DNA of 64,000 nt, taken from contig JASTWF010000334.1 in assembly GCA_030390025.1 (NCBI GenBank), positions 248,001-312,000 on the forward strand, given 5' to 3'. This document shows positions 1 through 64,000 of this stretch, in pieces. The DNA is from Squalus acanthias (lineage: Eukaryota). Below the pieces are notes generated by a model. That model was not told the origin of the DNA. It saw nothing but the letters and a program-made list of their open reading frames with translations, and did not search any database. The translations under genes were made by a program, and so were the position numbers. Position 1 is the stretch's first letter. Each line of letters starts with the position of its first letter.

Positions 1-607
1 ATATCACACCTTAGAAACTATAAACCACAGAGTTTAAGTTTAAAAAGAGAGAAATACTCACCAACCAGTTACTTACCTGCTTTCTGGTGACGTCACACCT
101 CGATTATTTTTGACCTCTCTCCCTCCCTCCGAGTTCGGAGACTGGTCCCGTCTTACCTGGTCTCTGGAGCCTTTTAAAACCTCTGCTGCCTGCCTCGCCT
201 CACGCAGGTCCGCCGCCGCACCAGGAAGCTGACAAAGATGGAAAAAGGAAGGAACACCTCACTCACCAAACTCGTAGCTGAATACTCTGTTCCAATCTGC
301 ACTCCGTGACAAACTGCACTCTAGTCTCCCTTATTTATACTGCTGAGATTTAAATAAGTGAGCTCTCTGGCAGTTACAGAACCAGATTAGACCAGTTAAT
401 TAATTAATTACTCTCACCTGCTCTCCAGCACAGAGCTTGCTCAGCCCTGCCCAAGCCTGGAAGAAACTTAAAACTTAAAACAGTAAATTTAAATGCTAAT
501 TGCAAGCACACAAGACTAGAATTTATAAAAATAAGTGATTAACCTTTAAGATTTACTTCCTCACTCACCAAACTCGCAGCTTAACACTCTGTTCCAATCT
601 GCACTCC
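1..607 (-). mobile_element. Probable 5' UTR of a CR1 LINE whose body lies left of the window
   Basis: Shares blocks (ccttagaaactata, aaatactcacc) with the 5' UTR of the full-length CR1 at ~18390-18500. Contains a 49-bp direct repeat (257-305 / 559-607) and abuts a broken CR1 RT at ~608. Confidence 0.6.
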
Positions 608-1638
608 AAGTCATTAATGTAGATTGTAAAATTTGGGGCCCCAGCACCGATCCTTGTAGCACCCCACTAGTTACCATTTGCCAACCAGAAAATGACCCAT
701 TTATCCTGACTCTCTGCTTTCTGTTAGTTAGCCAATTCTCTATCCATGCTAATATATTACCCCCAACTCCGTGAGCTCTTACCTTATGCAGTAACCTTTT
801 ATGTGGCACCTTATCGAATGCCTTCTGGAAATCCAAATACATCACATCCACTGGCTCACCCTTGTCCACCCTGCTTGTTACATCCTCAAAGAACTCCAGC
901 AAATTTGTTAAACATGATTTCCCTTTCCTAAAACCAGGTTGACTCTGTTTGATTGCAGTATGTTTTTCTAAATGCCCTGCTACTGCTTCCTTAATGAAGG
1001 ACTCCAGCATTTTCCCAATGACAGATATTAGGCTAAGTGGTCTATAGTTTCCTGCTTTCTGTCTCCCTCCTTTCTTAAATAGTGGTGTTACATTAACGGT
1101 TTTCCAATCTGCTGAGACCTCTCCAGAGTTCTGGGAATTTTGGTATATTGCAACCAATGCATCCACTATCTCTGCAGCCACTTCTTTTAAGACCCTGGGA
1201 TGCAGGCCATCTGGTCCAGGGGACTTGTCGTCTTTTAGTCCCATTATTTTACCGAGTACTATTTCCTTAGTGTTAGTGATTGTCTTTAGTTCCCCACTCC
1301 CTGTGGCCCCTTGATTATCCATTATTGGGATGTTGTTAGTGTCTTCTACCGTGAAGACAGATGCAGAATATTTGTTCAGAGTCTCTGCCATTTCCCCTGT
1401 TCCCCATTATTAATTCCCCAGTCTCATCCTCTAAGGGACCAATGTTTACTTTAGCTACCCTCTTCCTTTTTATATACCTGTAGAAGCTCTTACTATCTGT
1501 TTTAATATTTCTTGACAGTTTAGTCTCATAATTCATCTTCTCTCTCTTTATTATTTTTTTAGTCATCCTTTGCTGGTTTTTAAAAATTTCCCAATCCTCT
1601 GGTCTCCCACCAATCTTGGCAACATTATATGCCTTTGT
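608..1638 (-). mobile_element. CR1 LINE ORF2 fragment (RT N-terminal half), frameshifted
   Basis: ORFs 561-1391 and 1336-1713 give KSPGPDGLHPRVLKE, NYRPLSL, YLDFQKAFDKVPH and SGVLQGSVLGP. Confidence 0.95.
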
Positions 1639-1689
1639 TGCTGTTGTGATGATTGCAGCTTGTTTTAATCTAATTCCCTTTAACTGCAG

Positions 1690-1874
1690 CTCATGTTGCC
1701 CTGAATAGAACATTGGAGAACAGGCAACTGGAGACAGAGACTGATCAGGATCAGCACCTTGAAAAACGTGGCGACAGTAGGAATGGACCTTGTGCCTACG
1801 GCTGGTTTCATTTTCATTACTTGTCCTTCTGTTACAAGTTCTTCACTTTCAGAAAGTCTTGGATAGAAGCTGAG
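1690..1874 (+). CDS. C-type lectin, first coding exon in window (pro-segment plus CTLD N-terminus)
   Basis: Acceptor ttccctttaactgcag|, donor GAG|gtaagc, phase 1 in and phase 0 out. Translates xHVALNRTLENRQLETETDQDQHLEKRGDSRNGPCAYGWFHFHYLSFCYKFFTFRKSWIEAE, matching the CTLD start C-x-x-GW...CY...W-x-x-AE. Confidence 0.93.
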
Positions 1875-2446
1875 GTAAGCCCAGAAGTCTCCAATTTAAG
1901 TTATTGGCTTTGTTCCTCATTGTTTCTAAATATGACTGGACGCAGAGAATGAAAAAATCTTCTTGTTTATATCTGGACAGTTCTGATTGACTCAGTGATT
2001 TCCATCAGTGGGTAACTTGATCTACGTTATATTCTACATTAAACACTGAGGGCACTGAACCCTACAGACAAGGACGTTCCCAGGTTCATTCATGGAGAGT
2101 GATGAGGGAGTTACAGCTGGTCTGACTGTCTCTGGATTAGAAAAGAGTAAAATCAGCGCGACTCCCTGGTCCTGATCACCATCCAGTGAAATTTTCTGCA
2201 AAATGCATTGTGTGGAGTTTTAGTGGGGACAGCACCTGCTGTTCAGATCACAGATGACAAGGTCCATTTAAAGGATCTGCTGTCAGCCCATTGAAAGGGC
2301 AAATAGTGTTAAAAACCCAACACTGTAACCATTCAGCTGAGTGTTCAGACATTTTCAAAAGCCTTCAAGATGCATCTAAGGTTTGGTTAGTCTTGTTGAC
2401 TGGAAATTTACATTGAATGGTTGCCACAGGTCACATTCATTGAATG

Positions 2447-3690
2447 GGGCAGTAATGGATTTGTTAAAGGCAAATCATATCTGAAAAACTTGATTGACTT
2501 CTTTGATGAAGTATCGGACAGGGATAATGAGAGTAGTGCAGCTGATGTTGTGTACATGGACTTCCAAAATGCATTTGAGAAACTACCACGTAACAGATTA
2601 GTTCGAAAAATTGAAACCCATGGGCAGTGGCAGCGTGGATACGAAATTAACTAAGGGACAGAAAGCAGAGGGTAGTGGTGAATGGTTGTTTTTCAGTCAG
2701 GAGGGAAATATACAGTGGTGTCCCCAGGATTCGGTGTTGGGACCACTGCTCTTTTTGATATCTATTAATGACCTGGACTTGGGTTTACAGGGTATAATTT
2801 CAAAGTCTGCAGATAACACAAAACTCAGAAATGTAGTAAACAGCGAGGATAGCAGCAAACTTGAAGATGACATTGACAGACTTGTGAAATGGGCAGGCAC
2901 ATTACAGATGACATTTAATGCGGAGAAGTGTGAAGTCATGCATTTTAAAAGGAAGAATGAGAGAAATTATAAACTAAATGGTACAATTTTAAAAGGGGTG
3001 CAGGAACAGATACACACATTCTTCACATACATAAATTTTTGAAGGTGGCAGGACAAGTTGATAAGACTGTTAAAAAGGCTTTAAAAATAGAGGTATAGAG
3101 TAGAAATACAAGGAAGTTATGCTAAACCTTTATAAATCACTGGTTCAGCCTCAGCTGAAGTATTGTGTCCAATTCTGAGCACCACACTTTAGGAAGGATA
3201 TCAAGGCCTTGAAGAGGGTGCAGAAAAGATTTACCTGAATCATACCAGGGATGAGGGACCTCAGTAATGTGGAGAGACTATAGCAACTGGGCTTCCTCTC
3301 CTTAGAGCAGAGAATGTTCAGGGGAGATTTAATAGAGGTGTTCAAAATCTTGAGTGGTATTGATATAGCGATAAAGTGTTTCCAGTGGTCGAAGGGTCAG
3401 AAACAGAAGGAAACTGATTTAATAATTAATTGGCAAAAGAACCAGAAGGGAGATGAGGAGAAATGTTTTTACACAGCATGTTGTTATGATCTGGAATGGA
3501 TGTCTTGAAAGGGTGGTTGAAGCAGATTCAATGGTAACTTTACAAGATAATTGAATAAATACTTGAATAGGAACATTTTCAGGGCAATGGTGAAAAGGCA
3601 GGGGATTGGGACTATTTGGATAGCTCTTTCAAAGAGTCAACACAGGCACGAGGGGCCAAATGGCCTCCTTCTGTGCTGTATGATTCTATA
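2447..3690 (+). mobile_element. 5'-truncated, degenerate CR1 LINE (RT to 3' tail)
   Basis: GFVKGKS, YMDFQNAF, SVLGPLLF and RGDLIEVFK fragments; ends in a tatgattcta-type tail. Confidence 0.92.
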
Positions 3691-4005
3691 ACAGGGAATG
3701 TTTCAACATTAAACATGGAGCAATATTGACCTAGGCACCGGACATGACAAAGACACACCCAGCCCAGTTGCCCCTGCAAAATCCTCCTCACTAACATCTG
3801 GGGATTTGTGCCAAAAAAAGGAGAGCTGTCCCACAGACTAGTTAAGCATCAGCCTGACGTAGTCATACTCACAGGATCATACCTTTCAGCCAATGTCCCA
3901 GACGCCTCCATCAGCATCCCTGGGCATGGCCTGTCCCAGCGGCAGGGCAGACCCACCAGAGGTGGCAGCACTGTGGTATGCAGTTGAGAGGGAGTGGCCT
4001 GGGAG

Positions 4006-4171
4006 CAATGCTCCCGTTTCGCGGCCGCGCAGTTGCACAGCTGTCTAAAGCTCACGAGCAGACCGCTTGCCAGTTTCTCAATGGAGAAACCGCGCATGTG
4101 CGGAAGTTTGAATAGATCACGCAGCCCCTTAAAGGGGCCGTGAACCCCCAAAATAATTAGAGGGAACATTG
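4006..4171. mobile_element. hAT-type MITE (166 bp)
   Basis: Terminal inverted repeats (TIRs) caatgctccc / gggaacattg, with an exact 8-bp TSD cctgggag (3998-4005, 4172-4179). Confidence 0.85.
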
Positions 4172-5726
4172 CCTGGGAGTCTTCAACAATGGTTCTGGAC
4201 CCCATGAAGTCTCATGGCTTCAGGTTAAACGTAGGCAAGGAAACCTTCTGCTAATTACTACCGACCGCCCTCCCTCAGCTAAAGAATCTGTACTCCTCCA
4301 TGTTGAACACCACATGGAAGAAGCACTGAGGGTATCAATGGCACAGAACATACTTTGGGTGGGTGACTTCAATGTCCATCACCAAGAGTGGCTTGGTAGC
4401 ACCACTACTGACAGAGCTGGCTAAGTCCTGAAGGACATAGCTGCCATACTGAGCCTGAAGCAGGTGGTGAGAGAACCAACACAAGTGAAAAACGTACTTG
4501 ACCAATTTACCTCTCGCAGATGGATCTGTCCATGACATTATTGGTAGGAGTGACCACCGCACAGTCCTTGTGGAGCCAAAAGATCTGTCTTTACACTGAG
4601 GACACCCTCCATCATGTTGAGTGGCACTACAGTAGTGAGAAAGGATCTCATAAGGACAGTAGTGAAAAGGGACCTTGGCTCAGAAGATCAGGAAGTAGAA
4701 TCAGTATGGGAGAAGATAAGAAACAACAAGGGACAGGAAACATTGGTGGGAGTAGATTATAGGCCCCCTAAGAGTAGCTATACCGTTGGACACACTATTA
4801 ATCAGTAAATAATAGGAGCTTGTAACAAAGCTCATGCAATCATTGTGGGAGACTTTAATCTTCATATTGACTGGGCAAATCAATTTGGAGGACGAGTTCA
4901 TGGAATGCATTCGAGACAGTTTCCCAGAACAATACTTCATGGAACCAACCAGGGAAGAAACTATTTTAGATCTTGTATTGTGTAATGAGACTGGGTTAAT
5001 TAGTAATCTCATAGTAAAGGAAACTCTGGGGAAGAGCAATCATAATATGATAGAATTTCACATTGGGTTTGAGAGTGAAATACCTCAGTCTAAAACTAGA
5101 TTCTTAAACTTAAATAAAGCCATTTACATAGGTATGAGGAATTAATTGGCTAAGGTAGATTAGGAAATTAGATTAAAAGGTATGACAGTAGATAAGCAAA
5201 CATTTAAAGAAATATTCCAAAATTTTCAATGAATATACATTCCATAGAGAAATAAAAATTCCACAGGAAAAATTAGCCATCTGTGGCTAAATAAAGAAGT
5301 TAAGGATAGTATTAGATTAAAAGAAGCTGATTATAATGTTGTGAAGAATAATAGCAAGCCTAAGGATTGGGAGAGTTTTAGAAACCAGCAAAGGATGACC
5401 AAAACATTGATGAAAAGAGAGAAAAAAGAATATGAGAGTAAACTAGCAAGAAATATTAAAACAGATTGTAAGAGCTTCTACAAGTATGCAAAAATGAAGT
5501 AAATAGCAAAGGTAAGCATTGGTCCCTTAGATGCTGAGACAGGAGAAATTATAATGGGGAATAAGGAAATGGCCGAGACTTTAAACAAATATTTTCTATC
5601 TGCTTTCACAGTAGAAGACACAAAAAACATACCAAAGTAATGGGGAACCAAGGGGCTAATGAGACTGAGCAACTTAAAGCAATTAAGATCAGCAGAGAAA
5701 AAGTGCTTGAGAAACTAATGGGACTT

Positions 5727-7118
5727 AGTGGGGAAACAAGTGGGAAAACTGCTGGAGTCCATCATAAAAGATGTAATAGCTGAGCACTTGGAAAACAGTG
5801 ACAGGATCGGACAAAGTCAACATGGATTTACAAAAGGGAAATCATGCCTGACTAATCTACTGGAATTTTTTGAGGATGTAACTGGTAGAATAGATAAGGG
5901 AGAACCAGTGGATGTGGTGTATTTGGACTTTCAGAAGGCTTTCGGTAAGGTCCCTCATAAGAGATTAGCTTGCAAAGTTAAAGCACATGGGATTGGGGAC
6001 AAGGTACTGATTTGGATAGAGAACTGGTTGGCAGACAGGAAGCAAAGAGTTGGAATAAACGGGTCTTTTTCCGAGTGGCAGGCAGTGACTAGTGGGGTAC
6101 CGCAGGGATCGGTGCTAGGACCCCAGTTATTCACAATATATATTCATGATCTAGACGAGGGAACTAGATGTAATATCTCCAAGTTTGCAGACGACACAAA
6201 GCTGGGTGGGCGTGTGTGCTGTGAGGAGGATGCAGAGAAACTCCAGTATGATTTGGACAGGTTGGGTGATTGGGCAGATGCATGGCAGATGCAGTATCAT
6301 GTGGATAAATGCGAGGTTATCCACATTGGTGGCAAAAACAGGAAGGCTGATTATTATCTGAACGGCAATAGATTGGGAAAAGGGGAAGTGCAACGAGACC
6401 TGGGTGTCCTTGTGCACCAGTCGCTGAAGGTAAGCATGCAGGTGCAGCAGGCGGTTAAGAAGGCAAATGGTATGTTGGCCTTCATAGCGAGAGGATTCGA
6501 ATACAGGAGCAAGGATGTCTTGCTGCAGTTGTCAGGGCCTTGGTGAGACCACACCTTGAGTATTGTGTGCAGTTTTGGTCGCCTTATCTGAGGAAGGATG
6601 TTCTTGCCATGGAGGGAGTACAGCGAAGATTCACCAGACTGATACCTGGGATGGCAGGAATAACGTATGAAGAGAGATTGGGTCGATTAGGCTTATATTC
6701 GCTAGAGTTTAGAAGAATGAGAGGGGATCTCATTGAAACTTATAAAATTCTAACAGGACTAGACAGACTAGATGCAGGAAGGATGTTCCCGATGGCGGGG
6801 GAGTCCAGAACCAGGGGTCACAGTCTAAGGATAAGGGGTAAGCCATTTAGGACTGAGATGAGGAGGAATTTCTTCACCCAGAGAGTGGTGAACCTGTGGA
6901 ATTCTTTACCATGGAAGGCAGTTGAGGCCAATTCATTAAATATATTCAAGAAGGAGTTAGATATATTTCTTAAGGCTAAAGGGATCAAGGGATATGGGGA
7001 GAAGGCAGGGACAGGGCACTGAATTTGGATGATCAGCCATGATCTCATTAAATGGCGGAGCAGGCTCGAGGGCCGAATGGCCTACTCCTGCTCCTATCTT
7101 CTATGTTTCTATGTTTCT
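5727..7118 (+). mobile_element. Young 5'-truncated CR1 (RT plus 3' tail)
   Basis: ORFs 5728-6546 and 6540-7022 (YLDFQKAF, GVPQGSVLGP, KFADDTKL); ctatgttt tail. Nearly identical to the 3' part of the 14251-18708 copy. Confidence 0.95.
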
Positions 7119-7249
7119 CTGACTAAAAGCCAACAAATCCCCTGGACCTGATGGCCTACATCCTAGGTTTCTAAAAGAGGTAGCTGCAGTGATCTTGGAT
7201 TCATTGGTTGTGATATTCCAAAATTCCCTATTAAGGAAGTCATAACAGG

Positions 7250-7392
7250 CAATGTTCCCTTTAATTTTTTTAACGCTCCGTGGCCCCTTTATGGGCCTGT
7301 GCAGGCCATTCAAAATATTGTGCATGTGGGTTTCTGCATTGAAAAGCCGGCAAGCCGCTGTGCAGGATCTGTGCAGCTTACAGGGAACATTG
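7250..7392. mobile_element. hAT-type MITE, same family as 4006-4171 in the opposite orientation
   Basis: TIRs caatgttccct / agggaacattg; degenerate 8-bp TSD ataacagg / gtaacaga. Confidence 0.75.
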
Positions 7393-8048
7393 GTAACAGA
7401 GCATTTGGAAAACCATAATATGATTAGCATCAACACGGTTTTATGAAAGGGAAATTGCGTTTAGCAAATTTTTTAGAGATTTTTGAGGATGTTACTAGCA
7501 GGGTAGATAAAGGGGAACCAGTGGATGCAGTATATTTGGATTTCCAAAAGGCATGCAATAAGGTGCCGCATAAAACGTTGTTACACAAGATAAGGGCTCC
7601 TGGGGTTGTGGGTAATATATTAGCATGGATAGAGGATTGGTTAACGGATAGAAAACAGAGAGTAGGAATAAACGGGTCATTTTCAGGTTGGCAGGCTGTT
7701 ACTAGTGGGGTGCTGCAAGGATCAATACTTGGGCCTCAGCTATTCACAATCTATATCAATGACTTAGATGAAGGGATCGAGTGCAATGTATCCAAGTTTG
7801 CTGATGATACAAGGCTAGGTGGGACAGTAAGCTGTGGGGAGAACACAAAGGGGGCGATTTTCCCGTTGGAGGCGGGTTTCGGTTTGGGCGGGTTCCAAAT
7901 CCGCCTCCACTGTCAGGTGGGAAAAATTTGCGATTTTCCCCTAATTGGCCAGTTAATTTCAGAGGTGTGGGTTCCCCTGGGCCAATTAGTCTTTTGGGAC
8001 TGAAACTCGCCTCTGCTGACATCACTTATCCAGCTTCATTTAAGGGCT

Positions 8049-8263
8049 AACAACAGAAAACGCTAGAAAAACTCAGCAGGCCAGGCAGCATCTGTGGAGA
8101 GAGAAACAGAGTTAACGTTTCAGGTCGAAAACCTTTCATCAGAACGTCTTCGACCTGAAATGTTAACTCTGTTTCTCTCTCCACGGATGCTGCCTGGCCT
8201 GCTGAGTTTTTCCAGCGTTTTCTGTTGTTATTTTGGATTTCCAGCATCCACAGTATTTTGCTA
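8049..8263. mobile_element. Penelope-derived fold-back element with hammerhead motif
   Basis: Long inverted arms plus a ~35-nt tail (gatttccagcatccacagtattttgc). 14-bp TSD ttcatttaagggct / ttcatttaagtgct (8035-8048, 8264-8277). Confidence 0.8.
8111..8145 (-). ncRNA. Minimal type I hammerhead ribozyme motif
   Basis: Minus strand reads gtt CTGATGA a aggt tttcg acct GAAA cg tt aac: core boxes, stem II, palindromic AACGTT stem III and short stem I. Confidence 0.75.
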
Positions 8264-8351
8264 TTCATTTAAGTGCTGTTTGTTGCCTTGGCTCATTCCA
8301 TTGGTTTTTGGTCGATGCTGCACCACCTCCTAACTTTTATCTCATTGAAGA

Positions 8352-8825
8352 ATGGCCAGCTCCAAGGCAAGGGCCTCCCCGAGGTTCTCGGATGAGGCGC
8401 TGGGTATCCTGGTTGAGGGGGTGAGAGCTAGCAGGGAAGTGCTCTTCCCCTCATATGGGAGGAAGAGGCCTCCCAAAGAAACCAAGGCTGTGTGGGTCCA
8501 ACTGGCAAGAGATATAACCCTTGGCAAAGCACAAGGAAGTGGGGGCTCCTCTCCAAGCACTCACACTTCCATGCCACTGCGTAGCCCTCGGTCAAAGCCC
8601 CACCAGAGTCTGCATCCAACTGAGATGGGCATCTCAGCCCCTGCACTGCCGCAGGATGAGCAGACATTTGGTGAGCCCTCACAGGCTCAGAAACCTAGAG
8701 GACGCCCGCCAAAGGTGTCGAAGCAGGAGCAGCATGAAAGTGAGCAAGGTGCCTCCACATCTGCTGAAGCCACAGGGGGAGCACTATGTAGGAGCACGCG
8801 TAAGAGAAAAATAAAGCACCATTAG
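8352..8825 (+). pseudogene. Harbinger Myb/SANT-like DNA-binding protein, internally deleted
   Basis: RASPRFSDEALGILVEGV...VLFP...KAVWVQLA is the trihelix/Myb-SANT start of the Harbinger second ORF; basic C-terminus RSTRKRKIK. Confidence 0.8.
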
Positions 8826-9079
8826 TCACAGGGGTAGGCTCTTTGGTGATTTTTTCTGTTTATTGATGAAATGCCATCCCTGTGTAAATGTATTAAAATG
8901 AGGTGATGGCAAACTGGTGGCGTGATGGCATCTGTTATTTCGGCTTAGGCAGCTCCACATTGCGGGCTCCGCGACACTTGCATGGTCAGGTTAGTGGTCA
9001 GAGTGAAAGGAGGCCAGAAAGTCATGTCCATTGTCTATCATGTGTTAAGAAGGAGCCAGTCACATGTGCCACAATGGGC

Positions 9080-10152
9080 AACCTATGCAAATCAGGCCAG
9101 GATGAGTGCTTCCCTTGCATCACGGGCAGCCATGTGCTCGCGCGCTGCTACTGCTCCTGGTAGATACGCCGCCACTCGGTCCTCCTCATCCTCCTCCTCA
9201 TCCTCCTCATCCTCATCTGAGGAGGCTATGAACTGAACCACTTGCTCATCAGGAAGCTGCAAGCCACGATGCTGTCATTAGCCACTTCTTCAGGGGGTAG
9301 CCCTTGTCACAAGAAGCCATCCATTAAGTTGGTTTGGCGGATTGAAGAGCATAGGAACACTGGAGCTCCGCAGGATGAACGAGTCATGGCAACTACCACA
9401 GAACTTGGCGCAAAAATGCAAAATCTCCTTCTTGTGGTTACACACCAGCTGTACGTTGAGGGAGTGGAAGCCCTTGCAGTTGAGAAAGATAGCTGGGTTG
9501 TGATGGGGTGCCCTAAGGGCCACATGTGTGCAGTCTATGACGCCCTAAACCATTGGCAAGCCTGCCATATTTGCAAAGCCAACTGAACACGCGGTTCTAC
9601 TTGCTTGATCCCTTGAGAAGTGCATGCAAATGTGCGCCTTTGCGAAAAGGGCATTGGTAACCTGCGTGATGCAACTGTGGGCGGCCGACTGGGAGATGCC
9701 ACTGATGTCTGCTGATGATCCCTGGAAGGAACCTGAGGCAAAAAGGTTGAGTGCGGTGGTGACTTTGACAGCCACTGGTAAGGGGTGTCCAGCCGTTCCT
9801 CTGGGCTCCAGGTTTGGTTGCAGCAGTGCGCAGGTGTCTCCGACAACCTCTCGTGAATCTCTCAGCCTCCTTTGGTACTGCTGCTCACTCATGTTGAGGT
9901 AGCTCATCCTCTGTCTGTAAACCCTGAGAGGGGGTATCTCCTGCGGCGATGTGCTGCCATGTGCTGGCACCTTCTGCCCTGTGCAGCATCAGGTGGGTGA
10001 GCAGGAGGTTGGCGCTCCTGCTGCTGTTGCTGCTGAGCTGCCTGGTTCTGCTGCTGCCGTGGCTGCTCCTCATCCGAATCTGAGCTCCATGATGAAAGGA
10101 AATAAATGGTTCCCATGCTGCTGGCAGATACCTTCGTTGGGGAAGCGCTCAC
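9080..10152 (-). pseudogene. Harbinger (HARBI1-like) DDE transposase, frameshifted and internally deleted
   Basis: [58 protein letters not shown] and GSCHDSFIL motifs; acidic C-terminal run near 9180-9220. Confidence 0.9.
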
Positions 10153-11211
10153 TCCAAGCGGGGAGAGGGTTTTCCAAGGAGGTCCTACAGTTGAGAGATA
10201 GAAGCTGCAGCATCTCCGACTTCGGTAGGGCTGCTAAAAGTGCTGAAAGACCTGTGGAACAAATGTTCTGCCACCTGCAACTGCTCCCTGATGAAAGCTC
10301 CGTTTTAATGGTGGAGCTGCAGCTGTGAGGAGGCCATCCACTTGTCAACCCGCCAGGATCAGCTGGTGTGGTTTAGGAGGGTCGTGCAACACGTGCAAAA
10401 TGTGGCAAAATAACAAAGGCCTGTCAAAATAGGATTATAGAGGTCCTTAACGACTATTTAAGGGTCTTAACTACCTCTCCCGACTGATGGAGGCGGGACC
10501 GAATTGCACCCGTCAAACCCGCTTCCGGCATAATTGCGCAGAGGCGGGTTGGAGGCGGGTTCCGAACCCGGGCTCACTTTTTGCGATTTTCCCAACAGTC
10601 CCGCCTCCAAACCCCCCTCCTCGGGGCTGGGAAAATCGCGGACAAAGGGCTGGATTTTGTCAGCACCGAGGAGGTGGGTATGGAGGCGGGACTGCCGGTA
10701 AAGTTGCAGAATTTGGGGGCGGGTGGCAAACCCGCCCCCATCCCGCCTCCGTGCCCTCTTGCCAGGAGGCGGGAAGCTGTCCTGCCCCGGGTCCCATCTC
10801 CTCAAGGCGGGAAAGGAATTAAAGCCTATTAACTGCCTGTCAACAGGTAGTTAACCAGCAGAAAATAGGATTATCGCCATTTTTCCTTCCAAAGTGCAGG
10901 CTTCCCGACCTCGGGGAACCCCGCCAGGGTGTAGGAGATCAGTAGAAGGTCGGAGGGGGCCGGAGGGGTCTGAAAGTGCAATGTAGAGGTGAGTGATGGG
11001 TGCAAGTGTGGAGTGGTAAGTATGTAAGGTGAGTGTAAAGTGTTATAAAATGTTCACTTACCTTTGTTTCTGCCTACAGCCTTCAGCCGCTGTGGAGCCG
11101 GAGTCCCCGACATCTCCATTGTAGATTTCACAGACTGGCTGTTGGATCCTCCGAACCAACAGCCAGGTGATTTCTGCCAAGTTGAAAGGTTTGATGAGTC
11201 CTGAACACAAG

Positions 11212-12105
11212 GGGGTAAAAATTCACTTGGTTGCGCCACCCGTTAGCGCCTTAAGAGGGTGCTAATGGGGCGCAAAGCCGCTAACGCCCGGGCGCAGCGA
11301 TGTTTGCGCCGCTCGAGAACTTAACTTGAGATTGTGCGGCGGCACTAAAACTTACCGCTGCGACCACCTGCGCGCGCACATTGTGACGTCATTCCATGGT
11401 GCAACGCCCTTGGGGCGCCCCGTAGCGGAAATTGAGTGGCGCCCCCTGCCTTACCGCCTGGCGCTTCCAACGACCAGAAGACTGGAACGCTATCAATCGC
11501 TGTGGGGCTGGGGGGGGGCGCTATTTAAAGGGGGCCTCTCCCTGTCTTTTATTGTTGGTGGCATTTTTGAACTACGCATTCTGAGAGAGAGAGGGAGAGA
11601 CTTCTGGAGAGATTCAACGTTGTGTGAAGGAGTTTTGGGTACTGAGCAGCACTTTGCAGGTTCATTTTGATTTGCCATTCCTTGTATCGATTTAGCAGAG
11701 ACCGTGGGAGCTGCACTCTGAGCTCTTTGCCTGGTGCTCTCCATTGTTCTTTCCAGCACATTTGATGTGCAAGTCTCTCCAGGCCGAGATTCAAGGCAGC
11801 AATGAACAGGATGTGGATGGAAAGCAAGATTAACCATCCCCTTTAAGAACTGGCCGGTGCCATTGTGTGTGTGTTCCATTGCTGACTGACATTACATGAG
11901 CTTCGCCAGCGCTCTGAGTTAGCGCCTCACTGCTCGGCCTTTGCGCCTTAAGAGAGGTGTGCAGCGCCTGCTTTAGCGCTCCACTCACCTCCCGGGGCGG
12001 TAAAAGTGAAGTTTCCCGTCAGTGCCGATAATTAGCGCCAGGCGCTAATATTTGCGTCCGGACGATATTTGCGCCCCAAATGGGGCGCGACCTAATTTCT
12101 ACCCC
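11212..12105. mobile_element. Non-autonomous Harbinger-type element C (894 bp)
   Basis: TIRs ggggtaaaatt / aatttctacccc, 3-bp TSD aag, gcgcc-rich subterminal repeats; second copy at 49629-50521. Confidence 0.85.
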
Positions 12106-12173
12106 AAGGTCTCATCAAACAACAGAGAATGTCAGTGTTTGACAGCTTCACAGAGCTGTCAAACGATGACATT

Positions 12174-13665
12174 ATAGAATCATAGAATCATAGAAAGTTA
12201 CAGCACGGAAGGAAGCCATTTCGGCCCATCGTGTCTGCGCCGGCCAGCAAAGAGCTATCCAGCCTAACCCCACTTCCTAGCTCTTGGTCCGTAGCCCTGC
12301 AGGTTAGAGCATCCCAAGTGCACATCCAAGTACTTTTTAAATGTGGTTAGGTTTCCTGCCTCTACCACCCTTTCAGGCAATGAGTTCCAGACCCCCACAA
12401 CTCTCTGGGTGAAGAAATTTCCCCTCAAATCCCCTCTAAATCTTCCCCCAATTACTTTAAATCTGTGCCCCCTAGTTTTTGACCCCTCTGCTAAGGGAAA
12501 TAGGTCCTTTCTATCCACTTTATCTACGCCCCTCATAATTTTATACACCTCAATAAGGTCTCCCCTCAGCCTCCTCTGTTCCAAGGAAAACAGACCCAGC
12601 CTATCCAGTCTTTCCTCATAGCTAAGATTCTCTACTCCCGGCAACATCCTTGTAAATCTCCTCTGTACCCTCTCTAGTGCAATCACATCCTTCCTGTAAT
12701 GTGGTGACCAGAACTGCACGCAGTACTCTAGCTGAGGCTTAACTAGTGTTTTATACAGTTGAAGCATAACCCCCTTGCTCTTGTATTCTATGCCATGGCT
12801 AATAAAGGCAAGCATTCCGTATGCCTTCTTAACCACCTTATCTACTTGGCCTGCTACCTTCAGGGATCTGTGGACATGCACTCCAAGGTCCCTTTGTTCC
12901 TCTACACTACTCAGTGTCCTACAATTTAATGTGTATTCCCTTTCCTTGTTAGCCCTCGCCAAATGCATTACCTCACACTTCTCCGGATTGAATTCCATTT
13001 GCCACTGTTCTGCCTACCTGACCAATTTATTGATATCTTCCTGCAGTCTACAGCTTTCTTCTTCAGTATCAACCACACAGCCGATTTTAGTATCATCTGC
13101 AAACTTCTTAATCATACCCACTATATTCAAGTCAAGATCGTTGATGTATACCACAAAAAGCAAGGGACCTAGTACTGAGCCCTGTGGAACCCCACTGGAA
13201 ACAGCCTTCCAGTCACAAAAACACCCATCAACCATTACCCTCTGCTTCCTGTCTCCAAGCCAGTTTTGAATCCAACTTGACACTTTGCCTTGGATCCCAT
13301 GGGCTTTTAACTTCGTGACCAGTCTGCCATGTGGAACCTTATCAAAAGCCTTGCTAAAGTCCATATACACTACATCAAATGCACTACCCTCATCTACCCT
13401 CTTTGTTACCTCCTCGAAAAATTCAATCAAGTTTGTCAGACACGACCTTCCCTTAACAAATCCGTGCTGACTATCCTTGATTAATCCGTGTCTTTCTAAA
13501 TGAAGATTTATCCTGTCCTTCAGAATTCTTTCCAATAATTTTCCCACCAGTGAGGTTAGGCTGACCAGCCTGTAATTACTCAGTCTATCCTTTTCTCCCT
13601 TTTTAAACAAGGGTACCACATTAGCAGTCCTCCAGTCCTCCGGCACCACACCTGAAGCCAGAGAG
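12174..13665 (-). mobile_element. 5'-truncated CR1 LINE
   Basis: ORFs 13014-13703 and 12264-12998 (YMDFSKAFD, GVPQGSVLGP, FADDTK, RGDLIEVYK); atagaatc tail. Confidence 0.95.
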
Positions 13666-14348
13666 CTTCTTCTTTCAAAAAATCTTGACAGGTGGCATGT
13701 CATACGTTGACGTGCTCTGTCACTGACTTCCCCCTAATTGGCCTGCTCAGCCCACTGGGCGGGCTTAACAAGGTCAATCACGGGAAAATCCCGTTGGTTG
13801 GCCAGAAGCTGATGGAGGCGGGATTGAAAGCTGGCAAGAAGCAGTCCCACCTCCAAAAGCTTCCCAGCTTGGGGCGCTACCACTGAATTTACGGTGCGGG
13901 GGCGCTAACTTTTTCGGGTTAGCACCCCAAAGGGGGCGCGACTGAATTTTTCCACCTTGGTGTCCTCGGACAGGAAACATAAAGAGTTAGCATGCAGGTA
14001 CAGCAAGCAATCGGAAGGCAAATGGCATGTTATCCTTTATTGCAAGGGGGTTGGAGTACAAGAGTAAGGAAGTCTTGCTACAGTTGTGCAGGGCTTTGGT
14101 GAGACCACACCTGGAGAAATGTGCACAGTTTTAGTCTCCTTATCTGAGGCACTGCAACAATGGTCCACTGGATTGATTGCTAGGATGAGAGGGTTGTCCT
14201 GTGAGAAGAGATTGAGTAGATTGGGCCTATACTCTTCGAGTTTAGAAGAATAGAAGCATAGAAGCATAGAAGATAGGAGCAGGAGTAGGCCATTCGGCCC
14301 CTTGAGCCTGCTCCGCCATTTAATGAGATCATGGCTGATCATCCAAAT

Positions 14349-17280
14349 TCAGTACCCTGTCCCTGCTTTCTCCCCATATCCCTTGATCCCTTTAGCCTTA
14401 AGAAATATATCTATCTCCTTCTTGAATATATTTAATGAATTGGCCTCAACTGCCTTCTGTGGTAGAGAATTCCACAGGTTCACCACTCTCTGGGTGAAGA
14501 AATTCCTCCTCATCTCAGTCCTAAATGGCTTACCCCTTATCGTTAGACTGTGACCTTTGGTTCTGGACTCCCCTGCCATCGCGAACATCCTTCCTGCATC
14601 TAGTCTGTCTAGTCCTGTTAGAATTTTATAAGTTTCAATGAGATCCCCTCTCATTCTTCTAAACTCTAGCGAATATAAGCCTAATCGACCCAATCACTCT
14701 TCATACGTCATTCCTGCCATCCCAGGTATTAGTCTGGTGAATCTTCGCTGCACTCCCTCCATGGCAAGATCATCCTTCCTCAGATAAGGCGACCAAAACT
14801 GCACACAATACTGAAGGTGTGGTCTCACCAAGGCTTTGTTTAACTGCAGCAAGACATCCTTGCTTCTGTATTCGAATCCTCTCGCTATGAAGGCCAACAT
14901 ACCATTTGCCTTCTTAACCGCCTGCTGCACCTGCATGCTTACCTTCAGCGACTGGTGCACAAGGACTCCCAGATCTCGTTGCACCTCACCTTTTCCCAAT
15001 CTATTGCCGTTCAGATAATAATCTGTCTTCCTGTTTTTGCCACCAAAGTGGATAACCTCGCATTTATCCACATTATACTGCATCTGCCATGCATCTACCC
15101 AATCACCCAACCTGTCCAAATCATACTGGAGTTTCTCTGCATCCTCCTCACAGCACACACGCCCACCCAGCTTTGTGTTGTCTGCAAACTTAGAGATATT
15201 ACATCTAGTTCCCTCGTCTAGATCATTAATATATATTGTGAATAGCTGGGGTCCTAGCACCGATCCCTGTGGTACCCCACTAGTCACTGCCTGCCACTCG
15301 GAAAAAGACCTATTTATTCCAACTCTTTGCTTCCTGTCTGCCAACCACTTCTCTATCCAAATCAGTACCTCACCCCCAATCCCATGTGCTTTAACTTTGC
15401 ACGCTAATCTCTTATGCGGGACCTTATCGAAAGCCTTCTGAAAGTCCAAATACACCACATCCACTGTTTCTCCCTTAATTATTCTACCAGTTACATCCTC
15501 AAACATTCCAGTAGATTAGTCAGGCATGATTTACCTTTTGTAAATCCATGTTGACTTTTTCCGATCCTGTCACTGTTTTCCAAGTGCTCTGCTAGTACAT
15601 CTTTTATGATGGACTCTAGCATTTTGCCCACTACCAATGTCAAGCTTATAATTCCCCGTTTTTTCTCTACCACCTTTTTTAAATAGTGGGGTTACATTAG
15701 CTACCCTCCAATCCATAAGAACTATTCCAGAGTCTATAGAATTTTGAAAGGTGACCAGCAATGCATCTACTATTTCTAGGGCCACTTCCTTAAGTACCCT
15801 AGGATGTTGATTATCAGGCCCTGGGGATTTATCGGCCTTCAATCCCGTCAATTTCCCAAACACCATTTCCCTGCAAATAGTGATTTCATTCAATTCCTCC
15901 CTCTCATTAGACCCGATGTTCCCCGACATCTCTGGGAGTTTATTTGTGTCCTCCTTTGTGAAGACAGAACCAAAATATGTATTTAATTCGTCAGCCATTT
16001 CTTTGTTCTCCATTATAAATTCCCCTGATTCTGACTGCAAGGGACCTACGCTTGACTTCACCAATCTTTTTCTCTTCACATATCTATAGAAGCTTTTACA
16101 GTCAGTTTTTATGTTCCCTGAAAGCTTACTCTCATATTCTATTTCCCCCCTCTTAATTAATCCCTTTGTCTTCCTTTGCTGAATCCTATACTGTTTCCAA
16201 TCCTCAGGTTTGCTGCTTTTTCTGGCCAATTTATATGTCCTCTCCTTGGATCTTATGCTATCCCTAATTTCCCTTGTTAGCCATGGTTGAGTCACCTTTT
16301 TTGTTTTATTTTTATGCCAAACAGGGATGAACAAATTCTGTAGTTCATCCATGCTATCTATAAATGTTTGCCATTGCCTATCCACCGTCAACCCTTTAAG
16401 TAACGCTCCCCAATCCATCCTAGCCAACTCGCGCCTCATACCATCGTAGTTTCCTTTATTTAAATTCAGGACCCTAGTCTCTGAGTCAACTACTTCACTC
16501 TCCATCTTAATGAAGAATTCTATCATATTATGATCGCTCCTCCCCAAGGGGCCTCGCACAACAAGATTGCTAATTAATCCTTTCTCATTACATAATACCC
16601 AGTCTAAGATGGCCTGATCTCTAGTAGGTTGCTCGACATATTGGTCCAGGAAACCATCCCGTATACACTCTAGGAATTCCTCCTCCACAGTATTGTTACT
16701 AATTTGGTTAGCCCAATCTATATGTAGATTAAAGTCACCCATGATAACTGCTGTGCCCTTATTGCACGCATCTCTAATTTCCCATTTAATGCCAACCCCA
16801 ACCTCAGCATTACTGTTTGGGGGTCTGTATACAACTCCCACTAACGTTTTCTGCCCCTTGGTATTTCTCAGCTCTCCCCATACAGATTCCACATCATCAG
16901 AGCTAATATCCTTCCTTACTATTGTGTTAATCTCCTCTTTAACCAGCAATGCTACCCCACCTCCTTTCACTTTTTGTCTGTCCTTCTGAATATTGAATAC
17001 CCCTGGATGTTGAATTCCCAACCTTGGTCACCCTGGAGCCATGTCTCCGTAATCCCAATTATATCATATCCATTTACATCTATTTGCGCAGCTAATTCAT
17101 CCACCTTATTACGAATGCTCCTCGCATTAAGACACAAAGCCTCCAGGCTTGTTTTTTTAACACTCTTAGTCCTTTTAGAATTATTATTTACTGTAGCCCT
17201 GTTTGATTTACACCCTTGATTTCTCTGCCTTCCACTTTTGCTTTTCTTCTTCCTGTCTTTTGCTTCTATCCTTGCTTCCC
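14349..17280 (-). pseudogene. CR1 ORF2 (APE endonuclease plus reverse transcriptase), frameshifted
   Basis: GGGVALLV, YRPP, MGDFN and SDHN (endonuclease); KSPGPD, YLDFQKAFD, GVPQGS and KFADNTK (RT). Confidence 0.93.
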
Positions 17281-17322
17281 TTTCCTCTGTTTCCCTGCAC
17301 AGGTTCCCAACCCCCTGCCATT

Positions 17323-18273
17323 TTAGTTTAAACCCTCCCCAACAGCACTAGCAAATACTCCCCCTAGGACATTGGTCCCGGTCCTGCCCAGATGCAAACC
17401 GTCCTGTTTGTACTGGTCCCACCTCCCCCAGAACCGGTTCCAATGTCCCAGGAATTTGAATCCCTCCCACTTGCACCATTCCTCTAGCCACGTATTCATC
17501 TGAAATATCCTTCTATTTCTACTCTGACTAGCACGTGGCACCGGTAGCAATCCTGAGATTACTACCTTTGAAGTCCTATTTTTTAATTTACCTCCTAACT
17601 CCCTATATTCAGGTTTTAGGACCTCATCCCATTTTTTACCTATATCGTTGGTACCTATATGCACCACGACAACTGGCTGTTCACCCTCCCCCTCCAGAAT
17701 GCCCTGCAGCCGCTCCGAGACATCCTTGACCCTTGCACCAGGGAGGCAACATACCATCCGGGAGTCTCATTTGCGGCAGCAGAAACGCCTATCTATTACC
17801 CTTACAATAGAATCCCCTATCACTATAGCTCTCCCGCTCTTTTTCCTCCCATCCTGTGCAGCAGAACCACCCATGGTGCCAGGAAGTTGGTTGCTGCTGC
17901 CTTCCCCCGATAAGCCATCTCCCTCAACAATATCTAAAGTGGTATATCTGTTTGAGAGGGGGATGTCCACAGGGGACCCCTGCACTACCTGCCTGTGCCT
18001 ACTACTCTGCCTGGTGGTCCCCCATTCCCTTCCTGCCTGTGCAGCCTTTACCTGCGGTGTGACCAACTCCCTAAACGTGCTATCCACGATGTCCTCAGCA
18101 TTGCAAATGCTGCAGTATGCATCCATTCGCAGCTCCAGCACCGCAATGCGGTCTGCCAGTAGCTGCAGCTGGATACACTTCCCGCACACATGGTTGTCAG
18201 GGACACAGGAAGTGTCCCTGATTTCCCACATAGTGCAGGAGGAGCATGCCACGGGGCTGAGCTGTGCTGCCAT
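17323..18273 (-). pseudogene. CR1 ORF1: zinc finger/leucine zipper plus SGNH esterase, one in-frame stop
   Basis: CSSC...CGKC followed by a coiled coil; IVIGDSIVR, PGA, HIGTND and DGLHL esterase blocks. The two ORFs share a frame and are split by a stop at 17767-17769. Confidence 0.9.
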
Positions 18274-20852
18274 GACTTATCCTTTAATTAATTTAAATTA
18301 ACTCAAATCAATACCACAAATTACACTACAATTAAATGATATACTCAAGGGCCCTTGTATACTAGCACTCCCTGCTACACAACAGAGACCTTAGAAACTA
18401 TAACCACAAAAATTAGGACCTACTAAACTTTATAAACTATTAACCTTAACTGTCAAACTACAGAGTAGTATAAATACTCACCTGGCCGTACTCACCCAAT
18501 CAGCTGCTTCCCCTTGTCCGCGTCACTTTTTTGAATTGTGACGTGGCTCTGGAACGCCGACCGGTCTGTGAGATTGGTAAGCCTCTGAAAAAAAGCCCGC
18601 GAAAGTGAGTTTAACTACTCACTGTGCTGCTGCTCTCTCCATTCCCGACACTGGCCTCTGAAAAAAAGCCCGCGAAAGTGAGTTTAAATACTCACTCTGC
18701 TGCTGCCACTGAGGTGATCTCATTGAAGCAAATACGATTCTGAGGGGGATTGACAGGATAGATGCTGCGAGGTTGTTTCCCCTGGCTGGAGAGTCTAGAA
18801 CTAGGGGGTATAGTCTCAGGATAAGGGGTCGCCATTTGAGACTAAGGTGAGGAGGAATTTCTTCACTCAGAGGGTTGTGAATTTTTGGACTTCTCTACCC
18901 CAAAGGGCTGTGGATGCTGAGTCGTTGAGTATATTCAAGGTTGAGATAGATACATTTTTGGAATCAAGGGATATGGAGATTGGGTGAGAAAGATCTCTCA
19001 TGATCTTATTGAATGGTGGAGCAGGCTCAAAGCCCATATGGCCTCCACCTGCTCCTACTTCTTATGTTCTTATGTTCTTATATTCGACCGTGCTAAATGG
19101 GATAGATCCAGAACACATCAAGCAGCTCAAAACTGGGCATCCATGAGGCGCTGTGCACCATCAGCAGCAGGAGAATTGTATTCCACCACAATCTGTAACC
19201 TGATGGCCTGCAATATCCCTCACTCTACCATTACCACCAAGCCAAGGGACCAACCCTGGTTCAATGAGAAGTGTAGAAGAGCATGCCAGGAGCAGCATCT
19301 GACATTCCTGAAAATGAGGTGCCAATCTGATGAAGCTAGAGCACAGGACAGCATACATGCTAAACAGTGGCAGCAGCATGCTATAGACAGAGCCAAGTGA
19401 TCGCACTATCAATGGATCAGATCAAACCTCTGCAGTCCTGCCACATCCAGTCATGGCTGGTGGTGGATGATTAAACTAATGGGAGGCGGATGCTCCATGA
19501 AAATCCCTATTCTCAATCATGGTGGAGCCCAGCACATAAGTGTAAAAGACAAGATGACGCATTTGCAAACATCTTCAGCAAGAAGTGCCGAGTGGATGAT
19601 CCATCTTAGCCTCCTCCTGAGATCCCCACCATCACAGAAGCCAGTCTTCAGCCAATTTGATTCACTCCACGTGATATCAAGAAAAGGCTGAATGCGCTGG
19701 ATACAGAAAAAGATATGCGCCCCGAAAACATCCCGGCTGTTGTGCTGAAGACTTGTGCTCCAGAACTAGCTGTGCCTCTAATCAAGCTGTTCCAGTACAG
19801 CTACAACACTGGCATCCGCCCAACAATCTGGCAACTGCCCAGGTATGTCCTGTCCACAAAAAGCAGGACAAATCCAATCCAGCCAATTACCGCCCCATCA
19901 GTCCACTCTCAATAGTGGATGCATTGGTTGTCACCTTCCAAAATTCTATAGGTTATGGAACAGTTCTTGCAGATTGGAGGGTGGCAAATATAACCCCACT
20001 ATTTAAAAAAGGAGGGAGAGAGAAAACAGGGAACTACAGACCGGTTAGCCTAACATCAGTAGTAGGGAAAATGCTGGAGTCTATTAAAAAGGATGTGATA
20101 ACAAGACACTTAGAAAATATCAATGGGATTAGACAAAGTCAACATGGATTTATGAAAGGGAAATCGCGTTTGACAAACCTACTGGAGTTTTTTGAGGATG
20201 TAACTGGTAGAATAGATAAAGGAGAGCCAGTGGATGTGGTGTATTTGGATTTTCAGAAGGCCTTTGATAAAATCCCACATAAGAGGTTAGTGTGCAAAAT
20301 TAAAGCACATGCGATTAGGGTAATAGACTGGCATGGCTTGAAAATTGGTTAACAGACAGGAAACAGAGAGTAGGAATAAATGGGTCTTTTTCAGGGTGGC
20401 AGGCGGTGACTAGTGGGGTACCACAGGGATCAGTGCTTGTGCCCCAGCTATTCACAATATATATCAATGATTTGGATGAGGGAACCAAATGTAATATTTC
20501 CAAGTTTGTTGATGACACGAAACTAGGTGGGATTGTGAGTTGTGAGGACGATGTAAAGAGGCTTCAAGGCGATTTAGACAAGTTGAGTGAGTGGGCAAAT
20601 ACATGGCAGATGCAGTATAACGTGGATAAATGTGAAGTTATCCACTTTGGTAGGAAAAACAGAAAGGTAGAGTATTATTTAAATGGTGATAGATTGGGAA
20701 ATGTTGATGTACAAAGGGACCTGGGTGTCCTTGTACACCAGTTACTGAAAGCAAACATACAGGTGCAGCAAGCAGTTAGGAAGGCAAATGGTTTGTTGGC
20801 CATCATTGCAAGAGGATTTGAGTACAGGAGCAACGATGTCTTACTACAGTTG

Positions 20853-21428
20853 AGAGGTCGCACAACACCAGGTTATAGTCCAACAGTTTTATTTGAAATC
20901 ACAAGCTTTCGGAGCTATCGATTGCTCCTTCCTCAGGTGAAGTAAATTAGATACAGAATCGCCAAAGCATATATAGATAGAAAACATAGCATGTGTACCT
21001 TACAATTGCAGACCACTAAATTAAATCATCCTGACTATCTGCCGAGGTGTGATAAAGTTAATTAAGTCAGCCAGGAAGGTACCACATCAAAGACATAGCA
21101 AGATACAACTGAGACAATGAGGTGTAGTCGCAGGGGTTCTAACGTGTCAAAAGCTGCCGTCTGTATGTAAGACTTAATTAACTTTATCACACCTCGGCAG
21201 ATAGTCAGGATGATTTAATTTAGTGGTCTGCAATTGTAAGGTACACATGCTTTGTTTTCTATCTATATATGCTTTGGCGATTCTGTATCTAATTTACTTC
21301 ACCTGAGGAAGGAGCAATCGATAGCTCCGAAAGCTTGTGATTTCAAATAAAACTGTTGGACTATAACCTGGTGTTGTGCGACCTCTCAATTTTGTCCACC
21401 CCAGTCCAACACCGGCATCTCCGCATCA
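20853..21428. mobile_element. Penelope pseudo-LTR fold-back insertion with two opposed hammerhead motifs
   Basis: ~219-bp inverted arms (20850-21068 / 21171-21389), 102-bp spacer and a ~39-nt tail. Exact 12-bp TSD ttactacagttg (20841-20852, 21429-21440). Same sequence as the terminus of the GIY-YIG copies at 36336 and 52436. Confidence 0.9.
21298..21341 (+). ncRNA. Minimal type I hammerhead ribozyme motif (mirror copy on minus at ~20898-20941)
   Basis: ttcac CTGAGGA a ggagc aatcgata gctcc GAAA gc tt gtga: core, 5-bp stem II, palindromic AAGCTT stem III, stem I tcac/gtga. Confidence 0.8.
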
Positions 21429-23424
21429 TTACTACAGTTGTACAGGGCCTTGGTGAGACCACACCTGGAGTACTGTGTGCAGTTTTGTCTCCTTACCTAA
21501 GAAAGGATATACTTGCGATAGAGGGAGTGTAGCGAAGGTTCACCAGATTGATTCCTGGGATGGCAGACTGTCTTATGAGGAGAGATTGGGTCAACTAGGC
21601 CTGTATTCCGTAGAGTTCAGAAGAATGAGAGGGGATCTCATTGAAACATATAAAATTCTGACAGGGCTGGACAGACTGGATGCAGGGAGGATGTTTCCCC
21701 TGGCTGGGGGGTCTAGAACGAGGGGTCACAGTCTCAGCATATGGGGTAGCACATTTAGGACTGAGATGAGGAGAAATTTCTTCACTCAGAGGGTGGTGAA
21801 CCTGTGGAATTCTCTACCACAGAAGGCTGTGGAGGCCAAGTCACTGAATATATTTAAGAAGGAGATAGATAGATTTCTAGACACAAAAGGCAACAAGGGG
21901 TATGGGGAGAGAGCGGGAATATGGTATTGAGATAGAGGATCAGCCATGATCATATTGAATGGCGGAGCAGGCTCGAAGGGCCGAATGGCCTACTCCTGCT
22001 TCTATTTTTCTATGTTTCTAATCAACGGCAAAGTGATGGAAGGTGTCGTCGACAGTGCTATCAAGTGCCACTTACTCATCAATAACCTGCTCACCGATGT
22101 TCAGTTTGGGTTCCGCCAGGACCACTCGGCTCCAGACCTCATTACAGCCTTGGTCCAAACATGGACAAAAGAGTTGAATTCCAGAGGTGAGGTGAAAGTG
22201 ACAGCCCTTGACATCAAGGCAGCATTTGACTGAGTGTGGCATCAAGGAGCCCTAGTAAAACTTAAATCAATGGGAATCAGGGGGAAAACTCTCCACTGGC
22301 TAGAGTCTTACCTAGCACAAAGGAAGATGGTTGTTCTTGTTGGAGACCAATCATCTCAGCCCCAGAACATTGCTGGAGGAGTTCCTCAGGGCAGTGTCCT
22401 AGGCGCAACCATCTCCAGCTGCTGCATCCAACCTTCCCTCCATCATAAGGTAAGAGGTGCGAATGTTCACTGATGATTGCAGTGTTCAGATCCATTCACA
22501 GCTCCTCAGGTGCAGCAGCAAGACCTGGACAACATTGAGGCTTGGGTTGATAAGTGGCAAGTAACATTCGGGCCACACAAGTGCCAGGCAATGACTATCT
22601 GCAACGAGCGTCAAACTCCCTCCCCTTGACATTCAATGACATTACCATCGCCGAAACCCCCACCATCAACATCCTGGGGGGTCACCATTGACCAGAAACT
22701 TAACTGGAACAGCCACATATACACTGTAGCTACAAGAGCAGGTTAGAGGCTGGGTATTCTGCAGCAAGTGACTCGGCAAGTGACTCAGCTTCTGACTCCC
22801 CAAAGCCTTTCCGCCATCTACAAGGCACAAGTCAGGAGTGTGATGGAATGCTCTCCACTTGCCTGGCTGTGTGCAGCTCCAACAACATTCAAGAAGCTCA
22901 ACACCATCCAGGACAAAACAGCCCGCTTGATTGGCAAACCATCCAGCACCTTAAACATTCACTCCCTCCACCACCGTCACAATGTGGCTGCAGTGTGTAC
23001 CATCTACAAGATACACTGCAGCAACTCGCCAAGGCTTCTTTGGCAGCACCTCCCAAATCCATGACCTCTACCACCTAGAAGGACAAGGGCAGCAAGCACA
23101 TGGGAACACAATCACCTGCAAGTTGCCCTCTAAGCACACACCTTCCTGACTTTGAAATATGTTGCCGTTCCTTCCTCGCCGCAGGGTCAAAATCCTGGAA
23201 CTCCCTCCCTAACAGCACTGTGGGAGTACCTTCACCACATGGACTGTAGCGGTTCAAGAAGGTGGCTCACCACCACCTTCTCAAGGGCAATTAGTGATGG
23301 GCAATAAATGCTGGCCTTGCCAGCGATGCCCACATCCCATGAATGAATTTAAAAAACGGAACTGTACATGGTCAATGTAAAAAGGTGATAAACAACAAAT
23401 GGTCTGTTTTATTTTTATTTAAAG

Positions 23425-23565
23425 CTGTACTGCCAAGCACTGGCTCCAGGCGGCCATCTTGCCTCCATACACTGGGATAAACAGAACGAGTTCATTAAGC
23501 AGGTGATAAAGGCAAAAGACAGATCATCTCCTTTGACTTGGATCGGTTTGAGTGACATCCACAAG
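23425..23565 (+). CDS. C-type lectin, second coding exon in window
   Basis: Acceptor ttttatttttatttaaag|, donor AAG|gtaac, 141 nt, phase 0/0. Translates LYCQALAPGGHLASIHWDKQNEFIKQVIKAKDRSSPLTWIGLSDIHK (HLASI and WIGL motifs). Confidence 0.95.
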
Positions 23566-23653
23566 GTAACATTGTCTGAGTTACTATATCACAAATTGTT
23601 AATTGGAACAGAAATATTCATTTTGAAATGATGACTTTATTTCTGTCTTTCAG

Positions 23654-23762
23654 CTGTGGACTTTTCTTTGGACTGATGGATCTTCATTTGATTTCACAAA
23701 ATGGTATGTGCATCAGCCCGATAATCATCAGGTAACGGAGAACTGTGTGCAAATGAATTACG
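23654..23762 (+). CDS. C-type lectin, third coding exon in window (QPD motif)
   Basis: Acceptor ttctgtctttcag|, donor G|gtaagt, 109 nt, phase 0/1. Translates LWTFLWTDGSSFDFTKWYVHQPDNHQVTENCVQMNY. Confidence 0.95.
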
Positions 23763-23859
23763 GTAAGTTGATACAAGTGTCATGGAAACAGTATTTTATT
23801 GGAAATTAATTCCAGAAAAATGGATAGATCAGAGAGGCAGAGAGCATCGCAGGAAGATT

Positions 23860-24566
23860 GAGGAACATAAATACAGCGCAAGCGCGGAGTGAGAGCGACA
23901 GAGAGCATTGTGGGAGATGGAGGAACATAAATACAGCGCAGGCGCGGAGAGCGAGGGACAGAGAGCATTGTGGGAGATGGAGGAACATAAATACAGCGCA
24001 GGCGCAGAGAGCGAGGGACAGAGAGCATTGTGGGAGATGGAGGAACATAAATACAGCGCAGGCGCAGAGAGAGAGCGACAGAGAGCATTGTGGGAGATGG
24101 AGGAACATAAATACAGCGCAGGCGCAGAGAGAGAGCGACAGAGAGCATTGTGGGAGATGGAGGAACATAAATACAGCGCAGGCGCAGAGAGAGAGCGACA
24201 GAGAGCATTGTGGGAGATGGAGGAACATAAATACAGCGCAGGCGCGGAGAGAGAGCGACAGAGAGCATTGTGGGAGATGGAGGAACATAAATACAGCGCA
24301 GGCGCGGAGAGAGAGCGACAGAGAGCATTGTGGGAGATGGAGGAACATAAATACAACGCAGGCGCAGAGAGAGAGCGACAGAGAGCATTGTGGGAGATGG
24401 AGGAACATAAATACAACGCAGGCGCAGAGAGAGAGCGACAGAGAGCATTGTGGGAGATGGAGGAACATAAATACAACGCAGGCGCAGAGAGAGAGCGACA
24501 GAGAGCATTGTGGGAGATGGAGGAACATAAATACAGCGCAGGCGCAGAGAGAGAGCGACAGAGAGC
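23860..24566. repeat. 60-bp minisatellite, ~12 near-identical units
   Basis: Unit gaggaacataaatacagcgcaggcgcagagagagagcgacagagagcattgtgggagatg, which stacks exactly in the 60-nt lines. Confidence 0.97.
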
Positions 24567-24705
24567 GTCGCAAACGAACACAGAATGAAAAAGTGAAGCA
24601 GTGATGTCACAAGCAGCGTGGAGGGTGCAGCCCGAAAATTACAGATAGATATTTATGAAGTGGATTTGGTAATTGATAATAAGTTCGTTTAAATATTTAC
24701 TTATA

Positions 24706-24990
24706 AAAATGGAAATTGCTGGAAATACTCAAGAGGTCAGGCAGCATCTGTGGGGAGAGAAACAGAGTTAACGTTTCAGGTCATTGACCTTTCATCAGAA
24801 CTGGCAAAGGTTCGAGATGTAACAGGTTTTAAGCAAGTCAAAGGAGAAGTTGTTCAATGTAAGAACAAGTTCAGCCAGGAGGAGGACTGTAGTGGTGGAT
24901 AGGGATTGATTGGGCCTCCATTCCAGGATGAAGGGCCCTCCTGGTAGGGAATGGAGGTGCAGAGGGACTGGTCATCCATGGTGAAAAGAA
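24706..24990 (-). mobile_element. Penelope-like remnant: hammerhead-bearing terminus plus RT fragment
   Basis: Minus strand CTGATGA a aggtca a tgacct GAAA cgttaac (24767-24801). LFTMDDQSLCTSIP resembles the Penelope RT motif D-V-x-S-L-(F/Y)-T-S-I-P. Confidence 0.75.
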
Positions 24991-26608
24991 CATTTTGGTG
25001 AAAATTTAGCATACTGTATTCGCTGCTGGTAATGATTTTGCTGTTGCCATTTATAGCTCCTCTAGAACCATTTTTTGTTTCTTTACTTGTCCTATTAGCA
25101 CTCCCTGGGTATGCCCTGTCCCACCAGCAGGACAGACCCACCAGATGTGGCGGCACAGTGGTATACAGTCAGGAGGGAGTGGCCCTGGGAGTTCTCAACA
25201 TTGACTTCGGACCCCATGAAGGCTCATGACATCAGGCCAAACATGAGCAAGGGAACCTCCTGCTGATTAACATCTACCACCCTCCCTCAGCTGCTGAATC
25301 AGTACTCCTCCATGTTGAACACCACTTGGAAGAAGCACGGAGGGTAGCAAGAACACAGAATTTACTCTGGGTGGGGAACTTCAATGTCCATCCCCAAGAG
25401 TGGCTCGGTAGCACCTATACTGACCAAGCTGGCTAAGTCCTGAAGGCCATAGCTGTCAAACTGGGCCTGCGGCAGGTGGTGAGAGAATCAACATGAGGGA
25501 AAAACCTACTTGACCTCATTCGCACCAATTTACGTGTCGCAGATGCATCTGTCCATGACAGTATTGGTAGGAGTGACCACCGCACAGTCCTTGTGGAGAC
25601 AAAGCCCCGTCTTCACACAGAGGACACCCTCTATCATATTATGTGGCACTACCACCATGGGATAGATTCAGAACAGAGCTAGCAGCTCCAAACAGGGCAT
25701 CCATGAGGTGCTGGGGTCATCAACAGCAGCAGAATAGTGTTTTAACGTCAATCTGTGGCCTCATGGCCCAGCATATCCCTCACTCTACCATTACCATCAA
25801 GCCAGACGACTGACTCTGGCTCAATGAGGAATGTAGAAAAGCATGCCAGGAGCAGCACCAGACGTACCTAAAAATAAAGTGCCAACAAGGTGAAGCTACA
25901 ACACAGGACTACATACATGCTAAACAGCAGGAAAAGCATGCTATAGATAGAGCTAAACAATCCCATAACGAACGGATCAACTCAAAGCTACACAGTTCTG
26001 CCACATCTAGTCATGAATGGTGGTGGACGATTAAACAACTAATGGGAGGAGGAGGCTCCATGTACATCCCCATCCTCAATCATGGCGGATCCCAGCATGC
26101 GAGTGCAAAAGACAAGGCTGAAGCGGATAATCCATAACGGCCTCTTCCTGAGCTCCCACCACCACAGAAGCTAGTCTTCAGCCAATTCGATTCACTCCAC
26201 GTGATTTCAAGAAATGGCTGAGCGCACTATATAAAGCAAAGGCTATGGGTCCCGACAACATCCCGGCTGTCGTGCTGAAGACTTGTGATCCAGAACAAGC
26301 CATGCCTCCAGCCAAGCTGTTCCAGTATAGCTGGCATCTACCCGACAAAGTGGAACATTGCCCAGGTATGTCCTGTCCACAAAAAGCAGGACAAATATAA
26401 TCCAGCCAATTATCGCCCCCATCAGTTTACTCTCAATCATCAGCAAAGTGATGGAAGGTGTCGTTGACAGTGCTATCAAGCAACACTTACCAATAACCTG
26501 CTCACCAATGCCCAGTTTTGCTTCCGCCAAGACCACTCGGTTCCAGACCTATTGCAGCTTTGGTCCAAACATGGACAAAAGAGCTGAACTCCAGAGGTGA
26601 GGTGAGAG

Positions 26609-29600
26609 TTTATTTTTATTCGTTCATGGGATGTGGGCGTCGCTGGCATTTATTGCTCATCCCTAATTGCCCTTGAGAAGGTGGTGGTGAGCCGTCTTCT
26701 TGAACCGCTGCAGTCCGTGTGGTGAAGGTACTCCCACAGTGCTGTTAGGGAGTTCCTAGATTTTGACCCCGCGACGATGAGGGAATGGCAATATATTTCC
26801 AAGTCAGGATGGTGTGTATCTTGGAGGAGAACTTGCAGGTAGTGGTGTTCCCATGCGCCTGCTGCCCTTGTCCTTCTAGGTGGTAGAGGTCGCGGGTTTG
26901 GGAAGTGTTGCTGAAGAAACTTTGTCGAATTGTTGCAGTGCATCTTGTAGATGGTCCACACTGCAGCCACAGTACGCCGGTGGTGGAGGGAGTGAATGTT
27001 TAAGGTGGTGGATGAGGTACCAATCAAGCGGGCTGCTTTGTCCTGGATGGTGTTGAGCTTCTTGAATGTTGTTGGAGCTGCACTCGTCCAGGCATGTTGA
27101 GAGTATTCCATCACACTCCTGACTTGTACCTTGTAAATGGTGGAAAGGCTTTGGGGAATAAGGAGGCCAGAGAATACCCTGCCTCTGACCTGCTCTTGTC
27201 GCCACAGTATTTATGCGGCTGGTCCAGTTATGTTTCTGGTCAATGGTTACCTCAAGGATGTTGATAGTGGGGGATTCGGCGATGGTAATGCCGTTGAATG
27301 TCATGGGGCGGTGGCTAGACTCGCTTGTTGGAGCTAATCATTGCCTGGCACATGTGTGGCGTGAATGTTACCTGCCACTTATCAGATCAAGCCTGAATGT
27401 CGTCCAGGCCTTGCAGCATGCAGGCACAAACTGCTTCATTATCTGAGGAGTTGTGAATGGCGCTGAACACTGTGCAATCATCAGCGACCATCCCCACTTC
27501 TGACCTTATGATGGAGGGAAGGTCATTGATGAAGCAGCTGAAGATGGTTAGGCCTAGGACACTGCCCTGAGGAACTCCTGCAGTGATGTCCTGGGGCTGA
27601 GATGATTGACCTCCAACTACCACAACCATCTTCCTTTGTGTTAGGTATAACTCCATCAAGTGGAGAGTTTTCCCCCTGATTCCCATTGACTTCAATTTTA
27701 CTAGGGCTCCTTGATGCCACACTCAGTCAAATGCTGCCTTGATGTCAAGGGCAATGACTCTCACCTCACCTCTGGAATTCAGCTCTTTTGTCCATGTTTG
27801 GACTAAATCTGTAATGAGATTGGGAGCCGAGTGGTCTTGGCGGAACCCAAACTGAGCATCGGTGAGAAGGTTATTACTGAGTAAGTGCCGCTTGATAGCA
27901 CTGTCGACGACACCATCTATCACTTTGCTGATGATTGAAAGTATGGGGCAGTAATTGGCTGGATTTGATTTGTCCTGCTGTTTATGGACAGGACATACCT
28001 GGGCAGTTTTCCACATTGTCGGGTGGATGCCAGTGTTGTAGCTGTACTGGAACAGCTTGGCTAGAGGCGCGACCAGTTCTGGAGCACAAGTCTTCAGCAC
28101 GACAGCGTTGATGTTGTCAGGGCCCATAGCCTTTGCTGTATCCAATGCGCTCAGCCGTTTCTTGATATCACACGGAGTGAATCAAATTGGCTGAAGACTG
28201 GCTTCTGTGATGGTGGGGACCTCGGGAGTAGGCCAATATGGATCATCCACTTGGCACTTCTGGCTGAAGATGGTTGCAAATACTTCAGCCTTGTCTTTTG
28301 TGCTCGCATGTTGGGCTCCGCCATCATTGAGGATGGGGATATTCATGGAGCCTCCTCCTCCCGTTAGATGTTTAACTCTCCACCACTATTCACGACTGGA
28401 TGTGGCAGGACTGCAGAGCTTTGATCTGATCTGTTGATTGTGGAATCGCATAGCTCTGCCTATAGCATGCTGCTTTCACTGTTTAGCATGCATCTAGTCT
28501 TGGGTTGCAGCTTCCCCAGGTTGGCACCTCATTTTTAGATACGCCTGGTGCTGCTCCTGGCATGCTCTTCTACACTCCTCTTTGAACCAGGGTTGGTCTC
28601 CTGGCTTGATGGTAATGGTAGAGTGAGGGATATGCTGGGCCATGAGGTGCCACACAACATGATGGAGGGTGTCCTCAGTGTGAAGATGGGACTTCATCTC
28701 CACAAGGACTGTGCAGTGGTCACTCCTACCAATGCTGTCATAGACAGGTGCATCTGTGACAGACAGATTGGTGAGGATGAGGTCAAGTACATTTTTCTCT
28801 CTTGTACACTGAAGTCCCCCACCCAGAGTACATTCTGTGCCCTTGCTACCCTCAGTGCTTCTTCCAAGTGATGTTCAACAGGGAGGATAACTGATTCATC
28901 AGCTGAGGGAGGGCGGTAGGTGGTAATCAGCAGGAGGTTTCCTTGCCCATGCTTGACCTGAAGCCATGAGCCTTCATGGGGTTTGGAGTCAATGTTGAGG
29001 ACTCCCAGGGCCACTCCCAACTGTATACCACTGTGCCGCCACCTCTGGTGGGTCTGTCCTGCCGGTGGGACAGGTCATACCCAGGGATGGTGATGGAGGA
29101 GTTTGGGACATTGGCTGAAAGGTATGATTCTGTGAGTATGACTATGTCAGGCTATTGCTTGACTAGTCTGTGGGACAGCTCTCCCAATTTTGGCACAAGT
29201 CCCCAGATTATCGACTGGGCTGGGTGTGCCATTTTCATGTCCTAATCTGGTGCCAGGTTGATGCCAGGTGGTCCGTCTGGTTTTATTCTTATTATTGCTT
29301 CTCGTAGCGGTTTGTTACAACTGAGTGGCATGCTTGGCCGTTTCAGCGGCAGTTAAGTCAACTACATTGCTGTGGGTCTGGAGTCACATATAGGACAGAC
29401 CAGGTAAGGACGGCAGATTTCCTTCCCTAAAGGACATTAGTAAACAATCCAATAGCTTCATGGTCATCATTACTGATACTAGCTTTTTATTCCAGATTTA
29501 TTTAATTAACTGAATTCAAATTCCCCAGCTGCCTTGGTGGGATTATGAACTCACGTCTCCGGTCATTAATCCAGGCCTCTGGATTACTAGTCCAGTAACA

Positions 29601-29620
29601 TAACCACTATGCTACCGTTC
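26609..29620 (-). mobile_element. Apparently full-length second-family LINE (~3 kb) with a tRNA-like 5' head and no ORF1
   Basis: 3' tail at 26609-26680, RT ORF pieces at 27387-28145, endonuclease start (NxxGLVPKLGELSHRL...PDIVILTESYL) near 29125-29210, and a SINE-like leader at 29270-29620. Confidence 0.88.
29535..29618 (-). promoter_or_regulatory. tRNA-derived Pol III internal promoter (A box, anticodon arm, degenerate B box)
   Basis: Minus strand: TAGCATAGTGG (A box), ctgga-CTAGTAA-tccag (5-bp stem, 7-nt loop, AGT anticodon), gagttcataatccc (B-box-like). Confidence 0.7.
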
Positions 29621-30794
29621 ATGATTGCCCTTGACATCAAGGCAGCATTTGACTGAGTGTGGCATCAAGGAGCCCTAGTAAAATTGAAATCAATTGAAAT
29701 CAGGGGGAAAACTCTCCACTTGATGGAGTCATACCTAGCACAAAGGAAGATGTTTGTGGTTGTTGGAGGTCAATCATCTCAGCCCCAGAACATCGCTGCA
29801 GGTGTTCCTCAGGGCAGGGTCTCAACCATCTTCAGCTGCATCATCAATGACCTTCCCCCCAACATAAGGTCAAAAGTGGGGATGTTCGCTGATGATTGCA
29901 CAGTGTTCAATTCCATTCGCAACTCCTCAGATAATGAAGCAGTCCATGCCCGCATGCTGCAAGACCTGGACGACATTCAGGCTTGGGCTGATAAGTGACA
30001 ATTAATATTGGTACCACACAAGTGACAGGCAATGACCATCTCCAACAAGAGTGAGTCTAACCACCGCCCCTTGACATTCAACGGCATTACCATCACCGAA
30101 TCCCCCACCATCAACATCCTGAGAGTCACCATTGATCAGCAACTTAACTGGACCAGCCACATAAATACTGTGCCTTCAAGTACAGTTCAGAGGCTGAGTA
30201 TTCTGCAGCGAGTGACTCACATCATGACTCCCCCAAACCTTTCCCCTAAACCTTTCCACCATCTACAAGGCACAAGTGAGGAGTGTGACAAAATAGTCAC
30301 CACTTGCCTGGATGAGTGCAGTTGCAACTACACTCAAGAAGCTGGACACCATCCAGGACAAAGCAACCCGCTTGATTTGCTCCCCATCCACCACCTTAAA
30401 CATTCACTCCCTCCACCACCGGCGCACCGTGGCTGCAGTGTGTACCATCTATACAATACACTGCAGCAACTCGCCGAGGCTTCTTTGGCAGAACCTCCAA
30501 AACCCGCAAACACTACCACCTAGAAGGACAAGGGCAGCAGGTACATGAGAACACCAAGACGTGCAAGTTCCTCTCCAAGTCACACACCATCCTGACTTGA
30601 AAATATATCTCCGTTCCTTCATTGTCGCTGGGTCATAATCCTGGAAATCTTTCCCTAACAGCACTATGGGAGCACACAGATGGCAGTGATTCAAGAAGGC
30701 AGCTCACCAGCACCTTCTCCACGGCAATTAGGGATGGCCAATAACTGCTGGCCTTGCCAGCGACGCCCACATCCTATGAACAATTAAAATAAAA

Positions 30795-31056
30795 GATAGA
30801 GGAACGTACACTGGGTGTAACACTGTAGACAGAGAAATGTACACTGGTTGTAACACTGCAGATAGAGGAACGTACACTGGGTGTAAAACTGTAGATAGAG
30901 GAACGTACACTGGGTGTAACACTGCAGATAGAGGAACGTACACTGGGTGTAACACTGCAGCTGGAGAAATGTACACTGGGTGTAACACTAGATAGAGGAA
31001 CGTACACTGGGTGTAACACTGCAGGTAGAGAAATGTACACTGGGTGTAACACTACA
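30795..31056. repeat. ~33-bp minisatellite, ~8 units
   Basis: Unit gatagaggaacgtacactgggtgtaacactgca with variants, starting right after the LINE A-rich tail. Confidence 0.92.
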
Positions 31057-31621
31057 GTTTCTCCCTCCACTCAATTGACCATCTCTGTGGATTCTGCAGT
31101 GATGAGGCTAAACTGAGACCTGTGTTATAATTGGCCCATATTTACTGAACTGATCCTGACATGTACTGAAGCCATACTCCGAATGGGCAGGACTCCTCTC
31201 TGTGTTTACACAACATTCCCAGAAAATTATTCAACCTTCTTGTATCCGGCGCTCACTTTACTGATGCACCAAAAGCCCCTCCCGCTTTTTCACAGGGTTT
31301 CAATTCCCAGATTTAAAATTATATAATCTGGACACAGAGAATCTAACTCCAGAAATCACAGCCTTTGCTCCAATCGTGTGAAGTCCGTGCAGTGGGGAAG
31401 GTGATTGTTTAGCCCTGGTGGTGAGGCCTTGCTGTCCACCCCACACTGGGAAACCCAGCCCAGGGTGAGCTCGCAATCTTCAGTCAGGAACTGTCCAAAC
31501 CCCACTGAATATTGTGAGGTTTCCAGATTTCAGTGAGACACACACTGACTGAGTGCACACGGCAACACAACAGGAAGTGCATCACTTTATTTACAAGGTG
31601 AACTCATAGTATCATAAGTTT

Positions 31622-34600
31622 TAGGTTAGCTATGGAAAAGGACAAAGAGCAATCTAGAGTCAAAATATTTAACTGGAGGAGAGCCAATTTCAGTGGGTTG
31701 AGAACAGAGCTGGCCCGGGTAAATTGGAATCAAAGATTGGCAGGCAAAACTGTAAATCGAACAATGGGCTGCCTTTAAAGAGGAGATGATTCAGGTACAG
31801 TCAAGGTATATTCCCACGAGGGGGAAAGGTAGGGCAACCAAAGCCCTGGATGATGAAAGAGAGAGAAAGTAAGATAAAGCGGAAAAAAGGGGCATATGAC
31901 CGATGTTTGGTTGAGAATACAAGTGAGAACCAGGCTGAATACAGAAAGTTCAGAGGGGAAATGAAAAAGGAAATAAGAGGGGAAAAGAAGGAGTATGAGA
32001 ATAGACTGGCAACTAACATAAAAAGAAATCCAAAAGTTTTCTATAGGCACATAAATAGTAAACGGGTAGTAAGAGGAGGGGTGGGGCTGATTAGGGACCA
32101 AAAAGGAGACCTACGCATGGAGGCAGAGGGTATGGCTGAGGTACTTTGCATCTGTCTTCACCAAGGAAGAAGACACTGCCAAAGTCACAGTGAAAGAGGA
32201 GGTAGTTGAGATATTGGATGGGATAAAAATTGATAAAGAGGAGGTGCTAGAAAAGCTGGCTACACTTAAAGAAGTAGATAAGTCACCAGGACCGGATGAG
32301 ATGCTTCCTCGGATGCTGAGGGAAGTAAAGTTGGGAATTGCAGAGGTACTGGCCATAATCTTCCAATCCTCCTTGGACACGGGGGTGGTGCCAGAGAGCT
32401 GGAGAATTGTAAATGTTACACCCTTGTTCAAAACAAGGTGTAAATATAAACCCAGCAACTACAGGCCAGTCAGTTTAACCTCAGTGGTGGGGAAGCTTTT
32501 AGAAACAATAATCCGGGACAAAATTAACAGTCACTTGGACAAGTGTGGATTAATTAAGGAAAGCCAGCATGGATTTGTTAAAGGCAAATCGTGTTTAACC
32601 AACTTGATTGAATTTTTTGATGAGGTAACAGAGAGGCTTGATGGGGCCAATGCGTTTGATGTGGTGTACATGGACTTCCAAAGGCATTTGATAAAGTGCC
32701 ACATAATAGGCTGGCCAGCAAAGTTAAAGCCCATGGAATAACAGGGACAGTGGAACCTTGGATATGAAATTGGCTAAGTGACAGAAAACAGATAGTAGTT
32801 CTGAATGGTTGTTTTTCAGACTGGAGGAAGGTATACAGTGGTGTTCCCCAGGGATTGGTACGAGGACCACTGCTTTTCTTGATATATATTAATGATTGGG
32901 ACTTAGTTGTACAGGGCACTATTTCAAAATTTGCAGATGACACAAAACTTGGAACTGTAGTGAACAATGAGCAGGATAGGGATAGACTTCAAGAGGACAT
33001 AGACAGGCTGGTGGAATGGGCGGACACGTGGCAGATGAAGTTTAATGCAGAAAAGTGTGAAGTGATACATTCTGGAAGGAAGAACGAGGAGAGGCATTAT
33101 AAACTAAAGGATACAATTCTAAAGGAGGTGCATGAACAGAGAGACCGGTGGGTATATGTGCACAAATCGTTGAAGGTGGCAGGACAGGTTGAGAAAGCGG
33201 TTAAAAAAACAGAGGGGATCCTGGGCTTTATAAATAGAGGCAATGGGCTGGATTTTCTCAATGGAGACGAGTTGGAGGTGGGACTGCTGCTTATCGGGTC
33301 AGTGTCCCACCTCCATCATCTTCTGACCAACCAGAGGGATTTTCCCCTGATTGACCTTGTTAAGCCTGCCCTGCGGGCTCAGCAGGCCAATTAGGGAGGA
33401 AGTCACTGACAGAGCACGTCAACGTCTGACGTGCTATCTGTCAAGACTTCTTGAAAGAAGAAATGTTAGCGTTTGACAGCTCTGTGAAGCTGTCAAACAC
33501 TGACATTCTCTGTAGTTTGATGAGTCCTTGTGTTCAGGACTCATCAAACCTTTCAACTTTGTCGATTTCAGATGGCTGTTGGGTCGGAGGATCCAACAGC
33601 CAGTCTGTGAAATCGACAAGGAAGATGTCTGGTCTCCCGATCCAGGGTGGATGAAGGCTGTAGGAAGAAAACAAGGTAAGTGAAGATTTTTTGACACTTA
33701 ACACTCACCTTACATACTTACCACTCCACACTTGCACCCATCACTCACCTCTACATCTTACTTCCAGGTGCCTCCGACCCCCGCAGATCTCCTTCACGTC
33801 TCCTCCAACCCGGCGGGGTTCTCCGAGGTCGGGAAGCCTTCACCTGAGAAGGCAAAATGGCACTAATCCTTTTTTCTGCCTGATAACTACCTGTTAACAG
33901 GCCGTTAAAAGTATTTAATGCCTTTCCCGCCTCCAGGAGACGGGGCCTGAAGTAGCACATCTCCCTGCCTCCTGACAAAAGGGCACGGAGGCAGGATGGG
34001 GGCGGGTTTGCCATCCGCCCGACTTTCTGCTACTTTACTGGCAGTCCCGCCTCCATGCCCACCTCCTCGAGGCTGAGAAAATCCAGCCCATAGAGTCCAA
34101 AAGCAAGGAAGTCCTGATGAACCTGTATAAAACACTGGTTTGGCCTCAACTGGAGTATTGTTTACCCAATTCTGGGCACCGCACTTTAGGAAGGATGCAG
34201 AAAAGATCTACAAGAATGGTTCCAGGGATGAGAGACTTCAGCTACGTGGATAGACTGGAGAAACTGGGGTTGTTCTCCTTGAGAGCAGAGAAGATTGAGA
34301 GGAGATTTGATAGAGGTGTTCAAAATCATGAGGGGTCAGGACAGAGTCGATAGAGAGAAACTGTTCCCATTGGCGGAAGGGTCAAGAACCAGGGGACACA
34401 GTTTTAAGTGATTGGCAGAAGGTCCAAAGGTGACATGAGGAAAAACCTTTTTATGCAGCGAGTGGTTGGGATCTGGAATGCGCTGCCTGAAAGGGTGGTG
34501 GAGGCAGATTCAATCATGGCTTTCAAAAGGGAATTAGATAAGTACCTGAAAGAAAAAAATTGCAGGGCTGCGGAGAAAGGGCGGGGGAGTGGGACTAGCT

Positions 34601-34670
34601 GAAGTACTCTTGCAGAGAGCCAGCAGGGCCTACTGTGCTGTAACCATTCTATGATTGTATGAATCTATGA
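31622..34670 (+). mobile_element. CR1 LINE ORF2 remnant, split by element B at 33245-34089
   Basis: KSPGPD, NYRPVSLTS, YMDFQ and KFADDTKL motifs; resumes atagagtccaaaagc at 34090; ttctatga tail. Confidence 0.92.
33245..34089. mobile_element. Non-autonomous Harbinger-type element B, intact (845 bp)
   Basis: Perfect TIRs gggctggattttctca / tgagaaaatccagccc. Interrupts the CR1 at ggca|tagag. Confidence 0.88.
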
Positions 34671-34796
34671 TCAAAAGACAGGGAAAATTAATGGATCACA
34701 GACACTGACTCCCATAGAGAAAGGATGAAACAATTAAACAAATATCTGCCTGATTCGCTGAGGAGTAAATGTTGGATTCAATTTTTCTATTTCCAG

Positions 34797-34870
34797 GTGC
34801 TGTAGGTGAATGGAGTAATGCGCCCTGTGGTATACAATATCCTTTCGTTTGCTCCTACAAACTGGGCTGA
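34797..34870 (+). CDS. C-type lectin, terminal coding exon
   Basis: Acceptor atttttctatttccag|, phase 1 matching the previous exon. Translates (G)AVGEWSNAPCGIQYPFVCSYKLG*, giving the W-x-x-x-x-C...F-V-C CTLD end. Confidence 0.93.
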
Positions 34871-34990
34871 AGTTAGAAGAATCTGCCGATGCTCCACGGA
34901 TCCTTTCCAGGAGTGGATTCAGTGCCTCGATTTGTTTGTAGCCGCAGTCACTGCCTGTGGTGACTGTACTGACTTAGTCTCTCAGCCAAT

Positions 34991-34996
34991 AATAAA
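34991..34996 (+). terminator. Polyadenylation signal of the lectin gene
   Basis: AATAAA 120 nt after the stop codon, followed ~20 nt later by GT-rich tgtgtgtttgatgctgtgtg. Confidence 0.75.
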
Positions 34997-35274
34997 TGTA
35001 ATTGCATCTTGAGCTGTGTGTTTGATGCTGTGTGAGTCTAGTTTATAGCAGCCTTCCTGTCCCACTGTAGCTTCCGACCCACCTCTTCACTCAATACTGC
35101 ATCGGGGAGAAGGCGGCACAGACTTTGTAAAATTAACTTTCAATATCTGTGCCTTTTTGTTTTAAGAAGACAAACTTTAAAAGGAGGAGATGAACTGAAA
35201 GAAATGAACTGGGAAATATTACTGAAAGGAATCTGTGAAAGGAAATTGGATCTGATTTAAACCTGCACTAATGT

Positions 35275-35750
35275 AAGAACATAAGAAATAGGAGCAGGAG
35301 TAGGCCATTCGGCCCTTCGAGCCTGCTCCGCCATTCAATGAGATCATGGCTGATCTTCTGCCTCAACTCCATTCACCGGCCCTATCGCCATATCCCTTGA
35401 TGCCCTTACTAGTCAGAAATCTATCGACTTCTGTTTTGAATATACCCAATGACTGAGCCTCCATAGCCCTCTGGAGTAGAGAATTCCAAAGATTCACCAC
35501 CCTCTGTGTGAAGAAATTTCTTCTCATCTCAGTCCTGAATGGCCTACCCTTTATCCTGAGGCTGTGGCTCCTGGTTCTGGACTCCCCAGCCAATGGAAAC
35601 ATTCTTCCAGTATCCACCCTATCAAGCCCTGTAATAATTTTGTATGCTTCAATGAGATCCCCTCCCATTCTTCTGAATTCAAGAGAATACAGGCCTAGTT
35701 TACTCAATCTCTTCTCATACGACAGTCCCGCTATCCCAGGAATCAATCCT
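35275..35750 (-). mobile_element. CR1 3' fragment
   Basis: GLYSLEFRRMGGDLIEAYK...RNFFTQRVVNLWNSL; taagaaca tail. Confidence 0.92.
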
Positions 35751-36127
35751 GTAGATTGTGGAAGATAAATATTTACTCCCAAAAATAACCGTAAACTAAA
35801 CAAAGTCCCAGAATGAGTCAAAGGCGCAATGAAAATAGGAATAAGAAATATCAACCAACAGTACAGGACTGCAGGGAAAAGGGAGCCCTGGGAGTAGAGG
35901 AATTTACTAAAACAGATTAAAAAGATATTAGAGGGAAAAAGAGATACAGCAAAAGATGTTAAGAATAACACATTCTTTCTGTGTTATCCACGTTGAGAAT
36001 ATATTCAAAGTCTTCCATGTAAACATACTTCCTGTAAGTATTACTCTTGCTTCCTGTCACACAATTCCTGTCACACTTCAATCTTCCTATTTATTACACT
36101 GAGCCGTGATTCAGTTTTCTGAGCTGA

Positions 36128-36223
36128 CAACTAGGTGGCGCTGCAGTATTCATGATACTTATTGCTGATTGGCTGAATGGGTCACGTGATCAACTCCAGC
36201 CTGGTGCTCCCAGTTCCCGGGAA
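36128..36223. promoter_or_regulatory. Cluster of CTCF-like, CCAAT, USF E-box and STAT-like motifs
   Basis: caactaggtggcgct (36128-36142), ctgattgg (36165-36172), gtcacgtga (36181-36189) and ttcccgggaa (36214-36223) in apparently unique sequence. Motif match only. Confidence 0.4.
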
Positions 36224-36335
36224 GGTCAACAGGCCGAACTCCACCAGCAGGTCTCACCAGCTACATTTTGCTCCTTCCCCATTTCCTGCTCCAATATGCC
36301 CAGGTAGTCCCACTCTCACTGGGTCTTGTATAAGG

Positions 36336-37352
36336 TTGAGAGGTCGCACAACACCAGGTTATAGTCCAACAGTTTTATTTGAAATCACAAGCTTTCGGAG
36401 CTATCGATTGCTCCTTCCTCAGGTGAAGTAAATAGATACAGAATCGCCAAAGCATATATAGATAGAGAACAAAGCATGTGTACCTTACAATTGCAGACCA
36501 CTAAATTAAATCATCCTGACTATCTGCCGAGGTGTGATAAAGTTAATCAGGTCAGCCAGGAAGGTACCACATCAAAGACATAGCAAGATACAACTGAGAC
36601 AATGAGGTGTAGTCGCAGGGGTTCTAACGTGTCAAAAGCTGCCGTCTGTATGTAAAACGAAAAGCTTTAAAATTTTTACTTTTTTACTGGGAAAATTTTT
36701 ACTTTTTTACTGGGAATCACATCTGTGAACAAGCCAACGACGACTCGAGTCCGGATCACGTCATGTATCGTGACATAAACCCAAGATCCCGGTTGAGACC
36801 GTCTTCATGAGTGCGGAACTTGGCTATCAGTTTCTGCTCGATGATTTTGCGTTGTCGTGTGTTTCTAAGGTTGCCTTGGAGAACGCTTACCCGCAGATCC
36901 GAGGCTGAATGTCCTTGACTGCTGAAGTGTTCCCCGACTGGGAGGTAACAATCCTGCCTGGCGATTGTTGCGCGGTGCTCGTTCATACGTTGTCTCAGTG
37001 TCTGCATGGTCTCGCCGATGTACCATGCCGCGGTGCATTCTTTCCTGCAACGTATGAGGTAGACAACGTTGGCCGAGTCACATGAGTATGTACCATGTAC
37101 CTGGTGGTTATACACAGGATCTGCTCAGACGAGTAGGAACGCGATGGACACCTACGGACGCTGAAAAACGCCCTCGTAAGAACGGGATATGACGCTCGAC
37201 TCATCGATCGACAGTTCCGACGGGCCACAGCGAAAAATCGCATAGACCTCCTCAGATGGCAAACACGGGACACAACCAACAGGGTACCCTACGTCGTCCA
37301 GTACTTCCCCGGAGCGGAGAAACTACGCCAGTCCAACACCGGCATCTCCGCA
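36336..37352 (-). mobile_element. Penelope-like element 3' part (GIY-YIG) with an inverted internal segment
   Basis: ORF 36756-37115 has NVVYLIRC...WYIGET...RMNEH...EQKLI...GLN. Segment 37110-37330 is inverted relative to the copy at 53440-53630. TSD tcttgtataagg (36324-36335, 37353-37364); hammerhead motif on minus at ~36385-36427. Confidence 0.9.
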
Positions 37353-37675
37353 TCTTGTATAAGGCCCAGGCCCTGCCTGCTTCACCCCCTGACCCTGACA
37401 GCAAACCAGATCCACGCCAACCTGCCCACAATGACCCCCAGCCACAGTCCCTGTGTCCCGGAACTTACACTACCGAAGCTGGGCTCCTGCTGAGCGGGAA
37501 TGGGAATGGGAAGAGGCTTTCGGTTTCATAAATTCTTTCAGCCCTTTGAGGAACTTCAGAACCTTAGAGCCCATTCCTGCCCATGGGAAATCGCTTTTGG
37601 TGAAGTGGGGTGGGATTCTCCACATGGTTTATCCATAATAGAAATCTCTGTATTGTTCATTGTTTCAATCATATT

Positions 37676-37941
37676 GGGTATCAGTTGTGATTCAGTGGTC
37701 GCACTCTCATCTCTGAGTCAGACGATCATAGGTTCAAGTCCCACACCAGAGACTTGAGCACAAAATCCATGCTGACACATCAGTGCAGTACAGAGGGAGT
37801 ACTGCACTGTCAGAGGTGCCGTCTTTTAGACAAGATGTTCAAACCGAGGTCTTACCTGCCTGGTCAGGTGGACGTAAAAGATCCTATGGGAGAACTCAAA
37901 GAAGAGCAGGGAGTTCTCCTGGCCAACATTTATCTCTCAAC
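37676..37941 (+). mobile_element. tRNA-derived Deu-domain SINE (SacSINE1/AmnSINE1-like), 3' truncated
   Basis: A-box-like tgattcagtgg and B box ggttcaagtccc; central gagggagtactgcactgtcagaggtgccgtctttt...gacgtaaaagatcc...gaagagcagggagttctcc. Second copy at 54432. Confidence 0.75.
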
Positions 37942-38230
37942 TGTGCGCAGGAGGCCATACCCAGCACACAGAGTCTACAGACCGAGTCAGCTTCTTGGGT
38001 CTATTTGCACAACAGTGCAGGAGGAGGCTGCGTTTCTCCGGCCAGGCTGTCTCAGTCCTCTGCAGCCTCCTGCAACACAACCTGCTGCCTGCTGGACCAG
38101 GGGGACATACCATGCCAGTGGCCGTCAAAGTCACCACAGCCTGGAATTTTTACACCACTGGCTCCTTTTGCGATGCTAGAGAGGACATCAGTCACGTCTC
38201 CCAGTCTGCAGTTCACAGCTGCATTAAGCA

Positions 38231-38990
38231 TTTTGGGCACCGCACTTTGGGAAGGATGTGAAGGTCTTAGAGAGGGTGCAGAAAAGATCTACAAGAATGG
38301 TTCCAGGGATGAGGGATTTCAGTTACGTGGATAGACTGGAGAAGCTGGGGTTGTTCTCCTTCGACCAGAGAAGGGTGAGAGGAGAAATAACAATAGAAAG
38401 TGCTGGAAACACTCAGCAGGTCAGCCAGCATCGAGGAGAGAGAAACAGAGTCAAAGTTTCGGGTCAAACCCTTCGTCAGACACGTTGACTCTGTTTCTCT
38501 CTCCTCAATGCCGGCTGACCTGCTGAGTGTTTCCAGCACTTTCTGTTGTTATTTCAGATTTCCAGCATCCGCAGTATTTTGCTATTGTATTAAGGTTGAG
38601 AGGAGATTTGATAGAGGTGTTCAAAATCATGAGGGGTCTAGACAGAGTAGATAGAGAGAAACTGTTCCCATTGGTGGAAGGGTCGAGAACCAGAGGACAC
38701 AGATTTAAGGTGATTGGCAGAAGAACCAAATGCGTTATGAGGAAATACTTTTTTACGCAGCGAGTGGTTATGATCTGGAATGCACTGCCTGAAAGGGTGG
38801 TGGAGGCAGATTCAATCGTGGTTTTCAAAAGGGAATTGGATAAATACCTGAAGGAAAAATTTTTGCAGGGCTACGGGGAAAGGGAAGGGGTGTGGGACGA
38901 GCTGAAGTGCTCTTTCAGAAAGCCGGCATGGGCTCGACGGGCTGAATGGCCTCCTTCTGTGCTGTAACCATTCTATGATTCTATGATTCT
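38231..38990 (+). mobile_element. CR1 3' fragment inserted in the Harbinger transposase
   Basis: LERVQKR, RGDLIEVFKIMRG, WNALP; ttctatgattctatgattct tail. Confidence 0.92.
38386..38591. mobile_element. Penelope-derived fold-back element with hammerhead motif
   Basis: Inverted arms plus tail; minus strand CTGACGA a gggt ttg accc GAAA. 15-bp TSD aagggtgagaggaga / aaggttgagaggaga (38371-38385, 38592-38606). Confidence 0.8.
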
Positions 38991-39307
38991 AGGTGACTGA
39001 CAGCCTCTTTGCCAGGGTCGAGCAGTATATCACCTTGCCCACTGATGTCAGCAGTCACCATGGCACAGATTGTGGCTTTGCTGAAGGAGATGGCTTCCCT
39101 CCCTTGTAGGGCGTGATTGAAAGTTCACACGTGGGCATTAGGGCGCCAGAACATGAGTAGGTGAAATTTGTCAACAGAGAGCCCAGCATCAGAAAGGCAG
39201 GGAGCTGCCCTTCTACTCATGTCTGCAGCCAGCAAGTCTTTGAGAGAGTCATTGAACATCAGTTTTGTAGGTGAAGAGATCACCTGACTGATCCCTTCCA
39301 TCAATTC

Positions 39308-42300
39308 TGATGATCCCCAATCTGTGTCCCTGATAATCCTCAATCTCAGTCTGTGATAATCCTCAATCTGTGTCCCTGATAATCCTCTATCTCAGTCTGT
39401 GATAATCCTCAATCTGTGTCCCTGATAATCCTCAATCTGTGTCCCTGATAATCCTCAATCTGTGACCCTGATGATCCTCAATCTGTGTCCCTGATAATCC
39501 TCAATCTGTGTCCTGAAAATCCTCAATCTGCGTCCCTGATAATCCTCAATCTGTGTCCTGAAAATCCTCAATCTGTGTCCCTGATAATCCTCAATCTGTT
39601 TCTGTGATAATCCTCAATCTGTGTTCCTGATAATCCTCAATCTATAGCCCTGATAATCCTCAATCTGTGTCCCTGATAATCCTCAATCTGTGTCCCTGAT
39701 AATCCTCAATCTGTGCCCCTGATAATCCTCAATCTGTGTCCCTGATAATCCTCAATCTGTGTCGCTGATAATCCTCAATCTGTGTCCTGATAATCCTCAA
39801 TCTGTGTCCTGATGATCTTCAATCTGTGTCCTGATAATCCTCAATCTGTGTCCCTGATAATCATCAATCGGTCTCCCTGATAATACTCAATCTGTGTCCC
39901 TGATAATACTCAATCTGTTTCCCTGATAATCCTCAATCTGTGACCCTGATGATCCTCAATCTGTGTCCTGATAATCCTCAATCTGTGTCCTGAAAATCCT
40001 CAATCTGTGTCCCTGATAATCCTCAATCTGTGTCTGTGATAATCCTCAATCTGTGTTCCTGATAATCCTCAATCTATGGCCCTGATAATCCTCAATCTGT
40101 GTCCCTGATAATCCTCAATCTGTGTCCCTGATAATCCTCAATCTGTGCCCCTGATAATCCTCAATCTGTGTCCCTGATAATCCTCAATCTGTGTCCCTGA
40201 TAATCCTCAATCTGTGTCCTGATAATCCTCAATCTGTGTCCTGATGATCTTCAATCTGTGTCCTGATAATCCTCAATCTGTGTCCCTGATAATCCTCAAT
40301 CTGTCTCCCTGATAATCCTCAATCTGTGTCCCTGATAATCCTCAATCTGTGTCCTTGATAATCCTCAATCTGTGTCCCTGATAATCTTCAATCTGTGTCC
40401 CTGATAATCCTCAATCTGTGTTCCTGATAATCCTCAATCTGTCTCCCTGATAATCCTCAATCTGTGTCCCTGATAATCCTCAAACTGTGTCCTGATAATC
40501 CTCAATCTGTGTCCTGATAATCCTCAATCTGTGTCCCTGATAATCCTCAATCTGTGTCCCTGATAATCCTCAATCTGTGTCCCTGATAATCCTCAATCTC
40601 AGTCTGTGATAATCCTCAATCTGTGTCCTGATAATCCTCAATCTGTGTCCCTGATAATCCTCAATCTGTGTCCCTGATAATCCTCAATCTGTGTCCCTGA
40701 TAATCCTCAATCTGTTTCCCTGACAATCCTCAATCTGTGTCCCTGATAATCCTCAATCTGTGCCATTGATAATCCTCAATCTGTGTCCTGATAATCTTCA
40801 ATCTTTGTCCCTGATAATCCTCAATCTCTGTCCCTCATAATCCTCAATCTGAGTCCCTCATAATCCACAATCTGTGTCCCTCATAATCCTCAATCTGTGT
40901 CCCTGATAATCTTCAATCTGTGTCCCTGATAATCCTCAATCTGTGTTCCTGATAATCCTCAATCTGTCTCCCTGATAATCCTCAATCTGTGTCCCTGATA
41001 ATCCTCAAACTGTGTCCTGATAATCCTCAATCTGTGTCCTGATAATCCTCAATCTGTGTCCCTGATAATCCTCAATCTGTGTCCCTGATAATCCTCAATC
41101 TGTGTCCCTGATAATCCTCAATCTCAGTCTGTGATAATCCTCAATCTGTGTCCTGATAATCCTCAATCTGTGTCCCTGATAATCCTCAATCTGTGTCCTG
41201 ATAATCCTCAATCTGTGTCCCTGATCATCCTCAATCTGTGTCCCTCATAATCCTCAATCTGTGTCCCTGATAATCCTCAATCTGTGTCCCTGATAATCCT
41301 CAATCTGTGTCCCTGATAATCCTCAATCTGTGCCACTGATAATCCTCAATCTGTGTCCTGATAATCTTCAATCTTTGTCCCTGATAATCCTCAATCTCTG
41401 TCCCTCATAATCCTCAATCTGAGTCCCTCATAATCCTCAATCTGTGTCCCTCATAATCCTCAATCTGTGTCCCTGATAATCCTCAATCTGTGTCCCTGAT
41501 AATCCTCAATCTGTGTCCCTCATAATCCTCAATCTGTGTCCCTGATAATCCTCAATCTGTGTCCTGATAATCTTCAATCTGTGTCCGGATAATCCTCAAT
41601 CAGTGTCCTGATAATCCTCAATCTGTGTCCCTGATAATCCTCAATCTGTGTCCTTGATAATCCTCAATCTGTGTCCTGATAATCTTCAATCTGTGTCCCT
41701 GATAATCCTCAATCTGTGTCCTGATAATCCTCAATCTGTGTCCTGATAATCCTCAATCTGCGCCCGATAATCCTGAATCTGTGTCCTGATAATCCTCAAT
41801 CTGTGTCCTGATAATCTTCAATCTTTGTCCTGATGATCCTCAATCTGTGTCCTGATAATCCTCAATCTGTGTCGCTGATAATCCTCAATCTGTGTCCCTG
41901 ATAATCCTCAATCTGTGTCCCTGATAATCCTCAATCTGTGTCCCTGATAATCCTCAATCTGTTTCACTGATAATCCTCAATCTGTGTCCCTGATAATCCT
42001 CAATCTGTGCCACTGATAATCCTCAATCTGTGTCCTGATAATCTTCAATCTTTGTCCCTGATAATCCTCAATCTCTGTCCCTCATAATCCTCAATCTGAG
42101 TCCCTCATAATCCTCAATCTGTGTCCCTCATAATCCTCAATCTGTGTCCTGATAATCCTCAATCTGTGTCCCTGATAATCCTCAATCTGTGTCCCTGATA
42201 ATCCTCAATCTGTGTCCCTGATAATCCTCAATCTGTGCCACTGATAATCCTCAATCTGTGTCCTGATAATCTTCAATCTTTGTCCCTGATAATCCTCAAT

Positions 42301-45300
42301 CTCTGTCCCTCATAATCCTCAATCTGTGTCCCTCATAATCCTCAATCTGTGTCCTGATAATCCTCAATCTGTGTCCCTGATAATCCTCAATCTGTGTCCC
42401 TGATAATCCTCAATCTGTGTCCCTGATAATCCTCAATCTGTGTCCCTGATAATCCTCAATCTGTGTCCCTGATAATCCTCAATCTCTGTCCCTCATAATC
42501 CTCAATCTGTGTCCCTCATAATCCTCAATCTGTGTCCTGATAATCCTCAATCTGTGTCCCTGATAATCCTCAATCTGTGTCCCTGATAATCTTCAATCTG
42601 TGTCCCTGATAATCCTCAATCTGTGTTCCTGATAATCCTCAATCTGTCTCCCTGATAATCCTCAATCTGTGTCCCTGATAATCCTCAAACTGTGTCCTGA
42701 TAATCCTCAATCTGTGTCCTGATAATCCTCAATCTGTGTCCCTGATAATCCTCAATCTGTGTCCTGATAATCCTCAATCTGTGTCCCTGATAATCCTCAA
42801 TCTGTGTCCCTCATAATCCTCAATCTGTGTCCCTGATAATCCTCAATCTGTGTCCCTGATAATCCTCAATCTGTGCCACTGATAATCCTCAATCTGTGTC
42901 CTGATAATCTTCAATCTGTGTCCCTCATAATCCTCAATCTGTGTCCCTGATAATCCTCAATCTGTGTCCTGATAATCTTCAATCTGTGTCCTGATAATCC
43001 TCAATCAGTGTCCCTGATAATCCTCAATCTGTGTCCTGATAATCCTCAATCTGTGTCCTGATAATCCTCAATCTGCGCCCGATAATCCTGAATCTGTGTC
43101 CTGATAATCCTCAATCAGTGTCCTGATAATCTCAATCTTTGTCCTGATGATCCTCAATCTGTGTCCTGATAATCCTCAATCTGTGTCCCTGATAATCCTC
43201 AATCTGTGTCCTGATAATCCTCAATCTGTGTCCCTGATAATCCTCAATCTGTGTCCCTGATAATCCTCAATCTGTGTCCCTGATAATCCTCAATCTGTTT
43301 CCCTGATAATCCTCAATCTGTGTCCCTGATAATCCTCAATCTGTGCCACTGATAATCCTCAATCTGTGTCCTGATAATCTTCAATCTTTGTCCCTGATAA
43401 TCCTCAATCTCTGTCCCTCATAATCCTCAATCTGAGTCCCTCATAATCCTCAATCTGTGTCCCTCATAATCCTCAATCTGTGTCCCTGATAATCTTCAAT
43501 CTGTGTCCCTGATAATCCTCAATCTGTGTCCTGATAATCCTCAATCTGTGTCCCTGATAATCCTCAATCTGTGTCCCTCATAATCCTCAATCTGTGTCCC
43601 TGATAATCCTCAATCTGTGTCCCTGATAATCCTCAATCTGTGCCACTGATAATCCTCAATCTGTGTCCTGATAATCTTCAATCTGTGTCCCTCATAATCC
43701 TCAATCTGTGTCCCTGATAATCCTCAATCTGTGTCCTGATAATCTTCAATCTGTGTCCTGATAATCCTCAATCAGTGTCCCTGATAATCCTCAATCTGTG
43801 TCCTGATAATCCTCAATCTGTGTCCTGATAATCCTCAATCTGCGCCCGATAATCCTGAATCTGTGTCCTGATAATCCTCAATCAGTGTCCTGATAATCTT
43901 CAATCTTTGTCCTGATGATCCTCAATCTGTGTCCTGATAATCCTCAATCTGTGTCCCTGATAATGCTCAATCTGTGTCCTGATAATCCTCAATCTGTGTC
44001 CCTGATAATCCTCAATCTGTGTCCCTGATAATCCTCAATCTGTGTCCCTGATAATCCTCAATCTGTTTCCCTGATAATCCTCAATCTGTGTCCCTGATAA
44101 TCCTCAATCTGTGCCACTGATAATCCTCAATCTGTGTCCTGATAATCTTCAATCTTTGTCCCTGATAATCCTCAATCTCTGTCCCTCATAATCCTCAATC
44201 TGAGTCCCTCATAATCCTCAATCTGTGTCCCTCATAATCCTCAATCTGTGTCCCTGATAATCTTCAATCTGTGTCCCTGATAATCCTCAATCTGTGTTCC
44301 TGATAATCCTCAATCTGTCTCCCTGATAATCCTCAATCTGTGTCCCTGATAATCCTCAAACTGTGTCCTGATAATCCTCAATCTGTGTCCTGATAATCCT
44401 CAATCTGTGTCCCTGATAATCCTCAATCTGTGTCCCTGATAATCCTCAATCTGTGTCCCTGATAATCCTCAATCTCAGTCTGTGATAATCCTCCATCTGT
44501 GTCCTGATAATCCTCAATCTGTGTCCCTGATAATCCTCAATCTGTGTCCCTGATAATCCTCAATCTGTGTCCCTGATAATCCTCAATCTGTGTCCCTAAT
44601 AATCCTCAATCTGTGCCACTGATAATCCTCAATCTGTGTCCTGATAATCTTCAATCTTTGTCCCTGATAATCCTCAATGTCTGTCCCTCATAATACTCAA
44701 TCTGAGTCCCTCATAATCCTCAATCTGTGTCCCTCATAATCCTCAATCTGTGTCCCTGATAATCCTCAATCTGTGTCCTGATAATCTTCAATCTGTCTCC
44801 TGATAATCCTCAATCAGTGTCCCTGATAATCCTCAATCTGTGTCCTGATAATCCTCAATCTGTGTCCTGATAATCCTCAATCTGCGCCCGATAATCCTGA
44901 ATCTGTGTCCTGATAATCCTCAATCTGTGTCCTGATAATCTTCAATCTTTGTCCTGATGATCCTCAATCTGTGTCCTGATAATCCTCAATCTGTGTCCCT
45001 GATAATCCTCAATCTGTGTCCCTGATATTCCTCAATCTGTGTCCTGATGATCCTCAATGTGTGTCCCTGATAATCCTCAATCTGTATCCATGATAATCCT
45101 CAATCTGTGTCCTGATGATCCTCAATCTGCGTCCCTGATAATCCTCAATCTGTGTCAATGATTATCCTCAATCTGTGTCCTGATAATCCTCAATCTGTGT
45201 CCTGATAATCCTCAATCTGTGTCCTGATAATCCTCAATCTGTGTCCTGATAATCCTCAATCTGTGTCCCTGGTAATCCTCAATCTGTGTCCTGATAATCC

Positions 45301-47717
45301 TCAATCTGTGTCCTGATAATCCTCAATCTGTGTCCCTGATAATCCTCAATCTGTGTCCTGATGATCCTCAATCTGTGTCCTGATAATCTTCAATCTGTGT
45401 CCTGATAATCCTCAATCAGTGTCCCTGATAATCCTCAATCTGTGTCCTGATAATCCTCAATCTGTGTCCTGATAATCCTCAATCTGCGCCCGATAATCCT
45501 GAATCTGTGTCCTGATAATCCTCAATCTGTGTCCTGATAATCTTCAATCTTTGTCCTGATGATCCTCAATCTGTGTCCTGATAATCCTCAATCTGTGTCC
45601 CTGATAATCCTCAATCTGTGTCCTGATAATCCTCAATCTGTGTCCCTGATAATCCTCAATCTGTGTCCCTGATAATCCTCAATCTGTGTCCCTGATAATC
45701 CTCAATCTGTTTCCCTGATAATCCTCAATCTGTGTCCCTGATAATCCTCAATCTGTGCCACTGATAATCCTCAATCTGTGTCCTGATAATCTTCAATCTT
45801 TGTCCCTGATAATCCTCAATCTCTGTCCCTCATAATCCTCAATCTGAGTCCCTCATAATCCTCAATCTGTGTCCCTCATAATCCTCAATCTGTGTCCCTG
45901 ATAATCTTCAATCTGTGTCCCTGATAATCCTCAATCTGTGTTCCTGATAATCCTCAATCTGTCTCCCTGATAATCCTCAATCTGTGTCCCTGATAATCCT
46001 CAAACTGTGTCCTGATAATCCTCAATCTGTGTCCTGATAATCCTCAATCTGTGTCCCTGATAATCCTCAATCTGTGTCCCTGATAATCCTCAATCTGTGT
46101 CCCTGATAATCCTCAATCTCAGTCTGTGATAATCCTCCATCTGTGTCCTGATAATCCTCAATCTGTGTCCCTGATAATCCTCAATCTGTGTCCCTGATAA
46201 TCCTCAATCTGTGTCCCTGATAATCCTCAATCTGTGTCCCTAATAATCCTCAATCTGTGCCACTGATAATCCTCAATCTGTGTCCTGATAATCTTCAATC
46301 TTTGTCCCTGATAATCCTCAATGTCTGTCCCTCATAATACTCAATCTGAGTCCCTCATAATCCTCAATCTGTGTCCCTCATAATCCTCAATCTGTGTCCC
46401 TGATAATCCTCAATCTGTGTCCTGATAATCTTCAATCTGTCTCCTGATAATCCTCAATCAGTGTCCCTGATAATCCTCAATCTGTGTCCTGATAATCCTC
46501 AATCTGTGTCCTGATAATCCTCAATCTGCGCCCGATAATCCTGAATCTGTGTCCTGATAATCCTCAATCTGTGTCCTGATAATCTTCAATCTTTGTCCTG
46601 ATGATCCTCAATCTGTGTCCTGATAATCCTCAATCTGTGTCCCTGATAATCCTCAATCTGTGTCCCTGATATTCCTCAATCTGTGTCCTGATGATCCTCA
46701 ATGTGTGTCCCTGATAATCCTCAATCTGTATCCATGATAATCCTCAATCTGTGTCCTGATGATCCTCAATCTGCGTCCCTGATAATCCTCAATCTGTGTC
46801 AATGATTATCCTCAATCTGTGTCCTGATAATCCTCAATCTGTGTCCTGATAATCCTCAATCTGTGTCCTGATAATCCTCAATCTGTGTCCTGATAATCCT
46901 CAATCTGTGTCCCTGGTAATCCTCAATCTGTGTCCTGATAATCCTCAATCTGTGTCCTGATAATCCTCAATCTGTGTCCCTGATAATCCTCAATCTGTGT
47001 CCTGATGATCCTCAATCTGTGTCCCTAATAATCCTCAATCTGTGTCCCTGATAATCCTCAATCTGTGTCCCTGATAATCCTCAATCTGTGTCTTGATAAT
47101 CCTCATTCTGTGTCCTGATAATCCTCAATCTGTGCCCCTGATAATCCTCGATCTGTGTCCTGATAATCCTCAATCTTTGTCCCTGATAATCCTCAATCTG
47201 TGTCCTGATGATCCTCAATGTGTGTCCCTGATAATCCTCAATCTGTATCCCTGATAATCCTCAATCTGTGTCCTGATGATCCTCAATCTGCGTCCCTGAT
47301 AATCCTCAATCTGTGTCAATGAATATCCTCAATCTGTGTCCTGATAATCCTCAATCTGTGTCCTGATAATCCTCAATCTGTGTCCTGATAATCCTCAATC
47401 TGTGTCCTGATAATCCTCAATCTGTGTCCCTGGTAATCCTCAATCTGTGTCCTGATAATCCTCAATCTGTGTCCTGATAATCCTCAATCTGTGTCCCTGA
47501 TAATCTTCAATCTGTGTCCTGATAATCCGCAATCTGTGTCCCTGATAATCCTCAATCTGTGTCCCTGATAATCCTCAATCTGTGTCCCTGATGATCCTCA
47601 ACCTTTGTCCCTGATAATCTTCAATCTGTTTCTCTGATCATTCTCAATCTGTGTCTTTGATAATTCTCAATCTGTGTCCCTGATAATCCTCAATCTGTTT
47701 CCCTGATAATCCTCAAT
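39308..47717. repeat. Satellite array 1, 22-23 bp unit, ~8.4 kb
   Basis: Tandem GATAATCCTCAATCTGTGTCC(C)T with recurring variants. Confidence 0.98.
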
Positions 47718-47753
47718 GGGAGGAGGGCTAATTTCAGTGAGTCGTAAAGGGAG

Positions 47754-49010
47754 AACCTGGCCATTATGAGTGCGCAGCCATTACCACCAGGCATAGCCGC
47801 ACCACCTCAGGAGGAGGAGGAGGACAAGGATGAGGAAGAGGAGGTGGAGGAGGAGGAAGAAGAGGAGCAGGAGGAACAGGAGAATGAACAGCAGCGACGG
47901 AGGAGGCAGCCACTCAATCGGCGTTCTGCAAGGTCAGTCCATGACCGCCTCATCAGACTGCGTTTCCTGTGACTTAGAGTCCTCTTTCCGGTTGCTGAGC
48001 ATGTCGCCATCATTCCATCACTTTGTGATTCCATACCACACCCCAGAACTGAAATGTGACAGCAGCAAAATCTGCAACATTCCAGGAATAAATTTATCAT
48101 AAACCATTAACCACATATATATAACAACAATATTGACTAAAAACATAAAATGCTGGAAATACTCAGCAGGTCAGGCACTATCTGTGGAGAGAGAAACAGA
48201 TTTAACGTTTCAGCTCGATGACCCTTCATCAGAACTGGAAAGAGTTGCAGATGGAACAGGTTTTTAAGCAAGTGTAGGGGCAGGGAAAGGGGGAGGGGTG
48301 GAAGGAACAAAAGGGAAGGTCTGTGAAAGGATGGAAGACAGGAGAGATTAAGCGACAAAAGGGATGATGATGCAAGGCAAAATGAGATGGTAATGGGACA
48401 AGTTAAGAAACAAAAGATGAGTCTAGATGAAGTGTAACTGGCAATGGCTTAAAAACCTGTTCCATCTCCAACTTTTTCTAGTTCTGACGAAGGGTCATCG
48501 ACCTGAAACGTTAACTCTGTTTCTCTCTCCACAGATGCTGCCTGACCTGCTGAGTATTTCCAGCATTTTCTGTTTTTATTTCAGATTTCCAGCATCTGCA
48601 GTATTTTGCTTTTGTAACAATATTGACTAATCACCCTTGTGCAATCCCTTGCCTCTCCTCTTTACAATCCCATTTCTAAATCTACTGCTCCTACGCAGTA
48701 TCTCCCCAGTGGCTGAAGCAGGGCTAGTGAAAGGCTGCTGAGTCTCAGTGCCAGAGACTACAGGTGGACTTGCAGGACACCCTCAACCAGGCCTGGGCCT
48801 GGAAGGCCCGGCTGTACACTGCACCACCTCTGCTGGTAGCGCCCCTGTAGCGCCCCACTGAGGTCATTAGCGCTTGATTTAGCACCCCACTTCATTCCTG
48901 AGTGCTAACACCCAATTTAGTAGAAGTTCAGAATCCTTAGCACCTGGCGCTAAATGTTCCAAATTTCAAAAGTTAGTGCCCCAAACGGGGCGATACCCAA
49001 TTTCACCCCC
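47754..49010 (+). mobile_element. Harbinger remnant: transposase C-terminus, convergent Myb C-terminus and right TIR
   Basis: NLAIMSAQPLPP-(E)n-ARSVHDRLIRLRF on plus; SATGEILRRSSR on minus near 48680-48720, similar to ATGGALCRSTR in element A; end cccaatttcaccccc|atag. Confidence 0.7.
48141..48615. mobile_element. Penelope-derived fold-back element with two opposed hammerhead motifs
   Basis: Arms ~48141-48270 and ~48448-48580. Plus strand gttCTGACGAagggtcatcgacctGAAAcgttaac (48481-48515) and a mirror copy at ~48200-48235. Exact 15-bp TSD aacaatattgactaa (48126-48140, 48616-48630). Confidence 0.85.
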
Positions 49011-49628
49011 ATAGAGATTAAGGTGAACCATAAACAGGACGCTTATGATAAACGTCATGCTCATAATTCAGCAGAGAACCAAGATGGATACAAAAGTACA
49101 GGGGAGATCTGAAAAAGGAAAGAGGGGAAAAGAGAATATATGAGAATAGATTAGTAGCTAACATAAAAGGCTTGTAAGAAAGGTACAGCTTTAATCATGG
49201 GGGATTTTAATCTTCATATTGATTGGACAAAGCAAATTGGCAAAGGTAGACTTGAGGAAGAGTTCTTACAGTGTATACGGGATGGTTTCTTGGAACAATA
49301 CATTGTGGAACCAACCAGGGAGAAGACTATTTTAGATCTGGTAATGTGTAACGAGGCTGGATTAATTAATGATCTCGAAGTGAAGGATTTTCTTGGGAAG
49401 AGTGATCATAGCATGGTAGAATTTCAAATTCAGTTTGAGGGTGAGAAAGCTAGATCTCAAACTAGTGTCCTGAACTTAAACAAAGGTAATTACAAAGGTA
49501 TGAAGGCAGACTTGGTTAAAGTGGACTGGGAAAATATATTACAGGGTAAGACTGTAGAAAAGCAGTGGCAAACATTTAAGGAGATATTTCATAACTCTCA
49601 GCAAAGATATATTCCAGTGAGAAAGAAA

Positions 49629-50521
49629 GGGGGAAAAATTCAGTTGGTTGCGCCTCCCGTTAGCGCCTTAAGAGGGCGCTAATGGGGCGCAAAGCATCTA
49701 GCGCCCAGGCGCGGCGAAGTTTGCGCCGCTCACGAAATTAACTAGACATTTTGCAGCGGCGCTAAACACTACCGTCACGATCTCCTGCGCCGGCAGATCA
49801 TGACGTCAGTCGAGTGTGCAACGCCCCGGTATCGCCCCGGAGCGGATATTGAGTGGCGCCCCCTGCCTTACCGCCTGACGCTAGCAACGACAGGTTGAGG
49901 GGAGCGTTCTGCAGTCATGAAGGGAAAGGGGGAGCGCTATTTAAAGGTGACCGCTTCCTGCCTTTTATTGTTGGTGCCATTTTTGAACTACGCATTCTGA
50001 GAGAGAGAGGGAGAGACTTCTGGAGAGATTCAACGTTGTGTGAAGGAGTTTTGGGTACTGAGCAGCACTTTGCAGGTTCATTTTGATTTGCCATTCCTTG
50101 TATCGATTTAGCAGAGACTGTGGGGGCTGCACTCTGAGCTCTTTGCCTGGCACTCTCCATTGTTCTTTCCAGCACATTTGACGTGCAAGTCTCTCCAGGC
50201 CGAGATTCAAGGCTGCAATGAGCAGGATGTGGATGGAAAGCAAGATTAACCATCCCCTTTAAGAACTGGCCCGTGCCATTGTGTGTGTGTTCCATTGCTG
50301 ACTGACATTACATGAGCTTCGCCAGCGCTCTGAGTTAGCGCCTCACTCCTCGGCCTTTGCGCCTTAAGACAGGTGTGCAGCGCCTGATTTAGCGCTCCAA
50401 TCACCTCCCGGGGCGTTAAAAGTGAAGTTTCCAGTCAGTGGCGATAATTAGCGCCAGGCGCTAATTTTTGCGCCCGGACGATATTTGCGCCCCAAATGGG
50501 GCACGACTGAATTTTTCCCCC
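49629..50521. mobile_element. Non-autonomous Harbinger-type element C (893 bp)
   Basis: TIRs gggggaaaaattcag / ctgaatttttccccc, 3-bp TSD aaa; homologous to 11212-12105. Confidence 0.88.
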
Positions 50522-52435
50522 AAAGACTCTAAGAGAAGAATGAACCATCCGTGGCTAACTAAGGAAGTAAAGGATGGTATCAAATTGAAAACAAAAGCAT
50601 ACAATGTTGCAAAGAATAGTGGAAGGTCAGAGGATTGGGAAATTTTTTAAAACCAGCAAAGGATGACTAGAAAAATGATAGAGAGAGAAGATAGCTTATG
50701 AGAGTAAGCTAGCAAGAAATATAAAAACAGACAGTAAGAGCTTCTACAGTTATATAAAAAGGAAGAGAGTAGCTAATAGTAAACGTTGGTCCCCTAGAGG
50801 ATGAGTCTGGGGAATGAATAATGGGAAACAGGGAAATGGCAGAGACTTTGAACAAATATTTTGTATCGGTCTTCACAGTAGAAGACACTAAAAGCATCCC
50901 AATAATGGATAATCAAGGGGCTATTGGGGTGGAGGGGGGGAACTTAAAACAATCATTATCACTAGAGAGAAAGTATTAGGCAAACTAATGGGACTAAAGG
51001 TGAACAAGTCCCCTGAACTCGATAGTCTTAAAAGAAGTGGCTGCAGAGATAGTGGATGCATTGGTTCTAATCTACCAAAATTCCCTGGATTCTGGAGAGG
51101 TCCCAGCAAACTGGAAAACTGCAAATGTAACGCCCCTATTTAAGAAAGGAGGGAGACAGAAAGCAGGCAACTATCGACCAGTTAGCCTAACATCTGTCAC
51201 TGGGAAAAAGCTGGAGTACATTATTAAGGAAGTGATAGCAGGACATTTAGAAAATCATAATATAGTCAAGCAGAGTCAGCATGGTTTTATGAAAGGGAAA
51301 TCATGTTTGACAAATTTGCTGGAGTTCTTTGAGGATGTAATGAGCAGGGTGGATAAAGGGGAACCAGTAGATGTCGTGTATTTGGATTTCCAGAAGGCAT
51401 TCGATAAGGTGCCATATAAAAGGTTACTACACAAGATAAGAGCTCACGGGGTTGGAGGTAATATATTAGCATGAATAGAGGATTGGCTAACTAACAGAAA
51501 ACAGAGAGTCGGGCTAAATGGGTCATTTTCAGGTTGACAAACTGTAACTAGTGGGGTGCCACAGGGATCAGTGCTGGGGCCTCAACTATTTACAATCTAT
51601 ATTAATGACTTGGATGAAGGGACCGAATGTAATGTAGCCAAATTTGCTGATGATACAAAGATAGATGGGAAAGCAAATTGTGTGGAGGATGCAAAGAATC
51701 TCCAAAGGGATATAGATAGGCTAAGTGAGTGGGCAAAAATCTGTCAGATAGAGTATTCTGTGGGAAAATGCGAGGTTATCCACTTTGGTAGGAAAAATAA
51801 AAAAGCAAATTATTATTTAAATGGGGAGAGATTACAAAATGCTGCGGTACAGAGGGATCTGGGGGCTGCTAGTACATGAATCACAAAAAGTTAGCATGCA
51901 GGTACAGCAAGTAATTAGGAAGGCAAATGGAGTGTTGGCCTTTATTGCAAAGGGAATGGAGTATAAAAGTAGGGAAGTCCTGTTACAACTGTACAGGGTG
52001 CTGGTGAGACCACACCTGGAGTACTGCGTACAGTTTTTGTCTCCTTATTTAAGGAAGGATATATTTGCATTGGAGGCAGTTTGGAGAAGGTTCACGAGGT
52101 TGATTCCGAAGATGAAGGGGGTGTCTTATGAAGAAAGGTTGAGCATGTTGAGCCTCTACTCATTGGAGTTTAGAAGAATGAGAGGGGATCTTATTGAAAC
52201 ATTTAAGATTCTGAAGGGGCTTGACAGGGTAGATGCAGAGAGGATGTTTCCCCTCATGGGGGAATCTAGAACTAGGGGGCATAATTTCAGAATAAGAGGG
52301 CACCCATTTACATCGGAAATGAGGAGGAATTTCTTCTCTCAGAGGGTCGTGAATCTTTGGAATTCTCTTCCCCAGAGAGCTGTGGAGGCTGGGTCATTGA
52401 ATATATTTAAGGTGGAAATAGACAGATTTTTGAAT

Positions 52436-53630
52436 AAAAATGAGAAGTCGCACAACACCAGGTTATAGTCCAACAGTTTTATTTGAAATCACAAGCTTTC
52501 GGAGCTTTCGGAGCTCCTTCGTCAGGTGAAGTGAAGAAATACCAAATCAACAAAGCATATATAGATAGAGAACAATGCATGTGTAACTTACAACGGTAGA
52601 CGACTACATTTAATCCTCCTGACTGTTTATCTGCCGAGGTGTGACAAAAGGCAATCAGGTCAGCCAGGAAGACACCACATCAAAGACATAGCAAGATACA
52701 ACTGAGACAATGAGGTGGAGTTACAGGGGGTCTAATGTGTCAAAAGCTGCAGTCGGTATGGAAAACGATAAACTTAAAAAAAAAATTTACTTTTTTACTG
52801 GGAATCACATCTGTGAACAAGCCAACGACGACTCGAGTCTGGATGACTTTACGTCATGTATTGTGACATAAACCCAAGATCCCGGTTGAGACCGTCCTCA
52901 TGAGTGCACAACTTGGCTATCAGTTTCTGCTCGATGATTTTGCGTTGTCGTGTGTTTCTAAGGCCGCCTTGGAGAATGCTTACCCGCAGATCCGAGGCTG
53001 AATGTCCTTGACTGCTGAAGTGTTCCCCGACTGGGAGGTAACAATCCTGCCTGGCGATTGTTGCGCGGTGTCCATTCATACGTTGTCTCAGTGTCTGCAT
53101 GGTCTCGCCGATGTACCATGCCGCGGTGCATTCTTTCCTGCAACGTATGAGGTAGACAACGTTGGCCGAGTCACATGAGTATGTACCATGTACCTGGTGG
53201 GTAGTGTCCTCACGTGTGATGATGGTATCTGTGTTGATGATCTGGCATGTCTTGCAGAGGTTGCCGTGGCAGGGTTGTGTGGTGTCGTGGTCGCTGTTAT
53301 CCTGAAAGCTGGGTAATTTGCTGCGAACGATGGTACTTCTGAGGTTAGGCGGCTGTTTGAAGGCAAGTAGTGGAGGCGTGGGGATGGCCTTAGCGAGGTG
53401 TTCATCGTCATCGATGACATGTTGAAGGCTGCGAAGAACATGGCGTAGTTTCTCCGCTCCGGGGAAGTATTGGACGACGTAGGGTACCCTGTTGGTTGTG
53501 TCCGGTGTTTGCCTTCTGAGGAGGTCTATGCGATTTTTCGCTGTGGCCCGTCGGAACTGTCGATCGATGAGTGGAGCGTCATATCCCGTTCTTACGAGGG
53601 CGTTTTTCAGCCTCCGTAGGTGTCCATCGC
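52436..53630 (-). mobile_element. 5'-truncated Penelope-like element (linker, GIY-YIG endonuclease, terminal repeat with hammerhead motif)
   Basis: YIGET/MQTLRQRMNGHR...EQKLIAKL...GLN; TSD agatttttgaat (52424-52435, 53631-53642); minus strand CTGACGA a ggagc tccgaaa gctcc GAAA gctt at ~52488-52530. Confidence 0.92.
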
Positions 53631-53967
53631 AGATTTTTGAATGGTAACGGAGTCAAGGGTTATGGGGAGCGGGCAGGGAAGTGGAGTTGAGGCGAAGATC
53701 ATATCAGCCATGATCTTATTGAATGGCGGAGCAGGCTCGAGGGGCCAAATGACCTACTCCTGCTCCTACGTCTTATGTTCTTTTGTTCTTATGAACCCAA
53801 CAGTTTAATAAACATAAAAATAGCAAAAGGATGGTCAAAGGAAGAGTTGGGCCGATTAGGGACCAAAAAAAAGATCTTGTGGAGGCAGAGGGCATGGCTA
53901 AGGAACTCAGTGAGCACTTTGCATCTGTCTTCACTAAAGAGGATGCTGCCAATGTCACAGTAAAGGA

Positions 53968-54033
53968 GCACAGATTGAGGATCATCGGGGACAGACTGAG
54001 AATTTTCAGGGACACAGATTGAGGATTTTCAGG
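53968..54033. repeat. Three diverged units of the 22-23 bp satellite
   Basis: cacagattgaggatcatcgggg / acagactgagaattttcaggg / acacagattgaggattttcagg. Confidence 0.85.
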
Positions 54034-54126
54034 TTATTTTGTCTGATAACGCTCCTGTGAGCACCTTTGGACTTTTTACTACTTTAAAGTGGCTACATAA
54101 ATGCAAGTTGCTGTTGTTGTTGTTGT
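54034..54126 (+). mobile_element. L2/SINE-type 3' tail fragment (inverted counterpart at 54924-55013)
   Basis: ctgataacgctcctgtgagcacctttggac...ataaatgcaagttg followed by (ttg)n; reverse-complement homolog at 54924-55013. Confidence 0.65.
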
Positions 54127-54431
54127 GTGGTGAGGTCACTCACTGATCATGTTAATAGTTGCACCAATTTCACGATCTAACAAAAACTTACATTGCAGTA
54201 AGTGAGGATGCTGCAGTTCCAGTGTAGTCCTCCTGGTGGCACTGATGAGACCACCACCTGTACGCCTCTAGCGATACTGCGAGTGCTTGGAGTTAGATTT
54301 ATACAATGGCACCGAAGGAGACCATTCGGCCCATTGTGCCTGTGGAAGCTCTCAGAAAAGCTCAGATATATAATCACATTCGCCTGTCCTTTGCTCCATT
54401 CAACCCATGTGGCCTGTGCTGGCTCCGTGAA

Positions 54432-54686
54432 GGAGCTGGCTCCTTGGTTTAGTGGTAGCACTCTTGTCATTGAGTCAGAAAGTCATGTGTTCAAGGCCCA
54501 CTCCAGAGACTCGAACCCGTAATCCAGACCGACACTTCAGTGCAACACTGAGGGAGTGCTGCATTATGGCAGGTTCTGTCTTTTGGATGAGACGTAAAAC
54601 TAAGGTCCTCTCAGATGGACATAAAAGATCCCATGGCATTATTCGAAGAGTTCTCTCGGTGTCCTGGCCAATATTTTCCCTTAACA
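54432..54686 (+). mobile_element. tRNA-derived Deu-domain SINE (SacSINE1-like)
   Basis: tggtttagtggtagcactctt...gttcaaggcccactccagagact...gagggagtgctgcatt...taaaagatcccatggca; homologous to 37676-37941. Confidence 0.72.
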
Positions 54687-55011
54687 AGGAGTCATCAGGG
54701 ATTGCGGCGCTGACAAACCGGTTTTCAGAGCTGATTACCGGTGAGGGTCGCCAACACCTTGAGGGAGTGCAGTGCAGAGGAAAGACACGGCACCGTGGGG
54801 ACACAGCAAAGTGTAGAAATGTAGCAGTCACAGGCAATACAATCATTAGGGAGACTGACAGGCATTTTTATAAAATCGTGAAATTGGTGCACTATTATCA
54901 TGATATACGAGTTAACTCACCACACAACAACAACAACAACTTGCACTTATATAGTGCCTTTAACACAGTAACACCTCCCAAAGTGCTTCAGAGGAGCGTT
55001 ATAAAACAAAA

Positions 55012-58000
55012 TTATCAGGGACAAAGATTAAGGATTATCAGGACACAGATTGAGGATTATCAGGGACACAGATTGAGGATTATCAGGACACAGATTGAGG
55101 ATTATCAGGGACACAGATTGAGGATTATCAGAGACACAGATTGAGGATTATCAGGGACACAGATTGAGGATTATCAGGGACACAGATTGAGGATTATCAG
55201 GGGCACAGATTGAGGATTATGAGGACACAATTTGAGGATTATCAGGGGCACAGATTGAGGATTATCAGGAGACAGATTCAGGATTATCAGAAGACAGATT
55301 GAGGATTATCAGGAGACAGATTGAGGATTATCAGGAGACAGATTCAGGATTATCAGGAGACAGAGTCAGGATTATCAGAAGACAGATTGAGGATTATCAG
55401 GAGACAGATTGAGGATTATCAGGAGACAGATTCAGGATTATCAGGAGACAGATTGAGGATTATCAGGGACACAGATTGAGGATTATCAGGATACAGATTG
55501 AGGATAATCAGGGACACAGATTGAGGATTATCAGGGACACTGATTGAGGATTATCAGGACACAGATTGAGGATTATCAGGGGCACAGATTGAGGATTATC
55601 AGGGACACAGATTGAGGATTATCAGGGACACAGATTGAGGATTATCAGGACACAGTTTGAGGATTATCAGGGGCACAGATTGAGGATTATCAGGGACACA
55701 GATTGAGGATAATCAGGGACACAGATTGAGGATTATCAGGGACACTTAAGAGTCTTATCTGGGACACAGATTGAGGATTATCAGGACACAGATTGAGGAT
55801 TATCAGGACACAGATTGAGGATTATCAGGGACAAGGATTGAGGATTATCAGGGACACAATTTGAGGATTATCAGGATACAGATTGAGGATTATCAGCGAC
55901 ACAGATTGAGGATTATCAGGACACAGATTGAAGATTATCAGGGGCACAGATTGAGGATTATCAGGGACACAGATTGTGTATTATCAGTGGCACAGATTGA
56001 GGATTATCAGGGGCACAGATTGAGGATTATCATTGGCACAGATTGAGGATTATCAGGGGCACAGATTGAGGATTATCAGGGACACAGATTGAGGATTATC
56101 AGGACACAGATTGAGGATTATCAGGGACACAGATTGAGGGTTATCAGGGACACAGATTGAGGATTATCAGGGGCACAGATTGAGGATTATCAGGGACACA
56201 GATTGAGGATTATCAGTATACAGATTGAGGATTATCAGGGACATAGATTGAGGATTATCAGGGACACAGATTGAGGATTATCAGGGACACAGATTGAGGA
56301 TTATCAGGGACACAGATTGAGGGATATCAGGGACACAGATTGAGGATTATCAGGACACAGATTGAGGATTATCAGGGACACAGATTGAAGATTATCAGGA
56401 CACAGATTGAGGATTATCAGGGACACAGATTGAGGATTATCAGGGGCACAGATTGAGGATTATCAGGGACACAGATTGAGGATTATCAGTATACAGATTG
56501 AGGATTATCAGGGACATAGATTGAGGATTATCAGGGACACAGATTGAGGATTATCAAGGACACAGATTGAGGATTATCAGGGGCACAGATTGAGGATTAT
56601 CAGGGACAGAGATTGTGGATTATCCGGACACAGATTGAGGATTATCAGGATACAGATTGAGGATTATCAGTGACACAGATTGAGGATTATCAGGACACAG
56701 ATTGAGGATTATCAGGGGCACAGATTGAGGATTATCAGGACACAGATTGAGGATTATCAGGGACACAGATTGAAGATTATCAGGGACACAGATTGAGGAT
56801 TATCAGGGGCACAGATTGAGTATTATCAGGGACACAGATTGAGGATTATCAGGGACACAGATTGAGGATTATCAGGTGCACAGCTTGAGGATTATCAGGG
56901 ACACAGATTGAGGATTATCAGGGGCACAGATTGAGTATTATCAGGGACACAGATTGAGGATTATCAGGGACACAGATTGAGGATTATCAGGTGCACAGAT
57001 TGAGGATTATCAGGAAACAGATTGAGGATTATCTGAACACAGATTAAGGATTATGAGGACACAGATTGAGGATTATCAGGATACAGATTGAGGATTATCA
57101 GGGACACAGATTGAGGATTATCAGGGACACAGATTGAGGATTAACAGAGACATGGATTGAGGATTATCAGGATACAGATTGAGGATAATCAGGGACACAG
57201 ATTGAGGATTATCAGGGACACAGATTGAGGATTATCAGGAGACAGATTGAGGATTATCAGGAAACAGATTGAGGATTATCAGTGGCACAGATTGAGGATT
57301 ATCAGGGGCTCAGATTGAGGATTATCAGGACACAGATTGAGGATTAACAGAGACATGGATTGAGGATTATCAGGATACAGATTGAGGATTAACAGAGACA
57401 TGGATTGAGGATTATCAGGATACAGATTGAGGATTGTCAGGGACACAGATTGAGGATTATCAGGACACAGATTGAGGATTAACAGAGACATGGATTGAGG
57501 ATTATCAGGATACAGATTGAGGATAATCAGGGACACAGATTGAGGATTATCAGGGACACAGATTGAGGATTATCAGGAGACAGATTGAGGATTATCAGGA
57601 AACAGATTGAGGATTATCAGTGGCACAGATTGAGGATTATCAGGGGCTCAGATTGAGGATTATCAGGACACAGATTGAGGATTATCAGGACACAGATTGA
57701 GGATTATCAGAGACACAGATTGAGGATTATCAGGACACAGATTGAGGATTATCAGGGACACAGATTAAGGATTATCAGGGGCACAGATTGAGGATTATCA
57801 GGTGCACAGATTGAGGATTATCAGGTGCACAGATTGAGGATTATCAGGTGCACAGATTGAGGATTATCAGGACACAGATAGAGGATTATCAGGACACAGA
57901 TTGAAGATTATCTGAACACAGGTTGACAATTAACAGAGACATGGATTGAGGATTATCAGGATACAGATTGAGGTTAATCAGGGACACAGATTGAGGATTA

Positions 58001-61000
58001 TCAGGGACACAGATTGAGGATTATCAGGGACACAGATTGAGGATAATCAGGGACACAGTTTGAGGATTATCAGGACACAGATTGAGGATTATCAGGGACA
58101 CAGAAGAGTCTTATCTGGGACACAGATTGAGGATTATCAGGGACACAGATTGAGGATTATCAGGGACACAGATTGAGGATTATCACGATACAGATTGAGG
58201 ATTATCAGGGACACAGCTTGAGGATCATCAGGGACACAGATTGAGGATTATCAAGGACACAGATTGAGGATTATCAGGGACACAGATTGAGGATTATCAG
58301 GGACACAGATTGTGGATTATCAGGACACAGATTGAGGATTATCAGGGACACAGATTAAGGATTATCAGGGACACAGAAGAGTCTTATCTGGGACACAGTT
58401 TGAGGATTATCAGGACACAGATTGAGGATTATCAGGACACAGATTGAGGATTATCAGGGGCTCAGTTTGAGGATTATCAGGGAGACAGATTGAGGATTAT
58501 CAGGGACAAGGATTGAGGATTATCATGGACACATTTTGAGGATTATCAGGATAGAGATTGAGGATTATCAGGGGCACAGATTGAGGATTATCAGCGACAG
58601 AGATTGTGGATTTTCAGGGGCACAGATTGAGGATTATCAGGGGCACAGATTGAGGATTATCAGGGACACAGATTGAGGTTTATCAGGACACAGATTGAGG
58701 ATTATCAGGGACACAGATTGAGGATTATCAGGGACACAGATTGATGATTATCAGGGACACAGATTGAGGATTATCAGGACACAGATTGAGGATTATCAGG
58801 GACACAGATTGAGTATTATCAGGATACAGATTGAGGATTATCAGGGACATAGATTGAGGATTATCAGGGACACAGATTGAGGATTATCAAGGAAACAGAT
58901 TGAGGACTATCAGGGACACAGATTGAGGATTATCAGGGGCACAGATTGAGGATTATCAGGACACAGATTGAGGATCATCTGAACACAGATTAAGGATTAT
59001 GAGGACACAGATTGAGGATTATCAGGACACAGATTGAGGATTAACAGAGACATGGATTGAGGATTATCAGGATACAGATTGAGGATTATCAGGGACACAG
59101 ATTGAGGATTATCAGGGACACAGATTGAGGATTATCAGGACACAGATTGAGGATTATCAGGACACAGATTGAGGATTATCAGGGACACAGACTGAGGATT
59201 ATCAGGGGCACAGATTGAGGATTATCAGGGGCACAGATTGAGGATTATCAGGACACAGATTGAGAATTATCAGGACACAGATTGAGGATTATCTGAACAC
59301 AGGTTGAGGATTAACAGAGACATGGATTGAGGATTATCAGGATACAGATTGAGGATAATCAGGGACACAGATTGAGGATTATCAGGGACACTGATTGAGG
59401 ATTATCAGGACACAGATTGAGGATTATCAGGGGCACAGATTGAGGATTATCAGGGACACAGATTGAGGATTATCAGGGACACAGATTGAGGATTATCAGG
59501 ACACAGATTGAGGATTATCAGGGGCACAGATTGAGGATTATCAGGGACACAGATTGAGGATTATCACGACACAGATTGAAGATTATCAGGGGCACAGATT
59601 GAGGATTATCAGGGACACAGATTGTGTATTATCAGGTGCACAGATTGAGGATTATCAGGGGCACAGATTGAGGATTATTAGGGACACAGATTGAGGATTA
59701 TCAGGACACAGATTGAGGATTATCAGGGACACAGATTGAGGATTATCAGGGGCACAGATTGAGGATTATCAGGGACACAGATTGAGGATTATCAGGGACA
59801 CAGATTGAGGATTATCAGGATACAGATTGAGGATTATCAGGATACAGATTGATGATTATCAGGGACGTAGATTGAGGATTATCTGGGACACAGATTAAGG
59901 TTATCAAGGACACAGACTGCGGATTATCAGGGACACAGATTGAGGATTATCAGGGACACAGATTGAGCATTATCAGGATACAGATTGAGGATTATCAGGG
60001 ACATAGATTGAGGATTATCAGGGACACAGATTGAGGATTATCGAGGACACAGATTGAGGATTATCAGGGACACAGATTGAGGATTATCAGGGACACAGAT
60101 TGTGGATTATCAGGACACAGATTGAGGATTATCAGGACACAGATTGAGGATTATCAGGGGCTCAGATTGAGGATTATCAGGGGGACAGATTGAGGATTAT
60201 CAGGGACAAGGATTGAGGATTATCGGGGACATAGATTGAGTATTATCAGGATACAGATTGAGGATTATCAGGGACATAGATTGAGGATTATCAGGGACAC
60301 AGATTGAGGATTATCAAGGAAACAGATTGAGGACTATCAGGGACACAGATTGAGGATTAGCAGGGGCACAGATTGAGGATTATCAGGACACAGATTGAGG
60401 ATCATCTGAACACAGATTAAGGATTATGAGGACACAGATTGAGGATTATCAGGACACAGATTGAGGATTAACAGAGACACGGATTGAGGATTATCAGGAT
60501 ACAGATTGAGGATAATCTGGGACACAGATTGAGGATTATCAGGGACACAGATTGAGGATTATCAGGACACAGATTGAGGATTATCAGAGACACAGATTGA
60601 TGATTATCAGTGGCACAGATTGAAGATTATCAGGGACACAGATTGAGGATTATCAGGGGCACAGATTGAGGATTATCAGGACACAGATTGAGAATTATCA
60701 GGACACAGATTGAGGATTATCTGAACACAGGTTGAGGATTAACAGAGACATGGATCGAGGATTATCAGGATACAGATTGAGGATTATCAGGGACACAGAT
60801 TGAGGATTATCAGGGACACGGATTGAGGATTATCAGGACACAGATTGAGGATTATCAGGACACAGATTGAGGATTATCAGGGACACAGACTGAGGATTAT
60901 CAGGGGCACAGATTGAGGATTATCAGGGGCACAGATTGAGGATTATCAGGACACAGATTGAGAATTATCAGGACACAGATTGAGGATTATCTGAACACAG

Positions 61001-62534
61001 GTTGAGGATTAACAGAGACATGGATTCCGGATTATCAGGATACAGATTGAGGATAATCAGGGACACAGATTGAGGATTATCAGGGACACTGATTGAGGAT
61101 TATCAGGACACAGATTGAGGATTATCAGGGGCACAGATTGAGGATTATCAGGGACACAGATTGAGGATTATCAGGGACACAGATTGAGGATTATCAGGAC
61201 ACAGATTGAGGATTATCAGGGGCACAGATTGAGGATTATCAGGGACACAGATTGACGATTATCAGGGACACAGATTGAGGATTATCAGGGACACAGATTG
61301 AGGATTATCAGGATACAGATTGAGGATTATCAGGGACATAGATTGAGGATTATCAGGTACACAGATTGAGCATTATCAAGGACACAGATTGAGGATTATC
61401 AGGGGCACAGATTGAGGATTATCAGGGACACAGATTGTGGATTATCCGGACACAGATTGAGGATTATCAGGATACAGATTGATGATTATCAGGGACGTAG
61501 ATTGAGGATTATCAGGGACACAGATTAAGGTTATCAAGGACACAGACTGCGGATTATCAGGGACACAGATTGAGGATTATCAGGGACACAGATTGAGCAT
61601 TATCAAGGATACAGATTGAGGATTATCAGGGACATAGATTGAGGATTATCAGGGACACAGATTGAGGATTATCGAGGACACAGATTGAGGATTATCAGGG
61701 ACACAGATTGAGGATTATCAGGGACACAGATTGTGGATTATCAGGACACAGATTGAGGATTATCAGGACACAGATTGAGGATTATCAGGGACACAGAAGA
61801 ATCTTATCTGGGACCCAGATTGAGGATTATCAGGACACAGATTGAGGATTATCAGGGGCTCAGATTGAGGATTATCAGGGAGACAGATTGAGGATTATCA
61901 GGGACAAGGATTGAGGATTATCAGGGACACATTTTGAGGATTATCAGGATACAGATTGAGGATTATCATGGACACAGATTGTGGATTATCAGGGGCACAG
62001 ATTGAGGGTTATCAGGGACGCAGATTGAGGATTATCAGGGACACAGATTGAGGATTATCAGGACACAGATTGAGGATTATCAGGGACACAGATTGAGGAT
62101 TATTAGGGACACAGATTGAGGATTATCAGGGACTCAGATTGAAAATTATCAGGGACATAGATTGAGCATTATCAGGGACACAGATTGAGGATTATCAGGA
62201 CACAGATTGAGGATTATCAGGACACAGATTGAGGATTATCAGGATTACAGTTTGAGAATTATCAGGGACACAGATTGAGGATTATCAGGGACACAGATTG
62301 AGGTTTATCAGGGACACAGATTGAGGATTGTCAGGGACAAAGATTGAGGATTATCAGGGACACAGATTGAGGATTATCAGGGACACAGATTGAGGATTAT
62401 CAGGGACACAGATTGAGGATTATCTGGGCCATAGATTGAGGATTACCAGGACACAGATTGAGGATTATCAGGGACACAGATTGAGGATTATCAGGGACAC
62501 AGATTGAGGATTATCAGGGATACAGTTTGAGGAT
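55012..62534. repeat. Satellite array 2, same 22-23 bp unit in the opposite orientation, ~7.5 kb
   Basis: Tandem A(G)GGACACAGATTGAGGATTATC, the reverse complement of array 1. Confidence 0.98.
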
Positions 62535-62728
62535 TGTCGTAAGAATGAGCCTTACGCGTGGTGAACTTAAAGTAAGCTTTAATCAACTAAAAAGATGCTA
62601 CATACAATCGAGGTCTTACTCTATGCCTCTCCAGGATCCAACTGATCAGCCCAGTATTTATCCTGGACTAATCACAGGAAGTGATGTAATAAAGTTCGAG
62701 TCACAGGAAGCTGTATTGTGTTACCACA
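62535..62728 (-). mobile_element. 3' LTR (~194 bp) of a Ty3/Gypsy retrotransposon
   Basis: TG...CA termini (tgtcg...accaca). Polypurine tract ggggggggag on minus at 62731-62740, separated by 2 nt. ATTAAA on minus at 62578-62583. Confidence 0.8.
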
Positions 62729-62791
62729 TTCTCCCCCCCCAAAAGATTAGGAGGCCGGGATGAAGTTCGAGTCACAGGAAGCTGTATTGTG

Positions 62792-64000
62792 TTACCACAT
62801 TCTCCCTCCATTTCGTAGCCGCTGGACGAGGGAGAGCCGCACCCGTTTGGGTTCTCGTAGCGATAGAGGGCCCCTAGCCCGTTTACCCGTCGCGGGCCGT
62901 GGACCAGAGTCCGAGTGATCCAGCCCGCTCTGTGAGGGGTCAGGACGATCCTGACTGTGTACTGGTGCCCGAACGGGTGTCAGGCAGGGCTGTGGCAGAT
63001 CCATTTCCGAGCGTATGGTATGGGGTGGATCGTGGCTGCGCGTGCGAGCCCCGACGGGCTCGTAGTCAGTCTGCCCCAGGTCGGCACGCTGGAGTGAGGT
63101 ACCAGCCGGCGTCAGATCCAGATCGTGATGAGAGGCACCTGGCGAGCCCAGAGATGTGCCTGGTACAATATCATCCCCTGGTGTCCCTCTATGTTTCGGC
63201 GGGCAGGGAGCCAGATCCCGCAATGACACGGTAGATTCCCGACCGTCAGGATACCGAATATAGGCGTAGGTAGGGTTGACGTCAGTGAGCTCAACCTCAT
63301 CTACCAGGGGGTCATTCTTAGACGCCCGGACATATCTTCGGAGTAGCACTGGTCCCGGTGCAGTCAGCCACGACGGGAGAGATATCCCATAGGATGAGCG
63401 ACGCTGAAATCGGAAGAACCGTTCATGAGGCGTCGTATTTGTGGCGGTCGAAAGGAGGGACCGTGTGGAGTGTAATGCGTCTGGAAGTACTGCTTCCCAT
63501 TGCTGGTTGGGTAGGCCCCGAGATCTCAAAGCCAGACGTACCGCATTCCAGATGATAGCGTTAAAACGCTCGACTTGCCCATTCCCGACCGGATGATAAG
63601 GCGTCGTTCTGCTGGCAGCAATACCCCGTTCCGAGAGATAGGCCTTGAGTTCTCCTGACATAAAAGAAGGGCCCCGATCCGAATGAACATAGGATGCCAT
63701 GCCACAGAAAGCAAATACCTGCTCAAGGCAGCTGATAACCGTGGTCGTCAGCATATTGGGGCAGGGAAAGGCAAACGGAAAACGGGAATACTCATCGACC
63801 ATGGTCAATAGATAAGTGTTGCGAGTTGAAGAGGGCAACGGCCCCTTAAAATCGATGCTAAGCCGTTGCATTGGCTGGGTCGCATGTATGAGTATACCAC
63901 CCGAGGGGCGGAAAAACTGAGGTTTCAATTCCGCACAGACTCTGCAGTCCGAGCACATCTTCTTTACATCCCCGGTAGAGAATGGGAGATTTCGGGACCG
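62792..64000 (-). CDS. Ty3/Gypsy pol, integrase domain (open, continues beyond the window)
   Basis: CRVC (end of HHCC), SIDFKGP, HSDRG and exactly 35 residues to the E of QVERFN (DD35E); no stops in the ORF; CpG-rich. Confidence 0.93.
   Translation of the reverse strand, partial: RSRNLPFSTGDVKKMCSDCRVCAELKPQFFRPSGGILIHATQPMQRLSIDFKGPLPSSTRNTYLLTMVDEYSRFPFAFPCPNMLTTTVISCLEQVFAFCGMASYVHSDRGPSFMSGELKAYLSERGIAASRTTPYHPVGNGQVERFNAIIWNAVRLALRSRGLPNQQWEAVLPDALHSTRSLLSTATNTTPHERFFRFQRRSSYGISLPSWLTAPGPVLLRRYVRASKNDPLVDEVELTDVNPTYAYIRYPDGRESTVSLRDLAPCPPKHRGTPGDDIVPGTSLGSPGASHHDLDLTPAGTSLQRADLGQTDYEPVGARTRSHDPPHTIRSEMDLPQPCLTPVRAPVHSQDRPDPSQSGLDHSDSGPRPATGKRARGPLSLREPKRVRLSLVQRLRNGGRMW

Follow-up and report, generated by a model that had tools for sequence, protein, structure and literature searches.

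The window, by which we mean the whole 64,000-nucleotide stretch of Squalus acanthias DNA analysed here, contains a four-exon lectin gene whose exon chain is real, ordered, confined to one strand and single-copy within the window, since only its four exon segments, among the 2767 stop-free six-frame segments of the window, score under E 0.001 against a profile of shark homologues. The reading that we favour, and hold to be fairly probable, is that of an intact long-form C-type lectin domain belonging to a defence lectin that is likely functional and predicted to be secreted, and whose calcium-dependent binding of sugars is weakened or shifted. The gene is composed as follows:

1690–1874, + strand: exon A, phase 1/0; a linker or pro-segment with EKR as its last residues (KR at 1764–1769), followed by the first two long-form cysteines
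1875–23424, + strand: intron 1, 21550 bp, GT-AG; repeats make up at least 80%
23425–23565, + strand: exon B, phase 0/0; third cysteine, helix 2, and WIGL at 23539–23550
23566–23653, + strand: intron 2, 88 bp, GT-AG
23654–23762, + strand: exon C, phase 0/1; long loop, QPD at 23714–23722, and a Glu before the fourth cysteine
23763–34796, + strand: intron 3, 11034 bp, GT-AG; repeats make up at least 86%; would reach 34805 if the second in-frame AG were used
34797–34870, + strand: coding part of exon D, phase 1 to stop; WSN at 34811–34819 instead of WND, the last two cysteines, and TGA
34871–35040, + strand: predicted 3′ UTR, drawn from the sequence only; AATAAA at 34991–34996, then a GT-rich tract

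A direct check of the sequence bears out the initial annotation in its exon coordinates, splice dinucleotides, phases and intron lengths, as well as in its frame of about 169 residues with six cysteines, WIGL, QPD and a downstream AATAAA. The spliced open frame comprises 169 residues, two split codons included, to which exons A to D contribute peptides of 61, 47, 36 and 23 residues and 2, 1, 1 and 2 of the cysteines, and the TGA stop in exon D follows directly after the lectin domain. At the density of AATAAA in the window, the chance of finding one within 125 nt of the stop is about 5%. Exon D has an alternative in-frame AG acceptor at 34804–34805, 9 nt downstream of the first, which would move its start to 34806.

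The profile, built from 12 shark homologues with the window sequence excluded, gives the 169-residue read-through an E of 5e-77; for the four exon segments the values are 1.8e-22, 3.2e-21 (exon A), 4.8e-14 and 1.4e-4, the next-best segment of the window reaching 1.4. A further match resembling exon C, at 11106–11168, was rejected, being weak (profile E 1.4) and located inside a repeat. Of the single exons, B matches the Pfam Lectin_C family (PF00059), which the initial annotation had named for a check, at E 1.1e-4 and passes the curated cut-off; the match of exon C is weak (E 0.077), A and D find no family match in Pfam, and three of the homologues match Lectin_C at E 1e-20 to 1e-22. [quoted passage not shown] No Rfam family matches within the window.

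A search with exon B led to two horn shark (Heterodontus francisci) proteins annotated as "lectin-like", and one of the horn shark matches, used as a query in turn, brought up nine horn, epaulette and bamboo shark proteins with E values no higher than 1e-10. Exon A found no match as a word-index query; an exhaustive search returned ten, nine of them from sharks and rays (adding sevengill shark, sawfish, skate and stingray), while the tenth, a repetitive reindeer protein, was taken as a chance hit. The nearest protein is the horn shark record XP_067915847.1 (P0004 in our set), with 63.8% identity (104 of 163 aligned residues), and the remaining horn shark sequences follow at 52.6–59.5%, the sevengill shark protein at 55.6%, and the bamboo and epaulette shark sequences at 45.8–49.7%, except for P0028 at 50.6%. 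Projected onto P0004, the exons begin at residues 20, 78, 125 and 162: exon A corresponds to its residues 20–77 (34/61 identical), exon B to 78–124 (37/47), exon C to 125–160 (23/36) and exon D to 162–184 (11/23), and P0004 fits the longer form of exon D, starting at 34797. The AlphaFold model of P0004 is of low confidence (mean pLDDT 49.7) and was not used.

These nearest relatives extend across all four exons and have a pro-segment and exon boundaries in common with the window gene, which supports the assignment of the predicted protein to a multi-copy shark "lectin-like" family. The horn shark members are alike in their architecture after the leader, their exon boundaries, their six cysteines, WIGL and EKR, a likeness at the level of sequence, as they are predicted RefSeq records; their neighbouring accessions (XP_0679158xx) suggest a tandem cluster. 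P0004 differs from the window gene in having QPN and WND, where the latter has QPD and WSN, and in a predicted mature part that is basic (pI 9.4) rather than near neutral (pI 7.2). The gene is an ordinary addition to a lectin family of which several shark genomes already have annotated members. A literature search, conducted mostly outside subscription journals, returned no study of the horn shark lectin-like cluster or of the WSN motif.

The layout had initially been equated with that of secreted single-domain lectins of the ladderlectin, nattectin and REG kind, and this stands in part: the intron positions fit, but it is the shark lectin-like family that stands closest, and not ladderlectin, nattectin or REG proper. 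Antifreeze-like fish lectins and those of groups VII and XII are described as having three introns in common, one upstream of C1, one following WIGL and one between C2 and C3; the same account notes that this pattern does not assign a sequence to any one group (PMC514892). The window gene resembles the soluble lectins of groups VII (REG) and XII (EMBP) and the antifreeze-like lectins in having a single long-form domain with the same three intron positions. It differs from EMBP in the neck, which is weakly acidic here (27 residues, net charge −2) and strongly acidic in group XII (PMC514892), and from EMBP and most antifreeze lectins in that its WIGL has no Gly as fourth residue. Among single-domain proteins of solved structure, those that the family profile matches best are snake lectins of the galactose-binding QPD type, the aggrecan lectin domain, lithostathine (REG1) and REG4. 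The window gene also differs from the REG proteins, which are not known to have QPD, in retaining that motif. Atlas clusters named, automatically, nattectin-like and ladderlectin-like score 0.95 with P0004. Together, the snake lectin, REG, nattectin-like and ladderlectin-like matches are a matter of family-level likeness and not of orthology. A role in venom was rejected, the automatic names of homologues being the one thing that speaks for it.

In a tree of 14 shark homologues, the window sequence is placed beside P0004 with a support of 81/86, which lies below the support bar and makes for weak support of one-to-one orthology. When the exons are separated, the partners of exon A are P0008/P0009 (87/90) and that of exons B–D is P0004 (88/82), as might be expected if exon A and exons B–D came from different paralogues or if the locus were recombined or misassembled, and 21.5 kb of repeats do separate exons A and B. 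Neither grouping reaches the support bar, however, and P0004 is long-branched in the exon A tree; moreover, on that strand of the window no further exon B, C or D follows exon A and no other exon A precedes exon B, so that one gene is the simplest reading and an origin from two is very improbable.

For the junctions, on which the initial annotation had staked its model, we turned to contigs from three runs, taken as RNA and aligned to 23345–23890 at 80% likeness. Eighteen contigs were obtained, none of them at 99% identity, two at 95–99%, four at 90–95% and twelve under 90%, and as none is 99% alike they are to be read as paralogues or as genes of a relative. They cover exons B and C and leave the introns uncovered, save for two small pieces in one run, and in all three runs related contigs bridge the 88-bp intron without change in length. 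Loose contig ends before exon B, at 23423, finish in the same 15 letters as exon A does. In each run, one contig passes beyond exon C into sequence resembling exon D (22 of 30 letters alike, judged by eye), which reads WND and is without the first nine bases of exon D, joining at the equivalent of 34806. The second in-frame AG of the window gene matches this nine-base difference, and there are therefore two possible positions for the last acceptor. The transcripts of relatives thus join at the same three junctions, and the exon layout is confirmed in relatives but, with no contig among the 18 at 99%, not in this copy.

The homologues begin with a hydrophobic leader of 19 residues that ends exactly where exon A starts, exon A aligning from residue 20 onwards. 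This agrees with the proposal of a signal-peptide exon further upstream, although no leader exon or start codon was found at 1–1689 of the window, where matches are at noise level and two thirds of the sequence is repeat; one leader candidate in this interval was rejected as non-hydrophobic and lying inside LINE sequence. Because the leader of the homologues stops at the start of exon A and 1–1689 contains no leader exon, one likely lies upstream of the window. The protein would then be routed by this leader into the secretory pathway. The 27-residue segment ahead of the lectin domain ends in EKR, as it does in 11 of the 16 homologues; dibasic sites like this one are typical targets of proprotein convertases. 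Cleavage after KR is probable and would leave about 142 residues, of about 16.5 kDa and near neutral charge (pI 7.2).

Whether the gene is functional, as initially proposed, can be judged from its pattern of conservation, for which we counted columns in 14 homologues, P0026 and P0028 having been dropped for aberrant or missing C-termini. Of 29 columns invariant in these homologues, 28 are kept in the window gene, the single one lost being the calcium-binding Asp of WND. The majority residue is matched in 51 of 56 conserved columns as compared to 53 of 104 variable ones (Fisher P 1.2e-7), and the terminal branch of the gene measures 0.22, against a median of 0.21. This pattern shows long-term purifying selection and not present activity, and is blind to a recent loss of function. 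With the conserved columns kept, the gene is likely working, and the proposal is backed by signals of selection but not by reads of the exact copy. The missing leader exon in 1–1689, the lack of an exact-copy contig among the 18, and the multi-copy nature of the family, with its turnover, would also suit a recently silenced tandem copy, whose frame is still open while its 5′ exon or promoter has been lost or is unused, and in which WSN marks early decay. In a crude simulation, 60% of the runs with 2% neutral change, and 29% of those with 5%, retained a frame without stops; at 10% change, however, only 8% did, and all six splice sites are canonical, a poly(A) signal is present, the branch is not lengthened and the changes are concentrated in variable columns. 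We consider such silencing quite improbable and continue with a functional lectin.

The point at which this lectin departs from its family is the calcium motif WND, which reads WSN, a point absent from the initial annotation. The Asp of the motif is invariant in all 14 homologues counted and kept in 15 of the 16 shown, the sixteenth being without that end; Ser in the middle place also occurs in two horn shark paralogues, but QPD and WSN together are absent from the 16 homologues examined. If residues are assigned to calcium sites as in mannose-binding protein A, site 2 keeps its Gln, Asp and Glu (QPD, and the Glu in ENC), while the Asn and Asp of WND have become Ser and Asn; of the features of a galactose-type calcium lectin, QPD and the following Glu are thus present and WND is not. 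The Glu after the WIGL segment is changed to Leu (Val in the nearest horn shark protein), and for this reason the accessory calcium sites have probably been lost too. The Asn and Asp of WND are described as direct calcium ligands, and QPD as conferring galactose-type binding at calcium site 2 in a manner that also requires this Asn and Asp (PMC7618208; PMC12842671). Galactose binding can consequently not be assumed from QPD alone, and the expected effect of WSN is a weaker or altered binding of sugars. A table of bivalve lectins lists WSD proteins with calcium-dependent sugar binding, together with a few calcium-dependent lectins whose third residue is another one, Asn among them (PMC12842671), so that WSN lowers the odds of sugar binding but does not abolish them. 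The change could also represent early decay or an assembly error.

A stronger reading of the same change is that the protein is functional and secreted but binds no sugar at site 2, attaching instead to a protein or another surface, for example as a clotting helper at skin wounds. Both WND ligand positions are changed, including an Asp that no counted homologue has lost, while the residues of the fold are kept, REG proteins and many lectin-like domains bind in this way, and the bullhead shark skin lectin is reported, in titles that appear in reference lists, to induce or amplify coagulation. On the other hand, QPD and its following Glu are retained, the calcium-dependent bivalve lectins with WSD or with Asn in the third place mean that loss of the motif does not settle the matter, and the parallel in clotting is drawn by description. 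We regard this reading as unlikely. It is likewise doubtful that a paralogue which kept its fold and QPD under selection had its calcium site 2 rewired, so that a lectin for sugars became one that, once activated by a convertase, binds proteins or surfaces; such a shark protein would parallel the switch away from sugar binding in REG proteins and other lectin-like domains.

In the favoured reading, a defence lectin with weakened or shifted sugar binding, the protein would likely act as a pattern-recognition lectin at surfaces or in body fluids, a role suggested by the family context, namely a C-type lectin in bullhead shark skin. Tsutsui et al. (J Biochem 157:345, PMID 25433861) reportedly described such a lectin from the skin of the Japanese bullhead shark. 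It belongs to the genus that gives our best matches and is likened to the window gene by description, not by sequence; a bullhead shark skin lectin of the C type is also mentioned elsewhere (PMC10707392; PMC8444439). Titles in reference lists connect it with broad sugar binding and clotting, and, in the literature found, it is the only shark lectin of such kind that has been studied functionally. Mannose-binding lectin and ficolin are reported missing in cartilaginous fishes (PMC6795676), so that the soluble lectins of this expanded family are candidates for a share in the sugar-based defence of these fishes. Comparable lectin genes are routinely annotated in shark genomes, and the value of the present one lies mainly in annotation, as a correct gene model added in a repeat-rich region. 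Beyond this, a natural QPD/WSN variant beside QPD/WND paralogues offers a clean test of the importance of the WND Asp.

The "transposon debris" over which the gene was initially said to be spread is borne out by the introns: matches to repeats elsewhere in the window, or to the LINE proteins it encodes, cover no less than 80% of intron 1 and 86% of intron 3, with the exons sitting in unique islands among them. Intron 1 contains LINE fragments and one near-complete CR1-type element, and many reading frames carry RVT_1 or endonuclease domains. The long introns would be passive in origin, LINEs and other elements having presumably inserted into introns 1 and 3. In the whale shark, CR1-like LINEs are reported in the introns of >88% of genes, and introns are unusually long (bioRxiv 10.1101/443036); a 33-kb span with long, LINE-filled introns is ordinary for sharks.

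The second and third exons of the lectin gene (B and C) lie between two inverted LINE copies, the upstream member of which (22015-23355) ends 70 bp 5' of the exon B acceptor, and such inverted repeat pairs around exons may promote skipping or back-splicing. These and the other repeats and transposon candidates of the window are as follows.

Repeats and transposon candidates in and around the lectin gene
8274-10457, intron 1: G+C-rich unique stretch, weak Myb/SANT match (E 0.02)
about 14250-18300, minus strand, intron 1: near-complete CR1-type LINE
22015-23355 and 26613-27940: two LINE copies in inverted orientation, 84% alike across 1368 bp, flanking exons B and C
23897-24566, intron 3: minisatellite, 60 bp x 11, 98% matches
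30794-31057, intron 3: minisatellite, 33 bp x 8
36326-37330: Penelope-like remnant, GIY-YIG domain at 36759-37124 (minus strand, E 8e-5)
39307-47717: 23-bp satellite array, about 372 copies, mixed 22/23-bp units
55011-62535: 23-bp satellite array in the opposite orientation, about 332 copies, with units of 22 and 23 bp intermixed
62795-64000, minus strand: 402-residue open frame that continues past the window end, integrase core (rve, E 3.7e-18)

In run X2, one of three runs guessed to be RNA, one unspliced contig (96% alike) spans the intron end and the start of exon B (23372-23452); its divergence from the window near the end of the upstream LINE suggests a close copy without that insertion. 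On the other side of the exon pair, the 60-bp minisatellite begins 135 bp 3' of the exon C donor. The last exon has a second AG acceptor, also in frame, nine bases downstream of the first (34797-34806), and homologues were found for both of the resulting lengths.

The CR1-type LINE encodes an ORF1 with a GDSL esterase domain, an endonuclease and a reverse transcriptase, its frames being interrupted by in-frame stops, and an inverted copy at 5739-7118 is 95.5% identical to its 3' part. The G+C-rich stretch is probably a decayed DNA transposon; a frame on its other strand, without a Pfam match, bears what we take to be a likeness to Harbinger-type transposases. A fold-back piece in intron 1 (20849-21389) shares 98% identity with the end of the Penelope-like remnant; Rfam found no ribozyme in the window.

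The two satellite arrays, separated by 7.3 kb and ∼90% alike, represent one satellite, and their opposite orientation accounts for the mirror-image GC skew of the window. Adjoining the second array, the integrase frame probably belongs to an LTR retrotransposon.

Follow-up and report, generated by a model that had tools for sequence, protein, structure and literature searches.

The window, which is the entire 64-kb stretch of Squalus acanthias DNA analysed here, carries on its minus strand a 3012-nt LINE whose coding region is preceded by a tRNA-like head. We assign this element to the Zenon family on the basis of its 5′ identity to published Zenon consensus sequences and its crab-like protein relatives. 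A sequence-only reading had proposed that a tRNA-like head, a body, an endonuclease, a reverse transcriptase (RT) and a tail are united in one minus-strand element at this site, and the observation as a whole is confirmed, with its bounds corrected from 26609..29620 to 26610..29621. The parts of the element and three further copies of its family are as follows.

26610..29621, minus strand: whole element, an elasmobranch Zenon (CR1-group) LINE with a tRNA-like head; near-full-length, decayed
29536..29621, minus strand: tRNA-like head (Rfam tRNA score of 18.8 bits, below the cut-off, and family 5′ edge)
29604..29614, minus strand: A box, an exact TRGCNNARYGG
29579..29595, minus strand: anticodon-like arm with a 5-bp stem and a 7-nt loop, AGT at 29588-29586
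29540..29550, minus strand: B box, with an extra T at 29545 that is private to the window copy
29320..29535, minus strand: conserved non-coding body, with motifs in 6-7 of the 7 elasmobranch Zenon consensus sequences
29209..29319, minus strand: linker upstream of the endonuclease (alignment with copy 3716)
28700..29208 (lower bound approximate), minus strand: APE endonuclease region, broken (tblastn of relatives containing PF03372, lowest E 5.7e-10)
27339..27968, minus strand: reverse transcriptase domain (Pfam RVT_1, E 2.2e-22)
26610..26662, minus strand: short 3′ UTR followed by an A-rich tail (3′ edge of the family at 26613)
25102..30793, plus strand: older host copy of the same family, 5′-truncated and interrupted by the element, with its halves at 25102-26609 and 29622-30793
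19097..23355, plus strand: third copy, 5′-truncated, 84% identity (19097-19913 and 22015-23355), interrupted by other repeats
3716..4630, plus strand: fourth copy, partial (linker and endonuclease, headless)

Structure, decay and surroundings of the element

Body and linker together occupy 330 nt between the head and the endonuclease, which begins approximately 410 nt from the 5′ edge. Its start was placed near 29208 by tblastn of relatives; alignment with copy 3716 reveals a 22-nt deletion in the window copy at about this position, and 563 contigs show loose ends at 29208. Neither of the two broken endonuclease pieces gives a Pfam match. As had been stated from the letters of the DNA, copy 3716 has the linker and endonuclease in common with the element and stops before the head, which is also lacking in the copy at 19097-23355. 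Short A-rich ends are present in three of the window copies, and these correspond to a poly-A type of tail, as in Zenon. The window copy has accumulated 8 stops in 747 in-frame codons, four frame changes and several deletions, and it is dead.

The element is inserted, in the opposite orientation, within the RT region of a member of its own family. The pieces of this host copy are 81-89% identical to the element, and the copy continues without a break on the two sides of the insertion (positions 1944|1946 of the element, with an overlap of 0-1 nt). Because the two host halves join without loss at 1944/1946, the head and the tail were inserted together in one event. No target-site duplication is evident in the flanks of the insertion at 26609 and 29622. 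A 33-bp minisatellite (30794-31057) directly follows the host copy on its 3′ side.

Several unrelated repeats are found elsewhere in the window. Two long arrays of a 23-bp satellite lie in opposite orientations at 39307-47717 and 55011-62535 (372 and 332 copies), and a 60-bp minisatellite at 23897-24566 is composed of 11 copies that are 98% alike. A well-preserved CR1 LINE on the minus strand (14252-18300) carries an esterase (GDSL) ORF1, an endonuclease and an RT; it is 95.5% identical to 5739-7118 and is poor in runs of four T residues (T4). Palindromic or inverted-repeat elements at 8048-8230, 38384-38555, 24692-24838, 48129-48613, 20850-21389 and 10518-10773 are probably MITE-like remnants of DNA transposons.

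Despite its decay, the coding plan of the element can be read from its relatives in the window. All four of its frame changes are bridged in one frame by other window copies, and therefore the family has a single endonuclease-RT ORF, a point that the sequence-only reading had marked for checking. Heptranchias and Mobula supply the best protein matches (67-76%), and the best long-protein relatives are endonuclease-RT proteins of 912-993 residues with 31-38% identity (best 120 of 1072 matches). No shark protein longer than 857 aa occurs among these best 120 of 1072 matches, which is a weak indication, and a metagenome scan returned distant relatives only and no shark DNA. Pieces of the LINE are annotated as exons in predicted shark and ray proteins (P0125, P0181 and P0212, for example in an aldo-keto reductase-like model), and these exons are probably annotation artefacts.

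In the published survey, Zenon LINEs of sharks and rays cluster with elements of crustaceans, are without exception devoid of ORF1 and end in a poly-A tail (PMC13343379). Thus, the absence of ORF1 that had been emphasized in the sequence-only reading is true of this element, where no ORF of at least 100 codons lies between the head and the endonuclease, and it is not a surprise, as all surveyed Zenons lack this ORF. Zenon accounts for 0.7-6.8% of seven elasmobranch genomes, counted as all Zenon-masked bases, and for 0.018% of a chimaera genome (PMC13343379). Intact ORFs are rare in that survey (for example 0/2313, 1/1419 and 3/612), with denominators that are apparently copies of at least 80% length and not head-bearing copies. 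Table S4 of the same source lists 76-179 kb of Zenon-masked DNA in crocodile, alligator, opah and chimaera, and about 1-10 kb in the majority of species that lack Zenon; the former may derive from an old SINE that shares the head, body or tail.

The tRNA-like head and its junction with the endonuclease

The description of the head in the sequence-only reading holds for the A box, which is an exact match located 7 nt inside the 5′ end of the element, and for the anticodon-like arm with AGT, and it needs amendment at the B box. The extra T of this box at 29545 is missing from 101, 122, 122 and 16 contigs of four sequencing runs. Since the A-box motif alone is not rare in the 64-kb window (2 matches, 2.67 expected), this box counts by virtue of its position at the insertion edge. 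The Rfam alignment of the head (E 0.6, cut-off 29 bits) covers model positions 7-64 only and includes the D arm, the anticodon arm and the T arm, the last of which is preceded by a 21-nt insert. ARAGORN calls no tRNA in the head, and an Rfam scan of the whole 64-kb window gives no match at the cut-off. The head region folds better than shuffled sequences (z -2.47), and its predicted minimum-energy fold is not a cloverleaf.

The assignment of the donor to tRNA-Thr is tentative, with only the three letters of the anticodon pointing to it. The whale-shark consensus has other letters in that loop, and SquAca_Zenon-2 has lost part of the arm. Among viral tRNAs that share the stem pattern of the head, 0 of the 82 called are Thr (at least 120 loci), a comparison that is uninformative since these are viral and not vertebrate tRNAs. 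The head may resemble tRNA-Gln. By eye, the insert between the anticodon arm and the T arm (29578-29557, minus strand) looks like a second anticodon arm in the Squalus-type sequence, and at this place the published great white, whale shark and catshark consensus sequences have different letters with the pairing apparently kept. The element exhibits the feature of SINE2 elements that consists of a tRNA-like 5′ head with A and B boxes, although the whole-tRNA score is below the cut-off. Rather than being short and non-coding as SINE2 elements are, it is 3.0 kb long and encodes an endonuclease and an RT.

The supplement of PMC13343379 holds ten Zenon consensus sequences, of which we compared the first 400 nt. 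These sequences were extended automatically from RT seeds and then inspected. Seven of them (SquAca_Zenon-1, -2 and -3 and the CarCar, RhiTyp, ScyCan and HypSab_Zenon-1 sequences; 2886-3314 nt) represent five elasmobranch species including a ray, and all seven start with the head and pass through the same junction and linker, with endonuclease codons reached within the first 400 nt in two. The head is missing from all three hagfish and coelacanth 5′ ends over the same length. By eye, the A box is present in 7/7 and the B box (GTTCRANNC) in 6/7 of the elasmobranch sequences, the sequence between the boxes is divergent among them, and the 5′ region of our element is nearly identical to SquAca_Zenon-1, -2 and -3 over 400 nt. 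Each of four motifs taken from the window occurs in 5-7 of the seven sequences, and one of these motifs is also present in one unrelated CR1. A conventional 5′ UTR or ORF1 was found in none of the seven, and the longest genomic insertions match the consensus length in five of seven cases (3220-3322 nt; PMC13343379).

Public sequencing runs searched as contigs (X2, X7, X10 and X15) provide a second view of the family. A sharp 5′ edge with mixed flanks is located at 29618-29620 (712 contigs in X2, and 812 and 1052 in X7), and the 3′ edge at 26613 likewise has mixed flanks (799 contigs in X2). Summed contig depth, which is not equivalent to copy number, is 0.85-1.78 million over the head and body and 0.73-1.21 million over the endonuclease in X2, and is two- to threefold higher over the head and body in X7. 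A dip in depth at 29185-29289 falls where the window copy is deleted. No piece bridging the body and the endonuclease is present among the contig pieces listed (483,738 further pieces exist). Contigs of X15 cover all 30 bins of the element; that this run represents RNA is a guess, and its coverage is uninformative on strand or polymerase.

Because the same junction starts 7/7 of the published elasmobranch consensus sequences, a lineage is indicated, as the sequence-only reading had supposed, rather than a chance adjacency of SINE and LINE. The junction recurs beyond this locus, and those seven sequences offer no conventional ORF1 or 5′ UTR as an alternative beginning. We therefore consider it nearly certain that the tRNA-headed LINE architecture is a family-wide unit.

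Transcription, translation start and origin

Terminators for RNA polymerase III (Pol III), which had been raised as a further check, are absent from the element in that its sense strand carries no T4 in 3012 nt. This count compares with 4.8 for mononucleotide shuffles (P 0.002), 3.0 for dinucleotide shuffles (P 0.046) and 2.6 under a codon-aware null in which the protein and codon usage are held (P about 0.04). Across the four window copies, which are not independent, the codon-aware null predicts 5.7-5.9 runs and 2 are observed (P 0.05-0.06). Both of these runs in about 8.8 kb are located in the host copy, and other copies have no T4 at the same places. In the first 400 nt, by eye, T4 is present in 0/7 elasmobranch versus 3/3 hagfish and coelacanth Zenon 5′ ends (PMC13343379).

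Controls from other elements point both ways. Twelve CR1-type LINE stretches of the window contain 49 T4 runs in 15,889 nt, and they too lie below the codon-aware expectation (44 vs 58-63), with the best-preserved CR1 being particularly poor (3 vs 8.8-10.3 expected). None of 30 ORFs of relatives is free of T4, and some relatives are T4-poor (1 vs 5.0; 1 vs 3.2). Synonymous codons provide no sign of specific TT avoidance (NTT/NTC skew, odds ratio 0.87, p 0.3), and C4 runs are low as well (28 vs 39.7 in dinucleotide shuffles). As far as its letters can tell, the element is permissive for Pol III read-through, and selection for a T4-free strand is suggested.

The translation start is also unconventional in appearance. 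No Met codon occurs before or early in the endonuclease of copy 3716 or the host copy. The in-frame ATGs of the element (29238 and 29232) are both upstream of the 22-nt deletion, and intact copies would not have them in frame. By eye, the published elasmobranch 5′ ends are without an in-frame ATG; a linker ATG exists in 6/7 consensus sequences, and in HypSab, the only consensus showing both features, it is out of frame with the endonuclease. Given that an ordinary in-frame ATG is missing before the endonuclease, we infer a non-AUG start or a frameshift for the endonuclease-RT protein.

We propose that, in an ancestor of sharks and rays, an ORF1-less Zenon LINE gained its 5′ UTR by capturing the head and body, which form the front half, of a tRNA-derived SINE; a template switch during reverse transcription would be the simplest route. 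The fused 3.3-kb element is shown to have spread as a unit. Its head would most likely serve as an internal promoter whose A and B boxes recruit Pol III, such that transcription would start at the first base of the element, read through the T4-free coding strand and end in flanking DNA. The uncapped RNA would then be translated without a normal AUG, as no in-frame AUG precedes the endonuclease, and the conserved body is a candidate translation-recruiting signal, which is the weakest step of the proposal. The single endonuclease-RT protein would insert new copies from the 3′ tail by target-primed reverse transcription, a process that is established for LINEs. Finally, internal deletions may convert the element into short head-plus-tail forms that behave as SINEs.

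As judged from the sequences compared, the origin of the head is most simply explained by its capture in an early elasmobranch, and horizontal spread among sharks is a possible alternative. An A- and B-box pair upstream of the endonuclease was found in 0 of 21 distant relatives, and none of the 32 relative loci scanned (of 80) contains a tRNA. A search with the body in 80 distant relative loci gave nothing better than E 0.015; this search is weak because the relatives are only about 22-49% identical in protein. A motif of the body was also not found in viral and prokaryote contigs.

Short forms of the expected kind are hinted at by two body-to-tail joints that differ between species. One links 26676 with 29356 and is seen in 7 contigs of X10, and the other links 26726 with 29302 and is seen in 1 contig of X2 (both among the 15 joints listed, with 10,276 more). 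The contigs with these joints have depths of 891 and 748, versus about 5-15 for most listed contigs, and this hints at multi-copy short elements. Such joints would fit SINE-like offspring produced by internal deletion, and the Zenon of moths is known to yield internal-deletion derivatives that have no tRNA head (PMC6740152). The two options offered by the sequence-only reading, namely a SINE promoter on an autonomous element and the parent of a SINE, are probably both true and not alternatives.

That Pol III makes the RNA of the tRNA-headed Zenon LINE is, in our estimation, marginally better than an even proposition. Pol III products are usually short, uncapped and poorly translated, which counts against it. 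The same fused lineage could instead be transcribed by Pol II, either with the captured body as the promoter region or in transcripts that run in from host genes, with the A and B boxes being passengers, enhancers or relevant to the short derivatives only, and with T4 scarcity resulting from a C-rich, T-poor strand. LINEs are established as Pol II units (PMC5786205), the codon-aware T4 signal is weak and shared by the T4-poor CR1 control, the preference for TTC recurs in T-poor relatives, and the body looks at least as well conserved as the head. However, a Pol II unit does not readily account for the retention of both boxes in five species despite the changed intervening sequence, for the coincidence of the 5′ edge with tRNA position 1, or for the lack of any T4 common to the copies in about 8.8 kb, and we hold it to be possible at well under even chances. 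The coincidence of edge and tRNA position 1, together with the better-than-shuffled fold, would also suit a processing signal by which a host nuclease of the RNase P type trims a read-through RNA to a uniform 5′ end, for which the R2 ribozyme is a precedent (PMC5786205). This explanation is improbable, given that the acceptor stem is unmatched (model positions 7-64 only), that no cloverleaf results from minimum-energy folding, and that the scarcity of T4 is left unexplained.

Two further alternatives concern how the head and the LINE came together. They might be separate entities, an abundant tail-sharing SINE being joined to truncated LINEs by template switches and the consensus sequences being extension artefacts; head-to-tail joints do exist, and the automatically extended, later inspected sequences were compared over their first 400 nt only. 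We find this very unlikely, because the same junction and linker recur in five species and in an independent window copy, genomic insertions reach the full consensus length of 3220-3322 nt in five of seven cases, and an alternative 5′ UTR is absent among the seven consensus sequences. Conversely, a bare tRNA might have added the head to an old Zenon 5′ UTR that is now the body, with no SINE donor and with SINEs as later internal-deletion offspring. The body was matched to no named SINE, with reference sequences of the Deu and V SINEs being absent from the texts and supplements covered, the named shark SINEs HE1 and SacSINE1 have other tail partners, the two joints differ between species, and the moth derivatives of PMC6740152 set a precedent. 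Against this order of events stands the failure to match the body in 80 distant relatives, a weak objection at about 22-49% protein identity. We regard the bare-tRNA order as a tentative contender, well short of even; it is compatible with either polymerase, and its likelihood overlaps those of the other alternatives. Taken as a whole, the most far-reaching reading is of an autonomous Pol III-transcribed LINE that, since before the shark/ray split, would have used a captured tRNA promoter, a T4-free 2.8-kb frame and an uncapped, non-AUG RNA to attain a genome share as high as about 7% and to yield SINEs by internal deletion. To this combination we would assign a probability somewhat below one half.

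Relation to known systems and biological meaning

The element belongs to the same family as the published elasmobranch Zenon LINEs, which are about 3.3 kb long and have no ORF1, an A-rich tail and crustacean-like protein relatives (PMC13343379); compared with their consensus, the window copy has deletions and measures 3012 nt. Whether the structure was already annotated therefore has a divided answer. The family is published as Zenon, and its head goes unremarked in the main text of PMC13343379, where ‘tRNA’ and ‘promoter’ have 0 occurrences and ‘SINE’ appears in a reference only. A whale-shark preprint likewise mentions the family by name only. The Persaeus SIDE of lepidopteran Zenon (PMC6740152) is likewise a case in which a Zenon LINE gives rise to short elements sharing both of its ends. 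However, Persaeus is described there without tRNA homology or a Pol III promoter, whereas here the coding parent itself has the tRNA head.

An order of tRNA head, body and LINE tail is also seen in ManaSINE1 of AviRTE and in the bipartite SINEs of RTE and Vingi LINEs (PMC5786205, PMC4844689). In those systems, the head is on the non-coding SINE only and the LINE is taken to be made by Pol II, and the LINE groups listed as making bipartite forms are only RTE, Ingi, Vingi and R2 (PMC5786205, PMC4844689). Among shark repeats, SacSINE1 (Deu) and HE1 (V) are tRNA-headed too. Compared by description only, they differ in their tails, which match L2-2_CM or CR1-4_DR-like LINEs for SacSINE1 and the HER1 LINE for HE1 (PMC5499810, PMC3747384). 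A derivation of the body from the Deu domain of SacSINE1 was set aside, since the tail of that SINE is of the L2 type.

In the literature covered, which lies outside Repbase, Dfam and subscription papers, neither a tRNA-headed Zenon nor a LINE made by Pol III was found described. The Zenon family and its lack of ORF1 are thus already known, and the tRNA head on the coding form is apparently undescribed, in that we did not find it described. R2 is a non-LTR element with a single ORF, and its RNA, which is translated without an AUG, does not have the form of a capped mRNA made by Pol II. Unlike the tRNA-headed Zenon, R2 relies on co-transcription by Pol I and on ribozyme cleavage, is site-specific and has a restriction-like endonuclease.

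The textbook division holds that LINEs are coding units made by Pol II and that SINEs are non-coding units made by Pol III. SINEs are also said to be unable to encode protein (PMC5786205). Here, a SINE head is carried on the coding form of a family that covers 0.7-6.8% of seven elasmobranch genomes. If the element is made by Pol III, it would be a natural 3.3-kb Pol III coding RNA, and it would provide a test case for cap-independent, non-AUG translation as well as for the origin of SINE bodies. Even if it is not, repeat libraries will mis-count the heads as SINE copies, and the capture would date a promoter swap to early elasmobranchs.
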